Assembly: GCA_965216315.1 (NCBI GenBank)
Contig: CBDCFN010000016.1
Span: forward strand, 2,272,001 to 2,336,000
DNA from: a bacterium
Lineage (GTDB): Bacteria > UBA10199 > 2-02-FULL-50-16 > JAJFLM01
Length of the DNA stretch: 64,000 bases
Direction of reading: 5' to 3'
Both the position numbers and the translations under genes were made by a program. Below are positions 1 to 64,000 of the stretch, piece after piece. A model generated the notes under the pieces. The model saw nothing but the letters and a program-made list of their open reading frames with translations. It did no database searches and was not told where the DNA came from. How positions within the stretch are numbered: position 1 is the first letter of the stretch; each line of letters opens with the position of its first letter.

Positions 1-1964
1 CCACCGGAGACACGAATACCGCCCCCATCATGATTGGACCCGTCATCCGTATCGCTATCGGCGGTGTTGTCCGTGATCGTCACGTTCTTGAGCGTGAAAT
101 TACCGGTTCCCCAGGTGATCGCACCGCCGCCTTCGATGACACTGTTGCCACTGAAGGTCGAATTGACGATCGTTCCATCACCACCCGCACCTTGAGGAAC
201 AAGGGCGCCCCCGAATTCCGCTGTGTTTCCCGTGAATAGACTATCCCGAATCACGAACTGGACGTCGTTGCCAAGTCGAACCGCTCCGCCGCCACTTCCC
301 GTCGCGTCATTTTGATCGAAATGACAACGATCAATCTCCAAATCCGGTCCATTAACACTGAGACCACCACCAGATACACTGGAAGTATTCAACTGGAACA
401 AACAGTCCGAAAGTCTGAGCGTTGAGGCTGTCTCAATACCCCCTCCATTAGCAGCGCTAATATCGCCATTCACGATACCCACCCCACTCATACTCACCGT
501 GAAGGCATTGGTAAAAGCCGGATCGATATGAAAGACACGATCGATATTATTGGCATCAACCGTCGTTGACGTCGCTCCTGCTCCAGCCAAGGCCAAATGA
601 CTTAAAACATCCAGGTCACCCGTCGCGGCGGCGTCTTCACCGGTTCCGGCAATACTCAGGGTATAGGTCCCCGCCGGAACAAAAATGATATCGAGCCCGG
701 CATTGTCGTTGGCCTCTTGGATCGCGGCGCGCAGAGTACAATTAGTCCCGCCGTCATCGCATACGCCGTCGATCGTGTCATCGACGACATCAGACGTACT
801 GTCGACCGTAAAGGCCTGGGCCTCGAACGCCCCGACATCACAGGTCGCCGTCGTATCCCCGTCACCATCGACTGAACGTGTTAACCCGCGTTGATCCACT
901 CCTGCGATATCGGAATCGCTACCGCAAACGGTCTGATTCCCCGCATCGATCGCCGAGCTCCCCGGTAATAAAGATCTTGTCGTCGTCGTGCCGCCGTAAT
1001 CCGCCAAATCGGCCAGCAGCGGATCGGTATTTTGCTGGTCACCTGTCGCCGTAAAACCGCAGTCCGTGCCGCTCTCGATGTTGTTGCCACTCGAGGTGAT
1101 TGAGCCGCCACTACAGTTGTCCGGATTCTCACCCGTCCCCTCGGTATTGTCGGCGATGATGGTGTTCTGGATGGTGACTACCCCTGTCGAGTTATTGAGT
1201 ATTCCGCCACCCAATTGACCAGAATCTCCCAGGTCCGCTCGATTATTGACGATCGTTGAGTTAATGATGGTAATCGAAGTGGTACTATTATTAAAGATGG
1301 CGCCGCCATTGTTATCGGAGTCGTTTCCACTCAGCGTCGAATTCTTGATCGTCACCGTAAAGCCATCGGAAGCATTTTCATTGACGAAGATCGCGCCACC
1401 GTCACCATTGATGTCATTGTTTGAGAATGTCGAGTTAAGAATCACCGCATCAGAGCTGTTCACCAGCAGAGCCCCATCCGAACCACTCGTTGACTGATTG
1501 CCGGTGATCACGCAGGAATCTATGGTTATAGTACTCAGAGAGGCGCGAACACCGGCACCCTGACCACTCGAGATATCACCGCCGGTAATCGTAACTCCCG
1601 ATAATTCGTATGTACCATTATTAAAATTGAGTACTCGTCCTACACCGGCAGCATCGACGGTCAGCTGATCGGCCCCGGGTCCCGTGATCACGACGTCGGC
1701 AACCACCGTATCGAGGACCGATCCCAACGTGATCGTTCCGCTGACTCCGGTCAGATCAATGGTTTCGCTGCTATCATCACCGGCAATACATTCGCCTCCC
1801 ATCGCACCGGAGGCCGTGTTGGCATTCGCTGCGATAATCGCCTCGCGTAGGGTACAGACGCCATCATCCGCCGCGGTATCTCCCGTGTCATTGACGACAA
1901 TTGTCGCCGCCGAGGCCGTTAAACTGAAAAAAACACTCAAAGTAATCAGGGTATAGCGAAACAT
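1..1964 (-). CDS. CSLREA-domain / choice-of-anchor Q-type secreted beta-helix protein, 3' end beyond the window edge
   Basis: ATG at 1964 after GAGGAG RBS; translates MFRYTLITLSVFFSLTASAATIVVNDTGDTAADDGVCTLREAIIAAN (signal peptide + CTLREA); clearly paralogous to 2119..5160; absent from the ORF track because no stop occurs in the window. Confidence 0.85.
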   Translation of the reverse strand, partial: MFRYTLITLSVFFSLTASAATIVVNDTGDTAADDGVCTLREAIIAANANTASGAMGGECIAGDDSSETIDLTGVSGTITLGSVLDTVVADVVITGPGADQLTVDAAGVGRVLNFNNGTYELSGVTITGGDISSGQGAGVRASLSTITIDSCVITGNQSTSGSDGALLVNSSDAVILNSTFSNNDINGDGGAIFVNENASDGFTVTIKNSTLSGNDSDNNGGAIFNNSTTSITIINSTIVNNRADLGDSGQLGGGILNNSTGVVTIQNTIIADNTEGTGENPDNCSGGSITSSGNNIESGTDCGFTATGDQQNTDPLLADLADYGGTTTTRSLLPGSSAIDAGNQTVCGSDSDIAGVDQRGLTRSVDGDGDTTATCDVGAFEAQAFTVDSTSDVVDDTIDGVCDDGGTNCTLRAAIQEANDNAGLDIIFVPAGTYTLSIAGTGEDAAATGDLDVLSHLALAGAGATSTTVDANNIDRVFHIDPAFTNAFTVSMSGVGIVNGDISAANGGGIETASTLRLSDCLFQLNTSSVSGGGLSVNGPDLEIDRCHFDQNDATGSGGGAVRLGNDVQFVIRDSLFTGNTAEFGGALVPQGAGGDGTIVNSTFSGNSVIEGGGAITWGTGNFTLKNVTITDNTADSDTDDGSNHDGGGIRVSG

Positions 1965-2118
1965 TCTTTTCTCCTCATTTAAGTAGGCATACACACACTA
2001 ATTTCCACGTCTCCCCATAGCGCAGGGATGATCGACAGCTCAGCAAAGAGACCTTGTAGAGTCAATATTAAGCCTCTCGACGACGACAAATACCGTATCT
2101 CTCCGGATACACCCCGGA

Positions 2119-5100
2119 TCAGCGCCTTACCAGCGAACAACCGCCACTGCTGCTCCCGTTGCCGTTCGTGTCTCCGGACTCGTTCGTACAATCGGCGGCA
2201 CAACCGTCTCCCGCGGTCGTGTTGCCGTCATCGCATTCTTCACCGGTATCCAGGGTCCCATCCCCGCAAACGCCGCCACTCGTCGTTTCGGTCGTGCAGT
2301 CCGCGGCACATCCATCGCCATCAGCTGCATTACCGTCATCACACTCTTCGCCGGCGTCGACGATCCCATCCCCGCACACAGGAAACTGACAATCCGACTG
2401 GCAACCGTCTCCATCGGTCGTATTCCCATCGTCACAGGCCTCGCCGGCGGTGGCATTGGTCGTACCATCGCCACAAACGGCATCCGTGCAATCATCATCG
2501 CACGTCGCCGACTCCCCACTATCATCACAATCCTCGCCGGCCGCCGCATTCACATTGCCATCACCACAACTGACCGCCGTGCAGTCGTCATCACAGCTCG
2601 CCGACTCGCCGCCGTCGTCACAGGCCTCACCGGCCATCGCATTGTGATTACCGTCGCCGCAACTCACCGCCGAGCAATCGTCGTCGCAGGTCGCCGACTC
2701 ACCACTGTCGTCACAGGTCTCGCCGCCATCGACCTCACCATCGCCACAAGTGCCATTTTCGTAGGCCCCGACATCACACACGCTATTCACCGGTCGCGTG
2801 AAACCGCGTTGATCGGTATCAAGCAGCACGCCATCCTTATCGCGGCAACCCGCGCCATCACCCGTATCAATAGCCGGGCTATTTGCCGCCAAGGCATGCG
2901 TCTGGGTCGGGCCACCATTATCCGCAAGTGCCAGATTGATGATGCCAGCCAGGGTATAAGTCCCGTCAAAGATAATATCGACTTGATCGCCCGTATCTGC
3001 CCCGTAGGTACAACCCGAGTCATCACCAACGATATTGTATTCCGCCGAAGAGATATTCCCGCTACAGTCGGGACCAGTGCCGCCGTTGCTCCTATTGCCG
3101 GCAAGTAAAGTATTTTTCAGCGTAATGGTACCGCCACTGCTTTGATAGATGCCCCCACCATTCCCATTGCCAATCCCGCCGTCACTGTTATCGAGATCCG
3201 AATCGTTGTCGACAATCGTCACATTGTTCAGCGTCGCCGTTGGAAACAGGACCGCCAAACCACCGCCATGGTGATTGGTTTGGTTCCCCGAGATCGTGCT
3301 GTTGGTGATATCCAAAGTACAACTATCGCAGGCAATGCCGCCACCTACACTCGTGATCGTTGCCGTCGAGGTATTCCCCGAGATCGTCGAGTTACTGATA
3401 GTCAGTGTTCCATTACTCGTCGCAATCCCCCCTCCGCTCGCGGAAGCCGTATTACCACTGATAGTGCAATTATTGATCGTCAAATCAGAACCGACATTGG
3501 CACCGATACCACCACCATTACCGGAACTCCCGAGATTGGATTCATTGCCACTGACCGTGCAGTCACTCAAGGTAACCGTCTCACCGTTCGAAACAAAGAT
3601 ACCGCCTGCAGCACCACCTACCAAACCGTTACTAATCGTCATACCGGAGAGCGTAAAGGTATTATCGTTGGTTGAACTACTAAATTGAAGAACCCGCGAA
3701 TTTTGTCCGTTATCAATCGTAAGATTGCTCTGCCCCGGACCGTAAATCGCTACAGATTCAGAAGCACTGAGGACGGCTGTCGTATTGATCGTCCCGGTCA
3801 CGGAGAAATGAATCGCCTCCGGCCCGGGTCTATTCACGGCATTCGCCTGCTCAATAGCGGCCCTCAACGTACACGGACCGTCGCCATCACTGTCATCGGT
3901 ATCACAATAACCATCCGCGGTACTGAAATCGGATCCGTCTGCCAAGCTATCGACGACGTAGACCTGTAGTTCAAAAGCCCCAACGTCACAGATGACCATG
4001 CCGTCTCCGTCGGCGTCATCGGAACGAGTGTGTCCGCGCTGGTCCAGGAAATTAATATCCGGATCCGTGCTGCAAGGCGTATCATTGCCCGCATCGATGG
4101 CCGGGCTGCCGGGCAAGAGGGCCCGGGTCATCGTGTCTCCTCCGTTGTCAGCTAAATCTCTTAGTAGGGGATCCGTATTTTGCTGATCAGCTCCGGCCGT
4201 AAAACCGCAGTCGCTACCGCTTTCGATATTGTTGCCGTTTGAACTAATCCCGCTCCCATCGCAGTTATCGTCGACTCCAGAAGCCTTATTATCCGCAATA
4301 ATTGAATTGAGGACACTAATAGATCCGCCAGCCGAATCATCCGCAAGTCCGCCGCCAAACCACGTATTCGCATTGCCGTCATCCGCATCATTATTAGTCA
4401 CCGTCACATTCACCAGCGTCGCCGTCGCCGCAGCCCCTACAATACCAATACCGCCTCCAGGACCAGACGTGGTATTATCGTGAATCGTCGAATTCTTGAC
4501 GATCAATGTACCGCCATTAGTGTGAAGACCTCCACCAAAGTTCCCTGCTTCATTATTGTCGATTGTCGAGTTAATAATGGTGATTGTTGAACTGGTACCG
4601 GATACTCCACCGCCGTTAGGAGTTCCCGACGTTGCGGTATTGCCCGTGATGTGACAGGAATCAATATTAAGAGTTTCCCCCGATCCCACCAGAACACCAA
4701 CACCATTTCCTCCCGCTAGCTGGCCACCTGTAAGTTCCAACCCGCTGAGATTAAATGTTTGATCGTTAGACGTGCTATTGAAATTGAAAACACGTGCACT
4801 GGTCGTCGCCCCATTGGCATCAATCGTCAACTGGTCCGCACCAAGCCCAGTAATCGTAAGCGATTCCGTTATATTATCGAGTCCCGTTGAAGCCAAAGTA
4901 ATCTTACATGGACACCCCGCCAGACTAAACTGGATTTCATCGGCCCCTGAATTGTTTGCATGATTGGCCTCTTCAATTGCTGCACGAAGGCTACATTGAT
5001 TGCCCCCCGTTCCAAGGTCAGCATCGCAAACGCCATCACCTATATTGGCATCTGATGCATCAACATCCGTGTCACCATCTTTTTGGTTAACAGTAAACGT

Positions 5101-5160
5101 CGCCGCCGTCGCAGTCGCACTCGTGAACAAGATAAATAACGTGATGACCCATTTGGACAT
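2119..5160 (-). CDS. Large secreted CSLREA/choice-of-anchor Q protein, two beta-helix modules plus Myxococcus-type cysteine-rich repeats
   Basis: Signal peptide; CSLRAA and CTLRAA motifs; two 'LADNGG..T.AL..SPAID.G...DQRG..R...CDVGA(F/Y)E' segments; repeated CGDG..D.GEECDDGN units; ends GGCSLVRR. Confidence 0.9.
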   Translation of the reverse strand: MSKWVITLFILFTSATATAATFTVNQKDGDTDVDASDANIGDGVCDADLGTGGNQCSLRAAIEEANHANNSGADEIQFSLAGCPCKITLASTGLDNITESLTITGLGADQLTIDANGATTSARVFNFNSTSNDQTFNLSGLELTGGQLAGGNGVGVLVGSGETLNIDSCHITGNTATSGTPNGGGVSGTSSTITIINSTIDNNEAGNFGGGLHTNGGTLIVKNSTIHDNTTSGPGGGIGIVGAAATATLVNVTVTNNDADDGNANTWFGGGLADDSAGGSISVLNSIIADNKASGVDDNCDGSGISSNGNNIESGSDCGFTAGADQQNTDPLLRDLADNGGDTMTRALLPGSPAIDAGNDTPCSTDPDINFLDQRGHTRSDDADGDGMVICDVGAFELQVYVVDSLADGSDFSTADGYCDTDDSDGDGPCTLRAAIEQANAVNRPGPEAIHFSVTGTINTTAVLSASESVAIYGPGQSNLTIDNGQNSRVLQFSSSTNDNTFTLSGMTISNGLVGGAAGGIFVSNGETVTLSDCTVSGNESNLGSSGNGGGIGANVGSDLTINNCTISGNTASASGGGIATSNGTLTISNSTISGNTSTATITSVGGGIACDSCTLDITNSTISGNQTNHHGGGLAVLFPTATLNNVTIVDNDSDLDNSDGGIGNGNGGGIYQSSGGTITLKNTLLAGNRSNGGTGPDCSGNISSAEYNIVGDDSGCTYGADTGDQVDIIFDGTYTLAGIINLALADNGGPTQTHALAANSPAIDTGDGAGCRDKDGVLLDTDQRGFTRPVNSVCDVGAYENGTCGDGEVDGGETCDDSGESATCDDDCSAVSCGDGNHNAMAGEACDDGGESASCDDDCTAVSCGDGNVNAAAGEDCDDSGESATCDDDCTDAVCGDGTTNATAGEACDDGNTTDGDGCQSDCQFPVCGDGIVDAGEECDDGNAADGDGCAADCTTETTSGGVCGDGTLDTGEECDDGNTTAGDGCAADCTNESGDTNGNGSSSGGCSLVRR

Positions 5161-5307
5161 GATTCCCCCTTGTAAGTTGCGCCCAGGCGTGACCGCATGA
5201 AGGCGTTATTGTACGCATGTGGGGTGGAGATAGGCAAGCACAAGGCCCGTGATCAGCGGCTTAGAGGCCTACCTGGCTCAAAATGGCCTAAATAACCATG
5301 AATTACA

Positions 5308-5368
5308 GGCGATCCCTCGCTTGTATTCGTGAGATTGCCACGTCGGCTTTGAGCCGACTCGCAATGAC
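5308..5368. repeat. Intergenic hairpin repeat of the GAGATTGCCACG...CTCGCAATGAC (REP-like) type
   Basis: gagattgccacgtcggctttgagccgactcgcaatgac with internal stem gtcggct/agccgac. Confidence 0.55.
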
Positions 5369-5387
5369 AACAATTGATTTTATTAAA

Positions 5388-6950
5388 TTACTTCCTAATC
5401 AACGAACAGCCACCGGAACCGCCGCTTTCATCCGTACAGGTACTGCTGCAACCATCCCCGGCCGTCGTATTGCCATCGTCGCACTCCTCGCCGGTCTGGA
5501 GAATCCCGTCGCCGCAAGCGGCCGCCCCTTCATTTTGACAAGTGGAAGAACAACCATCACCGTCAGCCGTGTTCCCGTCGTCACACTGCTCGCCCGCATC
5601 GACGGTGCCATCGCCGCAGGCAGCACCGCCGCCGGTCTCAGTCGTGCAATCCGCCGCACAGCCGTCGCCGTCCGTCGTATTACCATCGTCACATTCTTCA
5701 CCGGTGTCGACGTTGCCATTCCCGCAACCGACCTCGACGGCGCCCGCATCACACAAGGCCGTCCCGTCGCCGTCCCCGTCGGCAGGACGCGTAAAGCCAC
5801 GCTGGTCTGCGGTCAACTCAATCGCGTCTTCATCGACGCAGGAGCCGTCGGCAATGAGATCGATCGCCGGGCTATTGGCCGCCAGCGTGTGCGTCGGTGT
5901 CGGTCCTCCGTTATCCGCCAGTGTCGCTGCGACGATGGGATCGGTTACGGAGTTGTCGTCGCCGGTCTGATTAAACTGACCTGCGCAGGTCGCATCATCG
6001 CTGAGGTTATGGCCATCGGAGCTGAGATTGGCAAGAGTACCCGCACAATTTTGCTTCACGCCATTAGCCGTATTATTAACGAAAATAGAATTTTGTATTG
6101 TCGCATTCTGCGTAATCAGCAGCGCACCACCCGCGCCGGCTGGATCAGCAGCTTCATTGTTAACAAACGTCGAACTAAAAACATTCAGTGTCCCGGTACT
6201 GTTTTCTATAGCGCCACCACCCGTTGTATTGCTGGTCGATGTGTTGTTCGAGAACGTGCTGTTAATAACGAAACATGTCCCCGTTTCACAGAAAAAGGCT
6301 CCGCCACGACTACTCGCCGTATTATCGGACAGAGTTGTGTTACGGAAGATGACCGTCTGATTATTGTTCATCGCCACGCTGCCACCGTCAGTACCATCTC
6401 CATTTTTTAAGTGGCATTCCTCTATAAGAAGCGCGAATTTGGTGTCGTCACCCGCACCGTCGCTGACGGTATACACGTGACCTCCGCGACCACTCGACGG
6501 GAGGTTGTCGGCATCAAGTGTCATCCCCTTAATGACCACTGTACCATTGGTCGCAAGATTCGGATGAAAATGCCGGTCATCAAAGCCGGGGCCGGATTTT
6601 ATCGTCGTCAGATCGGCGCCGGCTCCCATGATCGTCACCGGTTCAAAAATATCCAGGTCCCCGATATTTTCAAATTGATTGAACGCGTCTTGATCCGTCT
6701 CCGTATTGGCATTGCGGTCGATGTCAATTATGTATTCCCCTTCACCGAGTATAATCACATCATGCGCCGCATCGGTATTGGCCTTAATCACCGCTCCACG
6801 CAAACTGCAGTCATTATCCGTCGCGTCATCACAAGTTGTCGCTGCCGCATTATCGTCGGTGCGATCAACGAGGTAGGTCGCCGCCTGAATCTGCGTTGAA
6901 AAAAACAGCGCCGCTAACGTTATTACGATATAAGAATAAAATTTTGCCAT
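5388..6950 (-). CDS. Secreted CSLREA/choice-of-anchor Q protein with three cysteine-rich repeats
   Basis: Signal peptide, CSLRGA motif, LADNGGPTPTH..DQRG..CDAGAVE, CG(N/D)G..GEECDDGN repeats, ends GGCSLIRK. Confidence 0.9.
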   Translation of the reverse strand: MAKFYSYIVITLAALFFSTQIQAATYLVDRTDDNAAATTCDDATDNDCSLRGAVIKANTDAAHDVIILGEGEYIIDIDRNANTETDQDAFNQFENIGDLDIFEPVTIMGAGADLTTIKSGPGFDDRHFHPNLATNGTVVIKGMTLDADNLPSSGRGGHVYTVSDGAGDDTKFALLIEECHLKNGDGTDGGSVAMNNNQTVIFRNTTLSDNTASSRGGAFFCETGTCFVINSTFSNNTSTSNTTGGGAIENSTGTLNVFSSTFVNNEAADPAGAGGALLITQNATIQNSIFVNNTANGVKQNCAGTLANLSSDGHNLSDDATCAGQFNQTGDDNSVTDPIVAATLADNGGPTPTHTLAANSPAIDLIADGSCVDEDAIELTADQRGFTRPADGDGDGTALCDAGAVEVGCGNGNVDTGEECDDGNTTDGDGCAADCTTETGGGAACGDGTVDAGEQCDDGNTADGDGCSSTCQNEGAAACGDGILQTGEECDDGNTTAGDGCSSTCTDESGGSGGCSLIRK

Positions 6951-7073
6951 GATATCGACCCCCTGGTTTCGTGGAATCGTAAGTATACCCTATTGAGCAA
7001 AGCAGACAAGTTTTGTCGGATATGTGTATCAATTGGCAGGAATCAAGGGCAGAGGCCTCGATCTATCGAATTT

Positions 7074-7853
7074 CTATTCGGGCATTTCCTCGACCGACCC
7101 ATCCGTATTCATCATTGCCCCGTCTTTTGCGATACGCTCCATGAGTTCGTGTAGTGGAACGGCATGACTCCGACGGGATTCAAACTTTCGCTCTTCATGC
7201 TTTTCATCCGTCGCCGCACCTTCTTCCGCGTCGTCATCCTCCCGCATTTCCTTTGCTTGCATCGGCATCAATCCAGCCAGATGACCGTAACTGGATTTAT
7301 TTAAAGTTGTGAATGAAGTATCCGTCTCTGCTTCGGTATTCGGAAGCGCGACCCAACGATCGTCGTCGAGAGCCAGACCAAGCTGTCCCCAGCTTAGCGG
7401 ACGTTCGCTCGCCTCGACATGAAGCTGTTCACTCAAACCCTCTTCCGTCGTGAAAAGCAAAGGGATCTGCTCCTCGCTGCTGAGACTCAAGGAGAAATGA
7501 TAATACTGCCCGGTCTCAACCCAAAAACTAAAACGACACTCGAAATCGACCGAACCGATGACGACGGTTTGAGGACCCTGCTGCACCCAAATCTGGCGTC
7601 CGACGCAGTCGCCGTCGCCCGCGAATTCCGCTTCTGCCTGCCACTCGGACTGCGGCGGCACCATGCCGATGATCTGGCGATAGGCGGACGGTGGATTACC
7701 GGCCTCGGTCCCGCCTTGAAACTGGCTTAGCGGCGGCTGCGTGCCGCAGGCAAAGCCGCCCAGGGCCTGAATGAACAGGCCCACCACGATGACGATGCAT
7801 TTTCGTATGGTGTATTCTCCCGATAAGATATTTTGCTTAAGTGAGAACATCAC
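7074..7853 (-). CDS. Putative lipoprotein, GGTEAGNP-motif family; start uncertain, possibly ATA at 7808
   Basis: Hydrophobic stretch ending GFAC, GGTEAGNP, C-x22-C-x-F domain shared with four other lipoproteins. Confidence 0.7.
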   Translation of the reverse strand: MMFSLKQNILSGEYTIRKCIVIVVGLFIQALGGFACGTQPPLSQFQGGTEAGNPPSAYRQIIGMVPPQSEWQAEAEFAGDGDCVGRQIWVQQGPQTVVIGSVDFECRFSFWVETGQYYHFSLSLSSEEQIPLLFTTEEGLSEQLHVEASERPLSWGQLGLALDDDRWVALPNTEAETDTSFTTLNKSSYGHLAGLMPMQAKEMREDDDAEEGAATDEKHEERKFESRRSHAVPLHELMERIAKDGAMMNTDGSVEEMPE

Positions 7854-7858
7854 CTAAG

Positions 7859-7920
7859 TTATCGAAAGAATAAAGGAAATGTTGTATACAGCGGAAAATA
7901 TCTGTTGACTCAAGTCAACA
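7859..7920 (-). promoter_or_regulatory. Sigma-28-like promoter (CAAC-N15-TCGATAA) plus GTTGAC-N4-GTCAAC box
   Basis: ttatcga 7859-7865, gttg 7881-7884, tgttgactcaagtcaaca 7903-7920. Confidence 0.65.
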
Positions 7921-7929
7921 GCTGCGCCT

Positions 7930-8754
7930 TTAGCGCAGCTGTTCGTGCAGATCTTCCGGATCTTCGATCGGCTGCTGCGCGCCACCGATCTCATTCAATG
8001 ATTTGATGACCTTAATAACGCTGTCTCTTTTGATCATCATTTTATCATCACCCTGTTCTTCTTCCTGCTCCGTAATACCGTAAGTTCCGGTGAACGGATT
8101 AGTCACCTCTTCGGCGCCTTGATTCTCCTCGGTGCCGCCAAAGCCTTCTGCAGGACCGGCCTGTTCCGTCTCGTCTTCACCTTCGCCCTCAGGATAATAG
8201 GGACCGCCGGTCCCTTCACTGGACCCGCCCGCCCGGGCGGCATAACTATCGCCTTGCTGGTAGAAGGAGATCTTGCCAATATCGTGGGTCACTCCGCGGC
8301 CTTCGAAACGGACATGAGGCGTATCATCATCGCCAAAGCCAACTCGAACCCGGGTGCCGTCAGGCATTTCAATATCAAACATATACTTGTCGCCAGACCG
8401 CAATCCAGGGATCGTAAAATCACAACTCGGCGTTACAGACGCACTTGTCTCTAAATGAGTGTGCACGTTCGTGGCAATAACCTTAACGCCCGCGCAGGCG
8501 TTCGGTAAATTCGGATCAAAACCGGGAATCTCCTGCATACGAGGAACGTTACCGGTCACCGAAACGATGCCGGGGTTTTCGGCCTGCCCGGGATCTTGAT
8601 CAGTCACCGAGGGACCGTTCCTGGGGTTACCCGCTTCGGTACCGCCTCGAAGTCCGGGATTTCCTAAACCGCCACCACTACCCCCAGTATTGCAAGCAGT
8701 GACCGTTATCGCCACGACAGCCAAGGTTAAAACTAAATTAAATGCTTTCTTCAT
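7930..8754 (-). CDS. Lipoprotein, GGTEAGNP-motif family
   Basis: MKKAFNLVLTLAVVAITVTAC lipobox (ATG 8754); GGLGNP and GGTEAGNP; C-x23-C-x-F...DIG domain; directly downstream of a TIGR02147-like gene. Confidence 0.8.
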   Translation of the reverse strand: MKKAFNLVLTLAVVAITVTACNTGGSGGGLGNPGLRGGTEAGNPRNGPSVTDQDPGQAENPGIVSVTGNVPRMQEIPGFDPNLPNACAGVKVIATNVHTHLETSASVTPSCDFTIPGLRSGDKYMFDIEMPDGTRVRVGFGDDDTPHVRFEGRGVTHDIGKISFYQQGDSYAARAGGSSEGTGGPYYPEGEGEDETEQAGPAEGFGGTEENQGAEEVTNPFTGTYGITEQEEEQGDDKMMIKRDSVIKVIKSLNEIGGAQQPIEDPEDLHEQLR

Positions 8755-8779
8755 GATGTAACACCCTTTCGTACGCTTC

Positions 8780-9628
8780 TTACGCTCTTTCATGTTTTGT
8801 CACCGGCAGCATCTGGATACTGAGCAAGACAACATCATCTGGATTGTCATCGTCAGCAACCAACTGGAGGATTTCGCGTCGAAACTCCTGAATGCGTTTT
8901 TTGATCTGCGGGACTCTTTCTTTAATAATTCCTAAAGTCAGAGCACTGACATCCCGTTCTTTTTGTTCCACCTCGGGAAGCTGCCCTTTTAATAAATCAA
9001 ACAAACTCTGGTGATAATTTAAAAGCACGAGGGAATCGGCTTCGGCACCGCTCGTTACAAGCGGTGTCGCCTGTTTCCACTTATTGGTCACCGCATCACG
9101 CTCAATAAAATGAAGTCGCGCCAACAATTCGACGGACTTTTTTACTTGCGCGGGAGACACTTCCGGCTGCAATCTTTTAGCCAACCACTCGATTGAACCG
9201 TCAAAATCCTTAGAAATGATCAACTCGCGCACAACCGGATGATACCAGGTTGAAAAATACTCGTAACGATCCTGCGCAAGTGGCTCTAACTGACTGTAGC
9301 GTTGAGAACGAATCAACTTCTTATAGTAAGCGTTTTTTTCCGCGTGCGTTTTCGCCTGATTAAAGAAGACGAGATTACGAAAGTGCTCGCGCTCCGGACG
9401 CTCCAGTTTGATTCCTTTAATGAATTTCTTGAGGCTTTCCTCAGTCAGGTTACGTTCGCCATCCATGACGAGTTTAAAAATATTGGAGGATTTAAAGCCG
9501 GCTTGCCGGGAAAAGACCCGATATGAAAACCCGTACCGCTCTTTGGCCGATTCATACCAATCGCGCAAGAAGGCCCGGTAATCCATATAATCGAATACTG
9601 AGACGTTATTGTTGCCGTTGTTACCCAT
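8780..9628 (-). CDS. TIGR02147/DUF4423-like putative DNA-binding regulator, copy 1
   Basis: Family motifs F.Y.DYR.FL.DWY, SYR.FS..AGFKS.N...LV..G.RNL, F..LV.FNQA, YFS.WYH.V.REL, LL.YH, RD.SALTLG. Confidence 0.88.
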   Translation of the reverse strand: MGNNGNNNVSVFDYMDYRAFLRDWYESAKERYGFSYRVFSRQAGFKSSNIFKLVMDGERNLTEESLKKFIKGIKLERPEREHFRNLVFFNQAKTHAEKNAYYKKLIRSQRYSQLEPLAQDRYEYFSTWYHPVVRELIISKDFDGSIEWLAKRLQPEVSPAQVKKSVELLARLHFIERDAVTNKWKQATPLVTSGAEADSLVLLNYHQSLFDLLKGQLPEVEQKERDVSALTLGIIKERVPQIKKRIQEFRREILQLVADDDNPDDVVLLSIQMLPVTKHERA

Positions 9629-9676
9629 GTCACTTACCTATACGCTATTATACCCTGTATACTGCCTGTTCTCTAG

Positions 9677-9704
9677 TTATCGTTCAGCGTCCGGCTTGAG
9701 TTGC
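9677..9704 (-). promoter_or_regulatory. Sigma-28-like promoter (GCAAC-N16-ACGATAA) upstream of regulator copy 1
   Basis: ttatcgt 9677-9683; gttgc 9700-9704. Confidence 0.6.
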
Positions 9705-9825
9705 CTCATTTTGACGAAATTTATCAATTTTTTGTATGCAGCAATCCCTATCTAACTATCTGTTATTATTAATTTTTTAATTTCTATCTTATTTATGCCC
9801 TTTTTTTTGAGTCAACAGGCCCCCC

Positions 9826-9888
9826 TGTTGACCCAGGTCAACAGATAATCCTGACGAAACGCAACGAAGACTCGAACGAATCCGATAA
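9826..9888 (+). promoter_or_regulatory. GTTGAC-N4-GTCAAC box plus sigma-28-like promoter (GCAAC-N16-CCGATAA)
   Basis: tgttgacccaggtcaaca 9826-9843; caac 9862-9865; ccgataa 9882-9888. Confidence 0.7.
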
Positions 9889-9931
9889 GTCTCAACGAAA
9901 CGAACCGCAATTTCTGAGCATGGAGGCAACA

Positions 9932-10522
9932 ATGGGTGAACCAAGCACACTTCTTAATATCTATAATAGCACCAAAGACTATATTTGGAACTTAGCCGCT
10001 GCGCAGCCCGTGGAAACGGATAGCGATGTCGCTTCCGGCGCTGATGACACGGCGCAAACTCATGCGAATACGGATTTACTAGACAAGACCGTCACCCCCT
10101 GCAAAAAGGCAACTCCTTCGGTCGTTCGCCTTCATCAAGCCCCGATGCGCCCCGGCCAGCGGGACGATGGGGATACCGAATTCACCAATTTCATGAAACG
10201 ACCCGGTTTCGGGCACGACGAACGCGTCGTCAGAGAGCTTGGTTATGCGTTTGACAAGTCGAAACTACCGGACACGATTACAGTCCGCATGCAAATATCG
10301 TCCAATGGAAGTATTGCGGTCGCCGAACTCCCGGAAGACTACAAACCACCGAAGGGCATTTCACGGGAGGAAATGAACCACATCATTCATCGAGCGCTCG
10401 TGCCTTTTAGCGTGCCTAGCTATGCAGTGCCGGAAGCATCGCGAACGAATCCATGCGCGTGGATCACGCACACCATATCGCTGAATCCGACACCGGATCC
10501 GGCATCAGTACCTAACAGTTAA
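9932..10522 (+). CDS. Hypothetical protein, no signal peptide; weak resemblance to a TonB-C-terminal-like fold
   Basis: GGAGG RBS before ATG 9932; followed by a terminator; TITVRMQISSNGSI segment. Confidence 0.65.
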   Translation: MGEPSTLLNIYNSTKDYIWNLAAAQPVETDSDVASGADDTAQTHANTDLLDKTVTPCKKATPSVVRLHQAPMRPGQRDDGDTEFTNFMKRPGFGHDERVVRELGYAFDKSKLPDTITVRMQISSNGSIAVAELPEDYKPPKGISREEMNHIIHRALVPFSVPSYAVPEASRTNPCAWITHTISLNPTPDPASVPNS

Positions 10523-10556
10523 AAACAGCTTACACATACGCACCCATGACACTCCG

Positions 10557-10597
10557 AAAAAGGTCATCCTCTTCACCCCTTGAGGATGGCTTTTTTT
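10557..10597 (+). terminator. Rho-independent terminator, possibly bidirectional
   Basis: aaaaaggtcatcctc-loop-gaggatggcttttttt. Confidence 0.75.
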
Positions 10598-10675
10598 CGT
10601 TCACTCGTGTTGACTGACGTTAACAGATAAACTTTTTGCAACGCAACAGTGTGTCGGTAGGTACCGATAACTAAT

Positions 10676-10758
10676 ATACAACAAGTTATTCAACTTACAC
10701 ATACGCACCCATGACACTCCAAAAAGGTCATCCCTCTCCCCGGGGGGATGACCTTTTT
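10676..10758 (+). ncRNA. Candidate ~80-nt small RNA
   Basis: Lies between a promoter motif (10644-10670) and a terminator hairpin (10721-10758) with no complete + strand ORF. Confidence 0.5.
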
Positions 10759-10890
10759 ACTTTTAAAGGTGTTAACTTACGTCAACAGATAAAGCCTTCG
10801 TTAACGAATATTAAACAACATCGTTTGCGAATAACCGATAATACTACAGGTAGGCTAACTGATAACTCGTTTCAGAAAGGTTGGGATAAC

Positions 10891-11238
10891 ATGTCGTATC
10901 AAATTCATACCGTCCGTCCGGGAGACACGTTGGCAAGCATTGCGCGGCACTACGGCGTCACCATGCAGCAACTCCGGAAGCTGAATGTTCATCTCACGCA
11001 ATCGAGTGGCTCGATTCCTCGTACGAGTGCAGGAAGTAAGATTTACGTCGGTGACGAAGTCCGTATTAAAGAGCTCCTTGAGTGCGGCCGCAACGTCGGG
11101 CCTTTTCAGTTGGGTTGTCGTTATGCGTCGAGTGACACATTAAAACTGGAGTTTGGTATCAAGGGCGACGTAAGCACACAACCCCTTAATTCCTCAATCA
11201 TGGTTGGCGCCAGAATCACTTTTTCCGGGGGCAACTAA
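10891..11238 (+). CDS. LysM peptidoglycan-binding domain protein
   Basis: HTVRPGDTLASIARHYGVTMQQLRKLN...KIYVGDEVRI; ATG 10891 lies downstream of promoter 10816-10841. Confidence 0.85.
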   Translation: MSYQIHTVRPGDTLASIARHYGVTMQQLRKLNVHLTQSSGSIPRTSAGSKIYVGDEVRIKELLECGRNVGPFQLGCRYASSDTLKLEFGIKGDVSTQPLNSSIMVGARITFSGGN

Positions 11239-11247
11239 ATAGCTGAA

Positions 11248-12435
11248 CTAGGGTTGCGCCGTAAACGAAGTCGTTGCGGCCTTGGTCTTACCGCCCGTCC
11301 CGCAGTCGATTTCATCGACCTTGACCTCGTATTCGGTCCCGGCGGCAAAGGGGTCAACGCCGTGCTCGCACGCGATCTCATCCGCCCCCAGCTGATGGTT
11401 GGTGCAATCGACGTCGATCGCGAGTCCTTTGGGCTGAATAATCAGCGCGCTGGGAAAATCGATCAGGCCAAGATGATATTTGCAGCCCAAGCGAACAATC
11501 ACCTGTTCCGAGAGGCCTACGCCCGTCTGACCGTTGAAGGGATAAATTCTCAAGACCGGAACCATCCCCCCCAAATCTTCCTCACGACAAGGTGAGCCGG
11601 GATCATTGTCATCGATAAAACCATTGAGGTCACAATCCCGCTCCATTTGATCAAGTACGCCGTCGTTATCATCGTCCGTGTCGATCGCATCCGAGTCCCC
11701 ATCCTCGTCGCGGTCCGTATAGATCTCCGGATTGTGTTCCGGAATCGCGTCAAGACCCTCGATCTGCACCCGACCTAAGTCAACGGGTTTCTCGGCCGGG
11801 AGCCCGACGTAAAACTCATTTTGGCGGATAAAGGCGCGCTGCTTACTGAGATGTTCCATCTTCACGACCAGGCGCGCGACGAGGTCACCGGTCTTTTTTC
11901 GGAACTCCAGCATATAAGCGCGCTTGGTCGGCACAGCGAGCTTAAAAGAGCAATCCGATTCAATTCTCGTAGTGAGCTCTTGTCGTGCAGAGTTGATCGC
12001 GGTCACGGTCGCGGCCGGACAGACCTTGACTACCGCAATTTTAGTCGCCTGCTCGGCCCATTCCGTCCGGATGTTTACCAGACTCATCTGCATGAGCGGC
12101 CTGATATCCTTATACGGCAATTCGCGCACCGGGCTCTCGATCAGCTGCCGTTCCTCTTCCACGGGCTGCAGCTGACCGATGATCAGGCGTAGCGGAGCCG
12201 GATCCTGATCGTAAGGTGTTCCCGGCCGTGGCCCTGGTCCCGGATCAGTCGGCGTCGCTTCCGGATTCCCGAAATCCGTTCCCCCGAACTCTGGGTTCCC
12301 GAAATCCGTTCCGCTGATCGTTTGCTCGGTATCGACAATGTCCGGTGGTGCGGTATCCGCTCCCTGCGGCTGGACGCACGCGGCAATAAAAAAGACGAGC
12401 GCAATAGTACTGAGCAACCGGCTCCAGCAGGTCAT
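11248..12435 (-). CDS. Lipoprotein with two GTDFGNP motifs, Asp-rich Ca-binding (TSP3-like) repeats and C-terminal Ig-like domain
   Basis: IAAC lipobox; SGTDFGNP and GGTDFGNP; C-x22-C-x-F..DLG; DRDEDGDSDAIDTDDDNDGVLD; ATGA overlap with regulator copy 2. Confidence 0.85.
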   Translation of the reverse strand: MTCWSRLLSTIALVFFIAACVQPQGADTAPPDIVDTEQTISGTDFGNPEFGGTDFGNPEATPTDPGPGPRPGTPYDQDPAPLRLIIGQLQPVEEERQLIESPVRELPYKDIRPLMQMSLVNIRTEWAEQATKIAVVKVCPAATVTAINSARQELTTRIESDCSFKLAVPTKRAYMLEFRKKTGDLVARLVVKMEHLSKQRAFIRQNEFYVGLPAEKPVDLGRVQIEGLDAIPEHNPEIYTDRDEDGDSDAIDTDDDNDGVLDQMERDCDLNGFIDDNDPGSPCREEDLGGMVPVLRIYPFNGQTGVGLSEQVIVRLGCKYHLGLIDFPSALIIQPKGLAIDVDCTNHQLGADEIACEHGVDPFAAGTEYEVKVDEIDCGTGGKTKAATTSFTAQP

Positions 12436-13292
12436 GATCCACCTGCCTCGTCCGTCGGCTCTTCGACCATCGGGAATAAATAGATATTCAACTGCAAGAC
12501 CTCCTCCGTCTCCGTATCATCGGCGACCAGCTTGAGGATGTCCTGTCGAAATTTTTCGATTTTCTTCTTTATCTGGTGCAGGCGGGGCTTGGTTACTCCC
12601 AAGGTCAACGCCCCCATATAGCGCCTCGGTGCCGGAACGGCCCCAAGCAGGTGGGGGAGAAGCTTCATCATAGTCTTATGATAATTGAAAAGCTCAACGG
12701 ATTCAATAGCGGTCCCGGGGGCGAGCACGGAAGAGCTCTGTTCCCAGCGTCCTGACGGGCTGCGATGGATCAATTCGAGCTTTTCCAAGAGCTCGAGCGA
12801 GGCTTCGACCTGCTCCAATTTGATCCGTTTTCCGAGCCGCGTCATCAACCATTCCGGGGTTCCATCATAGTCCTTGGCCGTGATGAGCTCGCGAATGACC
12901 GCATGGTACCAAGCCGAACAATATTCATGCTGATGGGCTCTAATCGGTTGTCTTTGTTGGTATTTTTTCGAACGCAGCAACAAGTTGTAGTAACGATCCT
13001 CTTCTTCATGGGTCTTGGCCTGGTTATACGCGACCAGATTGCTAAAAAAATCGGCGTCCTGGGCCGCCAGCTTCAAGGCCTTAACCGTCTTCGGCAAGGT
13101 ATCCGCAGTTAAGTTCCGTTTTCCCTGAATGACCAACATGATGTAGTTGGAGGACTTGAACCCGGCGCGTTCCGCAAATCTTCGATAGGACATGGAGGCC
13201 CGGGTCTTTTTCTTCGCCTCAAACCAGTCGCGCAAATAGGTACGATAATCGTTGTAATCGTAGAGATTTATGTCCTCTGCCGGCTCCGACAC
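12432..13292 (-). CDS. TIGR02147/DUF4423-like regulator, copy 2
   Basis: Same motif set as 8780..9628; GTG start. Confidence 0.88.
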   Translation of the reverse strand: MSEPAEDINLYDYNDYRTYLRDWFEAKKKTRASMSYRRFAERAGFKSSNYIMLVIQGKRNLTADTLPKTVKALKLAAQDADFFSNLVAYNQAKTHEEEDRYYNLLLRSKKYQQRQPIRAHQHEYCSAWYHAVIRELITAKDYDGTPEWLMTRLGKRIKLEQVEASLELLEKLELIHRSPSGRWEQSSSVLAPGTAIESVELFNYHKTMMKLLPHLLGAVPAPRRYMGALTLGVTKPRLHQIKKKIEKFRQDILKLVADDTETEEVLQLNIYLFPMVEEPTDEAGGS

Positions 13293-13357
13293 CTACCAAA
13301 AATACCTGTAATTACTTGTAGGCGCAACTAAATGGTCTCTTTGGGAGTTCTGGACCG

Positions 13358-15238
13358 CTAACCCTCACCATTCGGGTCTTGGATGACCATGCGTGCCGCC
13401 GCCGTCCAATAGTCGACGTCAATCTCCGCATCGACGAGGAGGCGTGCCCCGGCCAAGGTCGTAATCTCCGGATGTTCGTGGAAGCGAATCGGGATCAACG
13501 GGATAAAGTAAGGTGGGTAACGCTCCAATACATAATCAAGCAGCTCCATTTTATCATCGTCGCTAAGCCACTCGAGTCGCGCTAACCCCAAAAACCGAAA
13601 GGCCTGTCGCAAGTTGAGCGGCTTCGGATAGAGCGACACATGGGCCGTTTGATAGATATTCCATAATTCGTGGAGGTGGCTCTCGATCTGACTGCGCTGT
13701 TTCTGCGGCGAGGTCACGCCGCCACCTACGAAGATGATGTGCTGTCCCGGATAACGCAAAAACCGTTTGGCAAATTCCGCAAATTTCTCGACATACTTAC
13801 CCGAGATATAAACAGACTCATCAAAAATAAACACTGTCGGTTGCACGATATCATCGATCTCGCGGATCAAGCCGATGGCCCGATCACCTCCCCCCATCGC
13901 CTGGGCATCAAGCGAAACGACTCGGTGCCCCCTTTCTGATAAGACCCGTTCCAAATTCCAGATGAGAACCTCACTTTTTCCGGAGCCCGAAAGGCCGGTC
14001 GAAGAGACGAGCTGGACACCATCCTCAATCGCGCTAACGACCTGATCGACTTCGGAAGCACGATAGTCACGAAGCGACTTATCCGAAGGATCTCGATCGA
14101 TCGACCGCAGCAGCCGACTATCCTGAGTACGAAAGCCCACCACATGATAAGGGGATCGCGGTTGAGTCCGCTGCGATAAGTCAGGAATCGGCGGGGTCTG
14201 ACGCGGGCGCGGAAATAGGTGGGGTCGATAAATAATCAAGGCATTGCGCACCGTCTCCGGCAAATTGGTAAAGGGCATCCCGAGCACACCCCGTACACGA
14301 CGGAGAATGCGGCCGCCGCGTCCCGCAATAACCGATTCACGAAAACGGCTGATAGTCTCATCATCCTTTAAATCCAATTGCATCGTGTAGCTGGAGCGAT
14401 CGAGCAAGAAGGCCAGCCCCGGACGGCGCGCCACGTCCACGACCTGATCAACCGTAAACTGATAACCATGACGCTCAATAATCTCGGACACAACTCGCAG
14501 CCAGCCGAGTTTAATCCGGGGGAGCACAATAAACCCAGCGAGTTCGCGTGGACTCCTCAGTTCATTGTATTTATCTTGAGCAAAGGCCTCGCCGTAATCG
14601 CCCGCAAATTCCTTCAGTTTATTGCCGATGGCATTGCGAGTTCCCTGATCGATCGTAACCCCATCAAAGAAGCGGTAGGCATAACGGCCGACCTCACGCG
14701 CTTCGATCTGGAAGTCACTCACCATCCCACTCTTGCGCGCAAAATGAAGTAGATTTTGATGGATCTGCAGAGCCAGTCGGGACTTGGATCCCGTAATTTC
14801 TATGGATGTATCACTCCTTCGCGTCAGCGATCCGTCCGCATTCCGTTGCCAGACGTACGTACAACTTCCATTGATACTGTCACCATTCCCTTTAAACTCG
14901 GCGTGCGTCTCAAAAGTATTTTCGTTGTGTCTCGCCACACGCAGGCAATCAAGCTTCAAGGAAATGTTCATTCCTTCAAAGGCATTAATCAGATCCTGGA
15001 TGGTGACCCGCTCCCCAAAGAATTGCGCAAACGCTTGATGCAAAGCGGGATGCCGCGACGCATCCTCAATCGCATAGTCGACATCGTCGATCGATACGGA
15101 GCTGAGCCGGTGCGTTTGAATAGGAAACGGCCCCGAAGGAGGATTTAAAATATCGAAAGAATCCCCGGAGGCCAGAACAGTCGTCATCAAGCCTATTGAG
15201 GCTAAACCGTTCGTATAGGAGGACACCACAGGCAGCAT
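13358..15238 (-). CDS. Hypothetical multidomain protein: possible GNAT-like N-terminal region plus P-loop NTPase
   Basis: Walker A GLSGSGKS, Walker B VFIFDE; IEAREVGRYAYRFFDG segment; start either GTG 15244 or ATG 15238. Confidence 0.7.
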   Translation of the reverse strand: MLPVVSSYTNGLASIGLMTTVLASGDSFDILNPPSGPFPIQTHRLSSVSIDDVDYAIEDASRHPALHQAFAQFFGERVTIQDLINAFEGMNISLKLDCLRVARHNENTFETHAEFKGNGDSINGSCTYVWQRNADGSLTRRSDTSIEITGSKSRLALQIHQNLLHFARKSGMVSDFQIEAREVGRYAYRFFDGVTIDQGTRNAIGNKLKEFAGDYGEAFAQDKYNELRSPRELAGFIVLPRIKLGWLRVVSEIIERHGYQFTVDQVVDVARRPGLAFLLDRSSYTMQLDLKDDETISRFRESVIAGRGGRILRRVRGVLGMPFTNLPETVRNALIIYRPHLFPRPRQTPPIPDLSQRTQPRSPYHVVGFRTQDSRLLRSIDRDPSDKSLRDYRASEVDQVVSAIEDGVQLVSSTGLSGSGKSEVLIWNLERVLSERGHRVVSLDAQAMGGGDRAIGLIREIDDIVQPTVFIFDESVYISGKYVEKFAEFAKRFLRYPGQHIIFVGGGVTSPQKQRSQIESHLHELWNIYQTAHVSLYPKPLNLRQAFRFLGLARLEWLSDDDKMELLDYVLERYPPYFIPLIPIRFHEHPEITTLAGARLLVDAEIDVDYWTAAARMVIQDPNGEG

Positions 15239-15245
15239 ACTCACT

Positions 15246-15272
15246 TCATCGCCGCTCTGCGTAAGAAGTTGC
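15246..15272 (-). promoter_or_regulatory. Sigma-28-like promoter variant (GCAAC-N15-GCGATGA)
   Basis: tcatcgc 15246-15252; gttgc 15268-15272; fills the short intergenic gap. Confidence 0.45.
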
Positions 15273-16121
15273 TTAAGCCTTGGGGCTCGTTAACGGAAAC
15301 ATGTGAATATTGACCTGAACGACCTCTTCCGGGGTTTCATCTGCGGAGACGAATTTGAGGATGTCCTGACGAAATTTTTGGACTTTTTTCTTGAGTTGCT
15401 CCAGCCTTTCTTTACGCACCCCGAGGGTCAATGCACTGATATCGCGTCGTTCTCCCGGTACGGTATCAAGAACCTCCTTGGTCAACTCGAGCATATTATA
15501 ATGATATGCAAATAATTCGATCGAGCGAACATCCGCCCCCGTCGAAACTAAACTATGGCTCTGTTTCCACCGACCTTTTTTATTGCGCTTGGCGAAGCCC
15601 AAGGTTTCTAATAATTCGAGAGAATGCGTCACATCGGCAACAGATACTTTCGGAAAAATCCGTTCCGCAATCCATTCAGCAGTCCCGTCATATTCTTTTG
15701 CCGTAATGAGTTCGCGAATGACGGCATGGTACCAACGAGAGCAATATTCATATTGGTGCGTGCGTATCGGTTCTAACTGGTTATACTTTCTCGACCGCAG
15801 CATGCGTTGATAATAACGCTCTTTGTCCCGCTGATGTTCCTCCTGCGTATAATGAACCAGGTTTTCAAAAAATTCCGTCTCCTGCTTGTTCAGCTTGAGC
15901 GCCTTGGCCACTTTAGGAATGCTTTCTTGGCTCAAATTTCGCTTGCCCTGCAACACCATCATAATGAAATTCCAGGACTTGAGGCCGGCACGCTCCGAGA
16001 ACTTTCGATACGACATGCCCGCCCGGGTCTGTTTAGCAGCTTTGTACCAATCGTTTAGAAAATCACGATAATCTAGATAACTAAACGGGCTGACCTGATT
16101 GGCAATGCGTGACTGTGACAT
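15273..16121 (-). CDS. TIGR02147/DUF4423-like regulator, copy 3
   Basis: Same motif set as copies 1 and 2. Confidence 0.88.
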   Translation of the reverse strand: MSQSRIANQVSPFSYLDYRDFLNDWYKAAKQTRAGMSYRKFSERAGLKSWNFIMMVLQGKRNLSQESIPKVAKALKLNKQETEFFENLVHYTQEEHQRDKERYYQRMLRSRKYNQLEPIRTHQYEYCSRWYHAVIRELITAKEYDGTAEWIAERIFPKVSVADVTHSLELLETLGFAKRNKKGRWKQSHSLVSTGADVRSIELFAYHYNMLELTKEVLDTVPGERRDISALTLGVRKERLEQLKKKVQKFRQDILKFVSADETPEEVVQVNIHMFPLTSPKA

Positions 16122-16443
16122 AGGGGTTTCAATGATCTTATAACAACCCCCTCATCAAGTACACAGAAATTGGCATGATGCTTTTAAAGAAAAGAGGCTA
16201 ATAATACCTCGCTTTTTAGCAGCGAGTTTTCTGTACACGCTCAATGCACAGAGCCTTGTTGCAGAGGACACCGGCAAGGCGGCACAGCAGGCAATGACGG
16301 GGCGACGACCGGAGAGACGCCGCCCCGCCCAGGGTTCAGCTAGCGGTATTGACCGATTCCAAGGAAACGGACGCACCCGACAACCACCAGCAGAGCCAGA
16401 GTGCCTACAGAGAGAAGAACTGATGACTCGCCCGAACAGTTAG

Positions 16444-16515
16444 TTATCGGATATATGAGGTCCGCGGATGCGGATTATCAGCAGAATATTCTATAATCAG
16501 TGTACTTTAGTACAC
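16444..16515 (-). promoter_or_regulatory. Sigma-28-like promoter (GCATC-N16-CCGATAA) plus GTGTAC-N4-GTACAC box
   Basis: ttatcgg 16444-16450; gatg 16467-16470; gtgtactttagtacac 16500-16515. Confidence 0.6.
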
Positions 16516-16565
16516 TAACAAGTCTCATTTATTTAACAATTCTAAGCAACTATGATTAGTCGATT

Positions 16566-17711
16566 CTATAAAGCCGTCTTAAAAGTCCAACTCGTCTGCG
16601 GAATACTTTCCCCGCCGTCACAGTCGGTCTCCAGCAGCGTCGCCGTGTACGTCATGTTGTGCACAAAGGGAAGCGCGTGCGTACACTCAATAACCGTATT
16701 GCCAACAAAGAGAACCGACACGCACGCAATCGTGGCAGCCACTTCATCCTCGAGTTTGATCTTGCCCGAATCAAACTGGCCGACATCAACGGGGCAACTG
16801 ACCTTGACCCGTATCTTTTGCAACTCACCTATATCCGTTTCGCCACTAAAAGGAGACGCTGCGAGCACTCGCGGTCCGGAAGAGGATCCTCCTGCGGAAC
16901 ACGCGGAATCTTCGTCGCCATCATCGGGAAAGCCATCGAGGTCACAGTCCGGCTCTTCCACATCAGGAATTCCATCATTATCGTCGTCAGGATCGTCTTT
17001 GTCATTGAGGCCATCTCCGTCGCGGTCACTCCACGCGCGCGGATCATTGGCCGCCGTTGCAATCTTACCTGTGCGCGCAATAGCCCCCAAATCGAGCGGG
17101 GTGTCCGAAGCCGGGATGTTGAAAGTATGAAGCGGAACGCCTCCGACTACTGAGACGACTAAACGCGATTGGATCGAGCCTGCCGACCAAAAACTCATAT
17201 GATAAAGTTGATTGGAGGGGACCTCAATACGGAAAGAACAATCGTCTTGAATATCGGACTCATGAACCTCTCCATCGGAAGCGGTTAACTTGACGTGGTC
17301 GACCCCGCAAATCAGCTTCGGCGGGGTCGCGAAGGAACCGGGACCAGGCGCGGGCGGTTCCGGCACGGTACTTCCTCCCGTCGTAAACCCCGGGGCCAAA
17401 CCTACCTGGTCGCCCGCGAATCCAGGATTGTCTCCCGGTGCCGGCTCCTCGTTCCCTGAAGGGGCCTTTTCTGCAATGAGTTTCAACTGACCCGTCACGA
17501 GAGCGATGGGATTGCCGAATTCGGAACCCCCTTGAGGATTACCAAATTCCGAACCTCCCTGTTCCTGCGGATTACCGAATTCGGAAGCGCCGGTCTTTTC
17601 GACCTCAGCCCCAGTGGGGACGTTATCGGGAGAATCAAGACCGCCTCCCGGTACACAGGATGTCAGTAGGAATAACAGGGCCGTAATCGAAACAATTGAA
17701 CGCGCGTGCAT
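16566..17711 (-). CDS. Lipoprotein with three G(A/G)SEFGNP motifs, Asp-rich repeats and Ig-like domain; paralog of 11248..12435
   Basis: LTSC lipobox; GASEFGNP, GGSEFGNP, GGSEFGNP; C-x22-C-x-F..DLG; DRDGDGLNDKDDPDDDNDGIPD. Confidence 0.85.
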   Translation of the reverse strand: MHARSIVSITALLFLLTSCVPGGGLDSPDNVPTGAEVEKTGASEFGNPQEQGGSEFGNPQGGSEFGNPIALVTGQLKLIAEKAPSGNEEPAPGDNPGFAGDQVGLAPGFTTGGSTVPEPPAPGPGSFATPPKLICGVDHVKLTASDGEVHESDIQDDCSFRIEVPSNQLYHMSFWSAGSIQSRLVVSVVGGVPLHTFNIPASDTPLDLGAIARTGKIATAANDPRAWSDRDGDGLNDKDDPDDDNDGIPDVEEPDCDLDGFPDDGDEDSACSAGGSSSGPRVLAASPFSGETDIGELQKIRVKVSCPVDVGQFDSGKIKLEDEVAATIACVSVLFVGNTVIECTHALPFVHNMTYTATLLETDCDGGESIPQTSWTFKTAL

Positions 17712-17760
17712 AGACTCTCCCTTTATACCATGTTGTCCCCCGTCAGGGAATAACTACCGA

Positions 17761-19239
17761 TTATTGTCTCAACAGCGCACGGCGCCCAAACAACACGCCT
17801 AATGCTGCCAAGGCCATCACGAAGAGGCCGAGTGTATTTGCCGCGTGAGGCGTCGCGTTCAGGCTACAACCACCCGATGTCGCGAGTGATTCACTTTCTT
17901 CACCCGTTCCATCACCGACGATAACTTCTTCATTTTCCGCCGGATTCTCTTCCGCATCCTCTCCCTTATCCGCGTCTATGTTTATAAGTTCGCCTTCACA
18001 TTGATCATCACAACCGTCGCCATTTTCTTCATTCCCGTCGTCGCAGTCCTCTCCCTCATCCACAATACCATTGCCACAGAGACCTTTTTCGAAGGCCCCG
18101 ACATCCGAACTGACCCCAAGAGGCCTCGGAAAACCGCGCTGGTCTTCAGCCAGCTTGACAATGATGGCGGCATCAATAGCGAGGCTGCCGGCTCCAAGCG
18201 CATGTGTGCGGGTGTCTCCGCCGTTAAAAGCCAAGGCTTGCAACTTAAGATCGGCACTGTCGACTCCCGATTGATCCGTCGTTTCCGTAAGGTTACAGGT
18301 TCCGTCGACATCAATGTTGCCACCACCCGATGTAATCGTCCCGAGACCACCGGACGTATCGCAATTCGCGTCAACGCCGCCGGATCCGTCTACCTGTGCC
18401 AACAAACTATTATACAAATTCACTTCGCCATCACCGGCAACGAGATGAGCCGCTAGCAGGTCAGCACGATTATGATAGAAAGTGACATGCCAGAGATCCA
18501 CATCGTCCGCGAGACTCACCAGCCCGCCACCGGTCGGCGCCGTATTGTTACTGATCGTGACATTCACCAACTTGATGTTGCTAGAGCCCGTTCCAACGGC
18601 AACACCGCCACCAAAATCGGCAGCGCTATTGTCGCTGACCAAACAGCGCTCCATATCAAGCGTTCCGGTTCCTATCGCCAGACCGCCGCCAGCGTCGGCT
18701 TCATTGCCGATAAGCTCGACATCACGCAAAATAATATCACCGGATCCATCCGAATAGATTCCGGCACCGGGTTCCGTGGGGCTCGATCCACTCTGAATCG
18801 AGAGTCGCTCAAAAGTTACGTTCGCATTATTTAAAACGTGAAACACTCGACTGTGTTGACCACCACTGATAATCGGCAGAGGCAATTTCTTAAGCGGGAT
18901 AGCACCCGAACTCAAACTCGGGTCCCCTTGGATGATGACATCATCCGTGATATCAAAATCGCGCAGGCCATTCGCATCATCATCGACAAGCATCGTCTCA
19001 TCGATTCCATAAATGCCGTTGGCAATGATAATCGTATCTTCGCCGGGATTGCTATTCGCTAGATTAATCGCCGCACGCAAGGTGCATGACGTTCCGCCAC
19101 CGAGCATGAAGAAACAGATACCACCATCTTCCGTTCGATCCACGGTATAAGTCTCCGCGTGGACTTGAGCCGCCGCCAACATCGCGACAACCACCGCGCT
19201 AATAATTGAGAATTTTTTAATCGTTTCCAGTATACCCAT
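17761..19239 (-). CDS. CSLREA/choice-of-anchor Q surface protein with MYXO-CTERM-like sorting signal
   Basis: Signal peptide, CTLRAA, one Cys-rich repeat, C-terminal SGGCSL-linker-TM helix-RR. Confidence 0.88.
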   Translation of the reverse strand: MGILETIKKFSIISAVVVAMLAAAQVHAETYTVDRTEDGGICFFMLGGGTSCTLRAAINLANSNPGEDTIIIANGIYGIDETMLVDDDANGLRDFDITDDVIIQGDPSLSSGAIPLKKLPLPIISGGQHSRVFHVLNNANVTFERLSIQSGSSPTEPGAGIYSDGSGDIILRDVELIGNEADAGGGLAIGTGTLDMERCLVSDNSAADFGGGVAVGTGSSNIKLVNVTISNNTAPTGGGLVSLADDVDLWHVTFYHNRADLLAAHLVAGDGEVNLYNSLLAQVDGSGGVDANCDTSGGLGTITSGGGNIDVDGTCNLTETTDQSGVDSADLKLQALAFNGGDTRTHALGAGSLAIDAAIIVKLAEDQRGFPRPLGVSSDVGAFEKGLCGNGIVDEGEDCDDGNEENGDGCDDQCEGELINIDADKGEDAEENPAENEEVIVGDGTGEESESLATSGGCSLNATPHAANTLGLFVMALAALGVLFGRRALLRQ

Positions 19240-19277
19240 GATCTTTCCTCCAGTTAGAAATTTTTCGGTCCTACTAG

Positions 19278-19350
19278 TTATCGACTCCGGTGGGGTCTAA
19301 GTTGAGCGTCAATGAGGAATATTTACCTAAAACAGTGTACATGAGTACAC
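19278..19350 (-). promoter_or_regulatory. Sigma-28-like promoter (CAAC-N16-TCGATAA) plus GTGTAC-N4-GTACAC box
   Basis: ttatcga 19278-19284; gttg 19301-19304; gtgtacatgagtacac 19335-19350. Confidence 0.7.
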
Positions 19351-19457
19351 ATATAATCTTAATAAAACTTAATTATTTTAATTAGTTAGATAATATTTAT
19401 TTGAGATATTTGCGAAATTGTTGTCCACATAGACTTGTGGAGTCGGACTGAGGGGCA

Positions 19458-19492
19458 TAAAAAAAGGGCCGGGCCCCGAAGAGCCCGACCCA
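19458..19492 (-). terminator. Rho-independent terminator
   Basis: Minus strand gggtcgggctc-ttcg-gggcccggccc-ttttttt. Confidence 0.85.
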
Positions 19493-19513
19493 GGTGTGTC
19501 TCATGCGTATGGG

Positions 19514-20026
19514 TTAGGTGTTCACAAAAGGATTAACTACCTTTGGCGCTTTCGACGTGGCTGGTTTGTATGGTCCGCCGCGATAGACGAACGGACTCTG
19601 ATTCGCCCTCTTGTCGAGCGCGTCGATCTCGTCCGTCGAAAGGCGATGTTCCGCACAATAGTCATGAATCTGATCGGATAGCTGCCAATAATTACTGCGA
19701 TTTCCGGCCTTAATCTGACTGGCCGCTTGCTTCATCATCCCTTCCGCTTCGGCTTTGTAGAGCGCATGATTTTCCGTGCGTTCCAACGCAACGTTTACGG
19801 CACGTAATTTAACCGTTTGTACGTAACTCTCCGGCAAAAAAGAACCGAGTTCTTCCGCCCGAACGGCCAAATGATCCAAAGCCGCGTCGACAGTGACAAG
19901 ACTTTCAAACTGGCCGGCCTCAACAAGCTCAACCACGCGCGTCATATCTTCATGTAAACGCAGTTCCTGGCGATTCATCTGATTATAATTAATATTCGGT
20001 AATTTGTGTGTTGCTCGTATAGACAT
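19514..20026 (-). CDS. Hypothetical alpha-helical protein
   Basis: GGGGGAG RBS before ATG 20026; promoter upstream and terminator downstream. Confidence 0.7.
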   Translation of the reverse strand: MSIRATHKLPNINYNQMNRQELRLHEDMTRVVELVEAGQFESLVTVDAALDHLAVRAEELGSFLPESYVQTVKLRAVNVALERTENHALYKAEAEGMMKQAASQIKAGNRSNYWQLSDQIHDYCAEHRLSTDEIDALDKRANQSPFVYRGGPYKPATSKAPKVVNPFVNT

Positions 20027-20079
20027 TGGTCTCCCCCAATACACTTTGAGTTAATATTTTAATTCTCCAATGTCGCTTA

Positions 20080-20197
20080 TTATCGGGAGATGCCATTGAA
20101 ACGTTTCGTCGGCGCCTAAATTAACGTGTACCATGGTCCACTAGAATACCTACCACTCGACAGATACAACACAACGCACACACAATCGAACCGATAA
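20080..20197. promoter_or_regulatory. Divergent sigma-28-like promoters sharing one GTGTAC-N4-GTCCAC box
   Basis: Minus: ttatcgg 20080-20086 and gttt 20103-20106; box 20126-20141; plus: caac 20172-20175 and ccgataa 20191-20197. Confidence 0.65.
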
Positions 20198-20220
20198 ACT
20201 ATTTGCATAAGGAGTTTGTC

Positions 20221-20745
20221 ATGAGCATTTATTCACTTCCTAAAACACAGGACGAACAAAAAAATATTCTGACAGAGTCGGCGTCAGAACAGGAAGAAGA
20301 CTATTCATTTACCATTGACGGCAACTTAATGGTCGACACGGGGGCCAATATAAGCACGGATAAGGCCACCGCTTCGATGACTTTTCAGCTGGGCGGCACT
20401 TTCTTTTGGCATCTCCACCCTGACATCTCGCCCGGCTTTTACGTCGGTGCCCGCTATCACTTAGTTCCGGAACGCGCCCATCGCGTCCACCGTGTCGGCC
20501 TCACTGCGAGTCCCGCGTTGATGATTCATCTAGCACGCACAACAATCATCGCCGAGGGCGGTCTACGCCCTCAATATAATCACACTGACGCGGCTTTTGA
20601 TCTCGGCGGCGGAGGTTCCATCAATATTGTATTTTCCGATTGGGGCGTGGGCGTTTTTGCGGAGCAACACGACATTCTCATGGATAGAATGCGCGATGGC
20701 GTGAGTCTTGGTATCCGCCTCTTTACTCATTTTATCCTGTACTAG
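20221..20745 (+). CDS. Hypothetical beta-strand-rich (outer-membrane barrel-like) protein with no signal peptide
   Basis: AGGAG RBS; alternating Gly/aromatic strands (PGFYVGARYH, WGVGVFAE, SLGIRLF). Confidence 0.65.
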   Translation: MSIYSLPKTQDEQKNILTESASEQEEDYSFTIDGNLMVDTGANISTDKATASMTFQLGGTFFWHLHPDISPGFYVGARYHLVPERAHRVHRVGLTASPALMIHLARTTIIAEGGLRPQYNHTDAAFDLGGGGSINIVFSDWGVGVFAEQHDILMDRMRDGVSLGIRLFTHFILY

Positions 20746-20791
20746 GTCCTATCTTGCTTCCAGCATTGATTTAGTTTAAAGCTTGGAGCCC

Positions 20792-21631
20792 ATGTCCACC
20801 GCGATTTCAATCAAGGGGCTCTACAAGAAGTATGGCAAGTTTGAGGCCTTGCGCAATGTGGAACTCGAAATCCCACAAGGCGAATTTTTCGGCCTGTTGG
20901 GTCCTAATGGGGCCGGTAAAACAACCCTCATCAAGACGATTGTTGGCCTCGCGAAAAAGAATGCCGGCTCGGTTGAAGTCTGCGGCCTGGATGTCACTCA
21001 ACACTATATCCGGACACGTGCCTTGATCGGCCTTTCTCCGCAAGAACCCAACGTCGACCGCTATTTTAAGGTCCGCAAATTGATGGAGTTTCAAGGCGGC
21101 TTTTATGGACAGTCACGAACGGAACGGCGGCACCGCACGGAAGAGTTGATTGAACAGTTCGGATTGACTGAAAAAATTAACACTCAATTCTGGCGGCTCT
21201 CCGGCGGCATGCAAAAGCGCGTCATGGTCGCGCGTTCGATGATGGCGTATCCTAAAATCCTCATCTTAGACGAGCCTACTTCGGGAGTGGATGTGGAACA
21301 ACGCTATGAACTTTGGGAACAGCTGCGTGGCCTTAATAAAGATGGGACAACGATTATCCTCACCACTCACTATATTGATGAAGCCGAACAACTCTGCGAA
21401 CGAGTCGGCATTATTGATCAAGGACAGATCATCGAAATAGGCCCTCCTCAAGAATTGATTCAACGGCACTGCCAACAATACTTCATCGTCAATGGCGAAC
21501 AGCATCAACAAATCAATGGACTGCAAGTCAATGACGTCCAAATTGAAAAAGGCAGCCTCGAAAAGGTCTTTTTGAAACTGACAGGTCATTCCATTCATCA
21601 AGATGAAGCTCGGGAGGACACGTCCGCATGA
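20792..21631 (+). CDS. ABC-2 type transporter ATP-binding protein
   Basis: GPNGAGKTT, LSGGM signature, ILILDEPT, TTHY. Confidence 0.95.
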   Translation: MSTAISIKGLYKKYGKFEALRNVELEIPQGEFFGLLGPNGAGKTTLIKTIVGLAKKNAGSVEVCGLDVTQHYIRTRALIGLSPQEPNVDRYFKVRKLMEFQGGFYGQSRTERRHRTEELIEQFGLTEKINTQFWRLSGGMQKRVMVARSMMAYPKILILDEPTSGVDVEQRYELWEQLRGLNKDGTTIILTTHYIDEAEQLCERVGIIDQGQIIEIGPPQELIQRHCQQYFIVNGEQHQQINGLQVNDVQIEKGSLEKVFLKLTGHSIHQDEAREDTSA

Positions 21632-22392
21632 AATCATGGAATGCAATCTCCACGCTGATCGAACGCGAGTTCTATCGTTTTTTCCGTCTTGCCGGCCAGA
21701 CTATTGCCCCACCGGTCATCATGACCATCTTATTTATTGTGATTTTCGGCTATTCACTCGGTAGTCGCATCCGTGAGATCTCGGGTTTTTCCTATATTAT
21801 CTATATCATTCCGGGGCTCGCGGGAATGGGCGTCATCAATAACGCCTATGCCAATTGCACCACGTCGCTTTTCATGGCGCGCAGTGACCGATCAATTGAA
21901 AACATCCTCGTCACTCCTATCAGCTATATACGTATCGTCTCTTCGATGGTCATGGGCGGCATGGCCCGCGGAATGATTGTCGGCGGCATCACCGTCGCGG
22001 TCGCCGTTCCTTTAACCGGACTCGAGATCGCATCAATCCCCGCCACGATAGGAGTGATGATCCTTGTCGCAATTTGCTTCGCGTCCTTTGGAGTCATCAA
22101 CGGACTCTGGGCTGAGAGTTGGGATCACGTCGCCACGGTAGCCAATTTCGTTATTACGCCGTTCATCTACCTTGGTGGTGTCTTTTATTCGATTTCCATG
22201 CTGCCGCCAACCTGGAGACAGGTCTCTGCCGGCAATCCACTTTACTACATGATTGACTCGATGCGCTGGGCCATCCTGGGCAGCAGTGATATCGATCCGT
22301 CAATCAGTATCAGCATCATCGCTGGGCTGGCCTTGATCACCTTTTCGACTGCTGTCTATCTATTTCGGCGCGGCTACAAACTCGTTGTCTAA
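21628..22392 (+). CDS. ABC-2 type transporter permease
   Basis: About six TM segments, TPFIYLGGVFYS and NPLYYMID motifs; ATGA overlap with the ATPase gene. Confidence 0.93.
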   Translation: MKSWNAISTLIEREFYRFFRLAGQTIAPPVIMTILFIVIFGYSLGSRIREISGFSYIIYIIPGLAGMGVINNAYANCTTSLFMARSDRSIENILVTPISYIRIVSSMVMGGMARGMIVGGITVAVAVPLTGLEIASIPATIGVMILVAICFASFGVINGLWAESWDHVATVANFVITPFIYLGGVFYSISMLPPTWRQVSAGNPLYYMIDSMRWAILGSSDIDPSISISIIAGLALITFSTAVYLFRRGYKLVV

Positions 22393-23183
22393 GAGCGTGC
22401 TATTTTAGCCTTTAAGATCTCTTTTTTGATAAGCGACCTAAACTCTTCGACTTTTTTAGCGATCTTTTGCTCACTCCCAAGGTCTTGCAAGGTCACTCGC
22501 TGCGGCGCTCCCCATCTCATCACTACTTTTGATGGAAACAGGAATGGTAGTTTCGGAATAATCATGAACGGCGTTTTCACCAACGGCTTTACGAGACTAT
22601 CGATAACAAATTTGTTTTGAATGAGCCAAATCTTAAGTGTTTTCTCCAAACCTGCATGCCCAATCGGAATGATCGATACTGACTCTTTACCTGTCTCCTT
22701 TAAATACTGCTTGGCAATCCTTAAGAAACCCGCATGAAAGGCCGCCACCGAGTGGCCGTTATTAAATGCTTTAACAAAATCCAATCCTTCCGGAAATAGT
22801 AAGATATGACGACGTTTCAGCGCTTGAACCCCTGTTGCAACTGAAAGCGGAACACATTGCCCTAACTGGAGATATTCTCTGAAAATAGGTATTTTGAAGG
22901 CCTCGCGCAACACCATCATATGAATCTTTCCAGCGCCTTGAGAGAAGACATGCTGACACACCAGCGGCGCCTCAAGGGTCAGAGCATGATTGAGAATGAA
23001 AATTACGTGCTCCTTTTTCGCCCGCACTATACCTTCCTCGACAGAACCTTCGTGCCGAACACGATAGTGTAAGTCATGAAGATACTTAAGCCAGGATTTC
23101 GCATGGAGCTCGTAGACAGAATCGCTGACAATGGAATCGTCATAATTGAAGGAAAAAACCTTTTTTAATAGTCGTGGCATCAT
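22389..23183 (-). CDS. Phospholipid/glycerol acyltransferase family protein
   Basis: NHALTLE (variant HxxxxD), LLFPEG, GFLRIA, IIPIG. Confidence 0.75.
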   Translation of the reverse strand: MMPRLLKKVFSFNYDDSIVSDSVYELHAKSWLKYLHDLHYRVRHEGSVEEGIVRAKKEHVIFILNHALTLEAPLVCQHVFSQGAGKIHMMVLREAFKIPIFREYLQLGQCVPLSVATGVQALKRRHILLFPEGLDFVKAFNNGHSVAAFHAGFLRIAKQYLKETGKESVSIIPIGHAGLEKTLKIWLIQNKFVIDSLVKPLVKTPFMIIPKLPFLFPSKVVMRWGAPQRVTLQDLGSEQKIAKKVEEFRSLIKKEILKAKIARS

Positions 23184-23209
23184 CGCAACTATTATGAATA
23201 TTAATTAAA

Positions 23210-23782
23210 TCAAACTGGTCTGTCTAATTTTTTATATGTTAGCTTTTTTTCGTCTGGAATCACGGGGATGAGTTCGATCGACATCGTCATCATCTCTTCA
23301 GGAACGACATCATCGTCGACTAAATTGAGAAGTTTACTCCGAAACTCTCGGATTATTTTTTTGAGTTGAGGCAAGTTATCTCTAATGATTCCAAAAGTAA
23401 TCTCACTTAAATCGCGTTTACCCTGATCGAGGCTGAGTGTTTGAAGGCGATGCACATTACGAATAGCCATCAGTTCTAGATAGTGTTCCTTAATTTCGTC
23501 AGGGCTCTCAGCCTGATTTAAGAAGACGAGATGCCGAAAATACTCCGCTTCGTCGTCTTCCAAGCGCAAACCTCGAATAAATTTTCTTAAACTTTTTAGT
23601 GTTAGGTTGCGGTCGCCATCCATAACGAGCTTGAGGATATTAGAAGAACCAAACCCGGCATGTTGTGAAAAGATACGGAGAGAAAATCCGTAGGTCAGGC
23701 GCTTGGCACTCTCATACCAGTCCTTGAGAAAAGTCCTATAATCGAGATAATCATAGACACAGATGTCGGATACAATATTCAT
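23210..23782 (-). CDS. TIGR02147-like regulator, copy 4, with internal deletion
   Basis: N-terminal HTH region and C-terminal RDLS.ITFG region present; central WYH..YH block missing; promoter motif at 23817-23842 favours ATG 23782. Confidence 0.8.
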   Translation of the reverse strand: MNIVSDICVYDYLDYRTFLKDWYESAKRLTYGFSLRIFSQHAGFGSSNILKLVMDGDRNLTLKSLRKFIRGLRLEDDEAEYFRHLVFLNQAESPDEIKEHYLELMAIRNVHRLQTLSLDQGKRDLSEITFGIIRDNLPQLKKIIREFRSKLLNLVDDDVVPEEMMTMSIELIPVIPDEKKLTYKKLDRPV

Positions 23783-23995
23783 GCTAAACCTGTATCCGCT
23801 TTGATGCCCACTTTCCTTATCGGTCAAAGCCAAATTTTGTTTTCAACTATTTTTAATTTTTTGAAAAAACTCTTAATTTCAGCGACTTATAATGACTACG
23901 AGGCAGGCGGAACGGACCGCAGCCTCTCGGTCCGCCCGCCAGCAGTGCTATCGCACCGGTCATACCCTCGCGATAGGTGGAGTCATTTTCATCGA

Positions 23996-24448
23996 TTAGG
24001 GTGCCCGCAGGAATTCAAACGAAAGGCTCACCCCAAGCGTGACAGCCCACGAGTCAAGCTCCGTAACATCCATAAAGCCGGCTTTCAGATAAATCGGTAT
24101 TTCGACAGATGGCAGGATTCCAAACGCGCCCGCGGCAGCGCCGACTTGAGTTTTATCGGCATTAAGATCGCGAAGTACCTCAGCTTCAACTCCAGCCCAG
24201 ACCCCAAAAAAGACGGGGCCCATAACGTTGGCACTGCCACCCACGCGTTTACTGTCCGCACTCATATAACTGCTGACACCAATGCCCAGGCTCATGCCGG
24301 TGGTATCCGTGGCCTGCAGGTTTAGGGCCGCGTTCCCCCCCACCTGATGACCATTCTCGGTCGGTACCGCCGCTCCGCCAACGCGCCAAAGATCATGCAG
24401 TCTCAATTCCTCTCCAAATAATTTGATCGTCTTTCCTGGTCCACCCAT
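23996..24448 (-). CDS. Hypothetical beta-strand-rich protein with no signal peptide
   Basis: GGAGGA RBS before ATG 24448; amphipathic strands ending AVTLGVSLSFEF. Confidence 0.65.
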   Translation of the reverse strand: MGGPGKTIKLFGEELRLHDLWRVGGAAVPTENGHQVGGNAALNLQATDTTGMSLGIGVSSYMSADSKRVGGSANVMGPVFFGVWAGVEAEVLRDLNADKTQVGAAAGAFGILPSVEIPIYLKAGFMDVTELDSWAVTLGVSLSFEFLRAP

Positions 24449-24752
24449 AATTATTCCTCCTTCGCCCCAATAAGCTAAGAGAAATTTCGGCACGTGAGTG
24501 GAAATGTTTCTCGTCAATTCAAACGAAACGTTAATCTTTGCATTCGTTTGGATGCGATTAGGACGGGACACCGCACGGGGATAACGATGCCCCGCCGTTG
24601 CGTTCGGCTAACGACGTGCACGCACCTCAACCGAGTCACGTACACTCCCCGGTCACCAGCTGTATGCACTCATTACAGTATTAAGATTTTGAATGGGAGC
24701 AAAGAAAAGAAACAAACGCGCAATTCTTTTTGCATTCATTTGTATGCAGCGA

Positions 24753-25199
24753 CTATGGAGTAACTGATTTGCGATTCTGAAACCAACCAATTCCCGCACC
24801 GAGTAAAGCGGCGATGGGCGCCGTCAACCAACCGAACAACAAGAGACTCCAAAAAGTAAAAGCAAGACTCCCATAGAGCCCATCGATCGGACCAATTGGG
24901 GGCTCATTGAGTGAAGAACGTGAGTCAATGATGTTTAAATAAAGTATATGAATATACCAAGTCACTGGATGCGACGCGATGCCGACGATCAATCCGATTA
25001 AGGCCCCGCGCTTGCCGTTGACAAAAGACCATTTCTTAATAACCAAGTACCAGAGTCCCAATGAGACGAGAAAGGCAGCCAGGCCCGCGGACCCAGTCAG
25101 TTGCATCCAACCCCCACCTTCCGCGGAAGCCAACACCAACATGGCGACAAAGGCACCCGTTAGTCCGAAAACCAATGCCGCCTTGACAGAACGAATCAT
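24753..25199 (-). CDS. Hypothetical integral membrane protein
   Basis: Four hydrophobic segments. Confidence 0.7.
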   Translation of the reverse strand: MIRSVKAALVFGLTGAFVAMLVLASAEGGGWMQLTGSAGLAAFLVSLGLWYLVIKKWSFVNGKRGALIGLIVGIASHPVTWYIHILYLNIIDSRSSLNEPPIGPIDGLYGSLAFTFWSLLLFGWLTAPIAALLGAGIGWFQNRKSVTP

Positions 25200-25320
25200 A
25201 TTCGAAGTCTAACTGATATCGACGAATCGTTCTACTACTCACACACTTACATTTACGACGTTTTGAGCTGTAATTATAACTGATGACAAGAAGCGTGCGG
25301 CTTAGTAAAGGAGTATGTCG

Positions 25321-27375
25321 ATGTCGGAACCTAAACACACGAATCGTCTCGCCCAAGAAAAAAGCCCGTATCTCCTCCAACACGCCCACAATCCGGTCGA
25401 CTGGTATCCCTGGGGCCCGGAAGCGTTTGAGAAAGCCAAGGCCGAAGACAAAGCGATTTTTCTCTCCATCGGTTACGCGACCTGCCATTGGTGTCACGTG
25501 ATGGAACGCGAGTCCTTCGAAAATGAAGAAATCGCTAAGATCATGAACGAACACTTTATCAATATTAAAGTCGACCGCGAGGAGCGCCCCGATGTCGATC
25601 AGATTTATATGACCGCAGTCCAGGCCATGACCGGCGGCGGGGGCTGGCCCCTCTCAGCCTTCTTAACACCCGAACGCACCCCTTTTTACGGCGGAACTTA
25701 TTTTCCGCCTGATCGCCGTTATGGACGCCCGGGCTTTCCCGAAATACTCGAAGAAATTGCGCGCGTCTGGCGCGAAGAACGCGATCGTGTCATCGGCACC
25801 AGCAAACAATTAACGGAGGTCATTGAACAAAACCTCACGAATCAACCGGGTGAACTTCTCGATGAAGCGGTCCTCAAGAAATTTTATCAACACACCTCCC
25901 ATAGCTTTGATGCCGAATATGGCGGCTTCGGCCCTGCACCGAAGTTTCCGCGGAGCGAGCAGATCTCGATCTTACTTCGGATCCATCGGAGAACCGGTGA
26001 AAAACGGGCTCTCGAAATGGCGACACGCACGCTGGATGCCATGGCGCGGGGAGGAATCTATGATCACTTGGGAGGCGGCTTTGCGCGTTATGCAACGGAC
26101 CAGCGCTGGTTGATTCCGCACTTTGAGAAAATGCTCTACGACAATGCCCTGCTCACGCGTTCTTATCTCGAGGCCTACCAGGTCACCCATAACGAAGACT
26201 GGGCGAGTATCGCTAAAGAAACTTTGGATTACGTCTTGCGCGACATGACGGCAGAGTCCGGCGGCTTCTTTTCCGCGGAAGACGCGGATAGCGAAGATGA
26301 AGAAGGAAAATTTTATACCTGGTCCGAACCGGAACTAAAAACCGTTCTCACGGAGGCCGAATTAAAGGAGTTCAAGCAGCTGTTTCCCCTCAGCCTTGCC
26401 AGCATACTCGATGGCAAGTTTGTCCTGCACCTGGACCCAAAAGCCCCCTGGCAAGAACGCTATACACAAGGCAATAAAGGGATTCTGCAAAAACTCTTTG
26501 AGCAGCGTGCGCGGCGAATACGCCCGCTACTGGACGACAAAATCCTTGCCTCCTGGAATGGGCTGATGATCAGTGCCATGGCGCAAGCGGCCGGCATTCT
26601 GCAAGAAGTGCGCTACTTGGCAGCGGCTCAAAATGCGATGCATTTTATCATCGACAACTTTTGGGATGGCGAGATCTTGAAGCGACGCTATCGTGCCGGT
26701 GAGGTGCGTTACAATGGTTCCCTCGACGATTATGCCTGCATCATCGCGGCCCTGCTCGACCTCTACGCAGCGGATTTTGACTCCCAATGGTTTACCCTCG
26801 CGGTTAATCTACAAAAAAGTGTGGATCGCTTATTTTGGGACGCGTCTGCAAGCGGCTACTACTACACGGATGCAACGGACAATTCACTGATCACTCGCAC
26901 CAAGGAACTCTACGATGGTGCCATGCCTTCGGGAAACTCCATCACGGCAATGAATCTCATCCGGCTTTACCATTACACCCTAGATGAAAGGTATCTGCAA
27001 CGTTTTCACGAAGTCATTCGTGCCGTTTCGGGGCGTCTCAAAGACAATCCCCTCATTGCCCCGGCGTTACTACTCGCCATCGACTTTGCAACAGATGAGC
27101 CGGCCGAAATCGTCATTGCCGGGATGAAGGATGATCCCTGCGTCCAAGAAACACTCAACGATCTCGCGCAGAGTTTTTTACCGAATAAAGTCGTTGCCCT
27201 TGCCGACAGTATGGATCCAGAGCGCCTCCAACAAATGCCACTTATCGAAGGCAAGGTGCCTCAGAACAATAGGGCCACCATCTATATCTGTAAAAACCAT
27301 AGCTGTCAGAAACCGGTACACGAATGGCCCAAAGCCAAGAAATCCTTAACTCCCAGTAAATACGATATTTCTTAG
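25321..27375 (+). CDS. Thioredoxin-domain protein, YyaL/SSP411 (DUF255) family
   Basis: [60 protein letters not shown]. Confidence 0.95.
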
Positions 27376-27396
27376 CTCTCACCTTTAAGATTTCAT

Positions 27397-27459
27397 GTGG
27401 ACCTAGGTACACTGAGAATTATTTCAGGTACACAACAACGCCTCCACTCAAACCGATAA
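27397..27459 (+). promoter_or_regulatory. GTGGAC-N4-GTACAC box plus sigma-28-like promoter (CAAC-N16-CCGATAA)
   Basis: Box 27397-27412; caac 27433-27436; ccgataa 27453-27459. Confidence 0.65.
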
Positions 27460-27525
27460 AACCCAACGTAGTCATTTATAAAAACTAACAGAGAGTCATC
27501 AAATACTCATCGTTAAGGAGATCTC

Positions 27526-27939
27526 ATGAAACCGCGTATCGTATCTAAAGAACAGTTTAATAATATGACCAGCAAAGAGGTCTGCGGTGACGCCTGGACC
27601 GGACCTCAAGTCGAAGACAAAGGCAAAATAGGCACGCTTGAGCTGACGGACGGTCAGGTTGTTCATCCTATTTGTGGCATGCAAACCTCACCTGCCGGAC
27701 CCGACGGCGAGCTGATCAGCATTGACCGTACTTGGTACGATGGAAACAGCGGACATTTATCTAATGTTCGTTGGTACTTTAGCGCTAACCCTACTTACAA
27801 TTCCTTTTCGAATGAATCGCCGCTGACGCGTTTAAAAGATGTCCTTCAAGCCAATCCGAACATCACTAATGTGTCTTCGAACCTGTGGAAATACATTACA
27901 CAGCAGGAGATCATCTGGAACAACATGTCCGAATGTTAA
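27526..27939 (+). CDS. Hypothetical protein
   Basis: AAGGAG RBS; upstream promoter motif. Confidence 0.7.
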   Translation: MKPRIVSKEQFNNMTSKEVCGDAWTGPQVEDKGKIGTLELTDGQVVHPICGMQTSPAGPDGELISIDRTWYDGNSGHLSNVRWYFSANPTYNSFSNESPLTRLKDVLQANPNITNVSSNLWKYITQQEIIWNNMSEC

Positions 27940-27953
27940 AGAGAGGATCCACG

Positions 27954-28262
27954 TCACGACTCTGGTCTGTCATCGCGCTTTTGCCATTCGCTAAAGGCCT
28001 GAGGATTCGTTGCTAAATCAAGAGCCGATATCTTCTTTGAGTGCCCCCGTGTAGCTTTAGCGTAGCCCATCACAAAACCGATAAGCCCTATCGGCACCGC
28101 GGCTATACCGCCCCAAACAACGGGCATGACGCACAGACCTGCAACATACGATGTCCCCGAATCGGCAGCACAAACAATCACACTAAAGAGCGCACCGAGC
28201 GCCACACAAATTCCTGCGGCACCGAAACCCCAAACTATGGCCCTTAAAAAGCGTTGTTTCAT
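27954..28262 (-). CDS. Small hypothetical membrane protein
   Basis: Two hydrophobic segments. Confidence 0.55.
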   Translation of the reverse strand: MKQRFLRAIVWGFGAAGICVALGALFSVIVCAADSGTSYVAGLCVMPVVWGGIAAVPIGLIGFVMGYAKATRGHSKKISALDLATNPQAFSEWQKRDDRPES

Positions 28263-28443
28263 TATCGCGTAAATCTACTCCGGCCCGTCATTTTATTCCA
28301 GTTTCCTTACACCTCAGGCATTCGCGTTACTCGAATGTACTACTATCCAGTCGAATTGATCCTTAAAAAATAAGGACTGAGACTTGTCACATAAGCAACA
28401 ATTACTTCTTGTCGTGAGTTTATTCCTTATATAGAGTCCCCCA

Positions 28444-30696
28444 ATGCTGCGTCGTCTGACCCCGGCCATAGTTATCGCATTGATCATTGGAGCGGTCTAT
28501 CTGCTGTATCTCCACCATCAAATCATCTCCAAGTTTGAGTACCATCGGTGGAATTTGCCCTCACGGGTCTATTCGGATGCTTTCCCACTCTATCCGGGAC
28601 GGCAGGTCCCGGCCTCGGCCATCCATCAGCGACTCCGCCATTTAGGTTATATTTCCGTCGGCTCGCAACCACGTCACCACGGCCAGTACCATTACGCCGG
28701 TGGGCAGTTTGCAATTTATCTCCACAGCTTCGACTACCCCGAAGACAAGTTTGAAGGATATCCCATCTCATTCAGCGTTGGCGATGGTGTCGTTCAAGAC
28801 CTGATCCGACGGGATACCGGCGAGCCACTCTCCCTGACCCGACTCGAACCGGAGTTGGTTGCCTCGATCTTTGACCAGGAGATGGAAGACCGAACCGTCG
28901 TCAAACTCGAACAAGTCCCGGATGACCTGATTGAATCCATTATCGCGATCGAAGACGAACGCTACTATTCGCACTTTGGGGTGGATCCCATCGGCATTGC
29001 CCGCGCCTTTGTCTCCAATATCACTAAGGGCGGTATTGTTCAGGGCGGTTCAACCCTGACCCAACAACTCGTAAAGAATATTTTTCTTTATCCAAAAAAA
29101 TCCTTCGTCCGTAAATTCAACGAAATGATCATGGCCCTGATGATGGAGATTCGCTACAGCAAAGATGAAATCCTGCAGGCCTATCTCAACGAAATTTACC
29201 TAGGACAACAGGGGGCGGCCAGCATCTCCGGCGTTGCCGAAGCGTCACGCTACTATTTCTCCAAAGAGGTCAGTCAGCTCAGCGTGGCCGAATGTGCCCT
29301 GCTTGCCGGCATGATCCGCTCTCCCGGCTATTACTCGCCCTTCAATAATCCGAAACGGGCACGCGACCGCCGCAACTTCGTTTTAAAACGCCTCCATGAT
29401 AAGAAACTGATCCTCGCCCAAGAGTACAAACAGGCGCGTCAAGTGCCGTTGCCCAAGAAACGTAAGCGCGACAAGCTAAGTAATGCCCCTTTCTTTGTCG
29501 ATTTTGTCCAAAAACAGCTCAAAGAAAATTTTCCGGCCGACAAACTTCGTTCGGAAGGCCTGAGAATCTTCACAACCTTAGACATGAGCATGCAGCGAGC
29601 GGCGGAAAAGTCGGTCTCTGATTGGCTCAACCGCCTGGAAAAAGATTATGCCTATCTCAAAAAGAAAGCCAAAGAAGGGAAGCACTTGGAATCCGCGCTC
29701 ATCGCCGTGCAACCACAAACAGGCTATGTCAGGGCCTATGTCGGCGGCCGTGACTACACCAAAGTGCAATTCGACCACATCAGTGATGCGCGCCGCCAAC
29801 CCGGCTCCGCCTTCAAACCCTTTGTCTTCCTCACGGCCTTAGATCCGTCACGCCGGGATCCACCCTTCACCTTATCTTCTCTCATTGACGATGATCCGTT
29901 TCATGTGAAGGCGGGCGGCAAGCGTTGGTCACCGAAGAACTATGACAAAAAAAACCACGGCAAAGTCCGCCTCCGGACGGCACTCGAAAAAAGTCTCAAC
30001 GTTGCCACTTCGCGATTAGCCTTAGAGGTCGGACTGGAACACGTGGTCTACACGGCACGTGAAGCGGGCATCACCAGCAAACTGGAAGCCTATCCGTCGC
30101 TCGCGTTGGGTTCCTTTGAAGTCACTCCTTTGGAACTCGTTGCCGCCTACACAATCTTTCCGAATCAGGGAGTCCGCACCCGCCCCGTCGCCATCCGCCA
30201 GGTTGTCACTAAGGAGGGCGAGGTCTTGGAGAAGAAAGACTTTCAGATGAAGCGGATTTTTTCGGAAGACGTTATCTATTTAATGAACCGATTGCTCGCC
30301 GGCGTCGTCGATCGAGGCACGGCGACACGCGCACGCAGCATGGGTCTTACCGGCATTGCGGCAGGCAAAACGGGAACGACGACGGACTATCGAGACGCCT
30401 GGTTTGTGGGCTATACACCGGACTTGCTGGCCCTCTCCTGGGTTGGCTATGATGATAATGCCAAGACCCAACGTTCCGGCTCTAGCGGCGCCCTGCCTAT
30501 TTGGACCAATTTCATGAAGCAGGCGACAAGGGGCCGTCAGTACAAAGATTTTATCGCGACTCCGAAGATAATCGTCGTTGATGTTGACAAACAGACCGGG
30601 CTCTTGTCCAAAAGAAGCTGTGGACCAAGTTATGAAGAGTATTTCATCGAAAAGACCGAACCGACGCGCTTCTGCGACGAGCCGGACCTCCCCTAA
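28444..30696 (+). CDS. mrcB: Penicillin-binding protein 1B (class A PBP)
   Basis: N-terminal TM, UB2H-like region, EDERYY.HFGVD and GGSTLTQQLVKN (glycosyltransferase), SAFK, SLN, KTG (transpeptidase). Confidence 0.93.
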   Translation: MLRRLTPAIVIALIIGAVYLLYLHHQIISKFEYHRWNLPSRVYSDAFPLYPGRQVPASAIHQRLRHLGYISVGSQPRHHGQYHYAGGQFAIYLHSFDYPEDKFEGYPISFSVGDGVVQDLIRRDTGEPLSLTRLEPELVASIFDQEMEDRTVVKLEQVPDDLIESIIAIEDERYYSHFGVDPIGIARAFVSNITKGGIVQGGSTLTQQLVKNIFLYPKKSFVRKFNEMIMALMMEIRYSKDEILQAYLNEIYLGQQGAASISGVAEASRYYFSKEVSQLSVAECALLAGMIRSPGYYSPFNNPKRARDRRNFVLKRLHDKKLILAQEYKQARQVPLPKKRKRDKLSNAPFFVDFVQKQLKENFPADKLRSEGLRIFTTLDMSMQRAAEKSVSDWLNRLEKDYAYLKKKAKEGKHLESALIAVQPQTGYVRAYVGGRDYTKVQFDHISDARRQPGSAFKPFVFLTALDPSRRDPPFTLSSLIDDDPFHVKAGGKRWSPKNYDKKNHGKVRLRTALEKSLNVATSRLALEVGLEHVVYTAREAGITSKLEAYPSLALGSFEVTPLELVAAYTIFPNQGVRTRPVAIRQVVTKEGEVLEKKDFQMKRIFSEDVIYLMNRLLAGVVDRGTATRARSMGLTGIAAGKTGTTTDYRDAWFVGYTPDLLALSWVGYDDNAKTQRSGSSGALPIWTNFMKQATRGRQYKDFIATPKIIVVDVDKQTGLLSKRSCGPSYEEYFIEKTEPTRFCDEPDLP

Positions 30697-30717
30697 CCCC
30701 TCCTTGGTAAGGAGGGG
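30687..30717. repeat. Short palindromic repeat overlapping the mrcB stop and the next gene start
   Basis: cctcccctaa-cccctcctt-ggt-aaggagggg. Confidence 0.55.
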
Positions 30718-31126
30718 AAGTCTCTGCATCTTGTTGGTTGCGTTGTGTTTGACCTTTACCGCATGTCCCAAGCGGCCAACAACGCGTCCTCCCCGACCTG
30801 AGGTCGAACATCGCCGCCCCGAGGTCATTCGCCCCAACGGACAAGACTCGCCGGAACAAAAGGCCGCCGATCAACTGATCGTCGCGGGGATTGCCGCGCT
30901 CAAAGACGATGACGCGGAAAAAGCTGCAACTCATTTCGAGCAGGCCGTTCGCATCGCTTCCTCTTACGGTCCCGCCTACTATTGGCTGGCACGTGCCAAG
31001 TATGACCTCGACCAACTCACGCGCGCCTGGGATTTGCTCGACCGCGCGGAATTATTGATCGGCCATGAGAGCCGCTGGCTCGAGCGCATCGACCAGCTCC
31101 GCGCCGCAATTTCCGACGCACGGTAG
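30704..31126 (+). CDS. TPR lipoprotein, LpoP-like candidate PBP1B activator; start uncertain
   Basis: FTAC lipobox, Pro-rich linker, TPR helices; directly downstream of mrcB. Confidence 0.7.
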   Translation: MVRRGSLCILLVALCLTFTACPKRPTTRPPRPEVEHRRPEVIRPNGQDSPEQKAADQLIVAGIAALKDDDAEKAATHFEQAVRIASSYGPAYYWLARAKYDLDQLTRAWDLLDRAELLIGHESRWLERIDQLRAAISDAR

Positions 31127-31157
31127 CCCCTTTCCCCGCGCCCCAATAGCGAGTATA

Positions 31158-31667
31158 ATGAAGCCATTCGACATGGCGACACGGAAGCAGGCAGCAGCGG
31201 ACCCGAAGAAAAAGCCGGCCAAAAAGCGCGTCAAAAAAAAGCACGTCGTCGACTCAGTCAGATTCTCTAAACAATTAAAGTGGTTGGAGCCTTATCTGCG
31301 CCGGGCCAAGGACAAGATGCCCAGCCTGGAGCTGCCCCGCTACGTCCGTCCGTTCAAACCTTCAAAAAACAAGATCTTGAGGACGCTGGGCAATGCCTTC
31401 TTTGAAACCAAGACGATTTCACTCGCGACCCACGATCAGCTGCTCCAAAAGCAACCGGACAATACGTATCTGGTCTATCGCATCGTCAAACTGCATCGAA
31501 AACGCATCTTGGAAACCTTTGCGCACGAACTCGCCCACTTCCGCTATCCGGATCACAACTACGAACAGGAAGAGTATACCAAGTCGATTTTTAAGGCCTT
31601 CGAGATGAAAGAGACCTGCCCCACCTGCAAGGGCACGGGTAAGGTGCATGCCCTCTGTGAAAGCTAA
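31158..31667 (+). CDS. Putative HExxH zinc metallopeptidase-like protein with C-terminal CxxCxGxG motif
   Basis: TFAHELAHFRYPDH; CPTCKGTG; start ATG 31158 or 31173. Confidence 0.7.
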   Translation: MKPFDMATRKQAAADPKKKPAKKRVKKKHVVDSVRFSKQLKWLEPYLRRAKDKMPSLELPRYVRPFKPSKNKILRTLGNAFFETKTISLATHDQLLQKQPDNTYLVYRIVKLHRKRILETFAHELAHFRYPDHNYEQEEYTKSIFKAFEMKETCPTCKGTGKVHALCES

Positions 31668-31686
31668 ACCGACCTCACAGGGATGA

Positions 31687-31714
31687 GTAGCGGTTCAATG
31701 AATTGAACCGCTAC
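31687..31714. repeat. GTAG-type REP-like palindrome
   Basis: gtagcggttcaat-ga-attgaaccgctac between convergent genes. Confidence 0.65.
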
Positions 31715-31747
31715 CAACCCTGGAATGAGGAGGTCTCACCCTAGCTC

Positions 31748-32428
31748 TTAGTGAACCGGAGACTGCGTGAGGTGTTCACGGATCTGTGCAAGCGCATCCG
31801 GGTTATCACGGAAGTACGCCTGGGCCAACGACTGGGCATCCCGGCTACCGCCGACGTAAATATCCCGCGTCGCAATGGGCGCCACCGGTACGGCTGGTTC
31901 ATCCGGCGGATTTCCCGTCACGACGACGGGGGTCCGAACGGGCCCGCCTGCATTGGCAAGGGGCATGGCTCCGGCGGGTCGGCGGTTAGCAAAGTTTGCC
32001 GAAAAGGTCAGGGTCTGGCCCTGGTAACGAACGGTTGCCACATTGGAGTCGCTTAGATTCGGTACCGTACCCGGCTGACCGACTCCGCCGCGAGCCATCG
32101 TTCCCTGCGAGCGCGCGATGATCGCATCGACAGGACTAAACAGGTTGGCGGGTTGCCGCGTCGTGCCGCTATCCGGCGCTTGAGTGGCGCGTGCCACTAT
32201 CGGATTAGCAGGCGGGGGCGTCGGTTCGGGCAAACTCGCCAACAGATCCTCAGCTGGGTCCGCAGGGGCTGTTTGGCCGTGAGCTCGATCGTAAGTTGCA
32301 AGCGCTTCATCTACCGACTGCGTAATAGGATCTGCCGATGCTGTCGGGCTGGCTTGGCCGTGAGCTCGATCGTAAGATTGAAGGGCCGCGTCAACGACGG
32401 CCCCGATATCGATTGTATTTCCACCCAT
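31748..32428 (-). CDS. Hypothetical low-complexity protein with VDxALxxYD repeats
   Basis: AGGAG RBS; VDAALQSYDRAHGQ and VDEALATYDRAHGQ; paralog of 33598..34146. Confidence 0.75.
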   Translation of the reverse strand: MGGNTIDIGAVVDAALQSYDRAHGQASPTASADPITQSVDEALATYDRAHGQTAPADPAEDLLASLPEPTPPPANPIVARATQAPDSGTTRQPANLFSPVDAIIARSQGTMARGGVGQPGTVPNLSDSNVATVRYQGQTLTFSANFANRRPAGAMPLANAGGPVRTPVVVTGNPPDEPAVPVAPIATRDIYVGGSRDAQSLAQAYFRDNPDALAQIREHLTQSPVH

Positions 32429-32477
32429 GATAAGTCTCCTTGTTTTATACGGTTTTGGTTAAATCCTTCATTGGACA

Positions 32478-32503
32478 CAACGTTTCGCGTTCGGCTTCGA
32501 TAA
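32478..32503 (+). promoter_or_regulatory. Sigma-28-like promoter (CAAC-N15-TCGATAA)
   Basis: caac 32478-32481; tcgataa 32497-32503. Confidence 0.55.
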
Positions 32504-32535
32504 GGGTCGCGTCATGGGAATCAGACACTATTGTT

Positions 32536-33633
32536 ATGCCTGGATTCCAAAATCTCACGACCGTGGCCCGACGTCTGCGCGTCCATCTGCAGCAGCATCA
32601 CGGGCCGAATGACCCCGCGCTTGATCGCGGGATTCCTCTGCGCCGTTGGGCTGCCCCTTCTTCTTCCGGTCTCAGTTCCCAAGCCCCACAGCTTGTCCCG
32701 GGTCAGGCCGATACTCTGGTCAGCGTCCCGGAAATCTTTCAAGAAAGTCTGCGTCGTCTAGAACAAATTCGTTTTGGCTCGACTTCCTTTGCCAGGGAGG
32801 TGGCTTCAACCAACCCGACCGCCACTGACTTCTATAATGACTACCGCCGCGACGCGGCTTACTTTCCCCCCTGGCTCATCGATGATGGCAACCCCATCAA
32901 CTTGGCGGATCATGCCTTGCGGGCCCGTATCGATTCCGTCGTTCAGACAGCTCAGCGGGAAGCACAACGCAGGGGCCACCGACGGGGATCGGTCCCCTAC
33001 AATGACCTGGTTTTGACGCGGCTGTTGCAATCGCTCCGCCAGGCTCAAAGTGCCGGCGGTTTTGGCCTGAGCTACGTCTTCAGTGCCGGCAACCGCCATC
33101 GGCGCCGTAATGCCATCGAGGCCTTCGCCGCCCATCAAGGTGACTGCAATGCCTTCTCGTTTCTCTTCTACGCCTTGGCACGACGTGCGGGACTCAATCC
33201 CCGCTTCATCAGTATTCCGGGGGAGCGCCAAAGCTACACGGGACCGTTTCGGGCGATCTATCACGTCGGCGTCGCCGTCGAAGTTCGTCCCGGCGCCTTA
33301 CGGCCCTGTGATCCGAGTCGCGGGGTCCGTGTCGATGAAGGGCGTTATCAATGGTATCCGCTGACCAACCTCGAAATGCTGGCCAGTTTCCTGCGGGATG
33401 TCGGCCTCTACAATGTAAGTCGACCCGCAGAACAAGAGCAGATCTTGCTCCAGGCCTATCGACTGGCTCCGAACAGCTTCGACATCGCTCACGACGTCAG
33501 CTGGTTTTATCGGAACATCCGGCACAGCCCCCGAAGGGCTGCGCCCTACGTGCGTAGGGCGCAGCAGATTAATCCTTCGATGCAGCCGATCTGGGAATCA
33601 GTCCAGCGTCAGCGGGCCGGGCGTCCGAAGTAA
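32536..33633 (+). CDS. Transglutaminase-like (Cys-His-Asp) domain protein with C-terminal TPR-like helices
   Basis: GDCNAFSFLFYALARRAGL, YHVGVAV, CDPS; AYRLAP..AQQINP. Confidence 0.8.
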   Translation: MPGFQNLTTVARRLRVHLQQHHGPNDPALDRGIPLRRWAAPSSSGLSSQAPQLVPGQADTLVSVPEIFQESLRRLEQIRFGSTSFAREVASTNPTATDFYNDYRRDAAYFPPWLIDDGNPINLADHALRARIDSVVQTAQREAQRRGHRRGSVPYNDLVLTRLLQSLRQAQSAGGFGLSYVFSAGNRHRRRNAIEAFAAHQGDCNAFSFLFYALARRAGLNPRFISIPGERQSYTGPFRAIYHVGVAVEVRPGALRPCDPSRGVRVDEGRYQWYPLTNLEMLASFLRDVGLYNVSRPAEQEQILLQAYRLAPNSFDIAHDVSWFYRNIRHSPRRAAPYVRRAQQINPSMQPIWESVQRQRAGRPK

Positions 33634-34146
33634 CGCCGCACGGTCATTGGGACGGGCCCAAAGAGTCTGACCGCCGTGGCTGCGAACCGCGACAAAACCT
33701 TCGCTGGGCGCGCTGGCGCCAGCAGACGTCACGATGACCGGATGACCTTGGATGGTGCCGGTGCGAACACTCGGCGTTCCGCTCCCACCACGGGCCATTG
33801 GCGTATCCGAGGTTACAGGAGCGTCAATAGGACGCTCGGTTACAGGTCTCGGCTGACTAAAACGAGCGGCACTGCGTGCCACTGCGCCAGCAGTAGGAGC
33901 ACTACCGCTCGTCGATCCATTGTGGTTGGCATCATAAGAAGCGAGTGCACTATTCACCTGCGGTTCAACAGCGTTGTTATCATAGGAGTCTAACGCAGCA
34001 TCGACGATGGCGACCGTTTGGCGCGCCTCAGGTGTGGTTGCGGGAGCATCAGACAGCGGCACGGAATCGAGTAATTCCGTATTCGGTTCAGGCGCGGCCT
34101 GTTGCATGAGAGTTTCAAGACTTGGTCTAATAGTATTATCCCCCAT
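33598..34146 (-). CDS. Hypothetical low-complexity protein with VDxALxSYD repeats
   Basis: GGAGG RBS before ATG 34146; VDAALDSYD, VNSALASYD, MARGG. Confidence 0.75.
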   Translation of the reverse strand: MGDNTIRPSLETLMQQAAPEPNTELLDSVPLSDAPATTPEARQTVAIVDAALDSYDNNAVEPQVNSALASYDANHNGSTSGSAPTAGAVARSAARFSQPRPVTERPIDAPVTSDTPMARGGSGTPSVRTGTIQGHPVIVTSAGASAPSEGFVAVRSHGGQTLWARPNDRAALLRTPGPLTLD

Positions 34147-34194
34147 TGTATTTACCTCCTCAAGTAAAAGGGTGAATTGTTTGAGCACTACTAG

Positions 34195-34211
34195 AGCAAA
34201 GAGTGTGCCAG
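34195..34211 (-). promoter_or_regulatory. Sigma-54 -24/-12 promoter
   Basis: Minus strand CTGGCACACTCTTTGCT (GG-N10-GC). Confidence 0.7.
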
Positions 34212-34297
34212 CAGAGGCATTTAGGAATAAAAGTTATAACACTATGAAAGTATTATGAGTATCGTACGTGAGGTGGGAGGTCGCCAGGACCTAAAAC

Positions 34298-34334
34298 GTG
34301 AACAACGTGAACATATATTGTTTACGTTGTTCAC
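34298..34334. promoter_or_regulatory. Inverted repeat, candidate upstream activator site
   Basis: gtgaacaacgtgaaca-tatat-tgtttacgttgttcac. Confidence 0.55.
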
Positions 34335-34392
34335 ACTATTGTGGGCTCAAAAGGAAATTGCACCTCTGCCCGGAATGGCATAGAGCTGCTGC

Positions 34393-34896
34393 ATGGCGAC
34401 CAAGATCTTCATCGACGGCTACAATCTCCTCTGGGCCTCCGACACCCATCGCCCCGAGGCGATTCGCAACTTCGAGCACTCACGCGAAGAGTTGATCCAA
34501 CGCCTCGCCGGCAGTCCGCGGCTCGCGCGCCATCAAGTCACAATTGTTTTTGACGCGCACAAAACGGACGCCTACGACCTGAGTTCAGAAACCATCGATG
34601 GGATTGAGGTCCAGTTTACCAGGCAGGGCCAATCCGCCGACAGCGTGCTCAAAAAGCTGGCGCGTCAACATGGCAGTGCGGCCGTCATCATTAGTTCGGA
34701 TCGAGAAGTCGCGCGTTATGCGGAAAAAAGGGGTTGCGGCGTATTAGGCTCTCATGAATTTGACCTCCTCTTGGATAGTCCACCGGCCAGTGAGGATGAC
34801 GCCTTCGAGGACGCCGACGAGATCAGTTATAGCAAAAAAGGACCCGCGCGCCGTGACCCCAAAGCACGGCGTCGCGCCCTCGCGCGGCTGCGCTAG
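34393..34896 (+). CDS. NYN-domain (YacP/Rae1-like) RNase
   Basis: IFIDGYNL, IVFDA, SAD, IISSDREV. Confidence 0.88.
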   Translation: MATKIFIDGYNLLWASDTHRPEAIRNFEHSREELIQRLAGSPRLARHQVTIVFDAHKTDAYDLSSETIDGIEVQFTRQGQSADSVLKKLARQHGSAAVIISSDREVARYAEKRGCGVLGSHEFDLLLDSPPASEDDAFEDADEISYSKKGPARRDPKARRRALARLR

Positions 34897-34910
34897 GCCT
34901 ATTCCCTCAC

Positions 34911-35249
34911 TTAATGAACCTGCTGGGCAACGGGAATCGCTAATTGACGCCGCCCGATCGCCAAGGCCGTGACGAGGCCGCCCTCAAAGTAGGCCCCGAT
35001 CTGCGCCTCCAAACGTTGTTTGATGAAGCGAAAGGGACCGGGCTCACAACTGAGCGGTTCCGCGTAAATATCCGCGCGAACATTGGTCATCCGGCCCTCG
35101 CCGGTCACTGTATAAGTAAATCGAACCAGCCCATTAAATGAGTAAGGGACTCGAGAGACGATTCTCTGTACCCCGCGTACCAGCTCCGCTTGGGTCCACT
35201 CCGGTTCGGCAGACTCTATCCTCAGTGTGGAATCGATATGGTGTGACAT
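34911..35249 (-). CDS. Hypothetical protein
   Basis: GGAGG RBS and sigma-54 promoter upstream. Confidence 0.65.
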   Translation of the reverse strand: MSHHIDSTLRIESAEPEWTQAELVRGVQRIVSRVPYSFNGLVRFTYTVTGEGRMTNVRADIYAEPLSCEPGPFRFIKQRLEAQIGAYFEGGLVTALAIGRRQLAIPVAQQVH

Positions 35250-35277
35250 GCTTACCCTCCTTAATGCCCACTAACGT

Positions 35278-35294
35278 AGCAAGTACCATGCCAA
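35278..35294 (-). promoter_or_regulatory. Sigma-54 -24/-12 promoter
   Basis: Minus strand TTGGCATGGTACTTGCT (GG-N10-GC). Confidence 0.7.
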
Positions 35295-35354
35295 AAAAAT
35301 CGCGTTCATTTTTTGGACCCAGTTGAAATCATTCAGTAAAGTTATCAACAGATT

Positions 35355-35386
35355 TTCTCATTTTGATAACGTTATCAAAATGAGAA
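35355..35386. promoter_or_regulatory. Perfect 32-bp palindrome, candidate activator site
   Basis: ttctcattttgataac|gttatcaaaatgagaa. Confidence 0.6.
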
Positions 35387-35502
35387 TGTGGAAACGGGTC
35401 ATCGCAAATATCCTTTTATTTTATCGATAGTTCGCAGCGATATCTGGAGTGAGCTAGGCGCAGGAGTGACCTAGGGTGCCGAAATTGTGAGCGAAGCAAT
35501 TG

Positions 35503-35576
35503 TCGGGGAGACAGGATTTGAACCTGCGACCCCTGCGTCCCGAACGCAGTGCTCTACCAGGCTGAGCTACTCCCCG
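35503..35576 (-). tRNA. tRNA-Pro(CGG)
   Basis: CGGGGAGTAGCTCAGCCTGGTAGAGCA-CTGCG-TTCGGGA-CGCAG...GGTTCAAATCC..CTCCCCGA; CCA not encoded. Confidence 0.95.
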
Positions 35577-35784
35577 TAATAATGGGGGTGTGTGCTTCGC
35601 CAAGCTAGCTTGGAACACACCCTTCTTACTATCGCGCCGTTTGCCTCGTGCCCTCCGCGGCACGAGTTTACCGGCTTGATCCCCCAAACCCCCGCTCCTC
35701 GATAAGCAAAGCTTTCTCGGAACGACGGCTCGACCGAAGCGAATGATGTCCTAAATTTCTGCGGAAAAAGCAAAGGAATATCCT

Positions 35785-36759
35785 TTAGGACCCTGACATC
35801 ACGACACCGCGAGGCGGGGTAAAGGTCAAGTGCCCGCGTCCCGCCTGGGTAAAGGCCATCGAGCGCAAGATTTCATGAGGGGTCGAGGTTGCGTCATCCA
35901 CGGTCGCCAAGAGAACGTAGCCACAACCGGCGTGATACGCCGACCCCTTTTTATAAGGGACGGGATGGTATTCGGTGCCCTCAATGACGTACGGATCCCC
36001 TCCCTCGCCGGCTTGGGGAATGCCTGCCTGACCCACGGGGGCTATCATGACATTGTCGAAGGTCCGCGTATAGGTCACACCCTCCGCCGTGCGTCCCGTC
36101 ACTCCCAGCTGTCCTGCCACCGGGTTAAAAGGGCCCTGGAGAGGAAGACGAATCGAATCACTGGAAAGATGGGACGTCCCGCCAAAACGAATGTCGCTGG
36201 CCAGATAAACCTGAGCCCCGTCGCTACCTTCCACCGTCTTACCGGCGATCGAGACGAGGAGCCCCTCGAGCTCCGTCGATTGACTCAAGGCCGTCTGAAT
36301 ATCACGGACCAGTGCCTGCTCCTGGCTGTCACTAAGATCCAATCCCGAGGCGAAGACCTGCACGCGGTCCAGAGACGCCATGGTCAGCCCCTCGGTATTC
36401 GCAACCGTCGCATCGAGATAAATCATCAAGGATCCGGTATCGAGACGGGTGTAGCGATCGCCCAAGGCTCCGGTCAGGGTCTCTCCCACGATTCGATTGA
36501 CCTCCGGATTGGAGAGGCGATGGCCGGGGTCCGACATGGGCGGCGTCGACGCTGAAGAGGCCGGGAGGGTCCGTGCCATCACGGATGTACCGCCGTTGGC
36601 ACCTGAAGACCCCGCCATCGCTTGAAACGAACGGCTTACCTCGGCCTCCGTCATAGTTGGCTCGGCCGCTACGGCGGTATCACTGGATACAAATTGTGCT
36701 GTATTGATATCGGCCATGGTGCGAACCATGGCGCTTCCTTGAATAATTGTTTCAGACAT
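35785..36759 (-). CDS. Hypothetical protein
   Basis: GGAGG RBS before ATG 36759; upstream promoter/box cassette. Confidence 0.7.
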   Translation of the reverse strand: MSETIIQGSAMVRTMADINTAQFVSSDTAVAAEPTMTEAEVSRSFQAMAGSSGANGGTSVMARTLPASSASTPPMSDPGHRLSNPEVNRIVGETLTGALGDRYTRLDTGSLMIYLDATVANTEGLTMASLDRVQVFASGLDLSDSQEQALVRDIQTALSQSTELEGLLVSIAGKTVEGSDGAQVYLASDIRFGGTSHLSSDSIRLPLQGPFNPVAGQLGVTGRTAEGVTYTRTFDNVMIAPVGQAGIPQAGEGGDPYVIEGTEYHPVPYKKGSAYHAGCGYVLLATVDDATSTPHEILRSMAFTQAGRGHLTFTPPRGVVMSGS

Positions 36760-36845
36760 TACACACCTCCATGCCTTATTTATTTTCGTCACAATACTCA
36801 GGGCAGTTGTGAATGGCGCCGAGATTCAGTGTACTCTCAGTACAC
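36760..36845 (-). promoter_or_regulatory. Cassette: GTGTAC-N5-GTACAC box, CAAC-N16-ACGAAAA promoter, GGAGGTGTGT RBS
   Basis: Box 36829-36845; gttg 36806-36809; ttttcgt 36783-36789; same layout at 48469-48554. Confidence 0.7.
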
Positions 36846-36950
36846 GATATTATATGTTATAACTATTTGTTTTTATTTATTATTCTATCTATTCTATTTT
36901 TTATGTGATTATATATGAAGGAGTTAAAAGTACACGAGGCGAGAACGCAG

Positions 36951-36976
36951 CAACTTAGAATTAATGCCGTCGATAA
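36951..36976 (+). promoter_or_regulatory. Sigma-28-like promoter (GCAAC-N15-TCGATAA)
   Basis: caac 36951-36954; tcgataa 36970-36976. Confidence 0.6.
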
Positions 36977-37000
36977 GACCTCGACTCAAGTGAGGGAGGC

Positions 37001-37912
37001 TTGTGTGGTGTGAGTGGAAACTTCTGTAAACCCTTAAAAGATCAAGATCCGACCGCTCATGCGCTCTGTAACCAACTGCGTCATGCCGGCGTCACGAGGG
37101 ACACACTCGACCAAGGTTCGACTCGCCCTGACTACCAGAACTTCGGCCGTCACCAACTCGAGGTCACCGACACGTCCGGTTTCTCAATGGCGCACAATGG
37201 CGTCCTTGAAATCGCAGAAATTTATGACGCGGCCCTAGCCGCTGCGAGCCTGGCCTGGCAGCAACCCAGCCGGTACCACGTCGACCCTCGGTCGCAACTA
37301 GCCATCCCTTGGCTCCCATCGACCGGCAGTGGTGACACCTCAGTGGATCGCCAACTAGAAGCCTTGATCCAAAATCCAGCCGCGGCCCTGCCCACCCATG
37401 AACCTCCGGGTAGCCCGGCCGCCCATCGTCAGCTGGCCCAACTCCTTTATACAATCTTGTTACCGGCACTGAACCCAGGGACAGACCTTGACGCCTACCT
37501 CTATGCTTCCTACTGCCGCAAACTCGGCATTGTCGCCCAACCGATAGAGTTGACCCTGTCCGATCGCGTACTGATCGGACTCCAGCTCGATCCCCAGTGG
37601 CCCAACCACCTGACATTTGTCGACTTTACGAGAGGGCCGCGCGGTTTTGACGTGACCCTCTTTGCCGGCGATTGGGTCGCCATCTCCGAGCGAGAGCTGC
37701 TCGCCTATCATTATCTCCAGCAAGCGGCCCAACCCCAGGGACTCCAGCGGGCCCTCATGATCGCCCCGCAGAACTACCGCGTCATTGCCGCCGAGGCCCG
37801 CTTCTTAATGGAAAACGGTTCGCGTGATCAGGCCTGCCAGCGGCTCCGCGAGAGCCTCCGCCTCAACGCCGTCTTCGCCGGCGCCAGTCAGATGTACGCC
37901 CATGACTGCTAA
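37001..37912 (+). CDS. Hypothetical protein, degenerate transglutaminase-like plus TPR; distant paralog of 32536..33633
   Basis: AYLYASYCRKLGI, VLIGLQL, FVD, W.AISERELLA, ALMIAP..SLRLN; catalytic Cys/His not evident. Confidence 0.6.
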   Translation: MCGVSGNFCKPLKDQDPTAHALCNQLRHAGVTRDTLDQGSTRPDYQNFGRHQLEVTDTSGFSMAHNGVLEIAEIYDAALAAASLAWQQPSRYHVDPRSQLAIPWLPSTGSGDTSVDRQLEALIQNPAAALPTHEPPGSPAAHRQLAQLLYTILLPALNPGTDLDAYLYASYCRKLGIVAQPIELTLSDRVLIGLQLDPQWPNHLTFVDFTRGPRGFDVTLFAGDWVAISERELLAYHYLQQAAQPQGLQRALMIAPQNYRVIAAEARFLMENGSRDQACQRLRESLRLNAVFAGASQMYAHDC

Positions 37913-37959
37913 CACACGCGCACCGTGACAAAGTTGCAGGGCTCTGTTAGGCCCAAGGC

Positions 37960-40035
<2,076 letters not shown>

Positions 40036-40047
40036 GAAATAGACACT

Positions 40048-40608
40048 ATGCTGTTAGACATCGTTAAATACCCGAACCCGGAACTCACGAAGGCCTGTGC
40101 CCCCGTTGACGCCGTTAATCAGGACATCCGTCAACTCGTGACCGATATGTTCGAAACCATGTACGCCAATCAGGGCGTCGGGTTGGCGGCCCCCCAGGTA
40201 GGCGTCCCTCTCGACCTACTCGTTATCGACGTCGGGCGGCTCGAAAATGAAGAGACTAAGCCGGACCCGATTGCCTTGATCAATCCTCAACTTAAGAGCC
40301 AAGAAGGCAAAATTATCTGGGAAGAAGGCTGCCTTTCGTTGCCTGAGCTCATCGTCCCGGTCGAGCGTTCCGCCAAGGTCGTCGTGACGGCCCTCAATCC
40401 GGATGGAAAGGAAATTACCCTCCTCGGGGAAGAACTACTGGCCGTTGCCCTCCAGCACGAGATCGACCACCTCAACGGCATCCTCCTCGTCGACAAGGTC
40501 TCGCGGCTCAAGCGTGACCTCTATCGCAAAAAATTGGCTAAGCATGAGGTCATCGAGGAATCGATCGAGGCCCCCGCCGTAGCCAGTCGAAAACCTTATC
40601 TGGGGTAG
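40048..40608 (+). CDS. def: Peptide deformylase
   Basis: GVGLAAPQVG, EGCLS, QHEIDHLNG. Confidence 0.97.
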   Translation: MLLDIVKYPNPELTKACAPVDAVNQDIRQLVTDMFETMYANQGVGLAAPQVGVPLDLLVIDVGRLENEETKPDPIALINPQLKSQEGKIIWEEGCLSLPELIVPVERSAKVVVTALNPDGKEITLLGEELLAVALQHEIDHLNGILLVDKVSRLKRDLYRKKLAKHEVIEESIEAPAVASRKPYLG

Positions 40609-40613
40609 AAGCG

Positions 40614-41615
40614 ATGACGTCACCCCTTCGCATCCTCTTTATGGGTAGTCCCGCCGCTGCGGTCCCCTGTCTCGATTATCTCCATGAATCAGAACATGAG
40701 CTGGTCGCCGTCGTCACGCAACCGGATCGTCCGGTGGGGCGCGGCCGCCACCTGACTCCTTGTGCCGTCGCGGCGCGCGCCCGCGAATTGGATCTGCCCC
40801 TCTATCAGCCCGACAAATTGACACAACCTCCCTTCAGCGACACCCTCAAGCCGCTCGCGATCGACCTCGCCATCGTCGTCGCCTACGGCAAGCTGTTGAG
40901 ACCTGATATACTGCAAGCCCCCCGCTATGGCTGTTGGAATGTCCACTTCTCGCTCCTGCCCAAGTATCGCGGGGCGGCCCCCTGTCAATGGGCCCTCATC
41001 AATGGCGAAGCTGAGACGGGCATCAGTATCATTCGCCTGGTTGAGGCGCTGGACGCCGGCCCGATTCTCAACCAGGCCCGCACTCCCATCGATGCCAACG
41101 AAACGGCGGGTGAGCTACTGACGCGACTCGCCGCACAAAGCCCGGCGCTCCTTGCGAAGACCCTCAAGGAGCTCCAAATGGATCGCCTCAATGAAACGGT
41201 CCAGGATGACGCAGCGGCCAGCCTCGCCCCCATCCTCAAAAAGGAGGATGGCCACTTGGATTGGACGCAGAACGCGCTTCAGCTCAAGAACCGAATTCGG
41301 GGACTCAACCCCTGGCCCGGGGCCTATAGTTATTTGCCCCATGAGATAGGCTCGGCGCCATCACACAGGGGACCCTCCGTTGACAAGATCCGGCTGAAAA
41401 TCTACAGTGCCCAAACCGTCACATCACCGGGCCCTGAAGCTAACAAGGCAAGCCCGGGAACAATACTCCAGGCGGACATCAAAGCGGGACTCTGGGTGGC
41501 CTGTGGCGACGGCGCCCTGCAAATCGACGAACTCCAGTCCCCTGGGAAGAAACGCATGCGTGCCGCCGATTTTTTACGGGGGCACCCGCTCAATGAGGAG
41601 TCACAGCTCTTATGA
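40614..41615 (+). CDS. fmt: Methionyl-tRNA formyltransferase
   Basis: FMGSP, VVTQPDRP.GRG, NVHFSLLPKYRGAAP, LDAGPI, NPWPGAY. Confidence 0.96.
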   Translation: MTSPLRILFMGSPAAAVPCLDYLHESEHELVAVVTQPDRPVGRGRHLTPCAVAARARELDLPLYQPDKLTQPPFSDTLKPLAIDLAIVVAYGKLLRPDILQAPRYGCWNVHFSLLPKYRGAAPCQWALINGEAETGISIIRLVEALDAGPILNQARTPIDANETAGELLTRLAAQSPALLAKTLKELQMDRLNETVQDDAAASLAPILKKEDGHLDWTQNALQLKNRIRGLNPWPGAYSYLPHEIGSAPSHRGPSVDKIRLKIYSAQTVTSPGPEANKASPGTILQADIKAGLWVACGDGALQIDELQSPGKKRMRAADFLRGHPLNEESQLL

Positions 41616-42265
41616 AACTCATCGCTCCTTCCATCCTTTCGGCCGATTTTGCGAACCTCGGCACTGAAATCCAGGCGGTCGAGCAGGCCGGCGCCGACTG
41701 GATCCACTGCGACGTCATGGACGGCCATTTCGTCCCGGCCCTGACGATAGGACCCATGCTGGTCGAAGCCGCGGCACGCAGCACGAGCCTCCCGCTCGAC
41801 GTCCACCTGATGATTGAAAATCCGGACGACTACATCCCCGAATTTGCAAAGGCGGGGGCCCAGTATATCACCGTCCATCAGGAGGCCTGCCCCCACCTGC
41901 ATCGGACGATACAGCTCATTAGAGACAACGGCGCCAAACCAGGCGTCTCGCTGAATCCATCGACCCCCGTCAGCACACTTGAGGACATTCTCGAAGACGT
42001 GGACCTCGTACTGATCATGACCGTCAATCCGGGTTTTGGGGGCCAGGAGTTTATCGAAGGCTGCCTGCCCAAGATCTCCAAGCTGCGTCAAATGATCGAT
42101 GCGGGCACGCACCCCGTCCTCCTCGAGGTCGATGGCGGCGTCAAGGCCCACAACATCGCCCGCCTCTCCGAAGCGGGGGCCGATGTCTTCGTCGCCGGGT
42201 CTGCCATCTTTGGCAGCGACGACTATGCTAGCACCATCGCAGCCTTTCGCAAGGCCATCGCCTAG
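41612..42265 (+). CDS. rpe: Ribulose-phosphate 3-epimerase
   Basis: IAPSILSADF, HCDVMDGHFVP, DVHLM, MTVNPGFGGQ, VDGG. Confidence 0.97.
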   Translation: MKLIAPSILSADFANLGTEIQAVEQAGADWIHCDVMDGHFVPALTIGPMLVEAAARSTSLPLDVHLMIENPDDYIPEFAKAGAQYITVHQEACPHLHRTIQLIRDNGAKPGVSLNPSTPVSTLEDILEDVDLVLIMTVNPGFGGQEFIEGCLPKISKLRQMIDAGTHPVLLEVDGGVKAHNIARLSEAGADVFVAGSAIFGSDDYASTIAAFRKAIA

Positions 42266-42418
42266 ACCTGATCTGCGTCATTTCATAGCGAACAAAGTGA
42301 GCGAGAGGGGGAGGCTCCAGGAGCTTTGCTTCTGGAGGGGGCGACGCAAGCCCCTACGACGTCCTGGTGCGTCATAAATCCTGGACAATGCGTCATTGGA
42401 TATGTAAGCATAGGATGT

Positions 42419-42628
42419 ATGGAGCTCGAAATCTATCGTGCCGCAATCGGAGGACTCGGACCGTGGGAACTGGTCATCATTCTCGCAGTCGTCTTAGTCG
42501 TGTTTGGTGCCGGCAAGCTCCCGAAGGTGGGATCATCAATCGGTGAGGCCCTCAAGAATTTTAAAAAATCAGTCAGTAGTGACGATGACGATCAAAATAA
42601 GAAACCGGATGGAGGGGATGCATCATGA
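42419..42628 (+). CDS. tatA: Twin-arginine translocase TatA/E subunit
   Basis: GLGPWELVIILAVVLVVFGAGKLPKVGSSIGEALKNFKK; exact start uncertain. Confidence 0.9.
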   Translation: MELEIYRAAIGGLGPWELVIILAVVLVVFGAGKLPKVGSSIGEALKNFKKSVSSDDDDQNKKPDGGDAS

Positions 42629-43143
42629 CGGCCAAAAAGGAACGGATAATTAAGCGCTATCAAAACCGTAAGCTCTATGACACGAGCCAAAGCCGGTACG
42701 TAACGCTCAACGATATCGCCGACATGATCAAGAACGGTGAAGACGTCAAGATTATTGATAACCAGTCCAAAGAGGATCTGACCTCGCTGACTTTGACGCA
42801 GATTATCTTTGAACAAGAAAAGAAGAAAAAAAGCCTCCTCCCGCTTCCAGCGCTGCGGGACATCATTCGCAGTGGACCGAGCCAAGTCGTCGATTTTGTC
42901 GCCAGTAAGGCCGACGAGGTCGTGCACTCCATTACCCATGCCCGCGATGAGGTGGAAGACTATCTGGATAAAATGATCAAAAAAGGCGATCTCTCGCTCG
43001 AAGATATGCGCCAGCTCCTCCGCTCCTTCGTCGACAATAAGATCAAGCCGAAGATCGGTGTCCCCGGCTTCCAGTCCGAAGTCCATCAGATGCGCAAGAA
43101 GATCGACGATCTGGAGAAGAAGCTTCAGCAGTATGAAAAGTAG
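42625..43143 (+). CDS. PhaR-like (PHA synthesis regulator) DNA-binding domain protein
   Basis: IKRYQNRKLYDTSQSRYVTL, EDLTSLTLTQII. Confidence 0.85.
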   Translation: MTAKKERIIKRYQNRKLYDTSQSRYVTLNDIADMIKNGEDVKIIDNQSKEDLTSLTLTQIIFEQEKKKKSLLPLPALRDIIRSGPSQVVDFVASKADEVVHSITHARDEVEDYLDKMIKKGDLSLEDMRQLLRSFVDNKIKPKIGVPGFQSEVHQMRKKIDDLEKKLQQYEK

Positions 43144-44066
43144 TGTTCGCAGACCTGTCTCGAAAAAAGCTCATCCTCGTCTCCGGTAAAGGGGGCGTCG
43201 GCAAAACGACGATCAGCGCGGCGCTCGCCTGGCACTTAAGCCAGGCTGGCCGCAAGGTCCTGCTCGCTACGATCGATTGCGAGGACCAAATCCCCTCCCT
43301 CTTTGACCGCAAGCCGATGGGCTATGAACCGAGTCCACTCCGCCCCCAACTCTCCGGCATCAACATTACCGCCCGTAAGGCTTTTGAAGAATATGTCGTC
43401 CGACAGATCATGTTTCACTCGATCTATTCAGCCGTCTTCGACAATAAATACGTGCGCGCTTTTATTGAGGGCACCCCGGGCATGGCGGAGCTCATGTGCA
43501 TCGGTAAGGTCTACGACATGGTCGATGAATACGACACGATCGTGCTCGATGCCCCCGCAACCGGACATGGTAAGTCGCTCCTCCAAGTCCCGACGGTTGT
43601 TGCCGAAGCCGTCCGGGTTGGTCCTCTGAAGACAAATTCCGAGAAAATTGAAGCCCTTCTTAAGGACTCAACAAAAACCGGCCTGCTCATCGTCAGTCTT
43701 GCCGAGGAAATGCCGGTTGAGGAGACCCTCGAACTGCGGGAATGGATCCAAAGCCATCTCGGCATTGAGCCAACCGGGGTTATCATTAACGGCCTGTTTA
43801 CACCGTTGTTCCCCCACCACTCCGATCAAGAACGATGTGAGACTTTTTTCCGCGAACACAACTCCAACCCCGTCATGGAAGGCTTACGTCATAGCTATTA
43901 TATGCGCATGAAACGCTCGGAGCTCCATGCGCACTACACGCAACAGCTGCAAGAACAACTTAAAGGGCTCCCAACCGTAGAAATCCCGTTTTATTTTTGC
44001 GAATCTATTGGGACAACTGAGCTCAAAGACATTGGAGAACGCATCGAAAGCCATGAATCAACGTAA
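43143..44066 (+). CDS. ArsA/Get3-like ATPase
   Basis: GKGGVGKTT, DAPATGH, EEMPVEE. Confidence 0.88.
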   Translation: MFADLSRKKLILVSGKGGVGKTTISAALAWHLSQAGRKVLLATIDCEDQIPSLFDRKPMGYEPSPLRPQLSGINITARKAFEEYVVRQIMFHSIYSAVFDNKYVRAFIEGTPGMAELMCIGKVYDMVDEYDTIVLDAPATGHGKSLLQVPTVVAEAVRVGPLKTNSEKIEALLKDSTKTGLLIVSLAEEMPVEETLELREWIQSHLGIEPTGVIINGLFTPLFPHHSDQERCETFFREHNSNPVMEGLRHSYYMRMKRSELHAHYTQQLQEQLKGLPTVEIPFYFCESIGTTELKDIGERIESHEST

Positions 44067-45183
44067 AGGCAAACCCAAACTCTCCGCACTGATCCAATCC
44101 CAGGAGATTCTCGTCGTCTGTGGCAGCGGTGGCGTCGGCAAAACAACCTCGGCGGCCGCCATCGCAATGCAAGCGGCCATGATCGGCAAACGAGCTATCG
44201 TCCTCACGATTGATCCCGCCAAGAGATTGGCTTCTTCAATGGGTCTCGAGGCCCTCACGGATGAACCGATGCAAATACAGGACGATTATTTTCCGAGCCC
44301 GCCTAAGGGATCGCTCCATGCCATGATGCTCGATACCAAACGGACCTTTGATCGTATCATCGAAAAATATGCCCCCTCGGTGGAGGCACGACAGGCCATC
44401 TTGGAGAACCGTCTCTATCAACAAATGTCCAATATGCTCGCCGGCTCGCATGAGTACATGGCCATGGAACGACTGTATGAAATCCACCATGATGGTAATT
44501 TCGATCTGGTCGTCCTGGATACGCCACCGACGCGTAACGCCCTTAATTTTCTCGACTCACCTAAAAAAATGGTCGACCTGACGCGCCACTCCGTCATCAA
44601 GTGGTTTCTTAAACCAGGGGTCTTTGCCGGCAAAGTCAGCTTTGGGCTCTTCCAAAAAACAGCGGAAAAAGTCCTCAATGTCTTCGATCAACTTGCCGGT
44701 TTTAGTTTTCTCCATGAGCTAGCGGAAATGATTAGCGGCATGGCCGATATGTTGGGGGGGTTTGGTGAACGCGCCGAAAAGATTTATGAGCTGCTACGCT
44801 CGTCAAAAGTCAGTTTCATCTTAGTCGCTACTCCTGAAAAAATGGCATTGCAAGACGCACGCTACTTTCATGAGCAGATCGGCGAATATGAATTACCTCT
44901 CGCCGGTTTTGTATTTAACCGGGTCTATCCGAATTACATTCCATCGGAGGAAGCGATTGAAGAGGCCAGGGCCCAACTCAAATCACTCCCCAACAACGTC
45001 GAAATCGGCTTGATCAAGAATCTTGAGGACTTTTTTATGCTGCAAAAGAGACATGAATTGAGCATCAAGGAATTCAAAAAGGCATGTGGCTCCAAGACCT
45101 TCTACACGTCCGTCCCTTTTTTAGAGACGGACGTGCATGACATGGAAGGACTTGCCGAAATTAATCGGTATTTATTCGCTTAA
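44053..45183 (+). CDS. ArsA/Get3-like ATPase, second partner
   Basis: GSGGVGKTT, TIDPAKRLA, EYMAMERL, DTPPT. Confidence 0.88.
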   Translation: MNQRKGKPKLSALIQSQEILVVCGSGGVGKTTSAAAIAMQAAMIGKRAIVLTIDPAKRLASSMGLEALTDEPMQIQDDYFPSPPKGSLHAMMLDTKRTFDRIIEKYAPSVEARQAILENRLYQQMSNMLAGSHEYMAMERLYEIHHDGNFDLVVLDTPPTRNALNFLDSPKKMVDLTRHSVIKWFLKPGVFAGKVSFGLFQKTAEKVLNVFDQLAGFSFLHELAEMISGMADMLGGFGERAEKIYELLRSSKVSFILVATPEKMALQDARYFHEQIGEYELPLAGFVFNRVYPNYIPSEEAIEEARAQLKSLPNNVEIGLIKNLEDFFMLQKRHELSIKEFKKACGSKTFYTSVPFLETDVHDMEGLAEINRYLFA

Positions 45184-45184
45184 A

Positions 45185-45769
45185 CTATCCGAAGTATTCT
45201 TTGAGGCCTTCACTGTTCGGCTTCATCGACTTCTCACCCTCTTGCCAGTTGGCCGGGCAAACTTCGCCGTGTTTCTCATGAAACTGCAGGGCCTCCACCA
45301 TGCGAAGGGCCTCATCCACGCTGCGGCCTAATGGCAGATCATTGACCACTTGATGACGCACTTTACCATCCTTATCGATCAAGAAGAGACCACGATAGGC
45401 AATACCCGCACCTGGAACAAGCACGTCATAATCAGCGGCAATCGACTTACTCAGATCGGATACCAACGGATACGTCACGCCTTCGATACCACCGACTTTC
45501 TTAGGTGTATTGACCCACGCCAGATGAGAGAAATGTGAATCAACTGAACATCCAATAACTTGAACATCCTTGGCTTCAAATTCGGCCAGCTTCTCTTGAA
45601 AGGCATGGATTTCAGTCGGACATACAAAAGTAAAATCGAGGGGATAGAAAAAAAGTACGACATACTTCTTCCCCTTGAATTGCGACAAGGTAAATCCATC
45701 TTGGATATCGCCATTGACAACCGCGTTAGCTTTAAAATCTGGAGCCGGTTTTCCGACTAGTACACTCAT
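45185..45769 (-). CDS. ahpC: 2-Cys peroxiredoxin (AhpC/TSA family)
   Basis: FYPLDFTFVCPTE, GEVCPANW. Confidence 0.93.
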   Translation of the reverse strand: MSVLVGKPAPDFKANAVVNGDIQDGFTLSQFKGKKYVVLFFYPLDFTFVCPTEIHAFQEKLAEFEAKDVQVIGCSVDSHFSHLAWVNTPKKVGGIEGVTYPLVSDLSKSIAADYDVLVPGAGIAYRGLFLIDKDGKVRHQVVNDLPLGRSVDEALRMVEALQFHEKHGEVCPANWQEGEKSMKPNSEGLKEYFG

Positions 45770-45796
45770 GATTCACTCCTTTTTATCATCTTGTGA

Positions 45797-46213
45797 TTAC
45801 GTTGTTGCTATACAATCTTGACAAATCCCCGTGAGAACAACTGAGACAGAGTCGACACGATTGTTTGTCCTTTTTTCAAAATCTTTAAAAGTAGGCAGCC
45901 CACCCTCATCGGGAATATCTAAAATCGCGTGGCATTCCGAACAACAGAAATGGTGATGAGGCTTTGTCTCCGGGTCGAAACTGACCTGATCTTCGTAAAA
46001 CTTATATTTTCGGACCAAGCCCAATTCACTCAACATGTTGAGCGTATTATAAACAGTGGCCATGCTCATCGTCGGGTAGGCCGGCTTGAGATCTTCGTAA
46101 ACCCGCGCCGCAGTGGGATGGGACCTGTTGCCCTCCATATAATCGACGATCGAGAGGCGCTGCGGGGTAAGCTTGAAACCTGATTCCTTCAATTTTTCAG
46201 TGAGTTGGCTCAT
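45797..46213 (-). CDS. perR: Fur-family regulator, PerR-like
   Basis: LTPQR, HPTA, ATVYNTL, HHHFCCSEC, CQDC; directly upstream of the peroxiredoxin. Confidence 0.8.
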   Translation of the reverse strand: MSQLTEKLKESGFKLTPQRLSIVDYMEGNRSHPTAARVYEDLKPAYPTMSMATVYNTLNMLSELGLVRKYKFYEDQVSFDPETKPHHHFCCSECHAILDIPDEGGLPTFKDFEKRTNNRVDSVSVVLTGICQDCIATT

Positions 46214-46219
46214 TACTAA

Positions 46220-46252
46220 TTAAGAATAATTCTTAATTTAGAATTATTATAA
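46220..46252. promoter_or_regulatory. Two tandem PerR/Fur-type boxes
   Basis: ttaagaataattcttaa 46220-46236 and ttagaattattataa 46238-46252 (B. subtilis Per box TTATAATNATTATAA). Confidence 0.7.
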
Positions 46253-46276
46253 CTTAGAACAAGGAAGTCAAGGGGC

Positions 46277-46615
46277 CTATTCAGCCGTGTACGCCACGAT
46301 GGCCTCATGGTCCGTGGAGCCAAGGTCGATAAAACGGATCCCGAGTCCGGAGACACCAGGATAAGTAGGGGCCAGCTTTTCGAGCCGAACCACCTCGCCG
46401 GTCGTACGAATCGGCGCCTCCGTCGGCCCCAATGAAAAAGAAAGAAACATCTTCGTACCTAATTTGAGTGGAATTTCCGACTCGATAAACAGGCCACCCA
46501 AACTAATATCCGTTGTATAGAAGTAAATAAATCCTTCTCCGAATTCATCTTCGAGAACAACTTGAGTTCTCAAAGTCTTGCGCGGATGAATGCGTTTTTC
46601 AGATGCGTCTGCCAT
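46277..46615 (-). CDS. PilZ-domain protein
   Basis: KRIHPR (RxxxR), DISLGG (DxSxxG), GLGIRF. Confidence 0.9.
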   Translation of the reverse strand: MADASEKRIHPRKTLRTQVVLEDEFGEGFIYFYTTDISLGGLFIESEIPLKLGTKMFLSFSLGPTEAPIRTTGEVVRLEKLAPTYPGVSGLGIRFIDLGSTDHEAIVAYTAE

Positions 46616-47049
46616 TAGCCTTTGGCACTCCTTTTAAGTCGCCGTTTCTTAGGGGCCGGCGCCGGTTCTGTCGAACCACTGAGCGGATGAAATTTAGAAG
46701 CCACTCGATTGATGACGGTGATCAAGTCGTAAGGATAAAACGGCTTCGGCACGAGCTCGACCTTGTCTTCTTCGCGAGCCAACTCTTTGAGATCCATCCG
46801 TTGCGGGCCACTGATCAACACCGTCGGATATTCATCGATAAAGGCCGGCCGGCCTTCCTGCTCGATCGCATTGCCATTAATGAGAATCACGTGAGGTTTC
46901 GCTCGGCGTTGGCGGGCATCCAGACCGTCTGCACTCTCGGCAAATTCAATCCGATAACCGGGCAGATCCCTGAAGAGCAGCCCATACATATTCTTGGCTA
47001 ATTCCGAGCGATCAATGATCAAAAGACGCAAAGTAGAGGTGCGACGCAT
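46615..47049 (-). CDS. Atypical receiver-domain protein (pseudo-receiver)
   Basis: LLIIDRS, VILIN (Asn at the phosphoacceptor position), PTVLIS, KPF. Confidence 0.7.
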   Translation of the reverse strand: MRRTSTLRLLIIDRSELAKNMYGLLFRDLPGYRIEFAESADGLDARQRRAKPHVILINGNAIEQEGRPAFIDEYPTVLISGPQRMDLKELAREEDKVELVPKPFYPYDLITVINRVASKFHPLSGSTEPAPAPKKRRLKRSAKG

Positions 47050-47111
47050 GGGAGAGAACCTACTTCAATAGGACGCGGATGACAAGCCTTACGAAAAAGG
47101 CGTCATAGGTG

Positions 47112-47233
47112 GGCCAGGGGTGGGATTTGCTCGCTACGCTCACCGCAATCTAAGGAATTACATCCTGGTCTTCGCCTTCGGCGAAGCGGATTGTCGAACC
47201 CACTGCCTGTGGCAGGGGCTTCTCATCCTCCAC
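47112..47233 (-). repeat. tRNA-linked repeat-like element with an interrupted copy of the tRNA-Ser 3' end
   Basis: ggggtgggatt-[~65 nt hairpins]-tcgaacccac...cttctcatcc. Confidence 0.6.
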
Positions 47234-47238
47234 TACAA

Positions 47239-47276
47239 ATAAAAATAAGGACCCCAGTTAGGGTCCTTATTTTTAT
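47239..47276. terminator. Bidirectional terminator-like hairpin downstream of tRNA-Ser(GCT)
   Basis: ataaaaataaggaccc-cagtta-gggtccttatttttat. Confidence 0.75.
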
Positions 47277-47277
47277 G

Positions 47278-47364
47278 CGGAGAGGGTGGGATTCGAACCC
47301 ACGGTGCAGTTTCCCGCACACTTCCTTAGCAGGGAAGCGCCTTCAGCCACTCGGCCACCTCTCC
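47278..47364 (-). tRNA. tRNA-Ser(GCT)
   Basis: GGAGAGGTGGCCGAGTGGCTGAAGGCG-CTTCC-CTGCTAA-GGAAG, long variable arm, GGTTCGAATCC. Confidence 0.95.
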
Positions 47365-47611
47365 GATCCGAAAACGAAAGCGCAGCTTCCGCTTTCTTTA
47401 GTTAAGGGGAAGATACTGCTCTCCCCCTTAACTATCCCTCATCTGTCATAATCGCCTCAATTTCAAGATATTTTCTAAGGAGGGGGTACCAGCGAGCGCA
47501 GCGAGTGTCCGTAGGGGGAACCTGGGTTCCCCCTCGGAAATATTCGAAAGTGACAATTGGATTCAATCTATGAGCTTCGTTTTAGCGAAGCCCTCTAGGT
47601 CACTACAGATG

Positions 47612-47696
47612 CGGAGGGGGTGGGATTCGAACCCACGGTACCTTGCGGCACGGCGGTTTTCAAGACCGCTGCCTTCAACCACTCGGCCACCCCTCC
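47612..47696 (-). tRNA. tRNA-Ser(TGA)
   Basis: GGAGGGGTGGCCGAGTGGTTGAAGGCA-GCGGT-CTTGAAA-ACCGC, long variable arm, GGTTCGAATCC. Confidence 0.95.
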
Positions 47697-47925
47697 AATT
47701 CGCCAGCGAAAGCATGAGCTTTCACTGGCCTTAGTTAAGGGGGGAGATAAGGGCCTCCCCCCCTAACAATTCCCCTCTGTCTTGTTCAGACGGGGGTACG
47801 GAGAAGTGTCACATCCTAGCGACGTTGAAGTATGTTGGCAAGTCAGGTGTTCATTTACACACCCAAAAAGCCCCTCGCGGGGCTCTTGGGGTGTGTATTG
47901 GGTGATGTAAAGAAAAACTTTCAAC

Positions 47926-48468
47926 TTATTTTGCGTCAGCCACGACTCCAGTATCCAAATTAAGGTAGTGACGGTGTCTTCCCGTCGCATCTGTATAGAC
48001 AAGCTTAACTTCATGGTCGTTACGCCCTGCCGTAATACGGACATTCCGCTTAATGTAATTGAAGCCATTTAGGTCGCGATCAAATTTTCCAATAGTTGAA
48101 CCAATCAATCGATACTGACCATCCGACATCAACGCAGACGTTTCTTCCCAGCCAGAACCGTCACCCCAATACCGTGTATTATCATCTCTACGGGTTAGGG
48201 ATACGAAATGACGGTCCAAAGTTTTTTGGGCTCTTTTGCTGGTCTTGTAGCGTGTGTCATGATCGAGTCGATTTTTACATAGATCATCCAGTGCCCTCCG
48301 AGGATCGATTGAGCGCTCGACTCCATCGATTGTTTGGCAAAACGCATCCCCTTCATCGACAACCCCATTCTCATTGAGATCACGAACTCTCATGCCAGCG
48401 GGATTATTAGAATTGTACTCGTCGACAGATACCTGTTTAAATAACTTCGGATTCTTTATTTCCGCCAT
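47926..48468 (-). CDS. Hypothetical protein with an EF-hand-like DLNENGVVDEGD motif
   Basis: GGAGG RBS; promoter/box cassette upstream; terminator-like hairpin near 47856-47896. Confidence 0.7.
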   Translation of the reverse strand: MAEIKNPKLFKQVSVDEYNSNNPAGMRVRDLNENGVVDEGDAFCQTIDGVERSIDPRRALDDLCKNRLDHDTRYKTSKRAQKTLDRHFVSLTRRDDNTRYWGDGSGWEETSALMSDGQYRLIGSTIGKFDRDLNGFNYIKRNVRITAGRNDHEVKLVYTDATGRHRHYLNLDTGVVADAK

Positions 48469-48554
48469 CACACACCTCCATGCTTTTCAAATTTTCGTCA
48501 GTATTGACACGAGAGTTGCTACAAGAGAGGTATTTCCGTGTACTCTAAGTACAC
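48469..48554 (-). promoter_or_regulatory. Cassette: GTGTAC-N5-GTACAC box, CAAC-N16-ACGAAAA promoter, GGAGGTGTGT RBS
   Basis: Box 48538-48554; gttg 48515-48518; ttttcgt 48492-48498; divergent from regulator copy 5. Confidence 0.7.
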
Positions 48555-48631
48555 GCTCATAATGCCATATAGCCCTTTTTAAACACTAAATAAGTAGGAT
48601 ATTGTCCTTAATATAGACGGAAATTTCGGGT

Positions 48632-49486
48632 ATGATAGTACACGTGACCCCAGTCAAGCTCTTCGAATACCTCGATTACCGCGAATACCTCAAAGCTTGG
48701 TTTGAGGCAGCCAAACAGACACGGGCGGGGATGTCGTACCGGCTCTTTTCCAAGCGGGCCGGGCTCAAATCGACTAACTTCATCATGCTCGTCATGCAGG
48801 GCAAACGGAACTTGAGTGACAAAGCGGCCAAAATGGTCGCGAAAGGGCTCAAGCTGTCCAAGGAAGAGTCGGAGTTCTTCCGCTATCTCGTCCTCTTTAA
48901 CCAGGCCGAGGCCCATAACGATAAGGCCCTGTATTATGAGCAGATGCTGCAATTTCGACAGTACCGCAAGCACCGGCCGATTAGCCAGGAAGAGTATGCA
49001 TACTGCTCTCAATGGTATCATGCGGCCATTCGCGAGCTGATCCTTGATCCTGATTTTGATGGCAAGCCCACCTGGATCGCGGAACGGCTTGGCAATCGAA
49101 TTAGCCGCGAGGAGGCTGCAGAATCGCTGAAGTTACTGCAAAAACTGAACTTTGTGCAGCGCACCCCATCAGGTCGCTGGCAGCAACAGGATGTGACGCT
49201 GACGGCGGGATCTCGGGTTGTATCTCTCGAGTTATTCAATTATCATTTAAGTATGATGGCGCTGTCCCCCCAGTTACTTGAAAGCCTGCCCGGGCAGCGT
49301 CGCGATATGAGCGCGGTCACGATGGGTATCGCAGCAGGACGTTTGCCTGAGCTCAAAAAGAAACTCCAGAAATTCCGTAAGAGTCTCCTCAAATTTTCCG
49401 CTGAAGCGGCCGACCCCGAGGAAGTGGTGCAGGTCAATCTCTACATGTTCCCCTTAACCGTCCCGAAAGGGTGCAAAGACTCATGA
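48632..49486 (+). CDS. TIGR02147/DUF4423-like regulator, copy 5
   Basis: Same motif set as copies 1-3. Confidence 0.88.
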   Translation: MIVHVTPVKLFEYLDYREYLKAWFEAAKQTRAGMSYRLFSKRAGLKSTNFIMLVMQGKRNLSDKAAKMVAKGLKLSKEESEFFRYLVLFNQAEAHNDKALYYEQMLQFRQYRKHRPISQEEYAYCSQWYHAAIRELILDPDFDGKPTWIAERLGNRISREEAAESLKLLQKLNFVQRTPSGRWQQQDVTLTAGSRVVSLELFNYHLSMMALSPQLLESLPGQRRDMSAVTMGIAAGRLPELKKKLQKFRKSLLKFSAEAADPEEVVQVNLYMFPLTVPKGCKDS

Positions 49487-50124
49487 AATTCATATTACTA
49501 GGAACTCTGCTCTTCTTATTAAGTGCCTGCGCACCGGGGATGTCTCCCCTTAGCAGCAGTCCTACTTCAATGGATGCGGAAACGGCAGGTGGTGAGACTG
49601 CAGCTCCCGACGACGTCGACGCCGGGAGCCCCCAAGTTGGGGGGACTGAATTTGAAAATCCCGAAGCCGGCGGCGCGCCTCCCGATGTACCGGGAGAAGA
49701 TATCCCCGTCAGCGACGAAGATGATGACCCTAAAGGAAACCCTGCGGACACCGTACAAAACAATACGACACGTATTGTCGTAGGCCACTTACAAACCGAA
49801 GGGGGAGATAACGATGGCGCGGCCAACCCTCACGTCACGGTTCTCGGCTATGTGAACTCGAGTTGTCCCGCGGACGATCTTATCATCGTTGACCCGAACG
49901 CGAAGGAACAATCGGTCAAGATTGGTCCGAAATGTCTCTTTCAATTCAGTGCCCTAACAGGTCTTCATTACCAGGTACGCTTCCTAAAAGACGGCGAAAT
50001 GGTCGCTAAATTTCCCACGCCCCTACTGGTCAAACAGGGGAACCCCCCCCTCGACCTGGGGAAAATTCGATTTCAGGATGGGCTGGCAATCCGGACCGCT
50101 ATAGAAAAGAAACTCTCTCCCTGA
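49483..50124 (+). CDS. Lipoprotein, GGTEFENP-motif family
   Basis: MKFILLGTLLFLLSAC; GGTEFENP; C-x22-C-x-F..DLG; ATGA overlap with regulator copy 5. Confidence 0.85.
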   Translation: MKFILLGTLLFLLSACAPGMSPLSSSPTSMDAETAGGETAAPDDVDAGSPQVGGTEFENPEAGGAPPDVPGEDIPVSDEDDDPKGNPADTVQNNTTRIVVGHLQTEGGDNDGAANPHVTVLGYVNSSCPADDLIIVDPNAKEQSVKIGPKCLFQFSALTGLHYQVRFLKDGEMVAKFPTPLLVKQGNPPLDLGKIRFQDGLAIRTAIEKKLSP

Positions 50125-50130
50125 CAAATA

Positions 50131-50427
50131 TTAGCGATACTTTTCGGCCTTGTGGTGGTTATGCACCTTGATTTCTTTGGGAATCTCAACGTCCCGAAAG
50201 ATCATCTTACAACGATAGCAGACGAGTTGAGTCGGTACGACCAGAAAAAGGACACCATCAATGATAATAGCGCCGATCCACGAGAGATTATAGGTCCAAA
50301 AACTCGTCACCGCAGCCACCAGAATCACCGCAATCCCTAACTTTTTAGGAAAGCGCTTTTCCTTATAGACATCCGGGCATTGACATTCTGGACATATAAA
50401 AGGGCTTGTCTGTGCAGCTGCTTCCAT
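50131..50427 (-). CDS. Small membrane protein with two CxxC motifs
   Basis: CPEC, two TM segments, CYRC. Confidence 0.75.
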   Translation of the reverse strand: MEAAAQTSPFICPECQCPDVYKEKRFPKKLGIAVILVAAVTSFWTYNLSWIGAIIIDGVLFLVVPTQLVCYRCKMIFRDVEIPKEIKVHNHHKAEKYR

Positions 50428-50440
50428 CACTCATTCCTCG

Positions 50441-51258
50441 TTATGACGGCACGGAAGAAAATGCGAAGATAAACTGCGAAATCAGTTCGCCAATGATAAT
50501 AAATACAAAACCGATATACATAAAGGCGGTTGCTGACTGATTGGACCCGATGCGTGACGTCGACCAAATCATGTAGGCTAGAATGGCCGGGATCCCGAGA
50601 CCCACACAGATCCGCAACCAGAAGAAGATTCCATAGCCTTGAAAGGACGTCAGCAAGGCGACAATGGTCTTCATTTCGCCCGTTGGATTCATCAACAACC
50701 AAGTCGCCCCGACCGCCAGAATTTTAAGGGTGATTGTAATAATGACGATTGCCGCCATACGGTTAAGCAATTTTTTTGGCATATCCGTACCAACTAAATA
50801 CCAATGACCAAAAAGCATTCCGCCCAAAAAGGCTCCCAGCAGCCAGCTGGTCGTCAGGAAATGAGTCGTGACCAGAAATCCCGGCAAACCTAATGTGGGT
50901 CGAGCCCCCATGAAAAGGAGGCTATCAACGATAATTGCCGCAATGGCCAACAATCCGGTTAACTTCAAAAAAATCTTGTACGTATCCTTGAGGGTTAAAT
51001 AGATAATGCCCCAGCCTAGCAATGCCATCGCCGCAACCACACCGTACAAAACATTTGCATAGACAGTCAGGCTACTGGCTGGCACATCGCCATAGTGCCA
51101 ACGCAGCAATAATCCACCGATGATGAACAGAAAGGAGAGCAAATTAATCCACTTGAAAAAATTCGCATCTATTTCGTCTTGTTGAAGGAATAAGCAAAGC
51201 GCCAGCATTCCGCAGCCCATCTGCAACAGAAATAAGTTGAAAATAATAGTGACGCTCA

Positions 51259-51259
<1 letters not shown>
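50441..51259 (-). CDS. Hypothetical polytopic membrane protein
   Basis: About eight TM segments; MLFGHWYL and QSATA motifs. Confidence 0.8.
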
Positions 51260-52536
<1,277 letters not shown>

Positions 52537-53574
52537 TTAGTTAGCCCTCGACAATTCGTCATCAATGACCTCTTTGAATGCCGGAAATGGGCGCGCACCG
52601 GAAAGCATGCGACCATTAATAAAAAATGCCGGCGTTCCCGAAACCCCAACGGACTGCCCGTAACGAAGTGAATCTTGCACTAACTTGGCATATTTATCGG
52701 AAGACAGGCAGCTCTCAAAGTCCGCTTGCTTCAGCTTGAGCTCTTTTGCGTATTTCTTGAGGGCATCTTCACTCAAGGCTTTTTGGGATTTAAAGAGCCT
52801 GTCATTATATTCCCAGTACTTGCCCTGTTCACGTGCGCAATGAGCGGCCTCGTGAGCCTTCTGCGCCTCCTTGTGAAAGGAGAGCGGGAAGTCTCTAAAA
52901 ACATAATGCACCTTCTCACCATACTCAGTAATAATCTGATTCACCGTCTCGCGAGCTCGTCCGCAAAAAGGACACTGGTAATCTGAAAACTCAATAATTT
53001 TGACAGGGGCGCCTTCCGGACCTTTGCCCGGATGATCGCCGCCAGCAACTTCCACTCGCGGCGGCGTAATCAAAAACTTAATATCCGCGTCTTTGCGCAG
53101 CTTGGCAATTAGCGCCCCACGAGCCTCACGAAATTTCTGTTGATACATGTAACCGCGAATCAGCCCCTTGACCTCATCAAACTTCTTTCCTTGAAACCGC
53201 GCTTTGCGTTGATTGTAATAGTCTTCAATGACGTCATCCGTGATACTGATTTTTCCGCTGATTTCTCTCTTGTTAAGTTCTTCAATAGAAATGCCCTGCT
53301 TAGCCGCTTCGGCTTCGATAAGTTTCTGATTGATAATCTGATCCACGCCACTCTTTTGGGCCGCATACATATCCATGCGCGCCTGCCGTAATTGTCCCGA
53401 CGCAATTTGCTCGATATCCGCCTCTGTCACTGCCTTGCCATTGACCGTTGCCAACACAACGTTGTCCGTATCGCCTTGCGCAGTTGATGAAGACGTCGCT
53501 GACTTCGGCCCGCCTTGATTACAGGCTAACAATAAACTCACTAAGGCAATCAGGGGAATGGATCTCTTGAACAT
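52537..53574 (-). CDS. DsbA-like thioredoxin-fold lipoprotein with SurA-N-like region
   Basis: AAGGAG RBS, LLAC lipobox, EFSDYQCPFC, FRDFPL, GVSGTPAFFING. Confidence 0.9.
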   Translation of the reverse strand: MFKRSIPLIALVSLLLACNQGGPKSATSSSTAQGDTDNVVLATVNGKAVTEADIEQIASGQLRQARMDMYAAQKSGVDQIINQKLIEAEAAKQGISIEELNKREISGKISITDDVIEDYYNQRKARFQGKKFDEVKGLIRGYMYQQKFREARGALIAKLRKDADIKFLITPPRVEVAGGDHPGKGPEGAPVKIIEFSDYQCPFCGRARETVNQIITEYGEKVHYVFRDFPLSFHKEAQKAHEAAHCAREQGKYWEYNDRLFKSQKALSEDALKKYAKELKLKQADFESCLSSDKYAKLVQDSLRYGQSVGVSGTPAFFINGRMLSGARPFPAFKEVIDDELSRAN

Positions 53575-53605
53575 GATGAACTCCTTAGGCATGAAATATA
53601 ACAAA

Positions 53606-53634
53606 GTAGGGGCGACCAGACCGGCCGCCCCTAC
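53606..53634. repeat. GTAG-type REP-like palindrome
   Basis: gtaggggcgacc-agacc-ggccgcccctac. Confidence 0.7.
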
Positions 53635-53645
53635 TGAATTGTTAT

Positions 53646-55058
53646 CTATATATCATAATACAGAGAAAACTCAAAAGGAACCGGACGCAGTTTCATCGGG
53701 TTCACTTCTTCATTTGTCTTGTAATCAATCCACATCTGGATCACGTCTTCGGTAAAGACATCACCCTTGAGCAAGAAGCCATGGTCTTCCTTGAGGGCTT
53801 CCAACGCTTCTTCAAGTGAGCCAGGTGTGCTCGGCACATTGGCCAACTCTTCAGGGGAGAGTGAATAGATGTCTTTATCCAACGGATCACCCGGATCAAT
53901 GCGGTTCTGAATTCCATCCAGGCCCGCCATCAACATGCAAGCAAAGGCCAGATAGCCGTTACAGGATGGATCCGGAAAGCGGCACTCAAGGCGCTTGGCC
54001 TTGGGTGAGTTGGAATACATGGGAATACGTATTGCCGCAGAACGGTTGCGACTTGAGTAGGCCAGATTAACCGGCGCTTCAAATCCAGGCACCAAACGAC
54101 GATAAGAATTAGTCGTCGCGTTACTGAAAGCACAGATTGAACGGGCATGTTTAAGAATGCCGCCCATATAATGGAGGGCCGTTTCCGACAAACCACCGTA
54201 CTTGTCACCGGCAAAAGTCGGGTCCCCACCCTTCCAAATGGATTGGTGGACGTGCATGCCGCTGCCATTATCTTCAAAAATCGGCTTCGGCATAAAAGTA
54301 ACGGTCTTATTGTGACGACGTGCTACGTTCTTGACGATATATTTAAACCACATCAGCTTGTCAGCCATTCGCGTCAATTCGTCAAAACGCATGTCGATCT
54401 CAGCCTGGCCGGCTGTTGCCACTTCATGATGTTGGCATTCAACATGAATCCCAATTCTTTCCATTTCCAAGACCATTTCAGAACGAATATCCTGAAAGCT
54501 GTCCGTAGGAGGCACTGGAAAATACCCTTCTTTGTAGCGAGGTTTATAACCAAGATTCGGATTTTCATCACGTCCGGTGTTCCAACGACCTTCCTTGGAA
54601 TCAACATAGTAAAAACCATGTTGTTGTGATTGGTCGAAACGAACATCATCAAAGATGAAAAATTCTGCTTCAGGACCAAAAAAGACTTTGTCACCGATAC
54701 CTGTTGACTTCAGATACTCTTCAGCCTTCTGAGCAACATTGCGAGGATCGCGCGTATACTTTTCTTTAGTGATCGGATCCATGATATTACAAATCAACGA
54801 CAACGTCGGAACTTGCATGAAAGGATCCATCATAGCCGTAGCGGGATCAGGCATCACCAGCATGTCAGATGCGTGAATTGCCTGCCATCCGCGAATAGAT
54901 GATCCATCGAATCCATAACCATCTTCAAACGAAGATTCATCTAACTCACTCATGGGGATCGTAAAATGCTGCCACACGCCAGGAAAGTCGATGAACTTCA
55001 GATCGACCATCTTGGCATTATTTTCTTTGGCATAGGCCAGTGCTTCTTTAGGCTTCAT
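53646..55058 (-). CDS. glnA: Glutamine synthetase type I
   Basis: [40 protein letters not shown]. Confidence 0.98.
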
Positions 55059-55083
55059 TGCAAAACTCCTTCTCTAATATAGT

Positions 55084-55443
<360 letters not shown>

Positions 55444-55610
55444 CTATCGTCTTAGTCGATTCCGATAAGGCCTGTCTAGGGGGAAATTGGCTTAGGGAAA
55501 TGTTGTTAAATTACTAAAGCTTACCCTGTCAGTGCCGTCAAAAGAACGACACTGACAGGCGACAAAAATGTCATTGGCCGACAATTTTATGCGGTTACAG
55601 GGGCCCCACG

Positions 55611-56303
55611 TCAGGCCGATGGCCCGGATGAAACTGTAAAGGCGTCATAGTCACAGGCCGACGGGGCCCGGACCTTATCCGCATTGCCGTCGGTCAGGAT
55701 ACCAAAGCCGGTCGGACTCTTTTGGATCTCTTCACCAAAGTTGGCTTTGTAGTCCTCCGGAATATTAACGGACACGGTCTGCCAAGCCCCCGGATCCGCC
55801 GGAGGGCCGGAGTTCTTGATGATCATATGAAACTTATTGGGTTTCTTCCGAATCACCGTACCGACCGGAACGGAGGTCGACCAGGTATATTTCAAGGCCT
55901 TGCCGCTATACTTCCCAAAGACAATGTAGATCCCACAGGCCGAATCGTTGGTGTTCTTGAAGTCACGTTCGTCGGCACCCTTCGGCAACGTCCGTGCCCG
56001 CCATTTCCAACTGATCCAAGGATGCTTTTTAACATCCCACAGAAACTGACGCATCACCTGAACCGAGAGATTCTTGTCATCTTTAGCGCGCAAAAACTTA
56101 TTTCCGCCTTCTTCGGCAACAACGTACACTTCCTGGGCTTTGCCGCGTTGAAACGGATAGGTGCGCAAGCGCTTGGGAAACTTCCCTACTTTATAATCGG
56201 AAAATGATTCGATGACTCTGGAATCTGCATGCGTAGCATTCACACTGCTTGTGACAAAAAAACCGGCTGCAATAAACATGAGAAACAATTTTAATAGGCT
56301 CAT
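55611..56303 (-). CDS. Secreted protein, DUF3047-like
   Basis: Signal peptide; P.ISWKWRA..LP.GADE, ND.AC..Y.VF, LKYTWS, GILTDG. Confidence 0.7.
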   Translation of the reverse strand: MSLLKLFLMFIAAGFFVTSSVNATHADSRVIESFSDYKVGKFPKRLRTYPFQRGKAQEVYVVAEEGGNKFLRAKDDKNLSVQVMRQFLWDVKKHPWISWKWRARTLPKGADERDFKNTNDSACGIYIVFGKYSGKALKYTWSTSVPVGTVIRKKPNKFHMIIKNSGPPADPGAWQTVSVNIPEDYKANFGEEIQKSPTGFGILTDGNADKVRAPSACDYDAFTVSSGPSA

Positions 56304-57178
56304 AGCTGTACATTCTCCTTTATGAAATCTCGTAATCCCTCGCCGATATCTGGATGAGCGAGGCCATAGGCCAAACTAGCTGTCGCGTAACCCAATGGGT
56401 TGCCCGCATCATAATGTTCACCACTAAATTCATAACCAATCAAACCTTCGGCTTGCGCTAATTCTTGCAAGGCATCTGTCAATTGAATCTCGCCAACGGC
56501 TCCCGGCGTAAGGCGTTCTAACGAATCAAATATCTTTGATGGTAACAGATAACGGCCCACAATGGCTAGATCTGATGGAGCGTCGCTAATAGCCGGTTTT
56601 TCAACAACTGTTTTCACTTGATGCACCCTATCCTGCGTGGCCGTAACATCAACGATACCGTAACGCGTTACTTGTTCCGTTGGAACGCGACGAAGCGCGA
56701 CACAGGCCAATTTTTCCTTGTCCCATACGGACATCATCTGCTGCAAACAGGGGACTTCCGAGCGCACCAAATCATCGGGAAGCAGCACCGCAAAGGACTC
56801 ATCACCAACGGCCTCTCGTGCCATCAACACAGCATGTCCCAGGCCGAGTGCCTCTTCTTGAATCACTTCCGTCACTTTGATGCCTTGTTGAATTTGTTGG
56901 AGAACAGCCAACAGGTCGGCCTGACCCTTCTTTTCGAGGTGCCTCATTAAATCAGTGTCCGGCTCAAAGTAATCCATCAAGGCATACTTGCGGGGGCTGA
57001 CGACTAAGATCACCTCCTCGATCCCGGAAGCCACAACTTCATCGATATTCAACTGGAGCAACGGACGGTCCACAATTGGGAACAGCTCTTTGGGCGTCAC
57101 TTTAGAGGCCGGCAAAAAGCGGGTACCCAGACCTGCAGCCGGGATGACGACCTTACGTATCGAAGATGCTTTTGTCAT
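56300..57178 (-). CDS. galU: UTP--glucose-1-phosphate uridylyltransferase
   Basis: VIPAAGLGTRFLPASK..PKE, LGLGHAV, VEKP, GEIQLTDA. Confidence 0.95.
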   Translation of the reverse strand: MTKASSIRKVVIPAAGLGTRFLPASKVTPKELFPIVDRPLLQLNIDEVVASGIEEVILVVSPRKYALMDYFEPDTDLMRHLEKKGQADLLAVLQQIQQGIKVTEVIQEEALGLGHAVLMAREAVGDESFAVLLPDDLVRSEVPCLQQMMSVWDKEKLACVALRRVPTEQVTRYGIVDVTATQDRVHQVKTVVEKPAISDAPSDLAIVGRYLLPSKIFDSLERLTPGAVGEIQLTDALQELAQAEGLIGYEFSGEHYDAGNPLGYATASLAYGLAHPDIGEGLRDFIKENVQL

Positions 57179-57180
57179 GA

Positions 57181-58278
57181 TTAGGGTTTTGCAACGACCT
57201 TTAAAGGAGTGACATTAACCGGTGGCGTACGACTTTTACTAACAGCTACTTTATCGTGTTCTTTGAGCCAACTCAATATTTGCGGATAGACTTCCTTGGG
57301 CGCATTAATTCCGAGCACGAGATCCAAATGGCCATAATCACTTTTGTATCCGAACTCTTTGCCGAACACGATGAATTTTTTCTTACGTGATTTCACGCGA
57401 TCATAACCATAATAAACATCGGGAAGCGGTGTCAGCCCATCCACGGAACCGGCCAACACCATCCAAGGGGCCTTAATGGAATGCAAACTATGATGATAGC
57501 TAAAGCGTCTATCTAGGGTATCAAAGTGATTTTCTTGATACCAACGATGGAGCTGCAAAAAAAGTGGTACGGAAATATTTTCGACCGCAACGCGAGAAGC
57601 AATACGAAGCGTCTTCTTATCAATATTATCGAGACAGTAATAAAAATTATCCAGTAATGGCGCCGCTAAGCCAACCGCGGGAAAAGCCAGCGATGAAAGA
57701 TATTTGCCGGGAATAACCGGGACCCATTTCAATAAGCGATCCTCAATCTTGATCAGCAGTTGAGCAAAACCAGGCTTGGCATGGGCGTTCATCGCCGAAG
57801 CGATGGCAACAGCACTGCGGCAGATCTTATTTCCCATCGTCTGCACCACTGCATAGATTAAGGCTCCCCCCAAACTGTGCCCTACCCAATGAAAAGATTT
57901 GTGGCCGGTTTCTTTTTTGATGTGATCAATAAACTTCGGAATATCCGTAAAGACGTGGTCATCAAAGGTCCAATCCGGACGGATCAACGATTGCACCCGC
58001 TTCATCGGCGAGAGGGCCTGGCTCTTGCCTGCCCCGCGCAGTTCTAAAATCCAGACATCAAAGCCCCTGCGATAGAGGTATTTCGCCAACGAAATATTCT
58101 CGTCAGGAAAGTCGACGTCATAGCGATTCGTCCCCAGCCCGTGGATGAGCAACACCGGTGCCCGTTGGGTCTTGCGCCCATAGCGGTAGGCCGCAAGACG
58201 CCACCCATCTTGGGTCTCAATGAAATATTCGATCGGTTCGAGCCTTCGCTTGGCCATACTACTCCACAAATTCTCCAT
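57181..58278 (-). CDS. Alpha/beta hydrolase (PhaC-like)
   Basis: LLIHGLG, GHSLGG, GSVD, YGHLDL. Confidence 0.88.
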   Translation of the reverse strand: MENLWSSMAKRRLEPIEYFIETQDGWRLAAYRYGRKTQRAPVLLIHGLGTNRYDVDFPDENISLAKYLYRRGFDVWILELRGAGKSQALSPMKRVQSLIRPDWTFDDHVFTDIPKFIDHIKKETGHKSFHWVGHSLGGALIYAVVQTMGNKICRSAVAIASAMNAHAKPGFAQLLIKIEDRLLKWVPVIPGKYLSSLAFPAVGLAAPLLDNFYYCLDNIDKKTLRIASRVAVENISVPLFLQLHRWYQENHFDTLDRRFSYHHSLHSIKAPWMVLAGSVDGLTPLPDVYYGYDRVKSRKKKFIVFGKEFGYKSDYGHLDLVLGINAPKEVYPQILSWLKEHDKVAVSKSRTPPVNVTPLKVVAKP

Positions 58279-58471
58279 TATTATTACGAATTTGTTTCGC
58301 GCCGCAGGAGAACATCTGACTTGAGCATAGAGGGAAAATAGGGGTCCTGTCTAGGGGATTAGCAAAGACGCCGAGAGTACTTAATGAACTGAAATAATTG
58401 CTTTTTTCAGCTGATGTGGCTCTATAAGCCAAATCACGCAAACCACATGAATGAACCCAGAGGAGCCAATC

Positions 58472-58696
58472 ATGACTGAAAAAGCCGAACGCGATATCGA
58501 AAAAGGCTATAGCACGTCCGAATTTGTCGCTAAATTACGCCGCTTAGCGGACTCGCTTGAAAATGGTGAGAAATTTGAGATCCAGATCGCCAATGAACGG
58601 ATCTACATCCCCGTGCGCGCCGAATTTAATATTGAGCACGAGCGTGAAGGCGATGAGGAAGAGATCGAGTTTCAGATCAAATGGAAGAACGATTGA
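58472..58696 (+). CDS. Amphi-Trp domain protein
   Basis: KLRRLADSLE, EIEFQIKW; AGGAG RBS. Confidence 0.8.
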   Translation: MTEKAERDIEKGYSTSEFVAKLRRLADSLENGEKFEIQIANERIYIPVRAEFNIEHEREGDEEEIEFQIKWKND

Positions 58697-58711
58697 TTAT
58701 TTCCTTGCTAT

Positions 58712-58727
58712 TTGAACGATCGTTCAA
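58712..58727. promoter_or_regulatory. GAAC-N4-GTTC palindrome, candidate SOS box
   Basis: ttgaacgatcgttcaa immediately upstream of the lexA-like gene. Confidence 0.65.
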
Positions 58728-58740
58728 TAGACTCTTTTGA

Positions 58741-59328
58741 GTGCCAACTCGAAACCCTAATAGCCTCGAATCTACCATGACGCCCCTGAGACGCTTCTAT
58801 CGCGTCCAGGGGCGCATGCCTAGCTACGAGGAGATGAAGGAGCTGTATGGCTATGCCTCCAAGAATGCCGCTTATTACCTGGCGAATAAGCTGATCGAGG
58901 CGGGATATATTATTAAAGATGCTACCGGACGCTTGTTGCCAGCGGGGAAGCACTTTGGTCTGCCTGTCCTAGGCTATGTGCAGGCCGGCTTCCCCAGCCC
59001 GGCGGAAGAGGAACTCATCGATACCCTGAGCCTGGACGAGTACCTGATCGAGAGCCCGGAGATGAGCTTTATGCTCAAGGTCACGGGAGACTCGATGATT
59101 GAGGCGGGGATCCATCCGGAAGACCTCGTCATCGTCGAACGAGGCCAACAACCGAAGAACGGCAACATCGTCTTGGCTCAAGTGGATGGGGAATGGACTC
59201 TCAAGTATTATCAAAAAAAGAAGAACCAACTCTTCCTCGTCCCCGCCAATCATAAGTATCCGATTATCCGACCCGAACGCGAATTGAGGGTCGAGGGAAT
59301 TATTCGCGCCGTTATTCGAAAATATTGA
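58741..59328 (+). CDS. lexA: LexA-like repressor (S24 peptidase)
   Basis: MPSYEEM HTH, G.VQAGFPSP cleavage site, GDSM, EWTLK. Confidence 0.85.
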   Translation: MPTRNPNSLESTMTPLRRFYRVQGRMPSYEEMKELYGYASKNAAYYLANKLIEAGYIIKDATGRLLPAGKHFGLPVLGYVQAGFPSPAEEELIDTLSLDEYLIESPEMSFMLKVTGDSMIEAGIHPEDLVIVERGQQPKNGNIVLAQVDGEWTLKYYQKKKNQLFLVPANHKYPIIRPERELRVEGIIRAVIRKY

Positions 59329-59350
59329 CCACAATTGATTTATAAGTGGA

Positions 59351-59430
59351 CGCCGGGTGGTTCGAGCTGCCTTCGGACCGTCTGCGTTTTGAGACGCAGC
59401 CGAAGGTCTGCGAAGAATCAGGACCCGGCG
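59351..59430. repeat. Palindromic repeat element, intergenic copy of the priA insertion
   Basis: cgccgggt..ccttcggaccgtctgcgttttgagacgcagccgaaggtctgcgaa..caggacccggcg. Confidence 0.8.
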
Positions 59431-59443
59431 CAATTGAAATAAA

Positions 59444-60745
59444 ATGAACCCGATCACAATTCGTTCTTGGCCCAGTGCGATCGCGCACGTGGATGCCGAT
59501 GCCTTTTTTGCAAGCGTGGAACAGGCCCTCCATCCCGAATACCGTGGTAAACCCATCATTACCGGCGCTGAACGTGGCATTGTCGCGTGTGCCAGTTACG
59601 AGGCCAAGGCCCTCGGCATCCGACGGGCCGTGAGCCTCAAAGAAGCCAAGGCCATCTGCCCGCAGCTTATTATCGTCCCTAGCGACTATGAGACTTACAG
59701 TCTGTTTTCCAAACGCATCTTCGCAATTCTCCGCCGTTTCTCTCCCCAGGTCGAAGAGTACTCCATCGACGAAGCCTTCGTAGACCTCAAAGGACTGCGC
59801 CGCGTCCATCATTGCTCTTACCCTCAGATTGCTGAAAAGATGAAAACCGCGATTGAGAGTGAGCTGGGCATTACCGTCTCGGTAGGTCTCAGCCTTTCCA
59901 AGAGCTTAGCAAAACTCTGTTCTAAACGAGATAAACCCGATGGTTTTACGGCAATCCCGGGTCGAGAGATCCACCAACTCTTACAAACCACACCACTCCA
60001 AGAGGTTTGGGGCTTCGGACCTAACACCACGGCCCTGCTCCAAAAAAACGGGCTCCGTAGCGCTTGGGATTATCTACAGTTGCCGATTGATTTTATTAAG
60101 AAGCGTCTCGGCAAAGTGGGATTGGAACTCTACTATGAACTCAGAGGCGAATCACTTTACAAAGTCGACCGCGTCCTCAAATCGACTTATGCGAGTATTT
60201 CCAAATTCAAAACCTTTGCCCCGGCTTCACGTGACCGATCGATGGTTTATGCTCGGGCCTTACGTAACCTCGAATCCGCTTGTATCAAGGCCCGCCGCTA
60301 TCAACTCCAGACCAAGCGACTTGTCTTGATATTGCGTGCCCAGGACTTTTCCAGTCGTGCGCAAGAAGTCCGGCTCTCTCGACCTAGCGCCTATCCACTC
60401 GAACTTCAAACCGCACTCCAACAACTCTTTGCTAATCTGTTTGAGCCCAGACAACTCTACCGCGCCACCGGCATAGTCCTCACTCACCTGACCACCACTG
60501 ACGGCCAACAATTTGATCTCTTCGAAGATCCCGTTCGTGTCATCAAAATCAGCCAGCTTTATGAGTCGATTGACGAGATCAATGCGCGCTATGGCAAACA
60601 CACAGTGTTTTTAGGGAATGAAGTGGTGATTCGCGGCGCTCATTCCGGCCGCCGCGGCAAAGCCCCCACGCGCCAAAAGAATTTACTCAAAGGAGAAACG
60701 GGGCGACAAAGAATTGGAATTCCTCGACTGGAATATAAAATCTAG
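59444..60745 (+). CDS. dinB: Y-family DNA polymerase (Pol IV/UmuC-like)
   Basis: HVDADAFFASVE, SYEAK, YSIDEAF, LAKL. Confidence 0.88.
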   Translation: MNPITIRSWPSAIAHVDADAFFASVEQALHPEYRGKPIITGAERGIVACASYEAKALGIRRAVSLKEAKAICPQLIIVPSDYETYSLFSKRIFAILRRFSPQVEEYSIDEAFVDLKGLRRVHHCSYPQIAEKMKTAIESELGITVSVGLSLSKSLAKLCSKRDKPDGFTAIPGREIHQLLQTTPLQEVWGFGPNTTALLQKNGLRSAWDYLQLPIDFIKKRLGKVGLELYYELRGESLYKVDRVLKSTYASISKFKTFAPASRDRSMVYARALRNLESACIKARRYQLQTKRLVLILRAQDFSSRAQEVRLSRPSAYPLELQTALQQLFANLFEPRQLYRATGIVLTHLTTTDGQQFDLFEDPVRVIKISQLYESIDEINARYGKHTVFLGNEVVIRGAHSGRRGKAPTRQKNLLKGETGRQRIGIPRLEYKI

Positions 60746-61545
60746 GCATTGAGCCGATAGAGAATAAAAGTAATATCATCGGGCTTCGATGGCTTGCCGT
60801 TTTTCGGAGCCTGCATCCGCTGTTGCGCTTCAGCAACTAGATCCGACATAATACATTCAAGCTTGCCCTTGCGAATACGCTCGATCAATTCATCATTGGT
60901 GAAATTATCCGCGAGTCCATCCGAACAGACCAGTACCGTATCACGAGAGCGCAAACGACGCGGCATCCCGACCTCAATGTGCAAATCACTCGCCCCGATC
61001 ACGTTCGACACGATGTGCAAGTCATCATGAGCCAAGGCTTCCTTTTCATTCAAAACTCCCGCCTCGACCGCATAACCGACCGGCGAATGGGAAATACTCT
61101 GAGAGCGCACCTTACCTCGCTGCCCCACCGCCACGATGTGAGAATCCCCGACATGATAGTTTCGAATTAAGTCGCCCATGACACCAACGACGGAAAGAGT
61201 CGTTGCAGCCCCTGTCCCAAGATTGCGGACGGCTTTATTGGCTGCTTCAAATCCATTGAGCACATAAGGGCGCCAGGTCTTCGCCTCCAGATCAACCGTT
61301 TCAAGAGCTTTTTGTAATTTGGTAACCGCCAGCGCCGCCGCTTTGGCTCCACCGCGATGCCCACCTAAACCATCCGCGACGGCCAACACCACGCCTTTTC
61401 TTCCGATAGGAATAATCGCGGCAGCATCTTCGTTAGGGCCTTCTTTATCAGGTGCGCGTGCACTGAAAACTCCGACGACTCCCCAATCCAATAAACATAT
61501 CTCTCCGGCTTCCATCGTCGCTTCGAGATATGTTTTTACTCCCAT
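60742..61545 (-). CDS. PP2C-family Ser/Thr phosphatase
   Basis: NEDA, VADGLGG, HVGDS, CSDGL, DDIT. Confidence 0.92.
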   Translation of the reverse strand: MGVKTYLEATMEAGEICLLDWGVVGVFSARAPDKEGPNEDAAAIIPIGRKGVVLAVADGLGGHRGGAKAAALAVTKLQKALETVDLEAKTWRPYVLNGFEAANKAVRNLGTGAATTLSVVGVMGDLIRNYHVGDSHIVAVGQRGKVRSQSISHSPVGYAVEAGVLNEKEALAHDDLHIVSNVIGASDLHIEVGMPRRLRSRDTVLVCSDGLADNFTNDELIERIRKGKLECIMSDLVAEAQQRMQAPKNGKPSKPDDITFILYRLNA

Positions 61546-62270
61546 TCCAGGCTCTCCAGATACTGCCGCAATTGACCTGCCGTCTTAAATTTTTTAAGGA
61601 TCATGGACCGCTTCAATCCACAACAAATGTCCTTCACCACCGCAGGCTGTTTCGCATAACGCTTGGCTCCCCCAATGATATCGTAAAAGAGCCGGATCAT
61701 ATCACAGACATCATCTTTAATATTTTGCGGCCTAGGGGCCTTCCAATGGAAAAGATCGATCAACTTCAGGTCAAATCCCAACCCATACCGTTGCACAATA
61801 ATATTATCGGTATGAAGATCCCCGTGATACTCATTGAGGGCATGAATCTCTTCCATCCCGGTAGCCAGGTCATGCAATAAACAGAGTGCTTCAAAGAAAT
61901 TAAAGCGTTTGCCCGCCTGTCGTTTTAAAAACTCACTGAGCAACTCACCTTCTACAAATTCCGATACTAGGAAAGTAACCGGCACCTTGCGGAACTGAAT
62001 CGTTTCCTGCGTATGATAATGCATGACTATAGGACAATGTCTCAGCTTATAGAGTTTTTTGGCATGAAACTTCACCATACGGTTTTGTAGATTTCTATGA
62101 GGGAAAAAGAACTTGCCCGCCTTTTCAATACCGGTTTTGAGCTCTCTCAGCAGATAGACCTCACCTTCCCAGCCTGAGCCAATCCGTTCTAGGACTTCAT
62201 ACTTACGGACAAGGATACGGCCTGCGTTAAAACCAAATGAGGTGACTCTTTTAGATGATTGGACTGCCAT
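61536..62270 (-). CDS. Stand-alone Ser/Thr protein kinase
   Basis: IGSGWEGEVY, AGK, HGDLHTDN, KLIDL; overlaps the phosphatase start. Confidence 0.85.
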   Translation of the reverse strand: MAVQSSKRVTSFGFNAGRILVRKYEVLERIGSGWEGEVYLLRELKTGIEKAGKFFFPHRNLQNRMVKFHAKKLYKLRHCPIVMHYHTQETIQFRKVPVTFLVSEFVEGELLSEFLKRQAGKRFNFFEALCLLHDLATGMEEIHALNEYHGDLHTDNIIVQRYGLGFDLKLIDLFHWKAPRPQNIKDDVCDMIRLFYDIIGGAKRYAKQPAVVKDICCGLKRSMILKKFKTAGQLRQYLESLEWE

Positions 62271-62377
62271 TGTAACTCATCAAGAATATCGTGCTCAATA
62301 AATCAATTTCTGCCTTTTTAAAAGATTTTTTCGTGTCACTTGACGATTTTAAACCATATCATTATTTATTCCCCGCC

Positions 62378-62647
62378 ATGCCTATCTACGAATACATCTG
62401 CCAAAAATGTGGCCAGGAGATTGAGGCCATCCAAAAGGTCTCAGAAGCACCGCTGACTCAACATGACGACTGTGGCGGCAAACTCGAAAAAAAACTCTCT
62501 CTCTCCGCTTTTCATCTCAAGGGGGGTGGCTGGTACGCAGATGGCTATAGCCAAAAGAGCAGCAAACCTGATAAAAAAGAACCTAAAACGAGCTCAGACG
62601 ATAAAAAAACAACGTCAAAGAAAAAAGAAAAGACGCCGTCATCGTAG
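62378..62647 (+). CDS. FmdB-family zinc-ribbon protein
   Basis: MPIYEYICQKCG, FHLKGGGWYADGY. Confidence 0.9.
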   Translation: MPIYEYICQKCGQEIEAIQKVSEAPLTQHDDCGGKLEKKLSLSAFHLKGGGWYADGYSQKSSKPDKKEPKTSSDDKKTTSKKKEKTPSS

Positions 62648-62703
62648 CATGCAGTGGCTGAACCCGTTATTTTGCCTTACAATAAGCGTAGGAACCTTAA
62701 GAA

Positions 62704-63897
62704 ATGAAAGCATTAATACTTGCGCTTAGCCTACTGAATTCTATCTTTATACTTGCTTGTTCTTCATCATCTGATGATGTCGAACACCGCGCTGTCAAAT
62801 GGGTTCTTTCCCGACCCGTCAGTTTTGACCTCAGAATCCCCCCCCAGATTTTCAAGGGTCAATTGCCGAGCGATCCTGAGCTGGCCGAATGTCATACGCA
62901 AGGCATGGAAATCGTCAATGAAAATGTCATTATCAGCTGTAGTCTGTACAATTCCCGCCAAAAAATTCGCCGGAGCTATGCGGCCGAAAGCCTACTCCTC
63001 AAAGCTCCATTAAAAGACATTACTAACACAGCCCAGAAACATCACATCGCCTGGTCAATGAAGAAAATCACTGAGACCGTTCCCGCTGCCGAACAAAAAC
63101 GAATTACTGATTCAATGATTCGCAATATTCCAAGCACCCTCGGCACTTTCATGAATTGGTTTTTGCCTTTAGATGATATTGAGCACGTCATGGGACATCC
63201 GTCGGGCCTTGCTTATGACCAGAAAGCCGGCGGGCTCTGGGTCGCAAACGCCGTCTATGGATGGGATTCTTATACTCATCTACTCCTCTTAGACCCAGAC
63301 ACGCTTGAACCTATTCCCAAGCACCAACCACTCGCCGTTCACGATCACCTTGGTTTTGTTGCGACGACAGCAGGCCCTTTTCTCTGGTCTTTCAACTGGG
63401 GAAAAGAACCGCGTATGATTATTATTGATCCAAGCACGGGAAAGACACGGTGGCGACCGCGCCCTGTTCCTAATAATATCGCGTATCAGGACTGCGACAA
63501 CCTTGATGAGCATACTATACTATGCGCAGGAGGCATGAAACTGCCTAATAGTTGGTACCCGCAACGGGATGGTGTCCTCCACATGCTGAGTGTAAGCGGT
63601 AATGAACTTGATTATTTAAAAGTCTATCACACCGAAACACTTGTATGGAGACCTAAATTCGCAGAGAAGGTATCATCAAAATTCGGCTCAAGAAGCTTTG
63701 TCAGTGTAGAAACAATCGGTGACATCGAAATGGATGAATCTAATTACTACGGGGATTACACGACACCACTACCACTCACCAATGCCGGTATGGCTGTCGG
63801 CCCAAACAAGAAATATATCTATTTCCTGCCTGATGATCTGCCCCATGCACGGTTGATAAGATTTGAGCTGAGTAAGGTTCCTGCCGGTAAGGACTAG
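62704..63897 (+). CDS. Putative lipoprotein, beta-propeller-like (resembles DUF6454)
   Basis: ILAC lipobox; HTQG, HPSGL.YD..LWV, DHLG, YQDC. Confidence 0.65.
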   Translation: MKALILALSLLNSIFILACSSSSDDVEHRAVKWVLSRPVSFDLRIPPQIFKGQLPSDPELAECHTQGMEIVNENVIISCSLYNSRQKIRRSYAAESLLLKAPLKDITNTAQKHHIAWSMKKITETVPAAEQKRITDSMIRNIPSTLGTFMNWFLPLDDIEHVMGHPSGLAYDQKAGGLWVANAVYGWDSYTHLLLLDPDTLEPIPKHQPLAVHDHLGFVATTAGPFLWSFNWGKEPRMIIIDPSTGKTRWRPRPVPNNIAYQDCDNLDEHTILCAGGMKLPNSWYPQRDGVLHMLSVSGNELDYLKVYHTETLVWRPKFAEKVSSKFGSRSFVSVETIGDIEMDESNYYGDYTTPLPLTNAGMAVGPNKKYIYFLPDDLPHARLIRFELSKVPAGKD

Positions 63898-63998
63898 TGA
63901 GTAATTGTAGCTGAATCGGATTGAGTAACATCCTTAGAAAAGATTTCTTCAGAATCTTCCGCACCACCATCATCGACGAGAGGACTCTTTTTAAATAG
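63894..63998 (-). CDS. Possible 3' end of a gene entering from the right edge
   Basis: Open frame LFKKSPLVDDGGAEDSEEIFSKDVTQSDSATITH* converging on the 62704 gene. Confidence 0.35.
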   Translation of the reverse strand, partial: LFKKSPLVDDGGAEDSEEIFSKDVTQSDSATITH

Positions 63999-64000
63999 GC

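Follow-up and report, generated by a model that had tools for sequence, protein, structure and literature searches.

The 64,000-nt stretch of DNA analysed here (the window) carries several related putative regulator genes, lying next to lipoprotein genes and among palindromic boxes, and raises the question of whether these proteins read the boxes, what they would do there and whether the lipoproteins are their signals. A profile search of the 2.96 Mb genome of this uncultured bacterium (98.3 % completeness) identified 14 TIGR02147/DUF4423 paralogs, with five in the window, precisely where the sequence-only reading had placed five paralogous regulators. Both families match in the window and all five proteins score above the curated TIGR02147 cut-off of 50 bits:

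8780..9628, minus strand: TIGR02147 copy 1, 282 aa, helix KSSNIFKLVMDG, 278.2 bits
12432..13292, minus strand: TIGR02147 copy 2, 286 aa, helix KSSNYIMLVIQG, 260.3 bits
15273..16121, minus strand: TIGR02147 copy 3, 282 aa, helix KSWNFIMMVLQG, 278.3 bits
23210..23833, minus strand: TIGR02147 copy 4, shortened, without ca. 100 central residues, 124.7 bits; no lipoprotein downstream
48632..49486, plus strand: TIGR02147 copy 5, 284 aa, helix KSTNFIMLVMQG, 256.4 bits

The two groups of putative recognition helices described earlier are present (SSNI(F/L)K and S(S/W/T)N(Y/F)IM). No assigned or published function was found for TIGR02147 ("Fsuc_second") or Pfam DUF4423, and in the library searched either name occurred in a single paper, in a table row for Bd3700.

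A lipoprotein with a GGxExGNP-like tag lies directly downstream of 12 of the 14 paralogs in this genome, eight of these 12 junctions being ATGA overlaps, and 10 of the 11 ORFs with the strict tag genome-wide are situated less than 1 kb from a paralog. As had been proposed, lipoproteins directly follow three copies (1, 2 and 5), a fourth adjoins copy 3 on its upstream side, and two junctions, those of copies 2 and 5, are ATGA overlaps; between the TAA that ends copy 1 and its lipoprotein there is a gap of 25 nt. The lipoproteins after copies 1, 2 and 5 contain a lipobox and a GGTEAGNP, GTDFGNP or GGTEFENP motif:

7930..8793, minus strand: tagged lipoprotein after copy 1, with GLGNP and GGTEAGNP (strict tag match); no Pfam or NCBIfam family matched
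7074..7853, minus strand: second tagged lipoprotein, GGTEAGNP, with its own box and promoter upstream
11248..12435, minus strand: tagged lipoprotein after copy 2, GTDFGNP twice, ATGA overlap
16566..17711, minus strand: tagged lipoprotein upstream of copy 3, GSEFGNP three times, Big_5-like end
49471..50124, plus strand: tagged lipoprotein after copy 5, GGTEFENP; ATGA overlap between its ATG at 49483 and the stop codon of copy 5

A gene-neighbourhood survey showed that this adjacency is kept elsewhere, 48 of 78 loci across phyla having a downstream GNP preceded by a lipobox or hydrophobic stretch, and 0 of 78 for the reverse-strand control. The genomes compared contain up to 18 paralogous cassettes each.

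The window contains nine matches to GTNNAC-N4-GTNNAC where 0.50 would be expected (nine or more in 0 of 100 shuffles), and two to GTNNAC-N5-GTNNAC where 0.41 would be expected (two or more in 6 of 100 shuffles):

7904..7919, minus strand: GTTGAC-N4-GTCAAC, 38 nt from TCGATAA (7859-7865)
9827..9842, plus strand: GTTGAC-N4-GTCAAC followed by AGATAA, 39 nt from CCGATAA (9882-9888); precedes 9920-10522, the gene predicted to be driven, divergent from copy 1
10609..10624, plus strand: GTTGAC-N4-GTTAAC, 39 nt from CCGATAA (10664-10670), overlapping a box match at 10599
10771..10786, plus strand: GTTAAC-N4-GTCAAC, 48 nt from CCGATAA (10835-10841), before a gene ending at 11238 in which a LysM domain was found
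16500..16515, minus strand: GTGTAC-N4-GTACAC, 49 nt from CCGATAA (16444-16450), upstream of copy 3
19335..19350, minus strand: GTGTAC-N4-GTACAC, 50 nt from TCGATAA (19278-19284), before beta-helix protein 17761-19239
20126..20141, both strands: two-way box GTGTAC-N4-GTCCAC, 49 nt to CCGATAA 20191-20197 (plus) and 39 nt to CCGATAA 20080-20086 (minus)
27397..27412, plus strand: GTGGAC-N4-GTACAC, 40 nt from CCGATAA (27453-27459), before 27526-27939
36829..36845, minus strand: GTGTAC-N5-GTACAC, 39 nt from ACGAAAA (36783-36789) with CAAC at N16; minus-strand gene ATG at 36772
48538..48554, minus strand: GTGTAC-N5-GTACAC, 39 nt from ACGAAAA (48492-48498, minus strand); on the plus strand, the copy 5 ATG follows 77 nt downstream

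These boxes fall into the two groups noted previously, GTTGAC near copy 1 and GTGTAC near copies 3 and 5. The fixed spacing claimed between box and promoter was borne out, because eight of the nine N4 matches in the window are 38-40 or 48-50 nt from YCGATAA with at most one half-site mismatch; the exception is the match at 10599, with a spacing of 49 nt and two mismatches. Both N5 boxes are at 39 nt from the ACGAAAA variant, and the three perfect N5 boxes are all 39 nt from NCGAAAA. Phasing to a promoter of alternative-sigma type also extends to the whole genome: among the 30 GTNNAC-N4-GTNNAC boxes situated 20-89 nt upstream of YCGATAW, 26 lie at exactly 38-40 or 48-50 nt. The inner two bases of these show 0, 1 or 2 mismatches in 7, 17 and 2 boxes, against ca. 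1.6, 9.8 and 14.6 by chance in our own arithmetic.

The associated promoter motif is itself enriched, with 22 copies of CCGATAA in the window against 9.95 expected (0 of 100 shuffles had as many). Genome-wide there are 112 matches to CAAC-N15-17-YCGATAA, against two for the reversed control, and 78 of the 112 are in crudely intergenic DNA, which makes up 6.4 % of the genome. We found no flagellin gene in this 98.3 % complete genome, whose only FliA/WhiG-like sigma factor is divergent (133 bits, below the cut-off of 189.6); this one sigma of a flagella-less bacterium probably reads the CAAC-N16-CCGATAA promoters. In Bdellovibrio bacteriovorus, the passages of PMC3627812 drawn on here present FliA as a global attack-phase regulator with promoters TTAAG-N16-CCGATA, resembling our case in the CCGATA -10 element, the 16-nt spacer and a large regulon that extends past flagella to surface and uncharacterised proteins. 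They differ in that the -35 element is here CAAC, no flagellin gene was found in this genome and the sigma scores under the FliA/WhiG cut-off; the upstream phased boxes seen here are likewise absent from those passages (PMC3627812).

The in-phase pairs cluster by the paralogs, as had been suggested: 14 of the 26 lie within 4 kb of one, a zone comprising 3.6 % of the genome, although these boxes are all in two neighbourhoods and the statistic thus overstates their independence. Another 12 of the 26 are more than 16 kb from any paralog. A sister genus (G001) contains 13 composite sites, several on paralog-bearing contigs; box, -35 and -10 are kept between both genera, including those of 9827..9842, and spacer and leader diverge. 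The box in the locus orthologous to 16500..16515 is also 49 nt from CCGATAA. Other relatives with the family have mostly 0-1 composite GTNNAC sites, and the related loci L012, L023 and L028 show private palindromes 39, 49 and 38 nt, respectively, from CAAC-N16-YCGATAA, that of L023 being the same palindrome found upstream of its regulator gene.

Of 94 loci, 31 have a perfect 6-N4-6 palindrome in the 200 nt before the regulator gene (shuffle mean 6.1, maximum 12), about two thirds of the loci being without one. With a 6-N4/5-6 geometry, the centre of the palindrome falls in the 20-nt bin -120 to -101, counted from the conserved DYR codon, in 18 of 93 loci from several phyla; the other bins contain 2-4 loci each, and shuffles never exceeded six. 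Additionally, GTATAC half-sites are kept in four orthologous loci despite four different spacers.

Copy 1 could be modeled by AF2 with a pLDDT of 89.5, revealing two domains of DNA-binding type. The first (residues 14-99) is similar to XRE/HigA-type domains (Z 8.3, rmsd 2.9, 80 residues aligned, 3pxp), the second (residues 115-192) to winged helices of the ArsR/HxlR/MarR type (Z 8.4, rmsd 3.2, 69 aligned, 7r22). As a homodimer, copy 1 scored 0.77 against 0.00 for the best control (contacts agreeing between runs at 95 % or more, partner pLDDT of at least 80, own alignment as input). Among proteins of solved structure, 20 of the 30 determined as pairs attain this mark, and 1 of the 23 determined as single chains. 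The dimer model is strand-swapped, and the modelling supports a regulator homodimer.

We lean, with moderate confidence, towards TIGR02147 proteins being dimeric transcription factors, each regulating its own cassette, with one subgroup also activating FliA-like promoters. The protein would be a cytoplasmic dimer in which an XRE-like helix-turn-helix forms the N-terminal part of each chain, a winged helix its centre and a dimerisation part its C-terminal end. Each factor would read a palindrome of 16-17 bp whose two 6-bp half-sites have their centres one helical turn apart. Its gene would be translationally coupled to that of a lipoprotein bearing the tag G(G)(T/S)(E/D/Q)xGNP on a flexible N-terminal tether and, since the palindrome lies ca. 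70-90 nt before the start codon in most cassettes, this pair of genes would be controlled by its own regulator. One paralog subgroup, here and in the sister genus, may have gained in addition a trans regulon, with palindromes GTTNAC, GTGKAC and GTCCAC whose centres precede the CCGATAA -10 by ca. 47 or 57 nt; with a transcription start 7-8 nt beyond the -10, these centres would fall near -61.5 and -71.5. Such spacing would correspond to class I activation, through the alpha subunit of RNA polymerase. Which paralog reads which box is less clear: assignment of the GTTGAC boxes to copy 1 is uncertain, because paralog C16:900337 has the same helix core (SSNIFKLVMD, flanked by T instead of K) and a predicted operator GCATAC, not GTTGAC, and because a GTATAC-like repeat is found close to the start of copy 1 itself.

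The phased boxes might instead be sites of another factor, such as the FNR/CRP-like protein at G000 C16:937791-938504, with the TIGR02147 genes as its regulon rather than its readers, which we consider unlikely. TTGAC-N4-GTCAA has the geometry of FNR/FixK boxes, and -61.5 and -71.5 are classical CRP class I positions; the genome has one HTH_Crp_2 protein (72 bits) with N-terminal cysteines and an E-x-x-I-R recognition helix, and the 12 distant in-phase pairs fit too. However, the G of TTGA is the base most strictly read by FNR-type proteins and is the degenerate position here, with GTTGAC, GTTAAC, GTTTAC and GTTCAC all present. At least three internally symmetric half-site classes (GTT, GTG and GTC, with N4 and N5) would need several related readers, yet the genome has a single clear CRP/FNR protein, compared with 14 TIGR02147 paralogs. 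TIGR02147 genes of distant phyla are preceded, at a fixed place, by palindromes of this geometry, the one upstream of the L023 regulator doubles as an in-phase site, and the 300 nt upstream of the FNR-like gene contain no box by visual inspection. The arrangement resembles CRP/FNR class I activation in its 16-bp palindrome, in having two classes of spacing before the -35 that differ by one helical turn and in a box able to serve two divergent promoters (20126), and departs from it in its likely reader, in its FliA-type instead of sigma-70 promoter and in the coexistence of several half-site classes.

It is equally improbable that TIGR02147 proteins bind the palindromes only to repress or roadblock, as autorepressors of the Cro/CI or C-protein kind, with phased sites serving looping or anti-activation. 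XRE-type proteins are mostly repressors, and many cassettes have a -10-like hexamer immediately after the palindrome, a position suited to repression: CATAAT begins 3-4 nt past the box of copy 5, and likewise at C16:900337 and L010-L026. In most of the box-bearing FliA-like promoters the -35 and -10 elements are good, and activator dependence is thus not evident from the sequence. Nevertheless, two spacing classes one helical turn apart and well upstream of -35 (24-26 cases) are the usual sign of face-of-helix contact with polymerase, and most sites lack a second box at looping distance. Autoregulating XRE/Cro-CI factors, including the controller proteins of restriction-modification systems (C.Esp1396I is among the fold matches), share with TIGR02147 the small helical HTH, the dimer and palindrome with half-sites one helical turn apart predicted here, and a candidate operator just upstream of the gene and its co-transcribed cargo. 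Unlike them, TIGR02147 adds a winged helix and the strand-swapped C-terminal part (DUF4423), has no Pfam HTH_3 match at E 0.01 or better, and comes in numerous cassettes with cargo that is always exported and tagged.

That each regulator senses its own lipoprotein, or a GGxExGNP peptide cut from it, like Gram-positive peptide-sensing HTH regulators, is very improbable even though translational coupling is the rule, the constant part of the partner is the tag and not the fold, and its varying synonymous codons indicate selection on the peptide itself: tags repeat on separate cassettes of one genome (GGSEIGNP and GGTEAGNP twice, GTETGNP three times) and recur in other phyla, so they cannot hold information specific to a cassette; the regulator lacks a signal peptide and its partner is exported, placing them in different compartments; and the fold matches listed for the regulator, a winged helix and strand-swapped dimer in the model, include no repeat-type peptide-binding domain. 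The partners are proteins of 200-400 aa in which the tag region was modelled as a flexible tether. The sequence-only reading, which made these proteins activators of an alternative-sigma regulon, each with a cognate lipoprotein signal, is partly supported, by the phased boxes, their clustering, the upstream palindromes in other phyla and the conserved adjacency, and is not supported for the signal. In Bacteroidota, ECF sigma/anti-sigma or hybrid two-component regulators adjoin SusC/D pairs; the TIGR02147 cassettes are similar in that many paralogous local regulators each lie beside their own outer-membrane or lipoprotein cargo, but they belong to a different family, have no transmembrane sensor and carry cargo that shares an N-terminal tag instead of a fold.

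The five regulator genes picked out in the sequence-only reading proved to be paralogs of a single family. They are listed here with their immediate neighbors, the tag being a GGxExGNP-like N-terminal motif of the partner lipoproteins:

7074-7853, second tagged lipoprotein, after the partner of copy 1
8780, regulator, copy 1
12432, regulator, copy 2
13358-15244, minus strand, 628-aa protein between copies 3 and 2, in the place expected for a lipoprotein
15273, regulator, copy 3
16566-17711, tagged lipoprotein adjoining copy 3 on its upstream side
23210-23833, regulator, copy 4
48632, regulator, copy 5

An NCBIfam profile search matched copies 1, 2, 3 and 5 to TIGR02147 over profile positions 3-271, with 278.2, 260.3, 278.3 and 256.4 bits, respectively (curated cut-off, 50 bits), and their C-terminal two thirds matched DUF4423 in Pfam with 122-138 bits (cut-off, 30 bits). 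Copy 4 gave 124.7 bits to TIGR02147 in two stretches with the middle missing, and 27.6 bits to DUF4423, under the cut-off; it lacks ca. 100 central residues in an alignment of all paralogs from this genome (G000). No HTH_3 or related model from Pfam or NCBIfam matched the window regulators at E 0.01 or better, the only hits being weak ones to the cyanase N-terminal domain (E 0.006-0.007). The whole genome (2.96 Mb in 16 contigs, rated 98.31% complete) yielded 15 profile matches, two of them the halves of copy 4, corresponding to 14 TIGR02147 genes, and 24 of 30 same-class relatives also carry the family (between 1 and 18 matches per genome). It is a large family without an assigned function, found in Fibrobacterota, Myxococcota, Bdellovibrio-like bacteria and candidate phyla in up to 18 copies per genome, and its only trace in the literature searched was a table entry for Bd3700 in a Bdellovibrio proteome; the papers listed for the candidate phylum were surveys. 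Otherwise the window contains unremarkable chromosomal genes (PriA, def, fmt, rpe, glnA, serS and a class A PBP), besides large beta-helix/DUF4215 proteins at its left end.

Copies 1, 2 and 5 are directly followed by genes for proteins with a signal peptide, a lipobox cysteine and the tag GGTEAGNP, GTDFGNP or GGTEFENP. The gene order first noted, with three regulators leading into a lipoprotein, two of them through an ATGA overlap of stop and start codons (copies 2 and 5), and a fourth (copy 3) having one upstream, is thus confirmed; at copy 1, a TAA stop codon is separated from the lipoprotein start by 25 nt. None of the tagged lipoproteins in the window matched a Pfam or NCBIfam family. The 628-aa protein also matched none, and contains a Walker-A-like GLSGSGKS.

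This pairing of regulator and tagged lipoprotein, here called a cassette, extends to 12 of the 14 regulators in the genome, leaving out only the shortened copy 4 and copy 3, whose next gene encodes the 628-aa protein. Stop and start codons share ATGA in eight of these 12 cassettes; another two have overlaps of 8 and 20 nt, and a gap separates the genes at copy 1 and, with 17 nt, at C16:105078, on the same contig as the window. In the whole genome only 11 ORFs have the strict form of the tag, G[TS][ED]x[GE]NP, and ten of them lie at most 1 kb from a paralog. The only strictly tagged lipoprotein without a TIGR02147 neighbor (GTETGNP; C16:1825329-1826009) has its own GCAAC-N16-CCGATAA promoter.

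Adjacency was also retained across phyla in a neighborhood survey of the kind proposed from the sequence. Eighty loci were fetched from one-genome-per-species contigs whose record titles name candidate-phylum 'Deltaproteobacteria', Myxococcota/Polyangiales, Fibrobacterota, Bdellovibrio-like bacteria and others. Among the 78 with enough sequence, 48 encoded xxxGNP behind a hydrophobic or lipobox stretch in a forward frame just past the regulator stop, versus 0 of 78 on the reverse strand of the same segments. The motif took forms such as GTETGNP, GSEAGNP, GIAVGNP and ITEVGNP; Fibrobacterota partners carried ETTNG-like stretches in its place, and two Bdellovibrio-like partners GTGVGN(G/S). Since the synonymous positions of the tag codons vary freely, it is the peptide that is selected, and a role of the coding stretch at the DNA level is rejected. 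The lipoprotein export signal of Bacteroidota is a short acidic stretch placed immediately behind the lipidated cysteine. The G000 tags contain one acidic residue and lie 2-58 residues past the first cysteine; in Myxococcota-type loci the tag follows the cysteine immediately (C-A-GTETGNP). Apart from the one exception above, the tag is confined to cassette partners.

A candidate operator was found upstream of the regulator genes. Perfect 6-N4-6 palindromes occurred within 200 nt upstream of the regulator in 31 of 94 loci, whereas shuffled sequences gave 6.1 on average and never more than 12, and other gap lengths scored lower. When positions were counted from a conserved codon of the regulator gene (the DYR codon), excluding half-sites of pure A+T, the palindrome center fell between -120 and -101 in 18 of 93 loci, while every other 20-nt bin held 2-4 loci and no bin exceeded 6 in 200 shuffles. 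The sequence of the operator varies among paralogs and lineages, as follows.

Candidate operators upstream of regulator genes
L010, L015, L016 and L020 (surveyed loci): GTATAC, with four different spacers
L025 and L026: GTGTTC/GAACAC
L024: GTTTAC/GTAAAC
C16:900337 (G000 paralog): GCATAC/GTATGC
Fibrobacterota and Myxococcota loci: unrelated palindromes at the same place

Lysine at position 7 of the recognition helix (NFFK, NFLK) goes with GTAT, GAAT or GTTT half-sites, and methionine (NF[ILMF]M) with GTGT (L025, L026 and copy 5); GTGTAC words are also present upstream of L014 and L018, which have M-type helices. As these loci are related to each other, the correspondence between this residue and the half-site class is suggestive only. 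Copy 3 has an M-type helix, and the helix core of copy 1 is identical to that of the paralog at C16:900337, whose candidate operator is GCATAC.

A second set of palindromes, the GTNNAC-N4/5-GTNNAC boxes, is associated with promoters. The N4 form is present nine times in the window (0.50 expected; none of 100 shuffles reached 9) and the N5 form twice (0.41 expected), a weak excess on its own because 6 of 100 shuffles reached 2. Genome-wide, we collected every GTNNAC-N4-GTNNAC with a YCGATAW 20 to 89 nt downstream of it, without demanding symmetry. The fixed distances to a recurring promoter motif reported from the window were borne out at this scale: 26 of the 30 pairs are spaced by 38, 39, 40, 48, 49 or 50 nt, i.e. 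in two classes one helical turn apart, and the four pairs out of phase by 20, 54, 64 and 72 nt. In sigma-28 promoters, transcription starts 7-8 nt after the -10 element; with such a start, we infer that the boxes would be centered near -61.5 and -71.5. A restriction-site-like reading of GTNNAC is rejected on account of this fixed pairing and phasing.

The inner two bases of the half-sites had 0, 1 or 2 mismatches in 7, 17 and 2 of the 26 in-phase boxes, whereas independence predicts about 1.6, 9.8 and 14.6 by our own arithmetic. Base 4 takes nearly all the mismatches, so that base 3 sets the box classes GTT (the majority), GTG and GTC. In-phase GTG boxes were found only at 16.4 to 27.5 kb of the window, around copies 3 and 4. 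The word AGATAA (or AGATAT, AGAAAC) comes right after the promoter-side half-site in most GTT boxes of the genome, and not in those of the GTG class; in the window, examples are:

9843-9848, AGATAA-type word after a GTT-class box
10625-10630, AGATAA-type word after a GTT-class box
10787-10792, AGATAA-type word after a GTT-class box

The boxes might conceivably be read by a CRP/FNR-family protein, of which the genome encodes one clear example. Two observations argue against this: the half-site base that CRP/FNR proteins read most strictly is the degenerate one in these boxes, and several symmetric box classes would need several readers rather than that single protein. As for the reading that we favor, binding by TIGR02147 paralogs, the 3.6% of the genome that is at most 4 kb from a paralog contains 14 of the 26 in-phase pairs (binomial 4e-14), a value qualified by the location of all 14 in just two neighborhoods. 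Palindromes of the private kind, in phase with CAAC-N16-YCGATAA, were also found in three surveyed loci:

L012: GTGTCC palindrome, 39 nt away
L023: GTATTC palindrome, 49 nt away, the same as that upstream of the regulator gene
L028: GTATCA palindrome, 38 nt away

The perfect N5 form, GTGTAC-N5-GTACAC, has three copies in the genome, all with CAAC, 16 nt and (A/C)CGAAAA exactly 39 nt away. In both window cases a start codon comes just 10 nt after (A/C)CGAAAA, which would make the transcripts almost leaderless, unless the element acts in another way. The genes beside the two window boxes (35785-36792 and 47926-48471) are not TIGR02147 paralogs (E 1.7).

The promoter motif is itself abundant. The window contains 22 CCGATAA words (9.95 expected; not reached in 100 shuffles), and CAAC-N15-17-YCGATAA occurs 112 times in the genome versus twice for the pattern read backwards, with 78 of the 112 sites outside a crude gene set, that is, in 6.4% of the genome. 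It looks like a major promoter class. Its examples in the window are:

9882, CAAC-N15-17-YCGATAA promoter
10664, CAAC-N15-17-YCGATAA promoter
20191, CAAC-N15-17-YCGATAA promoter
27453, CAAC-N15-17-YCGATAA promoter

Every in-phase site has (C/T)CGATAA, which agrees with the sigma-28-type -10 element GCCGATAA. The -35 element is TAAA in FliA promoters of Escherichia coli and TTAAG in those of Bdellovibrio; here it is (G)CAAC at N16. The sigma factors of the genome are RpoD, an RpoH, one ECF sigma and one sigma of 299 aa, whose best family is FliA/WhiG with 133 bits, below the cut-off of 189.6. No flagellin domain was found in this 98.31% complete genome. With more than 100 predicted promoters, the FliA-type class here serves a bacterium that lacks flagella. 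TTAAG-N16-CCGATA is present at 92 of 140 attack-phase promoters of Bdellovibrio bacteriovorus, where FliA was proposed as a global regulator beyond flagella (PMC3627812). These are the nearest described promoters, with the same -10 element and spacer as in G000, but a different -35.

Among 20 proteins compared with Pfam, 15 are encoded behind in-phase promoters, and 13 of these had no family; the other two are an FHA protein and a fusion of a helicase with sigma region 4. A LysM protein, a beta-helix protein and cassettes are also situated behind such promoters. The helicase fusion (C16:91474-94539, outside the window) is a 1021-aa SF2 protein (ResIII, DEAD, Helicase_C) whose sigma-70 region 4 is almost identical to the RpoD C-terminus of this genome, and its gene is associated with a CCGATAA promoter at 48 nt from a GTTCAC-N4-GTGAAC box.

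The composite of box, 38-50 nt and YCGATA was counted across genomes, with 28 sites in G000, 13 in a genome of the sister genus (G001), four and three in two others (G003 and G023) and 0-1 elsewhere, as compared with 0-1 per genome for the reversed pattern. The six relatives without the family had 0, 1, 0, 0, 0 and 1 sites, and most carriers of the family likewise 0-1, so that the counts do not separate carriers from non-carriers. Contigs of G001 syntenic with 6.8-9.6 kb and 15.6-20 kb of the window retain the box-promoter arrangement: the copy 1 ortholog is preceded by a conserved box, CTGACGAA word, -35 (CACAAC) and -10 (CCGATAA), with divergent spacer and leader, and at the copy 3 ortholog the box is again 49 nt from CCGATAA, as read from the sequences. 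The global alignment of the copy 3 leader was poor, the window being ca. 280 bases longer.

The structure of copy 1 was modeled by AF2 with a mean pLDDT of 89.5. Residues 14-99 resembled the XRE/HigA-type 3pxp (Z 8.3, rmsd 2.9, 80 residues aligned), HigA 3trb (Z 7.1, rmsd 3.2, 76 aligned) and DdrO 6jq1 (Z 6.8, rmsd 2.5, 74 aligned), with middling Z values for helical domains, and residues 115-192 the ArsR/HxlR/MarR-type winged helices (7r22: Z 8.4, rmsd 3.2, 69 aligned), again a middling value. A Foldseek search of the PDB with the whole model gave no match at E 0.001 or better (best, 4g6q, E 0.033). A homodimer model, built with our own alignment as input, scored 0.77 versus 0.00 for the best control, a mark attained for 20 of 30 proteins with structures solved as pairs and one of 23 with single-chain structures; contacts agreed in at least 95% between runs, with a partner pLDDT of at least 80. 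The modeling supports a homodimer of copy 1, with an interface formed by residues 199-280 and parts of 128-154, so that the N-terminal domains would remain available to a pair of half-sites.

The most economical explanation of the sequence patterns and models is that TIGR02147 proteins are dimeric transcription factors whose private palindromic operators control their own cassettes. The dimer would bind the palindrome upstream of its own gene, for which the conserved position of the palindrome and the dimer model provide indirect support. In this lineage, a subgroup of the paralogs would also act from class I-like positions on FliA-type promoters, and these would drive lineage-specific genes. 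The window thereby supplies a concrete candidate operator for TIGR02147/DUF4423, together with a rule for finding others (a 6-N4/5-6 palindrome ca. 110 nt before the DYR codon), a candidate trans regulon with exact spacing rules, and, on the exported partners, a conserved N-terminal tag; what it adds is the phased, putatively trans-acting boxes on a FliA-like promoter class. Each of these points is accessible to routine binding or reporter experiments using a heterologous host, an advantage for uncultured lineages.

The proposal that each regulator senses a signal derived from its own lipoprotein was not supported, because identical tags are shared by different cassettes of the genome, whereas each RRNPP regulator has its specific cognate peptide. 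RRNPP proteins have a C-terminal TPR-like peptide-binding domain; copy 1 is modeled with a winged helix and long dimer-interface helices, and no repeat-type peptide-binding domain was among its best 50 fold matches. The lipoprotein partner of the regulator at C16:97715 was modeled with a signal helix, a low-confidence tether containing the tag and a confident beta-sandwich (residues 43-136) of generic transthyretin/CarboxypepD_reg/CBM20-like shape (Z 7.0 or below; Foldseek, 4.6e-4 to 4v4c_B); neither fold comparison nor Foldseek gave a functional lead for this domain. We consider it improbable, if worth stating, that the regulator is coupled to the tag of its partner, not to its fold, with the co-translated tagged precursor, as long as it is unexported or unprocessed, holding it inactive or active, so that each cassette would report one envelope export or processing route to the FliA-like regulon. 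Such logic would resemble the control of sigma-28 by FlgM export, multiplied in 14 parallel circuits, and, if true, would be conserved from Fibrobacterota to Myxococcota and Bdellovibrio-like bacteria.

At the gathering threshold, Rfam identified only three tRNAs in the whole window, and nothing in the copy 3 leader (16122-16443), which spans about 320 nt from CCGATAA to the start codon, compared with ca. 45 nt in the G001 ortholog. Four sequencing runs, all from one study, contain this stretch of DNA, and none is recorded as RNA. Several large secreted proteins, encoded at 3-6950 and 17761-19239, contain right-handed beta-helix, DUF4215, cysteine-rich repeat and choice-of-anchor Q domains. 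Finally, 10540-10850 contains two tandem copies of a unit that combines a terminator-like hairpin with a box (10599/10609 and 10771) and a promoter; given this duplication, the probable start of the LysM gene is the ATG near 10891 rather than 10711.

Follow-up and report, generated by a model that had tools for sequence, protein, structure and literature searches.

Among the closest described systems are the peptide-receptor pairs of Firmicutes and their phages: Rap-Phr, PlcR-PapR, PrgX with its lipoprotein-signal-peptide pheromones, and AimR-AimP. In these receptors a large domain of helical repeats holds the peptide, and each peptide is private to its paralogue. The source of the peptides is either the C-terminal end of a small pro-peptide or the signal peptide, the enterococcal pheromones coming from lipoprotein precursors. 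Signals located just behind the lipid-bearing cysteine form another class. The lipoprotein export signal (LES) of Bacteroidota, K-(D/E)2 or Q-A-(D/E)2, is described as working only at C-X-K-(D/E)2 and as general to the surface lipoproteins of one phylum (Lauber et al., 2016; PMC5080379). In Myxococcus xanthus, the sorting positions reported are a +2 Lys for the inner membrane and a +7 Ala for the matrix (Bhat et al., 2011; PMC3222651).

A seven-residue sequence, G-[T/S]-[E/D]-x-G-N-P, forms a genuine and highly specific tag on lipoproteins encoded in a 64,000-nucleotide stretch of a bacterial genome (the window; Table 1). The accompanying regulators belong to TIGR02147 ('Fsuc_second') / DUF4423, a family without a described function. 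The only literature mention found for the family is a brief one, of Bd3700, a DUF4423 protein upregulated during growth in prey, and literature searches found no paper linking TIGR02147 to a tagged lipoprotein. As in the peptide-receptor pairs, a regulator gene precedes the gene of an exported product with a short conserved peptide. In contrast to those pairs, the regulator is modelled as a helix-turn-helix (HTH) plus a winged helix, and the tag is common to distant paralogues and follows the lipidated Cys of large lipoproteins. LES, as far as its published description goes, is the nearest known type of post-lipobox tag, being likewise a short acidic, cargo-independent motif right behind the +1 Cys. 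By the same description, the present tag differs in its sequence, its spacing of 1 to ~40 residues and its tolerance of tandem repeats, as well as in its limitation to genes beside TIGR02147 and its occurrence in other phyla. The M. xanthus positions also place sorting information near the +1 Cys, and the phylum is one that has the cassette, but the account given of them is one of single-residue preferences, not of seven residues, and without linkage to a regulator gene.

Membership of TIGR02147 is clear for five adjacent genes of the window (E values from 1e-76 to 1e-83, with 4e-36 for the one truncated copy). A hydrophobic leader ending in Cys precedes each tag set (VTAC, IAAC, LTSC, LSAC and GFAC; lipoboxes judged by eye and by regular expression), and all nine motif copies that a preliminary description had assigned to five lipoproteins are present. 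That description also spoke of an adjacent regulator. Four of the lipoproteins do lie in TIGR02147-led operons, three of them directly after the regulator, but the three-tag lipoprotein lies upstream of the nearest regulator, across a 444-nt gap. Neither flank of the truncated paralogue carries a tagged lipoprotein.

Table 1. Regulator genes, tagged lipoprotein genes and candidate operator in the window.
Feature	Position	Strand	Details
Cassette 1 opener, TIGR02147 gene (XRE-like HTH + DUF4423)	8780..9628	-	NCBIfam TIGR02147 E 7e-83, 278 bits (cut-off 50); Pfam DUF4423
Inverted repeat upstream of cassette 1 regulator, candidate operator	9808..9835		12-nt arms, 92% complementary, 4-nt spacer
Cassette 1 tagged lipoprotein 1	7930..8793	-	Start 8793 or Met14 at 8754; lipobox VTAC, Cys34; GGLGNP nt 8656-8673, GGTEAGNP nt 8623-8646
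Cassette 1 tagged lipoprotein 2	7074..7853	-	Second lipoprotein gene of its TIGR02147-led operon; GGTEAGNP aa 47-54, nt 7692-7715
Cassette 2 TIGR02147 gene	12432..13292	-	TIGR02147 E 2e-77
Cassette 2 tagged lipoprotein	11248..12435	-	4-nt overlap with regulator gene; SGTDFGNP nt 12292-12315, GGTDFGNP nt 12262-12285
Cassette 3 TIGR02147 gene	15273..16121	-	TIGR02147 E 7e-83
Three-tag lipoprotein	16566..17711	-	Upstream of regulator 15273-16121; GASEFGNP nt 17568-17591, GGSEFGNP nt 17535-17558 and 17508-17531
Truncated TIGR02147 paralogue (207 aa)	23210..23833	-	Aligns with model positions 4-112 and, within DUF4423, with the end alone
Cassette 4 TIGR02147 gene	48632..49486	+	TIGR02147 E 3e-76
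Cassette 4 tagged lipoprotein	49471..50124	+	Likely start ATG 49483, 4-nt overlap with regulator stop; GGTEFENP nt 49639-49662

Across the whole genome (six frames, 5,928,456 residues), G[TS][ED]x[GE]NP has 14 matches against 0.79 expected from composition, and the reversed motif has one. Thirteen of the 14 are lipoprotein N-termini, 29-79 residues into the frame, and 12 of these adjoin a TIGR02147 (HTH + DUF4423) gene; the sole orphan outside the cassettes is C16:1825329-1826009. All 13 full-length TIGR02147 paralogues of the genome have a neighbouring lipoprotein on the same strand that bears the motif or departs from it at one residue (12 downstream, one upstream), only the truncated paralogue being partnerless. 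In the 21 tag copies each of the four Gly codons is used, Ser is coded by TCN as well as AGY, and the copies within the three-tag lipoprotein differ at synonymous sites. Third codon positions thus vary freely, and selection acts at the protein level.

The same association holds in relatives. Searching 40 of their genomes with the DNA pattern GGNWSNGANNNNGGNAAYCCN gave 64 matches (19 for the reversed pattern), 37 of them 78-262 nt downstream of a same-strand TIGR02147 match. The 27 unlinked matches look like chance: in eight the T/S position is coded as Cys or Arg, and of the 19 that were fetched, 17 are spurious frames or internal sites while two are true lipoprotein N-termini at contig ends. 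Save for these two contig-edge cases, no tagged lipoprotein outside a cassette was found in the 40 relatives. Nor does the tag occur in those of the 41 genomes searched that lack TIGR02147, where three matches proved spurious. Linkage to TIGR02147, as first proposed from the window, is therefore near-absolute here and in relatives, and the motif is not common in unlinked lipoproteins. The pairing also extends to Myxococcota, Bdellovibrionota and Fibrobacterota, in records labelled Polyangiaceae, Bradymonadales, Haliangiales, Bdellovibrionales, Bacteriovoracaceae, Oligoflexia, Fibrobacter and Chitinivibrionales. After 120 full-length regulators, the next gene carries the strict tag in 57 cases and a looser variant, a pattern set post hoc, in 40.

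Such linkage bears on what reads the tag. A general sorting tag would be expected on lipoproteins outside the cassettes; since orphans are near absent, the strict linkage in cis is easier to reconcile with a direct functional tie of the tag to the regulator than with a separate reader in the envelope. The regulator might bind the tag on its own unexported pre-lipoprotein, a secretion-coupled feedback as known from flagellar FlgM/sigma-28 and type III chaperones, or all TIGR02147 paralogues might sense one common tag-derived peptide or lipopeptide that reports the turnover of tagged lipoproteins. Strict cis linkage and a 4-nt overlap of regulator and lipoprotein genes in 43 of 71 pairs suggest a fixed stoichiometry, the tag's absence from genomes without TIGR02147 speaks for direct coupling, and the high conservation of the tag is matched in a regulator segment, possibly a pocket, whose W129, Y130 and E136 are at or near 100% in 120 sequences. 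This segment is, however, equally conserved in regulators without a detected tag, albeit a mixed group, and we know of no precedent for a Sec lipoprotein precursor that sequesters a transcription factor. Direct coupling of either form is unlikely, though far from negligible.

The tag itself lies in the tether. In an alignment of the five window lipoproteins with 15 relatives, the lipobox Cys, GG, N, P, a first-strand Gly and two Cys 23 apart (C-x22-C) are invariant and a Phe and a Tyr nearly so, which bears out the downstream features that the preliminary description had listed. These conserved columns make the five window lipoproteins one paralogous family (17-30% identity) rather than unrelated proteins. 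AlphaFold2 (AF2) models the tag of the second cassette 1 lipoprotein as coil ahead of the first strand (58-64) of a beta-sandwich (58-171). Structural matches to this cargo begin at residues 48-59, most at 54-59, and include at most the tag's last residues; as had been suggested, the motif belongs to the tether and is not a strand of the downstream domain. It could still lack a separate function and be a cap inherited at the N-terminal end of the first strand, or a habitual linker in a single expanding family, given that it sits 3-5 residues ahead of that strand in most members of the window family and that the modelled block containing G-N-P has a mean pLDDT of 82. Yet insertions of 20-40 residues part motif and domain in three window paralogues (~40 residues before the first strand in the cassette 4 lipoprotein, by the family alignment), the motif occurs with unrelated cargo folds and without any fold, and it is kept across phyla while the tether around it has fully diverged, which makes this explanation very improbable.

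The tag is independent of the cargo fold. The cargo here comprises a beta-sandwich with Asp repeats and Big_5: the cassette 2 lipoprotein aligns with relatives as Asp-rich repeats plus a C-terminal Ig-like part, and the three-tag lipoprotein has a weak Pfam Big_5 match at residues 278-379. Elsewhere the cargo is DUF4382, Beta_propel, serpin or a fold of no known type, and in four relatives lipoproteins of 77-158 residues have, besides signal peptide, Cys and tag, just a tail that is acidic and rich in Pro; those of 77-116 residues carry no domain whatever. The distance from Cys to tag has a mode of 2 and is at most 10 residues in 50 of 57 cases, reaching ~40 in the window, and each lipoprotein carries 1-4 tandem copies. 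Known post-lipobox signals are described as strictly position-dependent (PMC5080379), whereas the present tag occurs at 1 to ~40 residues from the Cys, a point against recognition in the envelope. Pure cargo sorting would leave both the domain-free small lipoproteins and the 2-4 tandem copies, each kept by selection, without explanation. Some cassettes (L022, L027, L029 and L030) have untagged Beta_propel lipoproteins, so that the tag is not essential.

Asn-Pro is invariant in all 62 strict copies, and Asn-Pro bonds are self-cleavage sites in FlhB/YscU-type proteins. The tag might mark a processing site, for instance at this bond, where cargo is shed to leave a short lipopeptide stub, or tandem copies are separated; a cut at its usual place, 1-10 residues past the lipid anchor, would set all of the cargo free. 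Against this, no fixed residue follows NP (S, D, P, E, V, T and G occur), in contrast to the NPTH motif; self-cleavage requires a folded context while the tag segment is predicted coil, and no conserved protease gene was found in the cassettes examined. Cleavage as the tag's purpose is unlikely.

The tag had been proposed as a released, locus-specific ligand on the Rap-Phr/arbitrium pattern, cut from the tether, re-imported and bound by the adjacent TIGR02147 protein. Gene order and near-absolute cis linkage are consistent with this, as are the tandem copies, each under purifying selection, the small lipoproteins of 77-116 residues that are hardly more than a tag, the 11 octapeptide variants among the 13 cassettes of this genome, and its three encoded Opp/Dpp-type binding proteins. 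The regulator, however, is modelled as two domains of DNA-binding type: in the cassette 1 opener (AF2, pLDDT 83.6) the XRE-like HTH spans residues 15-97 (Z up to 8.3), the winged helix 115-200 (Z 6-7.3). Some 80 residues remain outside them, and neither the Pfam search nor the model contains a repeat domain. Within this genome, GGSEIGNP is common to cassettes whose regulators are only 46% identical and [G/H]GTETGNP to others at only 38%, which would entail cross-talk, and the GTETGNP core recurs unchanged in distant phyla. Orthologous cassettes of two related genomes have different variants, SEV/SEV/AEA in one and SVA/SQA/SVA in the other, next to a domain start that is conserved. The flanks have no conserved cleavage sites except GG and NP, and in these diderm organisms there are two membranes for a peptide to cross. 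The analogy to small pro-peptides also fails, the motif being at the N-terminus of lipoproteins of 200-400 residues and not at a pro-peptide's C-terminus. The private-pheromone reading is thus weak, and a ligand of this kind improbable; the export or assembly signal that the preliminary description named as its alternative comes closer to recognition in the envelope.

The explanation we prefer, tentatively and as something short of probable, is that the tag is a transferable recognition element close to the membrane, belongs to a cassette that regulates itself and is read by a common envelope factor. The operon would be self-contained, opening with a cytoplasmic XRE-type HTH and winged-helix protein that most likely autoregulates it through its own palindromic operator, for which the inverted repeat is a candidate, and whose gene is coupled in translation to those of one or two lipoproteins. 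In these, a constant 'handle' would be made up of the signal peptide, the Cys and the tag, the last a short linear motif in the flexible stretch just after the lipid-bearing cysteine, and the cargo domain on it could be swapped. Rather than serving each regulator as a private pheromone, the tag may be read by one conserved envelope factor, common to all paralogous cassettes, for sorting, docking or processing near the membrane.

Five open reading frames (ORFs) of the window encode the G-[T/S]-[E/D]-x-G-N-P tag, and the motif copies stand where the preliminary description had placed them (see table). In all five, the lipobox Cys ends a hydrophobic leader (VTAC, IAAC, LTSC, LSAC and GFAC, assigned by eye and with a regular expression), and its column is invariant in an alignment of 20 sequences, the five ORFs and 15 relatives. 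The products, of 217-395 residues, are predicted to be bacterial lipoproteins of the Lgt/LspA pathway, with the tag 6-49 residues behind the lipid-bearing Cys. Also invariant are the G-G and N-P of the motif, one Gly of the first strand, and a Cys pair with a spacing of 23 followed by x-F, while one Tyr is nearly so. The downstream features that had been listed as shared are thus real, and by sequence they mark a single paralogous family with 17-30% identity. Its members have a beta-sandwich, to which the long ones add Asp-rich repeats and then an Ig-like end (a weak Big_5 match); none of the five matched NCBIfam, and Pfam returned only sub-threshold Big_5.

Regulator genes and tagged lipoprotein genes of the window
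Feature	Position	Strand	Details
Full-length TIGR02147 gene	8780-9628		TIGR02147 and DUF4423 scores above cut-off
Full-length TIGR02147 gene	12432-13292		TIGR02147 and DUF4423 scores above cut-off
Full-length TIGR02147 gene	15273-16121		TIGR02147 and DUF4423 scores above cut-off
Full-length TIGR02147 gene	48632-49486		TIGR02147 and DUF4423 scores above cut-off
Shortened TIGR02147 paralogue, 207 aa	23210-23833	-	model positions 4-112 and C-terminal end only
Tagged ORF	7074-7853	-	GGTEAGNP, aa 47-54
Tagged ORF	7930-8793	-	GGLGNP + GGTEAGNP
Tagged ORF	11248-12435	-	SGTDFGNP + GGTDFGNP
Tagged ORF	16566-17711	-	GASEFGNP + 2x GGSEFGNP
Tagged ORF	49471/49483-50124	+	GGTEFENP

The accompanying regulators belong to TIGR02147, proteins with an XRE-like helix-turn-helix (HTH) and DUF4423. 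Scores of the four full-length genes are 256-278 bits for TIGR02147 (cut-off 50) and 122-138 bits for DUF4423 (Pfam cut-off 30); the shortened paralogue is without most of DUF4423, and the gene that follows it is an unrelated one of 264 aa that encodes no lipoprotein. Three lipoprotein genes lie directly behind a regulator gene, two of them overlapping it by 4 nt, and ORF 7074-7853 is the second lipoprotein gene of the first operon. The order originally proposed, lipoprotein after regulator, holds for all except 16566-17711, which lies upstream of the regulator 15273-16121. Between two of these cassettes of regulator and tagged lipoprotein genes, 13358-15244(-) encodes a 628-residue protein that matches nothing in Pfam or NCBIfam and contains a GSGKS stretch resembling a Walker A motif.

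In an AF2 model of a regulator (282 residues, pLDDT 83.6), a VIA search superposed residues 15-97 on HTH domains of the XRE/HigA type (Z up to 8.3) and residues 115-200 on winged helices of the ArsR/MarR/LexA/BlaI type (Z 6-7.3), middling values that indicate fold type only. The rest, about 80 residues, forms two long helices. Foldseek against the PDB gave nothing at E <= 0.001 for this model, and no repeat or TPR families were detected in the regulators with Pfam or NCBIfam. An inverted repeat scored upstream of 8780-9628 (window 9808-9835) has 12-nt arms, TGAGTCAACAGG/CCTGTTGACCCA; together with the modeled HTH and winged-helix folds, it would fit a self-regulating DNA-binding protein. Differing small palindromes, noted by eye and unscored, precede the other paralogues (for example CGTGTAC-N5-GTACACG before 48632), and the upstream palindromes are candidate private operators. 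A literature search on TIGR02147 and DUF4423 yielded no paper on their function, a table entry being the only mention.

Across six frames of the 2.96-Mb host genome, the strict pattern G[TS][ED].[GE]NP has 14 matches, compared with one for the reversed motif and 0.79 predicted by composition. All except one of them fall 29-79 residues from the start of frames that are 202-422 codons long. These matches represent 11 genes, and a TIGR02147 gene adjoins ten of the genes (12 copies). A profile made from the window regulators finds 14 TIGR02147 paralogues in the genome. Beside every one of the 13 full-length paralogues, and on the same strand, a lipoprotein gene encodes the motif or a variant that departs from it at one residue (GGTQAGNP, GGTEATNP, GVSEAGNP or GGSVAGNP, for example), and the only partnerless paralogue is the shortened 23210-23833. 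The orphan tagged lipoprotein (C16:1825329-1826009(-) in genome coordinates, …LELGTETGNPQF…) is encoded behind another lipoprotein gene (1826062-1826907), with no regulator or remnant of one within 10 kb (tblastn over 21 kb, nothing below E 0.2).

TIGR02147 is present in 35 of 41 genomes searched, with 1-18 matches each. A DNA pattern for the motif matched 64 times in 40 relatives, and 37 of these matches (33 contigs) lie 78-262 nt past the end of a same-strand TIGR02147 match. The remaining 27 are unlinked; eight encode Cys or Arg at the T/S position, and the 19 that were inspected comprise 17 in spurious frames or at internal sites of unrelated proteins, plus two true N-termini of lipoproteins, truncated at a contig end. 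Since the reversed pattern gave 19 matches, the unlinked matches are close to chance level, and in genomes without TIGR02147 all three motif matches are spurious. The motif is therefore not common in unlinked lipoproteins of the host genome and the 40 relatives, and the proposed linkage to TIGR02147 genes stands.

The association extends to other phyla. A wider scan, with one genome per species, confirmed 568 regulator relatives; in most of the best 80 of these, the next gene encodes a lipoprotein whose Cys is immediately followed by the same core. Sequences past the lipobox include CSGTETGNP and CSVNYTGGTETGNP in records labeled Fibrobacterota, CTGTETGNP and CSSTGVGNP (Polyangiaceae), CVGTDVGNP (Bradymonadales/Persicimonas), CEGGTEVGNP (Haliangiales), HCGTEIGNP (Bdellovibrionales) and SCGGTDSGNP (Bacteriovoracaceae). 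Behind 120 full-length regulators, the next gene carries the strict motif in 57 cases, a looser variant in 40 and none in 23; the looser pattern is permissive and was written post hoc, which leaves only the strict count (57/120) free of that, and several of the 23 have no callable ORF or no room on the contig. Among the 57 strict cases, the Cys-to-motif distance is most often 2 (10 or less in 50; range 1-22), and the motif occurs once in 54, twice in two and four times in one. Of 71 regulator-lipoprotein gene pairs, 43 share a 4-nt overlap. The tag is thus real, highly specific and widespread. At one further locus, labeled Polyangiaceae, the gene directly after TIGR02147 (L101 1467-3017(+)) encodes a lipoprotein with a Serpin domain (Pfam, E 2e-98) and the tag variant CARNGTETDNP.

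Third codon positions vary freely among the 21 motif copies of the genome, which rules out an operator or RNA element within the coding region. Gly is encoded by all four of its codons and Ser by codons of both families, and synonymous differences separate the three tandem copies of 16566-17711; the codons indicate that the motif is selected as protein. A strand of the cargo, the domain behind the tag, is likewise ruled out by the alignment, in which three window paralogues have 20-40 additional residues between motif and first strand, by the AF2 model of 7074-7853, where the motif is coil ahead of strand 58-64, and by the structural matches to the cargo sandwich (generic, Z 7.1 or less), which begin between residues 48 and 59, in nearly every case at 54-59. 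The cargo itself, whose variety also places the motif outside the cargo fold, differs by cassette, being the sandwich family in the host and DUF4382-like, Beta_propel, serpin or unknown folds elsewhere. Tagged genes of four relatives code for just 77-158 residues, made up of signal peptide, Cys, tag and a tail that is acidic and rich in proline, and each is followed by a separate Beta_propel lipoprotein; a search for relatives of the 77-residue example, L008, returned that protein alone. The tag is directly on the Beta_propel lipoprotein at two other loci, and at four more a Beta_propel lipoprotein follows the regulator without any tag. Accordingly, the tag is a short linear motif near the membrane, portable and usually present but not indispensable.

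The nearest known kind of element is the post-lipobox sorting signal. The lipoprotein export signal (LES) of Bacteroidota, as its consensus is set out in PMC5080379, is K-(D/E)2 or Q-A-(D/E)2 at a fixed position, C-X-K-(D/E)2, and is general to surface lipoproteins. Myxococcus lipoprotein sorting, in the account of residue positions in PMC3222651, depends on single positions, +2 and +7. The tag differs from both, so far as these descriptions extend, in sequence, positional freedom, tandem repetition and restriction to one operon type: the logo of 62 strict copies reads G, T/S, E/D, x (T, V, F, A, I, S), G, N, P and has no Lys, unlike the Lys- or Q-A-based acidic consensus of PMC5080379, and the tag lies 1-22 residues behind the Cys in the 57 cassettes and, by the alignment, up to about 40 in the window, in 1-4 tandem copies. 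The literature was also searched with the motif strings, and none were found. Two further motif classes do not match it. Self-cleaving Asn-Pro proteins of the FlhB/YscU type have N-P-T-H within a folded domain, whereas the residues behind N-P vary here and the segment is predicted to be coil. The calcium-binding nonapeptide repeats of RTX proteins are tandem GGxGxDxUx, whereas the tag logo has no Gly at position 4 and no Asp at position 6, and 54 of 57 cases have a single copy.

A different Cys motif occurs near the C-terminus of other proteins in this genome. GGC[S/A]L lies in the last 50 residues of 30 ORFs, including window 2119-5160(-), 5388-6950(-) and 17761-19239(-), many of them beta-helix, choice-of-anchor Q or cysteine-rich-repeat proteins. 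In nine it is followed by a hydrophobic helix and then a basic end, as in MYXO-CTERM; the other 21 stop 2-9 residues past the Cys (…GGCSLIRK, …GGCSLVRR) and hence have no membrane helix, and this short tail may be a separate sorting signal. Of 21 choice-of-anchor Q genes, seven have a TIGR02147 cassette within 6 kb (C16:2256000-2291300, which takes in window 1-19300, and other cassettes), although five of the seven share a single 25-kb island with four cassettes and are not independent. Two secreted proteins have a GNP-type motif immediately before the C-terminal Cys motif, C16:106686-108161(+) (…GAGNPSAGGCSLLR), encoded directly after a tagged lipoprotein gene, and the one at locus L125 (G032:C50, 172-2658(+), …GTDTGNPEGSKASGGGCSL…). 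This placement mirrors that of the tag beside the N-terminal lipid-bearing Cys and may be due to chance.

The preliminary description suggested that the tag could be a released peptide ligand, in locus-specific variants, for the adjacent regulator, with an export or assembly signal as the alternative. A pheromone of this kind, private to each regulator, is unlikely, as identical tags serve divergent regulators and the core is common across phyla. Two host cassettes with GGSEIGNP have regulators that share 46% identity, and two with [G/H]GTETGNP have regulators that share 38%; the comparison is of paralogue identities, tag-regulator pairs being co-inherited cassettes in which covariation would be confounded by descent. 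The variable position follows whole-cassette clades (F in one regulator clade, A in another, I/T/S in the DUF4382 clade), a pattern that duplication and drift would produce, and orthologous three-copy cassettes of two related genomes carry different variants beside a conserved domain start. Peptide uptake could be served by the three Opp-type binding proteins that the genome encodes, yet these SBP_bac_5 (PF00496) genes are unspecific, the family occurring in 11 of 14 control genomes as well. The architecture also departs from RRNPP systems (Rap-Phr, PlcR-PapR, PrgX, AimR-AimP), where the C-terminus or signal peptide of a small pro-peptide is the signal and each peptide is private to its receptor paralogue. 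Here the tag is N-terminal on large lipoproteins, as it also is in the 77-116-residue forms of relatives, and G-G and N-P are the sole conserved flanks. Helical-repeat domains that bind RRNPP-type peptides typically need 200 residues or more. The modeled regulator appears to have some 80 residues besides two DNA-binding folds, with no TPR match in Pfam or NCBIfam, although absence from a structural match list does not rule out a TPR-like family.

Most likely, the tag serves recognition close to the membrane, as part of a lipoprotein cassette that regulates itself. Some direct tie between tag and regulator, in whatever form, is the less probable reading but deserves serious consideration, because the cis linkage is tighter than a general sorting tag would require, and both the domain-less tagged lipoproteins and the tandem copies, each kept by selection, are hard to account for by cargo sorting alone. 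A complex prediction for regulator 8780-9628 with residues 34-100 of 7930-8793 scored 0.09 against a mark of 0.32 and carries no weight either way. It is conceivable, if rather improbable, that the tag is a channel telling each TIGR02147 protein the fate of its co-translated lipoprotein. A peptide or lipopeptide stub might be freed at the Asn-Pro bond and re-imported, or the tag might act as a handle on unexported precursor. The cassette would then be a previously unrecognized regulator-lipoprotein signaling module common to Fibrobacterota, Myxococcota, Bdellovibrionota and allied uncultured lineages, and the first peptide-type cis signaling of such a kind in diderm bacteria.

TIGR02147/DUF4423 is a large family without known function that is also found in cultured Fibrobacter, Bdellovibrio and myxobacterial lineages. 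Its members are nearly always located ahead of a tagged lipoprotein, which offers a testable handle on both the family and the tag. As a sorting or docking signal, the tag would constitute a new post-lipobox code outside Bacteroidota and point to an undescribed machine in the envelope; a tag that communicates with the regulator would instead represent a new kind of envelope-to-gene signaling. In either case, hundreds of 'hypothetical lipoproteins' could be grouped by one functional element, which would also provide a portable experimental tag.

Follow-up and report, generated by a model that had tools for sequence, protein, structure and literature searches.

The question raised by this locus is why the same 27 nucleotides should stand twice, each time directly in front of a hairpin and T-run. 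The locus is located in a 64,000-nucleotide stretch of contig CBDCFN010000016.1, which was analysed as a whole and is called the window here. The 27-mer, CTTACACATACGCACCCATGACACTCC, is found on the + strand at 10529-10555 and at 10694-10720, and a pattern search confirmed that the two copies are identical and that both precede a terminator, as had been claimed in a preliminary description of this DNA. When up to 3 mismatches are allowed, the window contains 2 matches to the 27-mer, and 0 of 100 shuffled sequences gave one. The 2.96-Mb genome, searched with up to 7 substitutions allowed, adds to the two copies one chance match with 7 mismatches and nothing else. The block is C/A-rich and G-poor, and represents, twice over, the reverse complement of a ribosome-binding site and AUG. 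We favour, with modest confidence, the explanation that the two copies form an orphan pair of sibling regulatory RNAs, both on the + strand, which pair over distant translation starts. The 27-mer is referred to below as the seed.

The first copy is carried by the mRNA of an orphan protein gene (9932-10522, + strand), whose ATG at 9932 is located behind a GGAGG; the longest open reading frame begins at 9920. The seed begins 7 nt past the TAA stop codon (10520-10522), in agreement with its earlier assignment to the 3' UTR of this gene, and is predicted to be single-stranded. It ends at terminator 1 (10556-10597, + strand), a predicted intrinsic terminator with a 16-bp stem and a U-run, so that the seed lies within an mRNA 3' UTR and uses the terminator of that mRNA. 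Upstream of the gene are found operator palindrome 1, TGTTGAC-N4-GTCAACA-GATAA (9826-9848, + strand), and the sigma-28-like -10 element CCGATAA of promoter P1 (9882-9888, + strand), with CAAC 16 nt upstream of it. The protein of 200 aa matches no Pfam family, and no homologue was found in the genome-contig collection. Among 92 other genomes of the class, one weak homologue is present (G074, 27% identity); its gene has the same promoter type upstream, with neither seed nor terminator downstream.

The second copy is located in a short unit of its own. Operator palindrome 2, TGTTGACTGACGTTAACA-GATAA (10608-10630, + strand), is followed by promoter P2 (10644-10670, + strand), consisting of CAAC at 10644-10647, a 16-nt spacer and CCGATAA at 10664-10670. 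Then come the seed and terminator 2 (10721-10758, + strand), for which an intrinsic fold with a 17-bp stem, a CCCC loop and U5 is predicted. The predicted free-standing sRNA has about 82 nt (10677-10758, + strand), its 5' end being placed 6-8 nt past the -10 element and its 3' end at the U-run. The complete operator, -35 and -10 elements of this copy match the architecture upstream of the 9932 gene and of the LysM gene 10891-11238, which is driven by operator palindrome 3 (10770-10792, + strand) and a CCGATAA at 10835-10841. The sole + strand open reading frame across the second copy (10711-11238) is without a Shine-Dalgarno sequence, crosses the terminator and the operator, and merges into the LysM frame. 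A short non-coding unit is thus enclosed by its own promoter and Rho-independent terminator. The sequence therefore supports the earlier view of an ORF-less unit, about 80 nt long, that has a box and a promoter to itself, the RNA being predicted.

It is important to compare the two units, each of about 165 nt. The repeat covers the entire 162-165-nt module, and the locus is a tandem repeat. The seed is identical at 27/27 positions and the operator at 21/24, while identity is 10/34 in the spacer between operator and -10 element and 5/10 in the spacer between terminator and operator. The identity of 27/27 in the seed as against 10/34 in the promoter spacer indicates selection on the seed. The 3' arms of the terminators differ between the units, yet pairing is kept in both; in the MAFFT alignment of the units the terminator stems are out of register by one column. 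The predicted folds have energies of -20.4 kcal/mol (z -3.95) for RNA 10523-10597 and -27.4 kcal/mol (z -5.9) for RNA 10677-10760. In both of them the conserved seed is unpaired and accessible, except for about 4 nt of the free copy in a weak 5-bp stem. A contig of run X4 is identical to the window over 10470-10900, and a 221-nt contig of run X5 over 10460-10622, with 58 unlike letters before the matching part. An 87-nt piece of run X6 has 3 differences over 9806-9892 and diverges afterwards, which may hint at a second genome of the genus.

The promoter elements belong to a larger set in this genome. CCGATAA occurs 108 times in 2647 upstream regions (15 of 2662 ORF calls were left out as too near a contig end), as against 23-40 times for seven permuted heptamers. 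An xAAC signal is found 15-16 nt upstream, which gives the genome-wide consensus xAAC-N15/16-CCGATAA, and promoters of the CCGATAA type are also present upstream of homologous genes in related genomes. Good operator sites number about 12 genome-wide. Four operator copies are adjoined by a DUF4423/TIGR02147 regulator gene (8780-9628, - strand), the product of which is the probable binder of these copies. In a MAG labelled Nitrospirales, a regulator with 55% identity is present, but its 1.5-kb flanks contain neither the operator nor anything like the sRNA unit. A genome-wide screen for ORF-less units with a CCGATAA promoter and a terminator gave 6 candidates, none of them related to the locus; the screen also missed the locus itself because of a spurious 175-aa ORF there. 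Whether CATAC(C)GCA marks a wider group of seeds ahead of terminators was considered as well. A terminator-like site follows 5 of 74 such motif sites, compared with 2.9-8.8% for eight control motifs, and the idea was dropped because there is no enrichment over the controls.

Possible targets of the seed were sought by RNAduplex, which ignores accessibility and allows long internal loops (as in a 901-aa match), against 2653 start regions derived from a crude longest-ORF caller; the background has a mean of -13.9 and a standard deviation of 3.5. The first two ranks, -36.5 kcal/mol (z -6.4) and -32.9 (z -5.4), are outliers, with rank 3 at -28.9, and both genes are located outside the window. Rank 1 is the gene of a 565-aa membrane-protein paralog (C16:2161715-2163412, minus strand), a member of a tandem paralog array about 119 kb from the sRNA. 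The predicted duplex of about 25 bp extends over GGAGG, both candidate AUGs and codons 2-6. The second candidate is a 226-aa lipoprotein gene (C16:1825329-1826009, minus strand), for which 16 perfect base pairs over the AUG are predicted. Both genes have the CCGATAA promoter type. The 565-aa protein has no Pfam match, and its ESM Atlas scores (up to 0.81) are uninformative. The block of the seed that pairs with the top target, nt 1-27, is the very block conserved between the copies, and no similarity reaches beyond it into the flanks. When the full RNAs are cofolded, both duplexes are retained, with net energies of -28 to -32 kcal/mol for the 565-aa mRNA and -26 to -27 kcal/mol for the lipoprotein mRNA.

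The complementarity to the top target exceeds what the controls give. None of 21 dinucleotide shuffles reaches -36.5 (their best values are -26.2 to -33.5), and no second-best duplex of a shuffle reaches -32.9. Likewise, none of 17 natural 27-mers taken from before other terminators equals the top duplex by z-score, their best matches having z-values of -3.6 to -5.5. Among 118 genome-wide matches with duplexes of -20 kcal/mol or below, 19 are located in start regions, although start zones make up 4.7% of the positions; this supports the earlier reading of the core as the reverse complement of a Shine-Dalgarno sequence plus AUG. The best ungapped helix is a weaker support than RNAduplex. Over the whole genome the 16-bp match of -30.9 is roughly equalled by 3 of 40 shuffles (-33.2, -30.6, -30.5), and within start zones alone it is equalled by 1 of 40. 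Aligned members of the paralog array, 6 of 7 genes, are found within the top 34 of the 2653 start regions. However, their start regions are homologous, and these joint high ranks therefore count as one event and not six.

A related sequence on the minus strand, cccatacgcatgagacacacc, had been reported at 19493-19513 ahead of a terminator, and it is indeed present there. The candidate third seed, CCCATACGCATGAGACACACC, is a C/A-rich 3' UTR segment (19493-19513, - strand) that follows the stop codon of gene 19514-20044 and precedes the terminator of this gene. Its best start-site duplex, -31.4, is an outlier that 0 of 22 shuffles reach.

In the favoured explanation, sibling 1 would be the mRNA tail of the orphan gene 9932-10522, active within the mRNA or once cut off; the genome encodes an RNase E/G homologue, the type of enzyme that would release such a tail. 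Sibling 2 would be an independent transcript of some 80 nt (roughly 10677-10758) that ends at a separate intrinsic terminator. It would be expressed from a copy of the local control module that belongs to it, with an operator for which the DUF4423 regulator is the probable binder and a CAAC-N16-CCGATAA alternative-sigma promoter. The seed most likely pairs across the translation starts of mRNAs from elsewhere in the genome. Such pairing would block ribosome loading, and the duplex would probably be degraded afterwards. Neither an Hfq nor a ProQ gene was found in this 98%-complete genome, and long duplexes would therefore have to form without those chaperones. What the analysis shows is the anatomy of the sequence, the selective conservation, the predicted structure and a complementarity above that of the controls. 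That the units are transcribed, where the RNAs end, whether the 3' UTR copy is processed and whether the named targets are repressed is what we infer from the DNA.

A more extended version of this scheme appears rather doubtful to us when taken as a whole. Here the siblings would carry a chaperone-independent trans-antisense seed, which would have originated by capture of the 5' end of one paralog of the array in inverted form. When the TGTTGAC-N4-GTCAACA DUF4423 regulon is on, the mRNA tail and its free twin would silence particular paralogs and the lipoprotein, which would belong to other regulons with the same sigma-28-like promoter type. The outcome would be mutual exclusion, at the RNA level, between the many paralogous DUF4423 regulons of the lineage, and further 3' UTRs, such as that at 19493-19513, may have anti-start-site seeds of their own.

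Feedback on the regulon itself had been proposed in the preliminary description, according to which the siblings would act on the neighbouring DUF4423 regulators and regulon genes through start matches of the acccatga type. We find the matches as described: acccatgtcact at 9623-9634 has 11/12 nt over the AUG of the regulator, the 8-mer spans the starts at 19239 and 32428, and the seed favours start regions in general. However, the match over the regulator AUG amounts to 7 bp, a mismatch and 4 bp, which is background level, and gene starts of this genome often offer 7-9 bp around AUGGGU. The starts of the three DUF4423 regulators give -19.8, -12.3 and -11.5 (ranks 134, 1718 and 1951 of 2653), and the starts at 19239 and 32428 rank 646 and 171, so that none of the named starts is an outlier. 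The sibling start-site-pairing unit is thus retained from the earlier proposal, while its action on the regulon is quite improbable. The second suggestion made there, a minus-strand micro-ORF MGAYV (GGAG-N4-ATG GGT GCG TAT GTG TAA) translated from an antisense transcript, has a good ribosome-binding site and start, the same in both copies, and a similar 5-codon upstream ORF, MGAPY, is found in the leader of a 656-aa paralog. It is nevertheless extremely unlikely, because the hairpin and T-run directly upstream on the minus strand would stop incoming transcription and that strand has no CCGATAA promoter; one weak sigma-70-like match (9/12) is located beyond terminator 2.

The 27 nucleotides might also act in cis, with a protein bound to them tuning termination, read-through or RNA stability and with no target in trans. 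Read-through could in this case carry P1 or P2 transcripts across the following unit and eventually as far as the LysM gene; alternatively, the 9932 mRNA could gain in stability. The position of the block, which abuts the terminator in both copies ahead of the next operator and promoter, the repetition of the whole 162-165-nt module, and the fact that no Hfq or ProQ gene for a classical sRNA pathway was found would all suit this explanation. We consider it unlikely, since the LysM gene has its own full operator and promoter after terminator 2, and the folding predictions give two strong terminators with good U-runs and no anti-terminator alternative that would involve the seed. It would also be left unexplained why the complementarity to two remote start regions is near-perfect and exceeds that of the controls. 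A low probability is likewise given to a non-functional relic, that is, a duplicated module with an inverted 5' fragment of a paralog, its identity due to recent short gene conversion and its transcript being noise. The locus is in fact a tandem repeat, and the reverse complement of the seed resembles the start region of the paralog family, GGAG..TCATGGGTGCG; the complementarity of the seed could reflect descent from such an inverted start region, without present function. The element was also found in no other genome searched. On the other hand, the seed is identical at all 27 positions as against about 30-50% in the adjoining spacers, and gene-conversion tracts so short and without flanking homology are unusual. 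In addition, in both units the antisense fragment fits precisely into the interval from an intact promoter to an intact terminator, and the terminator arms have changed and still pair.

Several searches looked for the element outside this genome. With up to 3 mismatches allowed, none of the 92 other genomes of the class contains the 24-nt core of the seed, and BLAST with the 1101-nt locus (9800-10900) finds nothing in 40 relatives. The exact 18-mer occurs at 8 loci in metagenome contigs, all 8 by chance; at none of them are the flanks shared, and none is followed by a terminator. No conserved counterpart of the RNA, on which covariation could be judged, was found in related genomes. The Rfam search suggested earlier (release 15, gathering threshold) returns 3 tRNAs in the window and no other family; at E-values up to 10 the best local matches have at most 21 bits, compared with thresholds of 34.8-100. 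The leaders and start regions of the G001 and G010 paralogs, compared with their own genomes, give only chance-level antisense matches of 14-18 nt, and one such match that was inspected is located inside a coding region.

Sibling sRNAs, sRNAs from 3' UTRs and the occlusion of start sites are in principle already well known. OmrA and OmrB of enterobacteria are adjacent sibling sRNAs under sites of the same regulator; their pairing region is identical and their terminators are conserved, while the rest has diverged, and they act at the translation-start regions of envelope-protein mRNAs. The present pair is similar in its adjacent copies, its common operator type, its identical pairing region, its conserved terminators between diverged parts and its predicted start-site action on envelope-protein mRNAs. 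However, there is no sequence relation (no Rfam family at threshold), and a search of the present genome revealed no Hfq gene. One of the siblings described here is an mRNA 3' UTR, and the seed is located directly 5' of the terminator rather than at the 5' end of the RNA.

Other systems resemble the locus in different respects. MicL is a sigma-E-dependent sRNA derived from an mRNA 3' end, which represses the lipoprotein Lpp (PMC4102768). Common to both are an alternative-sigma promoter, an sRNA tied to the 3' part of a gene and, here as a prediction, the start region of a lipoprotein mRNA of the same envelope programme as target. MicL is Hfq-dependent and conserved in enterics, whereas the present promoter is of the CCGATAA sigma-28-like type and no chaperone was found. 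NarS is a 3' UTR-derived sRNA (PMC7038943). It shares with the first copy the location in a 3' UTR, the use of the terminator of the mRNA and cross-talk between mRNAs, which is predicted here. In the present case processing is hypothetical, and the 3' UTR copy is accompanied by a free-standing duplicate that has a separate promoter. The multicopy sRNAs LhrC1-5 of Listeria monocytogenes are induced via one envelope-related regulator; they attach through pyrimidine-rich sites to the start region of an mRNA for a surface protein and prevent its translation, Hfq not being required (PMC4132741). The multiple copies, the probable control by one regulator, the predicted binding to start regions and the predicted independence of Hfq are similar. 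However, LhrC comes from another phylum without homology and has three short redundant CU-rich sites, in place of one 27-nt C/A-rich block with duplexes of 16-25 bp. In Bdellovibrio bacteriovorus, three attack-phase sRNAs have promoters of the TTAAG-N16-CCGATA (FliA) type (PMC3627812). The likeness lies in the promoter, a CCGATA -10 element used by a global programme that is non-flagellar and has small RNAs among its members, and the -35 element is TTAAG there and xAAC here.

If the proposal is true, it would provide a first candidate pair of sRNA and target for a deep, uncultured lineage that is Bdellovibrio-like and for which no RNA regulators have been described as far as we searched. The genome, in which no Hfq or ProQ gene was found, uses a repurposed sigma-28-type promoter for about a hundred genes. 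One seed would be delivered under the same operator by both an mRNA tail and a stand-alone gene, and what pairs with the best predicted target is precisely the block conserved between the copies. If it is true, the large and uncharacterised DUF4423/TIGR02147 regulator family would be linked to a post-transcriptional layer of regulation.

The 27-mer CTTACACATACGCACCCATGACACTCC was located by pattern search on the + strand at positions 10529-10555 and 10694-10720. No match to it was found in shuffles of the window with up to 3 mismatches allowed, and the 2.96-Mb genome holds no further copy even with 7 substitutions permitted. Each copy is followed by a strong hairpin and U-run, which confirms the preliminary description of a duplicated segment ahead of terminators. 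Copy 1 had been assigned to the 3' UTR of the gene at 9932-10522 (+), and its first nucleotide indeed lies 7 nt past the stop codon of that gene. The longest open reading frame starts from 9920, yet it is the ATG at 9932 that GGAGG precedes. No Pfam family was assigned to the gene, which is almost an orphan. The predicted fold is -20.4 kcal/mol (z -3.95) for RNA 10523-10597 with copy 1 and -27.4 kcal/mol (z -5.9) for RNA 10677-10760 with copy 2; the 27-mer is predicted to be unpaired in both.

Three control modules of identical design are present on the + strand at 9826, 10608 and 10770. They consist, in order, of the palindrome TGTTGAC-N4-GTYAACA with GATAA, CAAC about 13-24 nt after GATAA, and CCGATAA 15-16 nt further. 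The middle module (operator 10608-10630, CAAC 10644-10647, CCGATAA 10664-10670, +) precedes copy 2, and nothing but about 25 nt, the 27-mer and terminator 2 comes after it. The predicted product, an RNA of about 82 nt, would run from roughly 10677 to 10758; its transcription and ends are deduced from these sequence elements. The sole reading frame through this unit, 10711-11238, has no ribosome-binding site, runs across the terminator and operator, and merely enters the frame of the LysM gene, which has its own control module and a start at 10891. Copy 2 is thus non-coding with its own box and promoter, as had been proposed. A fourth operator palindrome is found at 7903-7925 (-), with CGATAA 33 nt downstream, so that the regulator-lipoprotein pair at 7930-9628 is ringed by four operators. 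This fourth copy drives a 259-aa gene at 7074-7853 (-), without Pfam family. About 12 good operator palindromes occur genome-wide, most of them followed by CGATAA 33-43 nt downstream.

The heptamer CCGATAA was counted 108 times before genes in the 2647 upstream regions taken, versus 23-40 for seven permuted heptamers, and genome-wide these regions carry an xAAC signal 15-16 nt upstream of it. The promoter xAAC-N15/16-CCGATAA stands on about a hundred genes, in the window for example at 9882-9888, 10664-10670 and 10835-10841, and the same type stands in front of homologous genes elsewhere in the class. Its -10 is that of the Bdellovibrio FliA-type attack-phase promoters, TTAAG-N16-CCGATA, which drive three small RNAs as well (PMC3627812). 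The best FliA-family match in the genome scores 133.5 bits, under the family cut-off of 189.6, and a search of the genome for a flagellin gene found none. It would seem that a non-flagellate organism has put a sigma-28-like factor to another use.

The reverse complement of the seed, GGAG-TGTC-ATG-GGTG-CGT-ATG-TGTAAG, contains two ribosome-binding-site and AUG units in tandem. In an ungapped scan, the best helix of the seed was scored at every position on both strands of the genome. The top match outside its own locus has 16 perfect base pairs (-30.9) at positions 1825995-1826010 of contig C16, on which the window occupies 2272001-2336000. Read on the minus strand, this site is GGUGCGU-AUG-UGUAAG, where a gene for a 226-aa lipoprotein-like product (MCKARAVLIILLGLVSALWGC...) begins; a CAAC-N17-CCGATAA promoter stands 9 nt ahead of it. 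About -30.9 is attained by 3 of 40 dinucleotide shuffles genome-wide and by 1 of 40 in start zones (4.7% of positions). Start-zone matches at or below -20 number 19 for the seed, versus a shuffle median of about 5.

With bulges allowed, RNAduplex was applied from -130 to +60 of 2653 starts (2662 crude longest-ORF calls, 9 being too near contig ends), giving a mean of -13.9 and sd of 3.5. Rank 1 is a 565-aa gene at C16:2161715-2163412 (-), with -36.5 and z -6.4. The whole 27-nt seed aligns with UGGAGGUGCUCAUGGGUGCGGUGUGUAUGG in its start region, in a duplex of about 25 pairs with two single-base mRNA bulges that spans GGAGG, the two in-frame AUGs and the earliest codons. The lipoprotein gene ranks second (-32.9, z -5.4), and rank 3 falls to -28.9. 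None of 21 dinucleotide shuffles attains -36.5 (bests -26.2 to -33.5, mean -29.4, sd 1.9), and the second-best of every one is weaker than -32.9; a rough Gumbel extrapolation from these 21 values puts the chance of -36.5 at about 0.006. Natural 27-mers before other terminators (18 taken, one excluded as overlapping the seed element) gave best-match z of -3.6 to -5.5 in 17 controls. When the 84-nt RNA or the 98-nt mRNA tail was cofolded with the predicted mRNA 5' ends, the seed-start duplexes and terminators were retained. For the 565-aa mRNA the net gain was -28 to -32 kcal/mol, and with the lipoprotein mRNA it came to -26 to -27. The pairing with the 565-aa start region is confined to the 27-mer: it breaks off right at the borders, and the flanks are unrelated.

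The 565-aa gene is the last in a row of tandem paralogs, which are divergent (15-32% identity), measure 370-901 aa and show hydrophobic segments by eye. No Pfam match was obtained for the gene or its paralogs, and the ESM Atlas result was uninformative. Every paralog is preceded by a CAAC-N15-CCGATAA promoter of its own and, upstream, by a differing palindrome of the TTGCGAA...TTCGCAA type; this second palindrome type suggests that the array may be under another DUF4423-type regulator. Six of seven aligned paralogs are in the top 34 of 2653 (ranks 1, 6, 14, 16, 18 and 34), which counts as one observation because their start regions are homologous; the 608-aa paralog lies outside, at -15.0. The 901-aa paralog has three separate complementary stretches in 93 nt of leader, among them an exact GGAGUGUCAUGG that spans the ribosome-binding site and AUG. 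Members of the family are present in 10 of 93 class genomes, the own genome included. The leader of the 656-aa paralog (about 7335-7365, -, in L027, the array locus) contains a five-codon upstream reading frame, MGAPY, preceded by GGAG. The frame ends in a stop codon that overlaps the main gene's ribosome-binding site, and it opens with 10 nt (TCATGGGTGC) that are reverse-complementary to a segment of the seed.

A related segment had been noted ahead of a minus-strand terminator, and it is present: the gene 19514-20044 (-), with a CCGATAA promoter, ends in CCCAUACGCAUGAGACACACC directly before its terminator. The best start-region duplex predicted for this third seed is with GGUGUGUGUGCGU-AUG-GGU, in a 436-aa gene that has a borderline NAGPA-domain match; its energy is -31.4 kcal/mol, and extending the seed by 4 flanking nt brings it to -33.9. 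Of 22 shuffles, 0 attain -31.4 (bests -24.4 to -29.8). The genome holds 14 occurrences of GTGCGTATG: two are the sRNA loci, and 4 of the other 12 lie on in-frame start codons. Enrichment of CATAC(C)GCA before terminators was rejected, since 5 of 74 sites is the control-motif rate. At C16:109142-109340 (+), just beyond the genes of another locus (L022), a variant operator CGTTCAC-N4-GAGAACAGATAA with CACAAC-N17-CGACAA precedes about 120 nt without a reading frame and a GGGACGGGGC/GCCCCGTCCC hairpin; this unit is another candidate small RNA of a DUF4423 regulon. Two identical 62-nt units, 1.3 kb apart at C16:2034479 and 2035770 (+), each stand behind a CCGATAA promoter and close in a weak terminator-like site.

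Neither an Hfq nor a ProQ gene was found in the 98%-complete genome; an RNase E/G homologue is present. The long near-perfect duplexes would be compatible with chaperone-independent action, which was demonstrated for LhrC (PMC4132741). BLAST against 40 relatives and searches of 92 class genomes and of metagenome contigs detected no relative of the element, and no Rfam family matched. Among the relatives tested, no antisense copies of their paralog start regions turned up in the respective genomes. A contig from a sequencing run of another organism (X6) matches window 9806-9892, where the 9932 gene has its operator, promoter and leader; it differs there at 3 of 87 nt and diverges afterwards. 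There thus appears to be a relative, fairly close and with a related locus, that the genome collections searched do not contain.

Several explanations of the 27-mer were compared. The proposal that the RNAs feed back on the neighbouring regulators is very unlikely. The DUF4423 regulator starts of 8780-9628, 12432-13292 and 15273-16121 give -19.8, -12.3 and -11.5 kcal/mol, ranking 134, 1718 and 1951 of 2653 by RNAduplex, and short AUGGGU(G) matches, on which the proposal drew, are frequent at starts in this genome. The starts at 19239 (-16.1, rank 646) and 32428 (-19.3, rank 171), the own start of the 9932 gene (-16.7, rank 537) and the LysM start (-10.5, rank 2232) were scored in the same way. 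A minus-strand micro-ORF of five codons, MGAYV, is hardly credible.

Proximity to terminators would also suit a cis-acting, protein-bound element, which we consider unlikely beside the pairing beyond controls. Equally doubtful is the reading that a start-region fragment was inverted and survives as a relic with no function. The locus is a tandem repeat with a module length of 162-165 nt, and its two units are identical in the seed (27/27) and similar in the operator (21/24). The -10 scores 5/7 in a shifted automatic alignment, CCGATAA being present in both. Identity is only 10/34 in the spacer from operator to -10, 5/10 between terminator and operator, and 3/6 directly upstream of the seed. 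Both terminators have the same 5' arm; they are unlike in loop and 3' arm, yet pairing is complete in each. High seed and operator identity, diverged spacers and maintained terminator pairing give the pattern of an old duplication, not a fresh copy, with purifying selection probably acting on the seed, terminator structure and promoter elements.

On balance the locus probably encodes two sibling base-pairing RNAs, specific to this lineage, whose 27-nt seed would occlude translation starts; their transcription, ends, processing and repression are all predicted from the DNA. One sibling would be carried on an mRNA 3' UTR and the other would be free-standing, each expressed from a copy of the same operator with its sigma-28-like promoter, and the seed would cover the translation starts of target mRNAs. 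The idea of anti-start-site sibling sRNAs is supported in its start-region pairing, but not in the targets first proposed, as the outliers lie elsewhere. The best-supported predicted targets are the membrane-protein paralog and the lipoprotein gene elsewhere on the chromosome, not the neighbouring regulators. The pair is alike in kind to OmrA/B-type siblings. It also resembles MicL and NarS (PMC4102768, PMC7038943) and LhrC (PMC4132741). It is an orphan pair of an already known kind of regulator.
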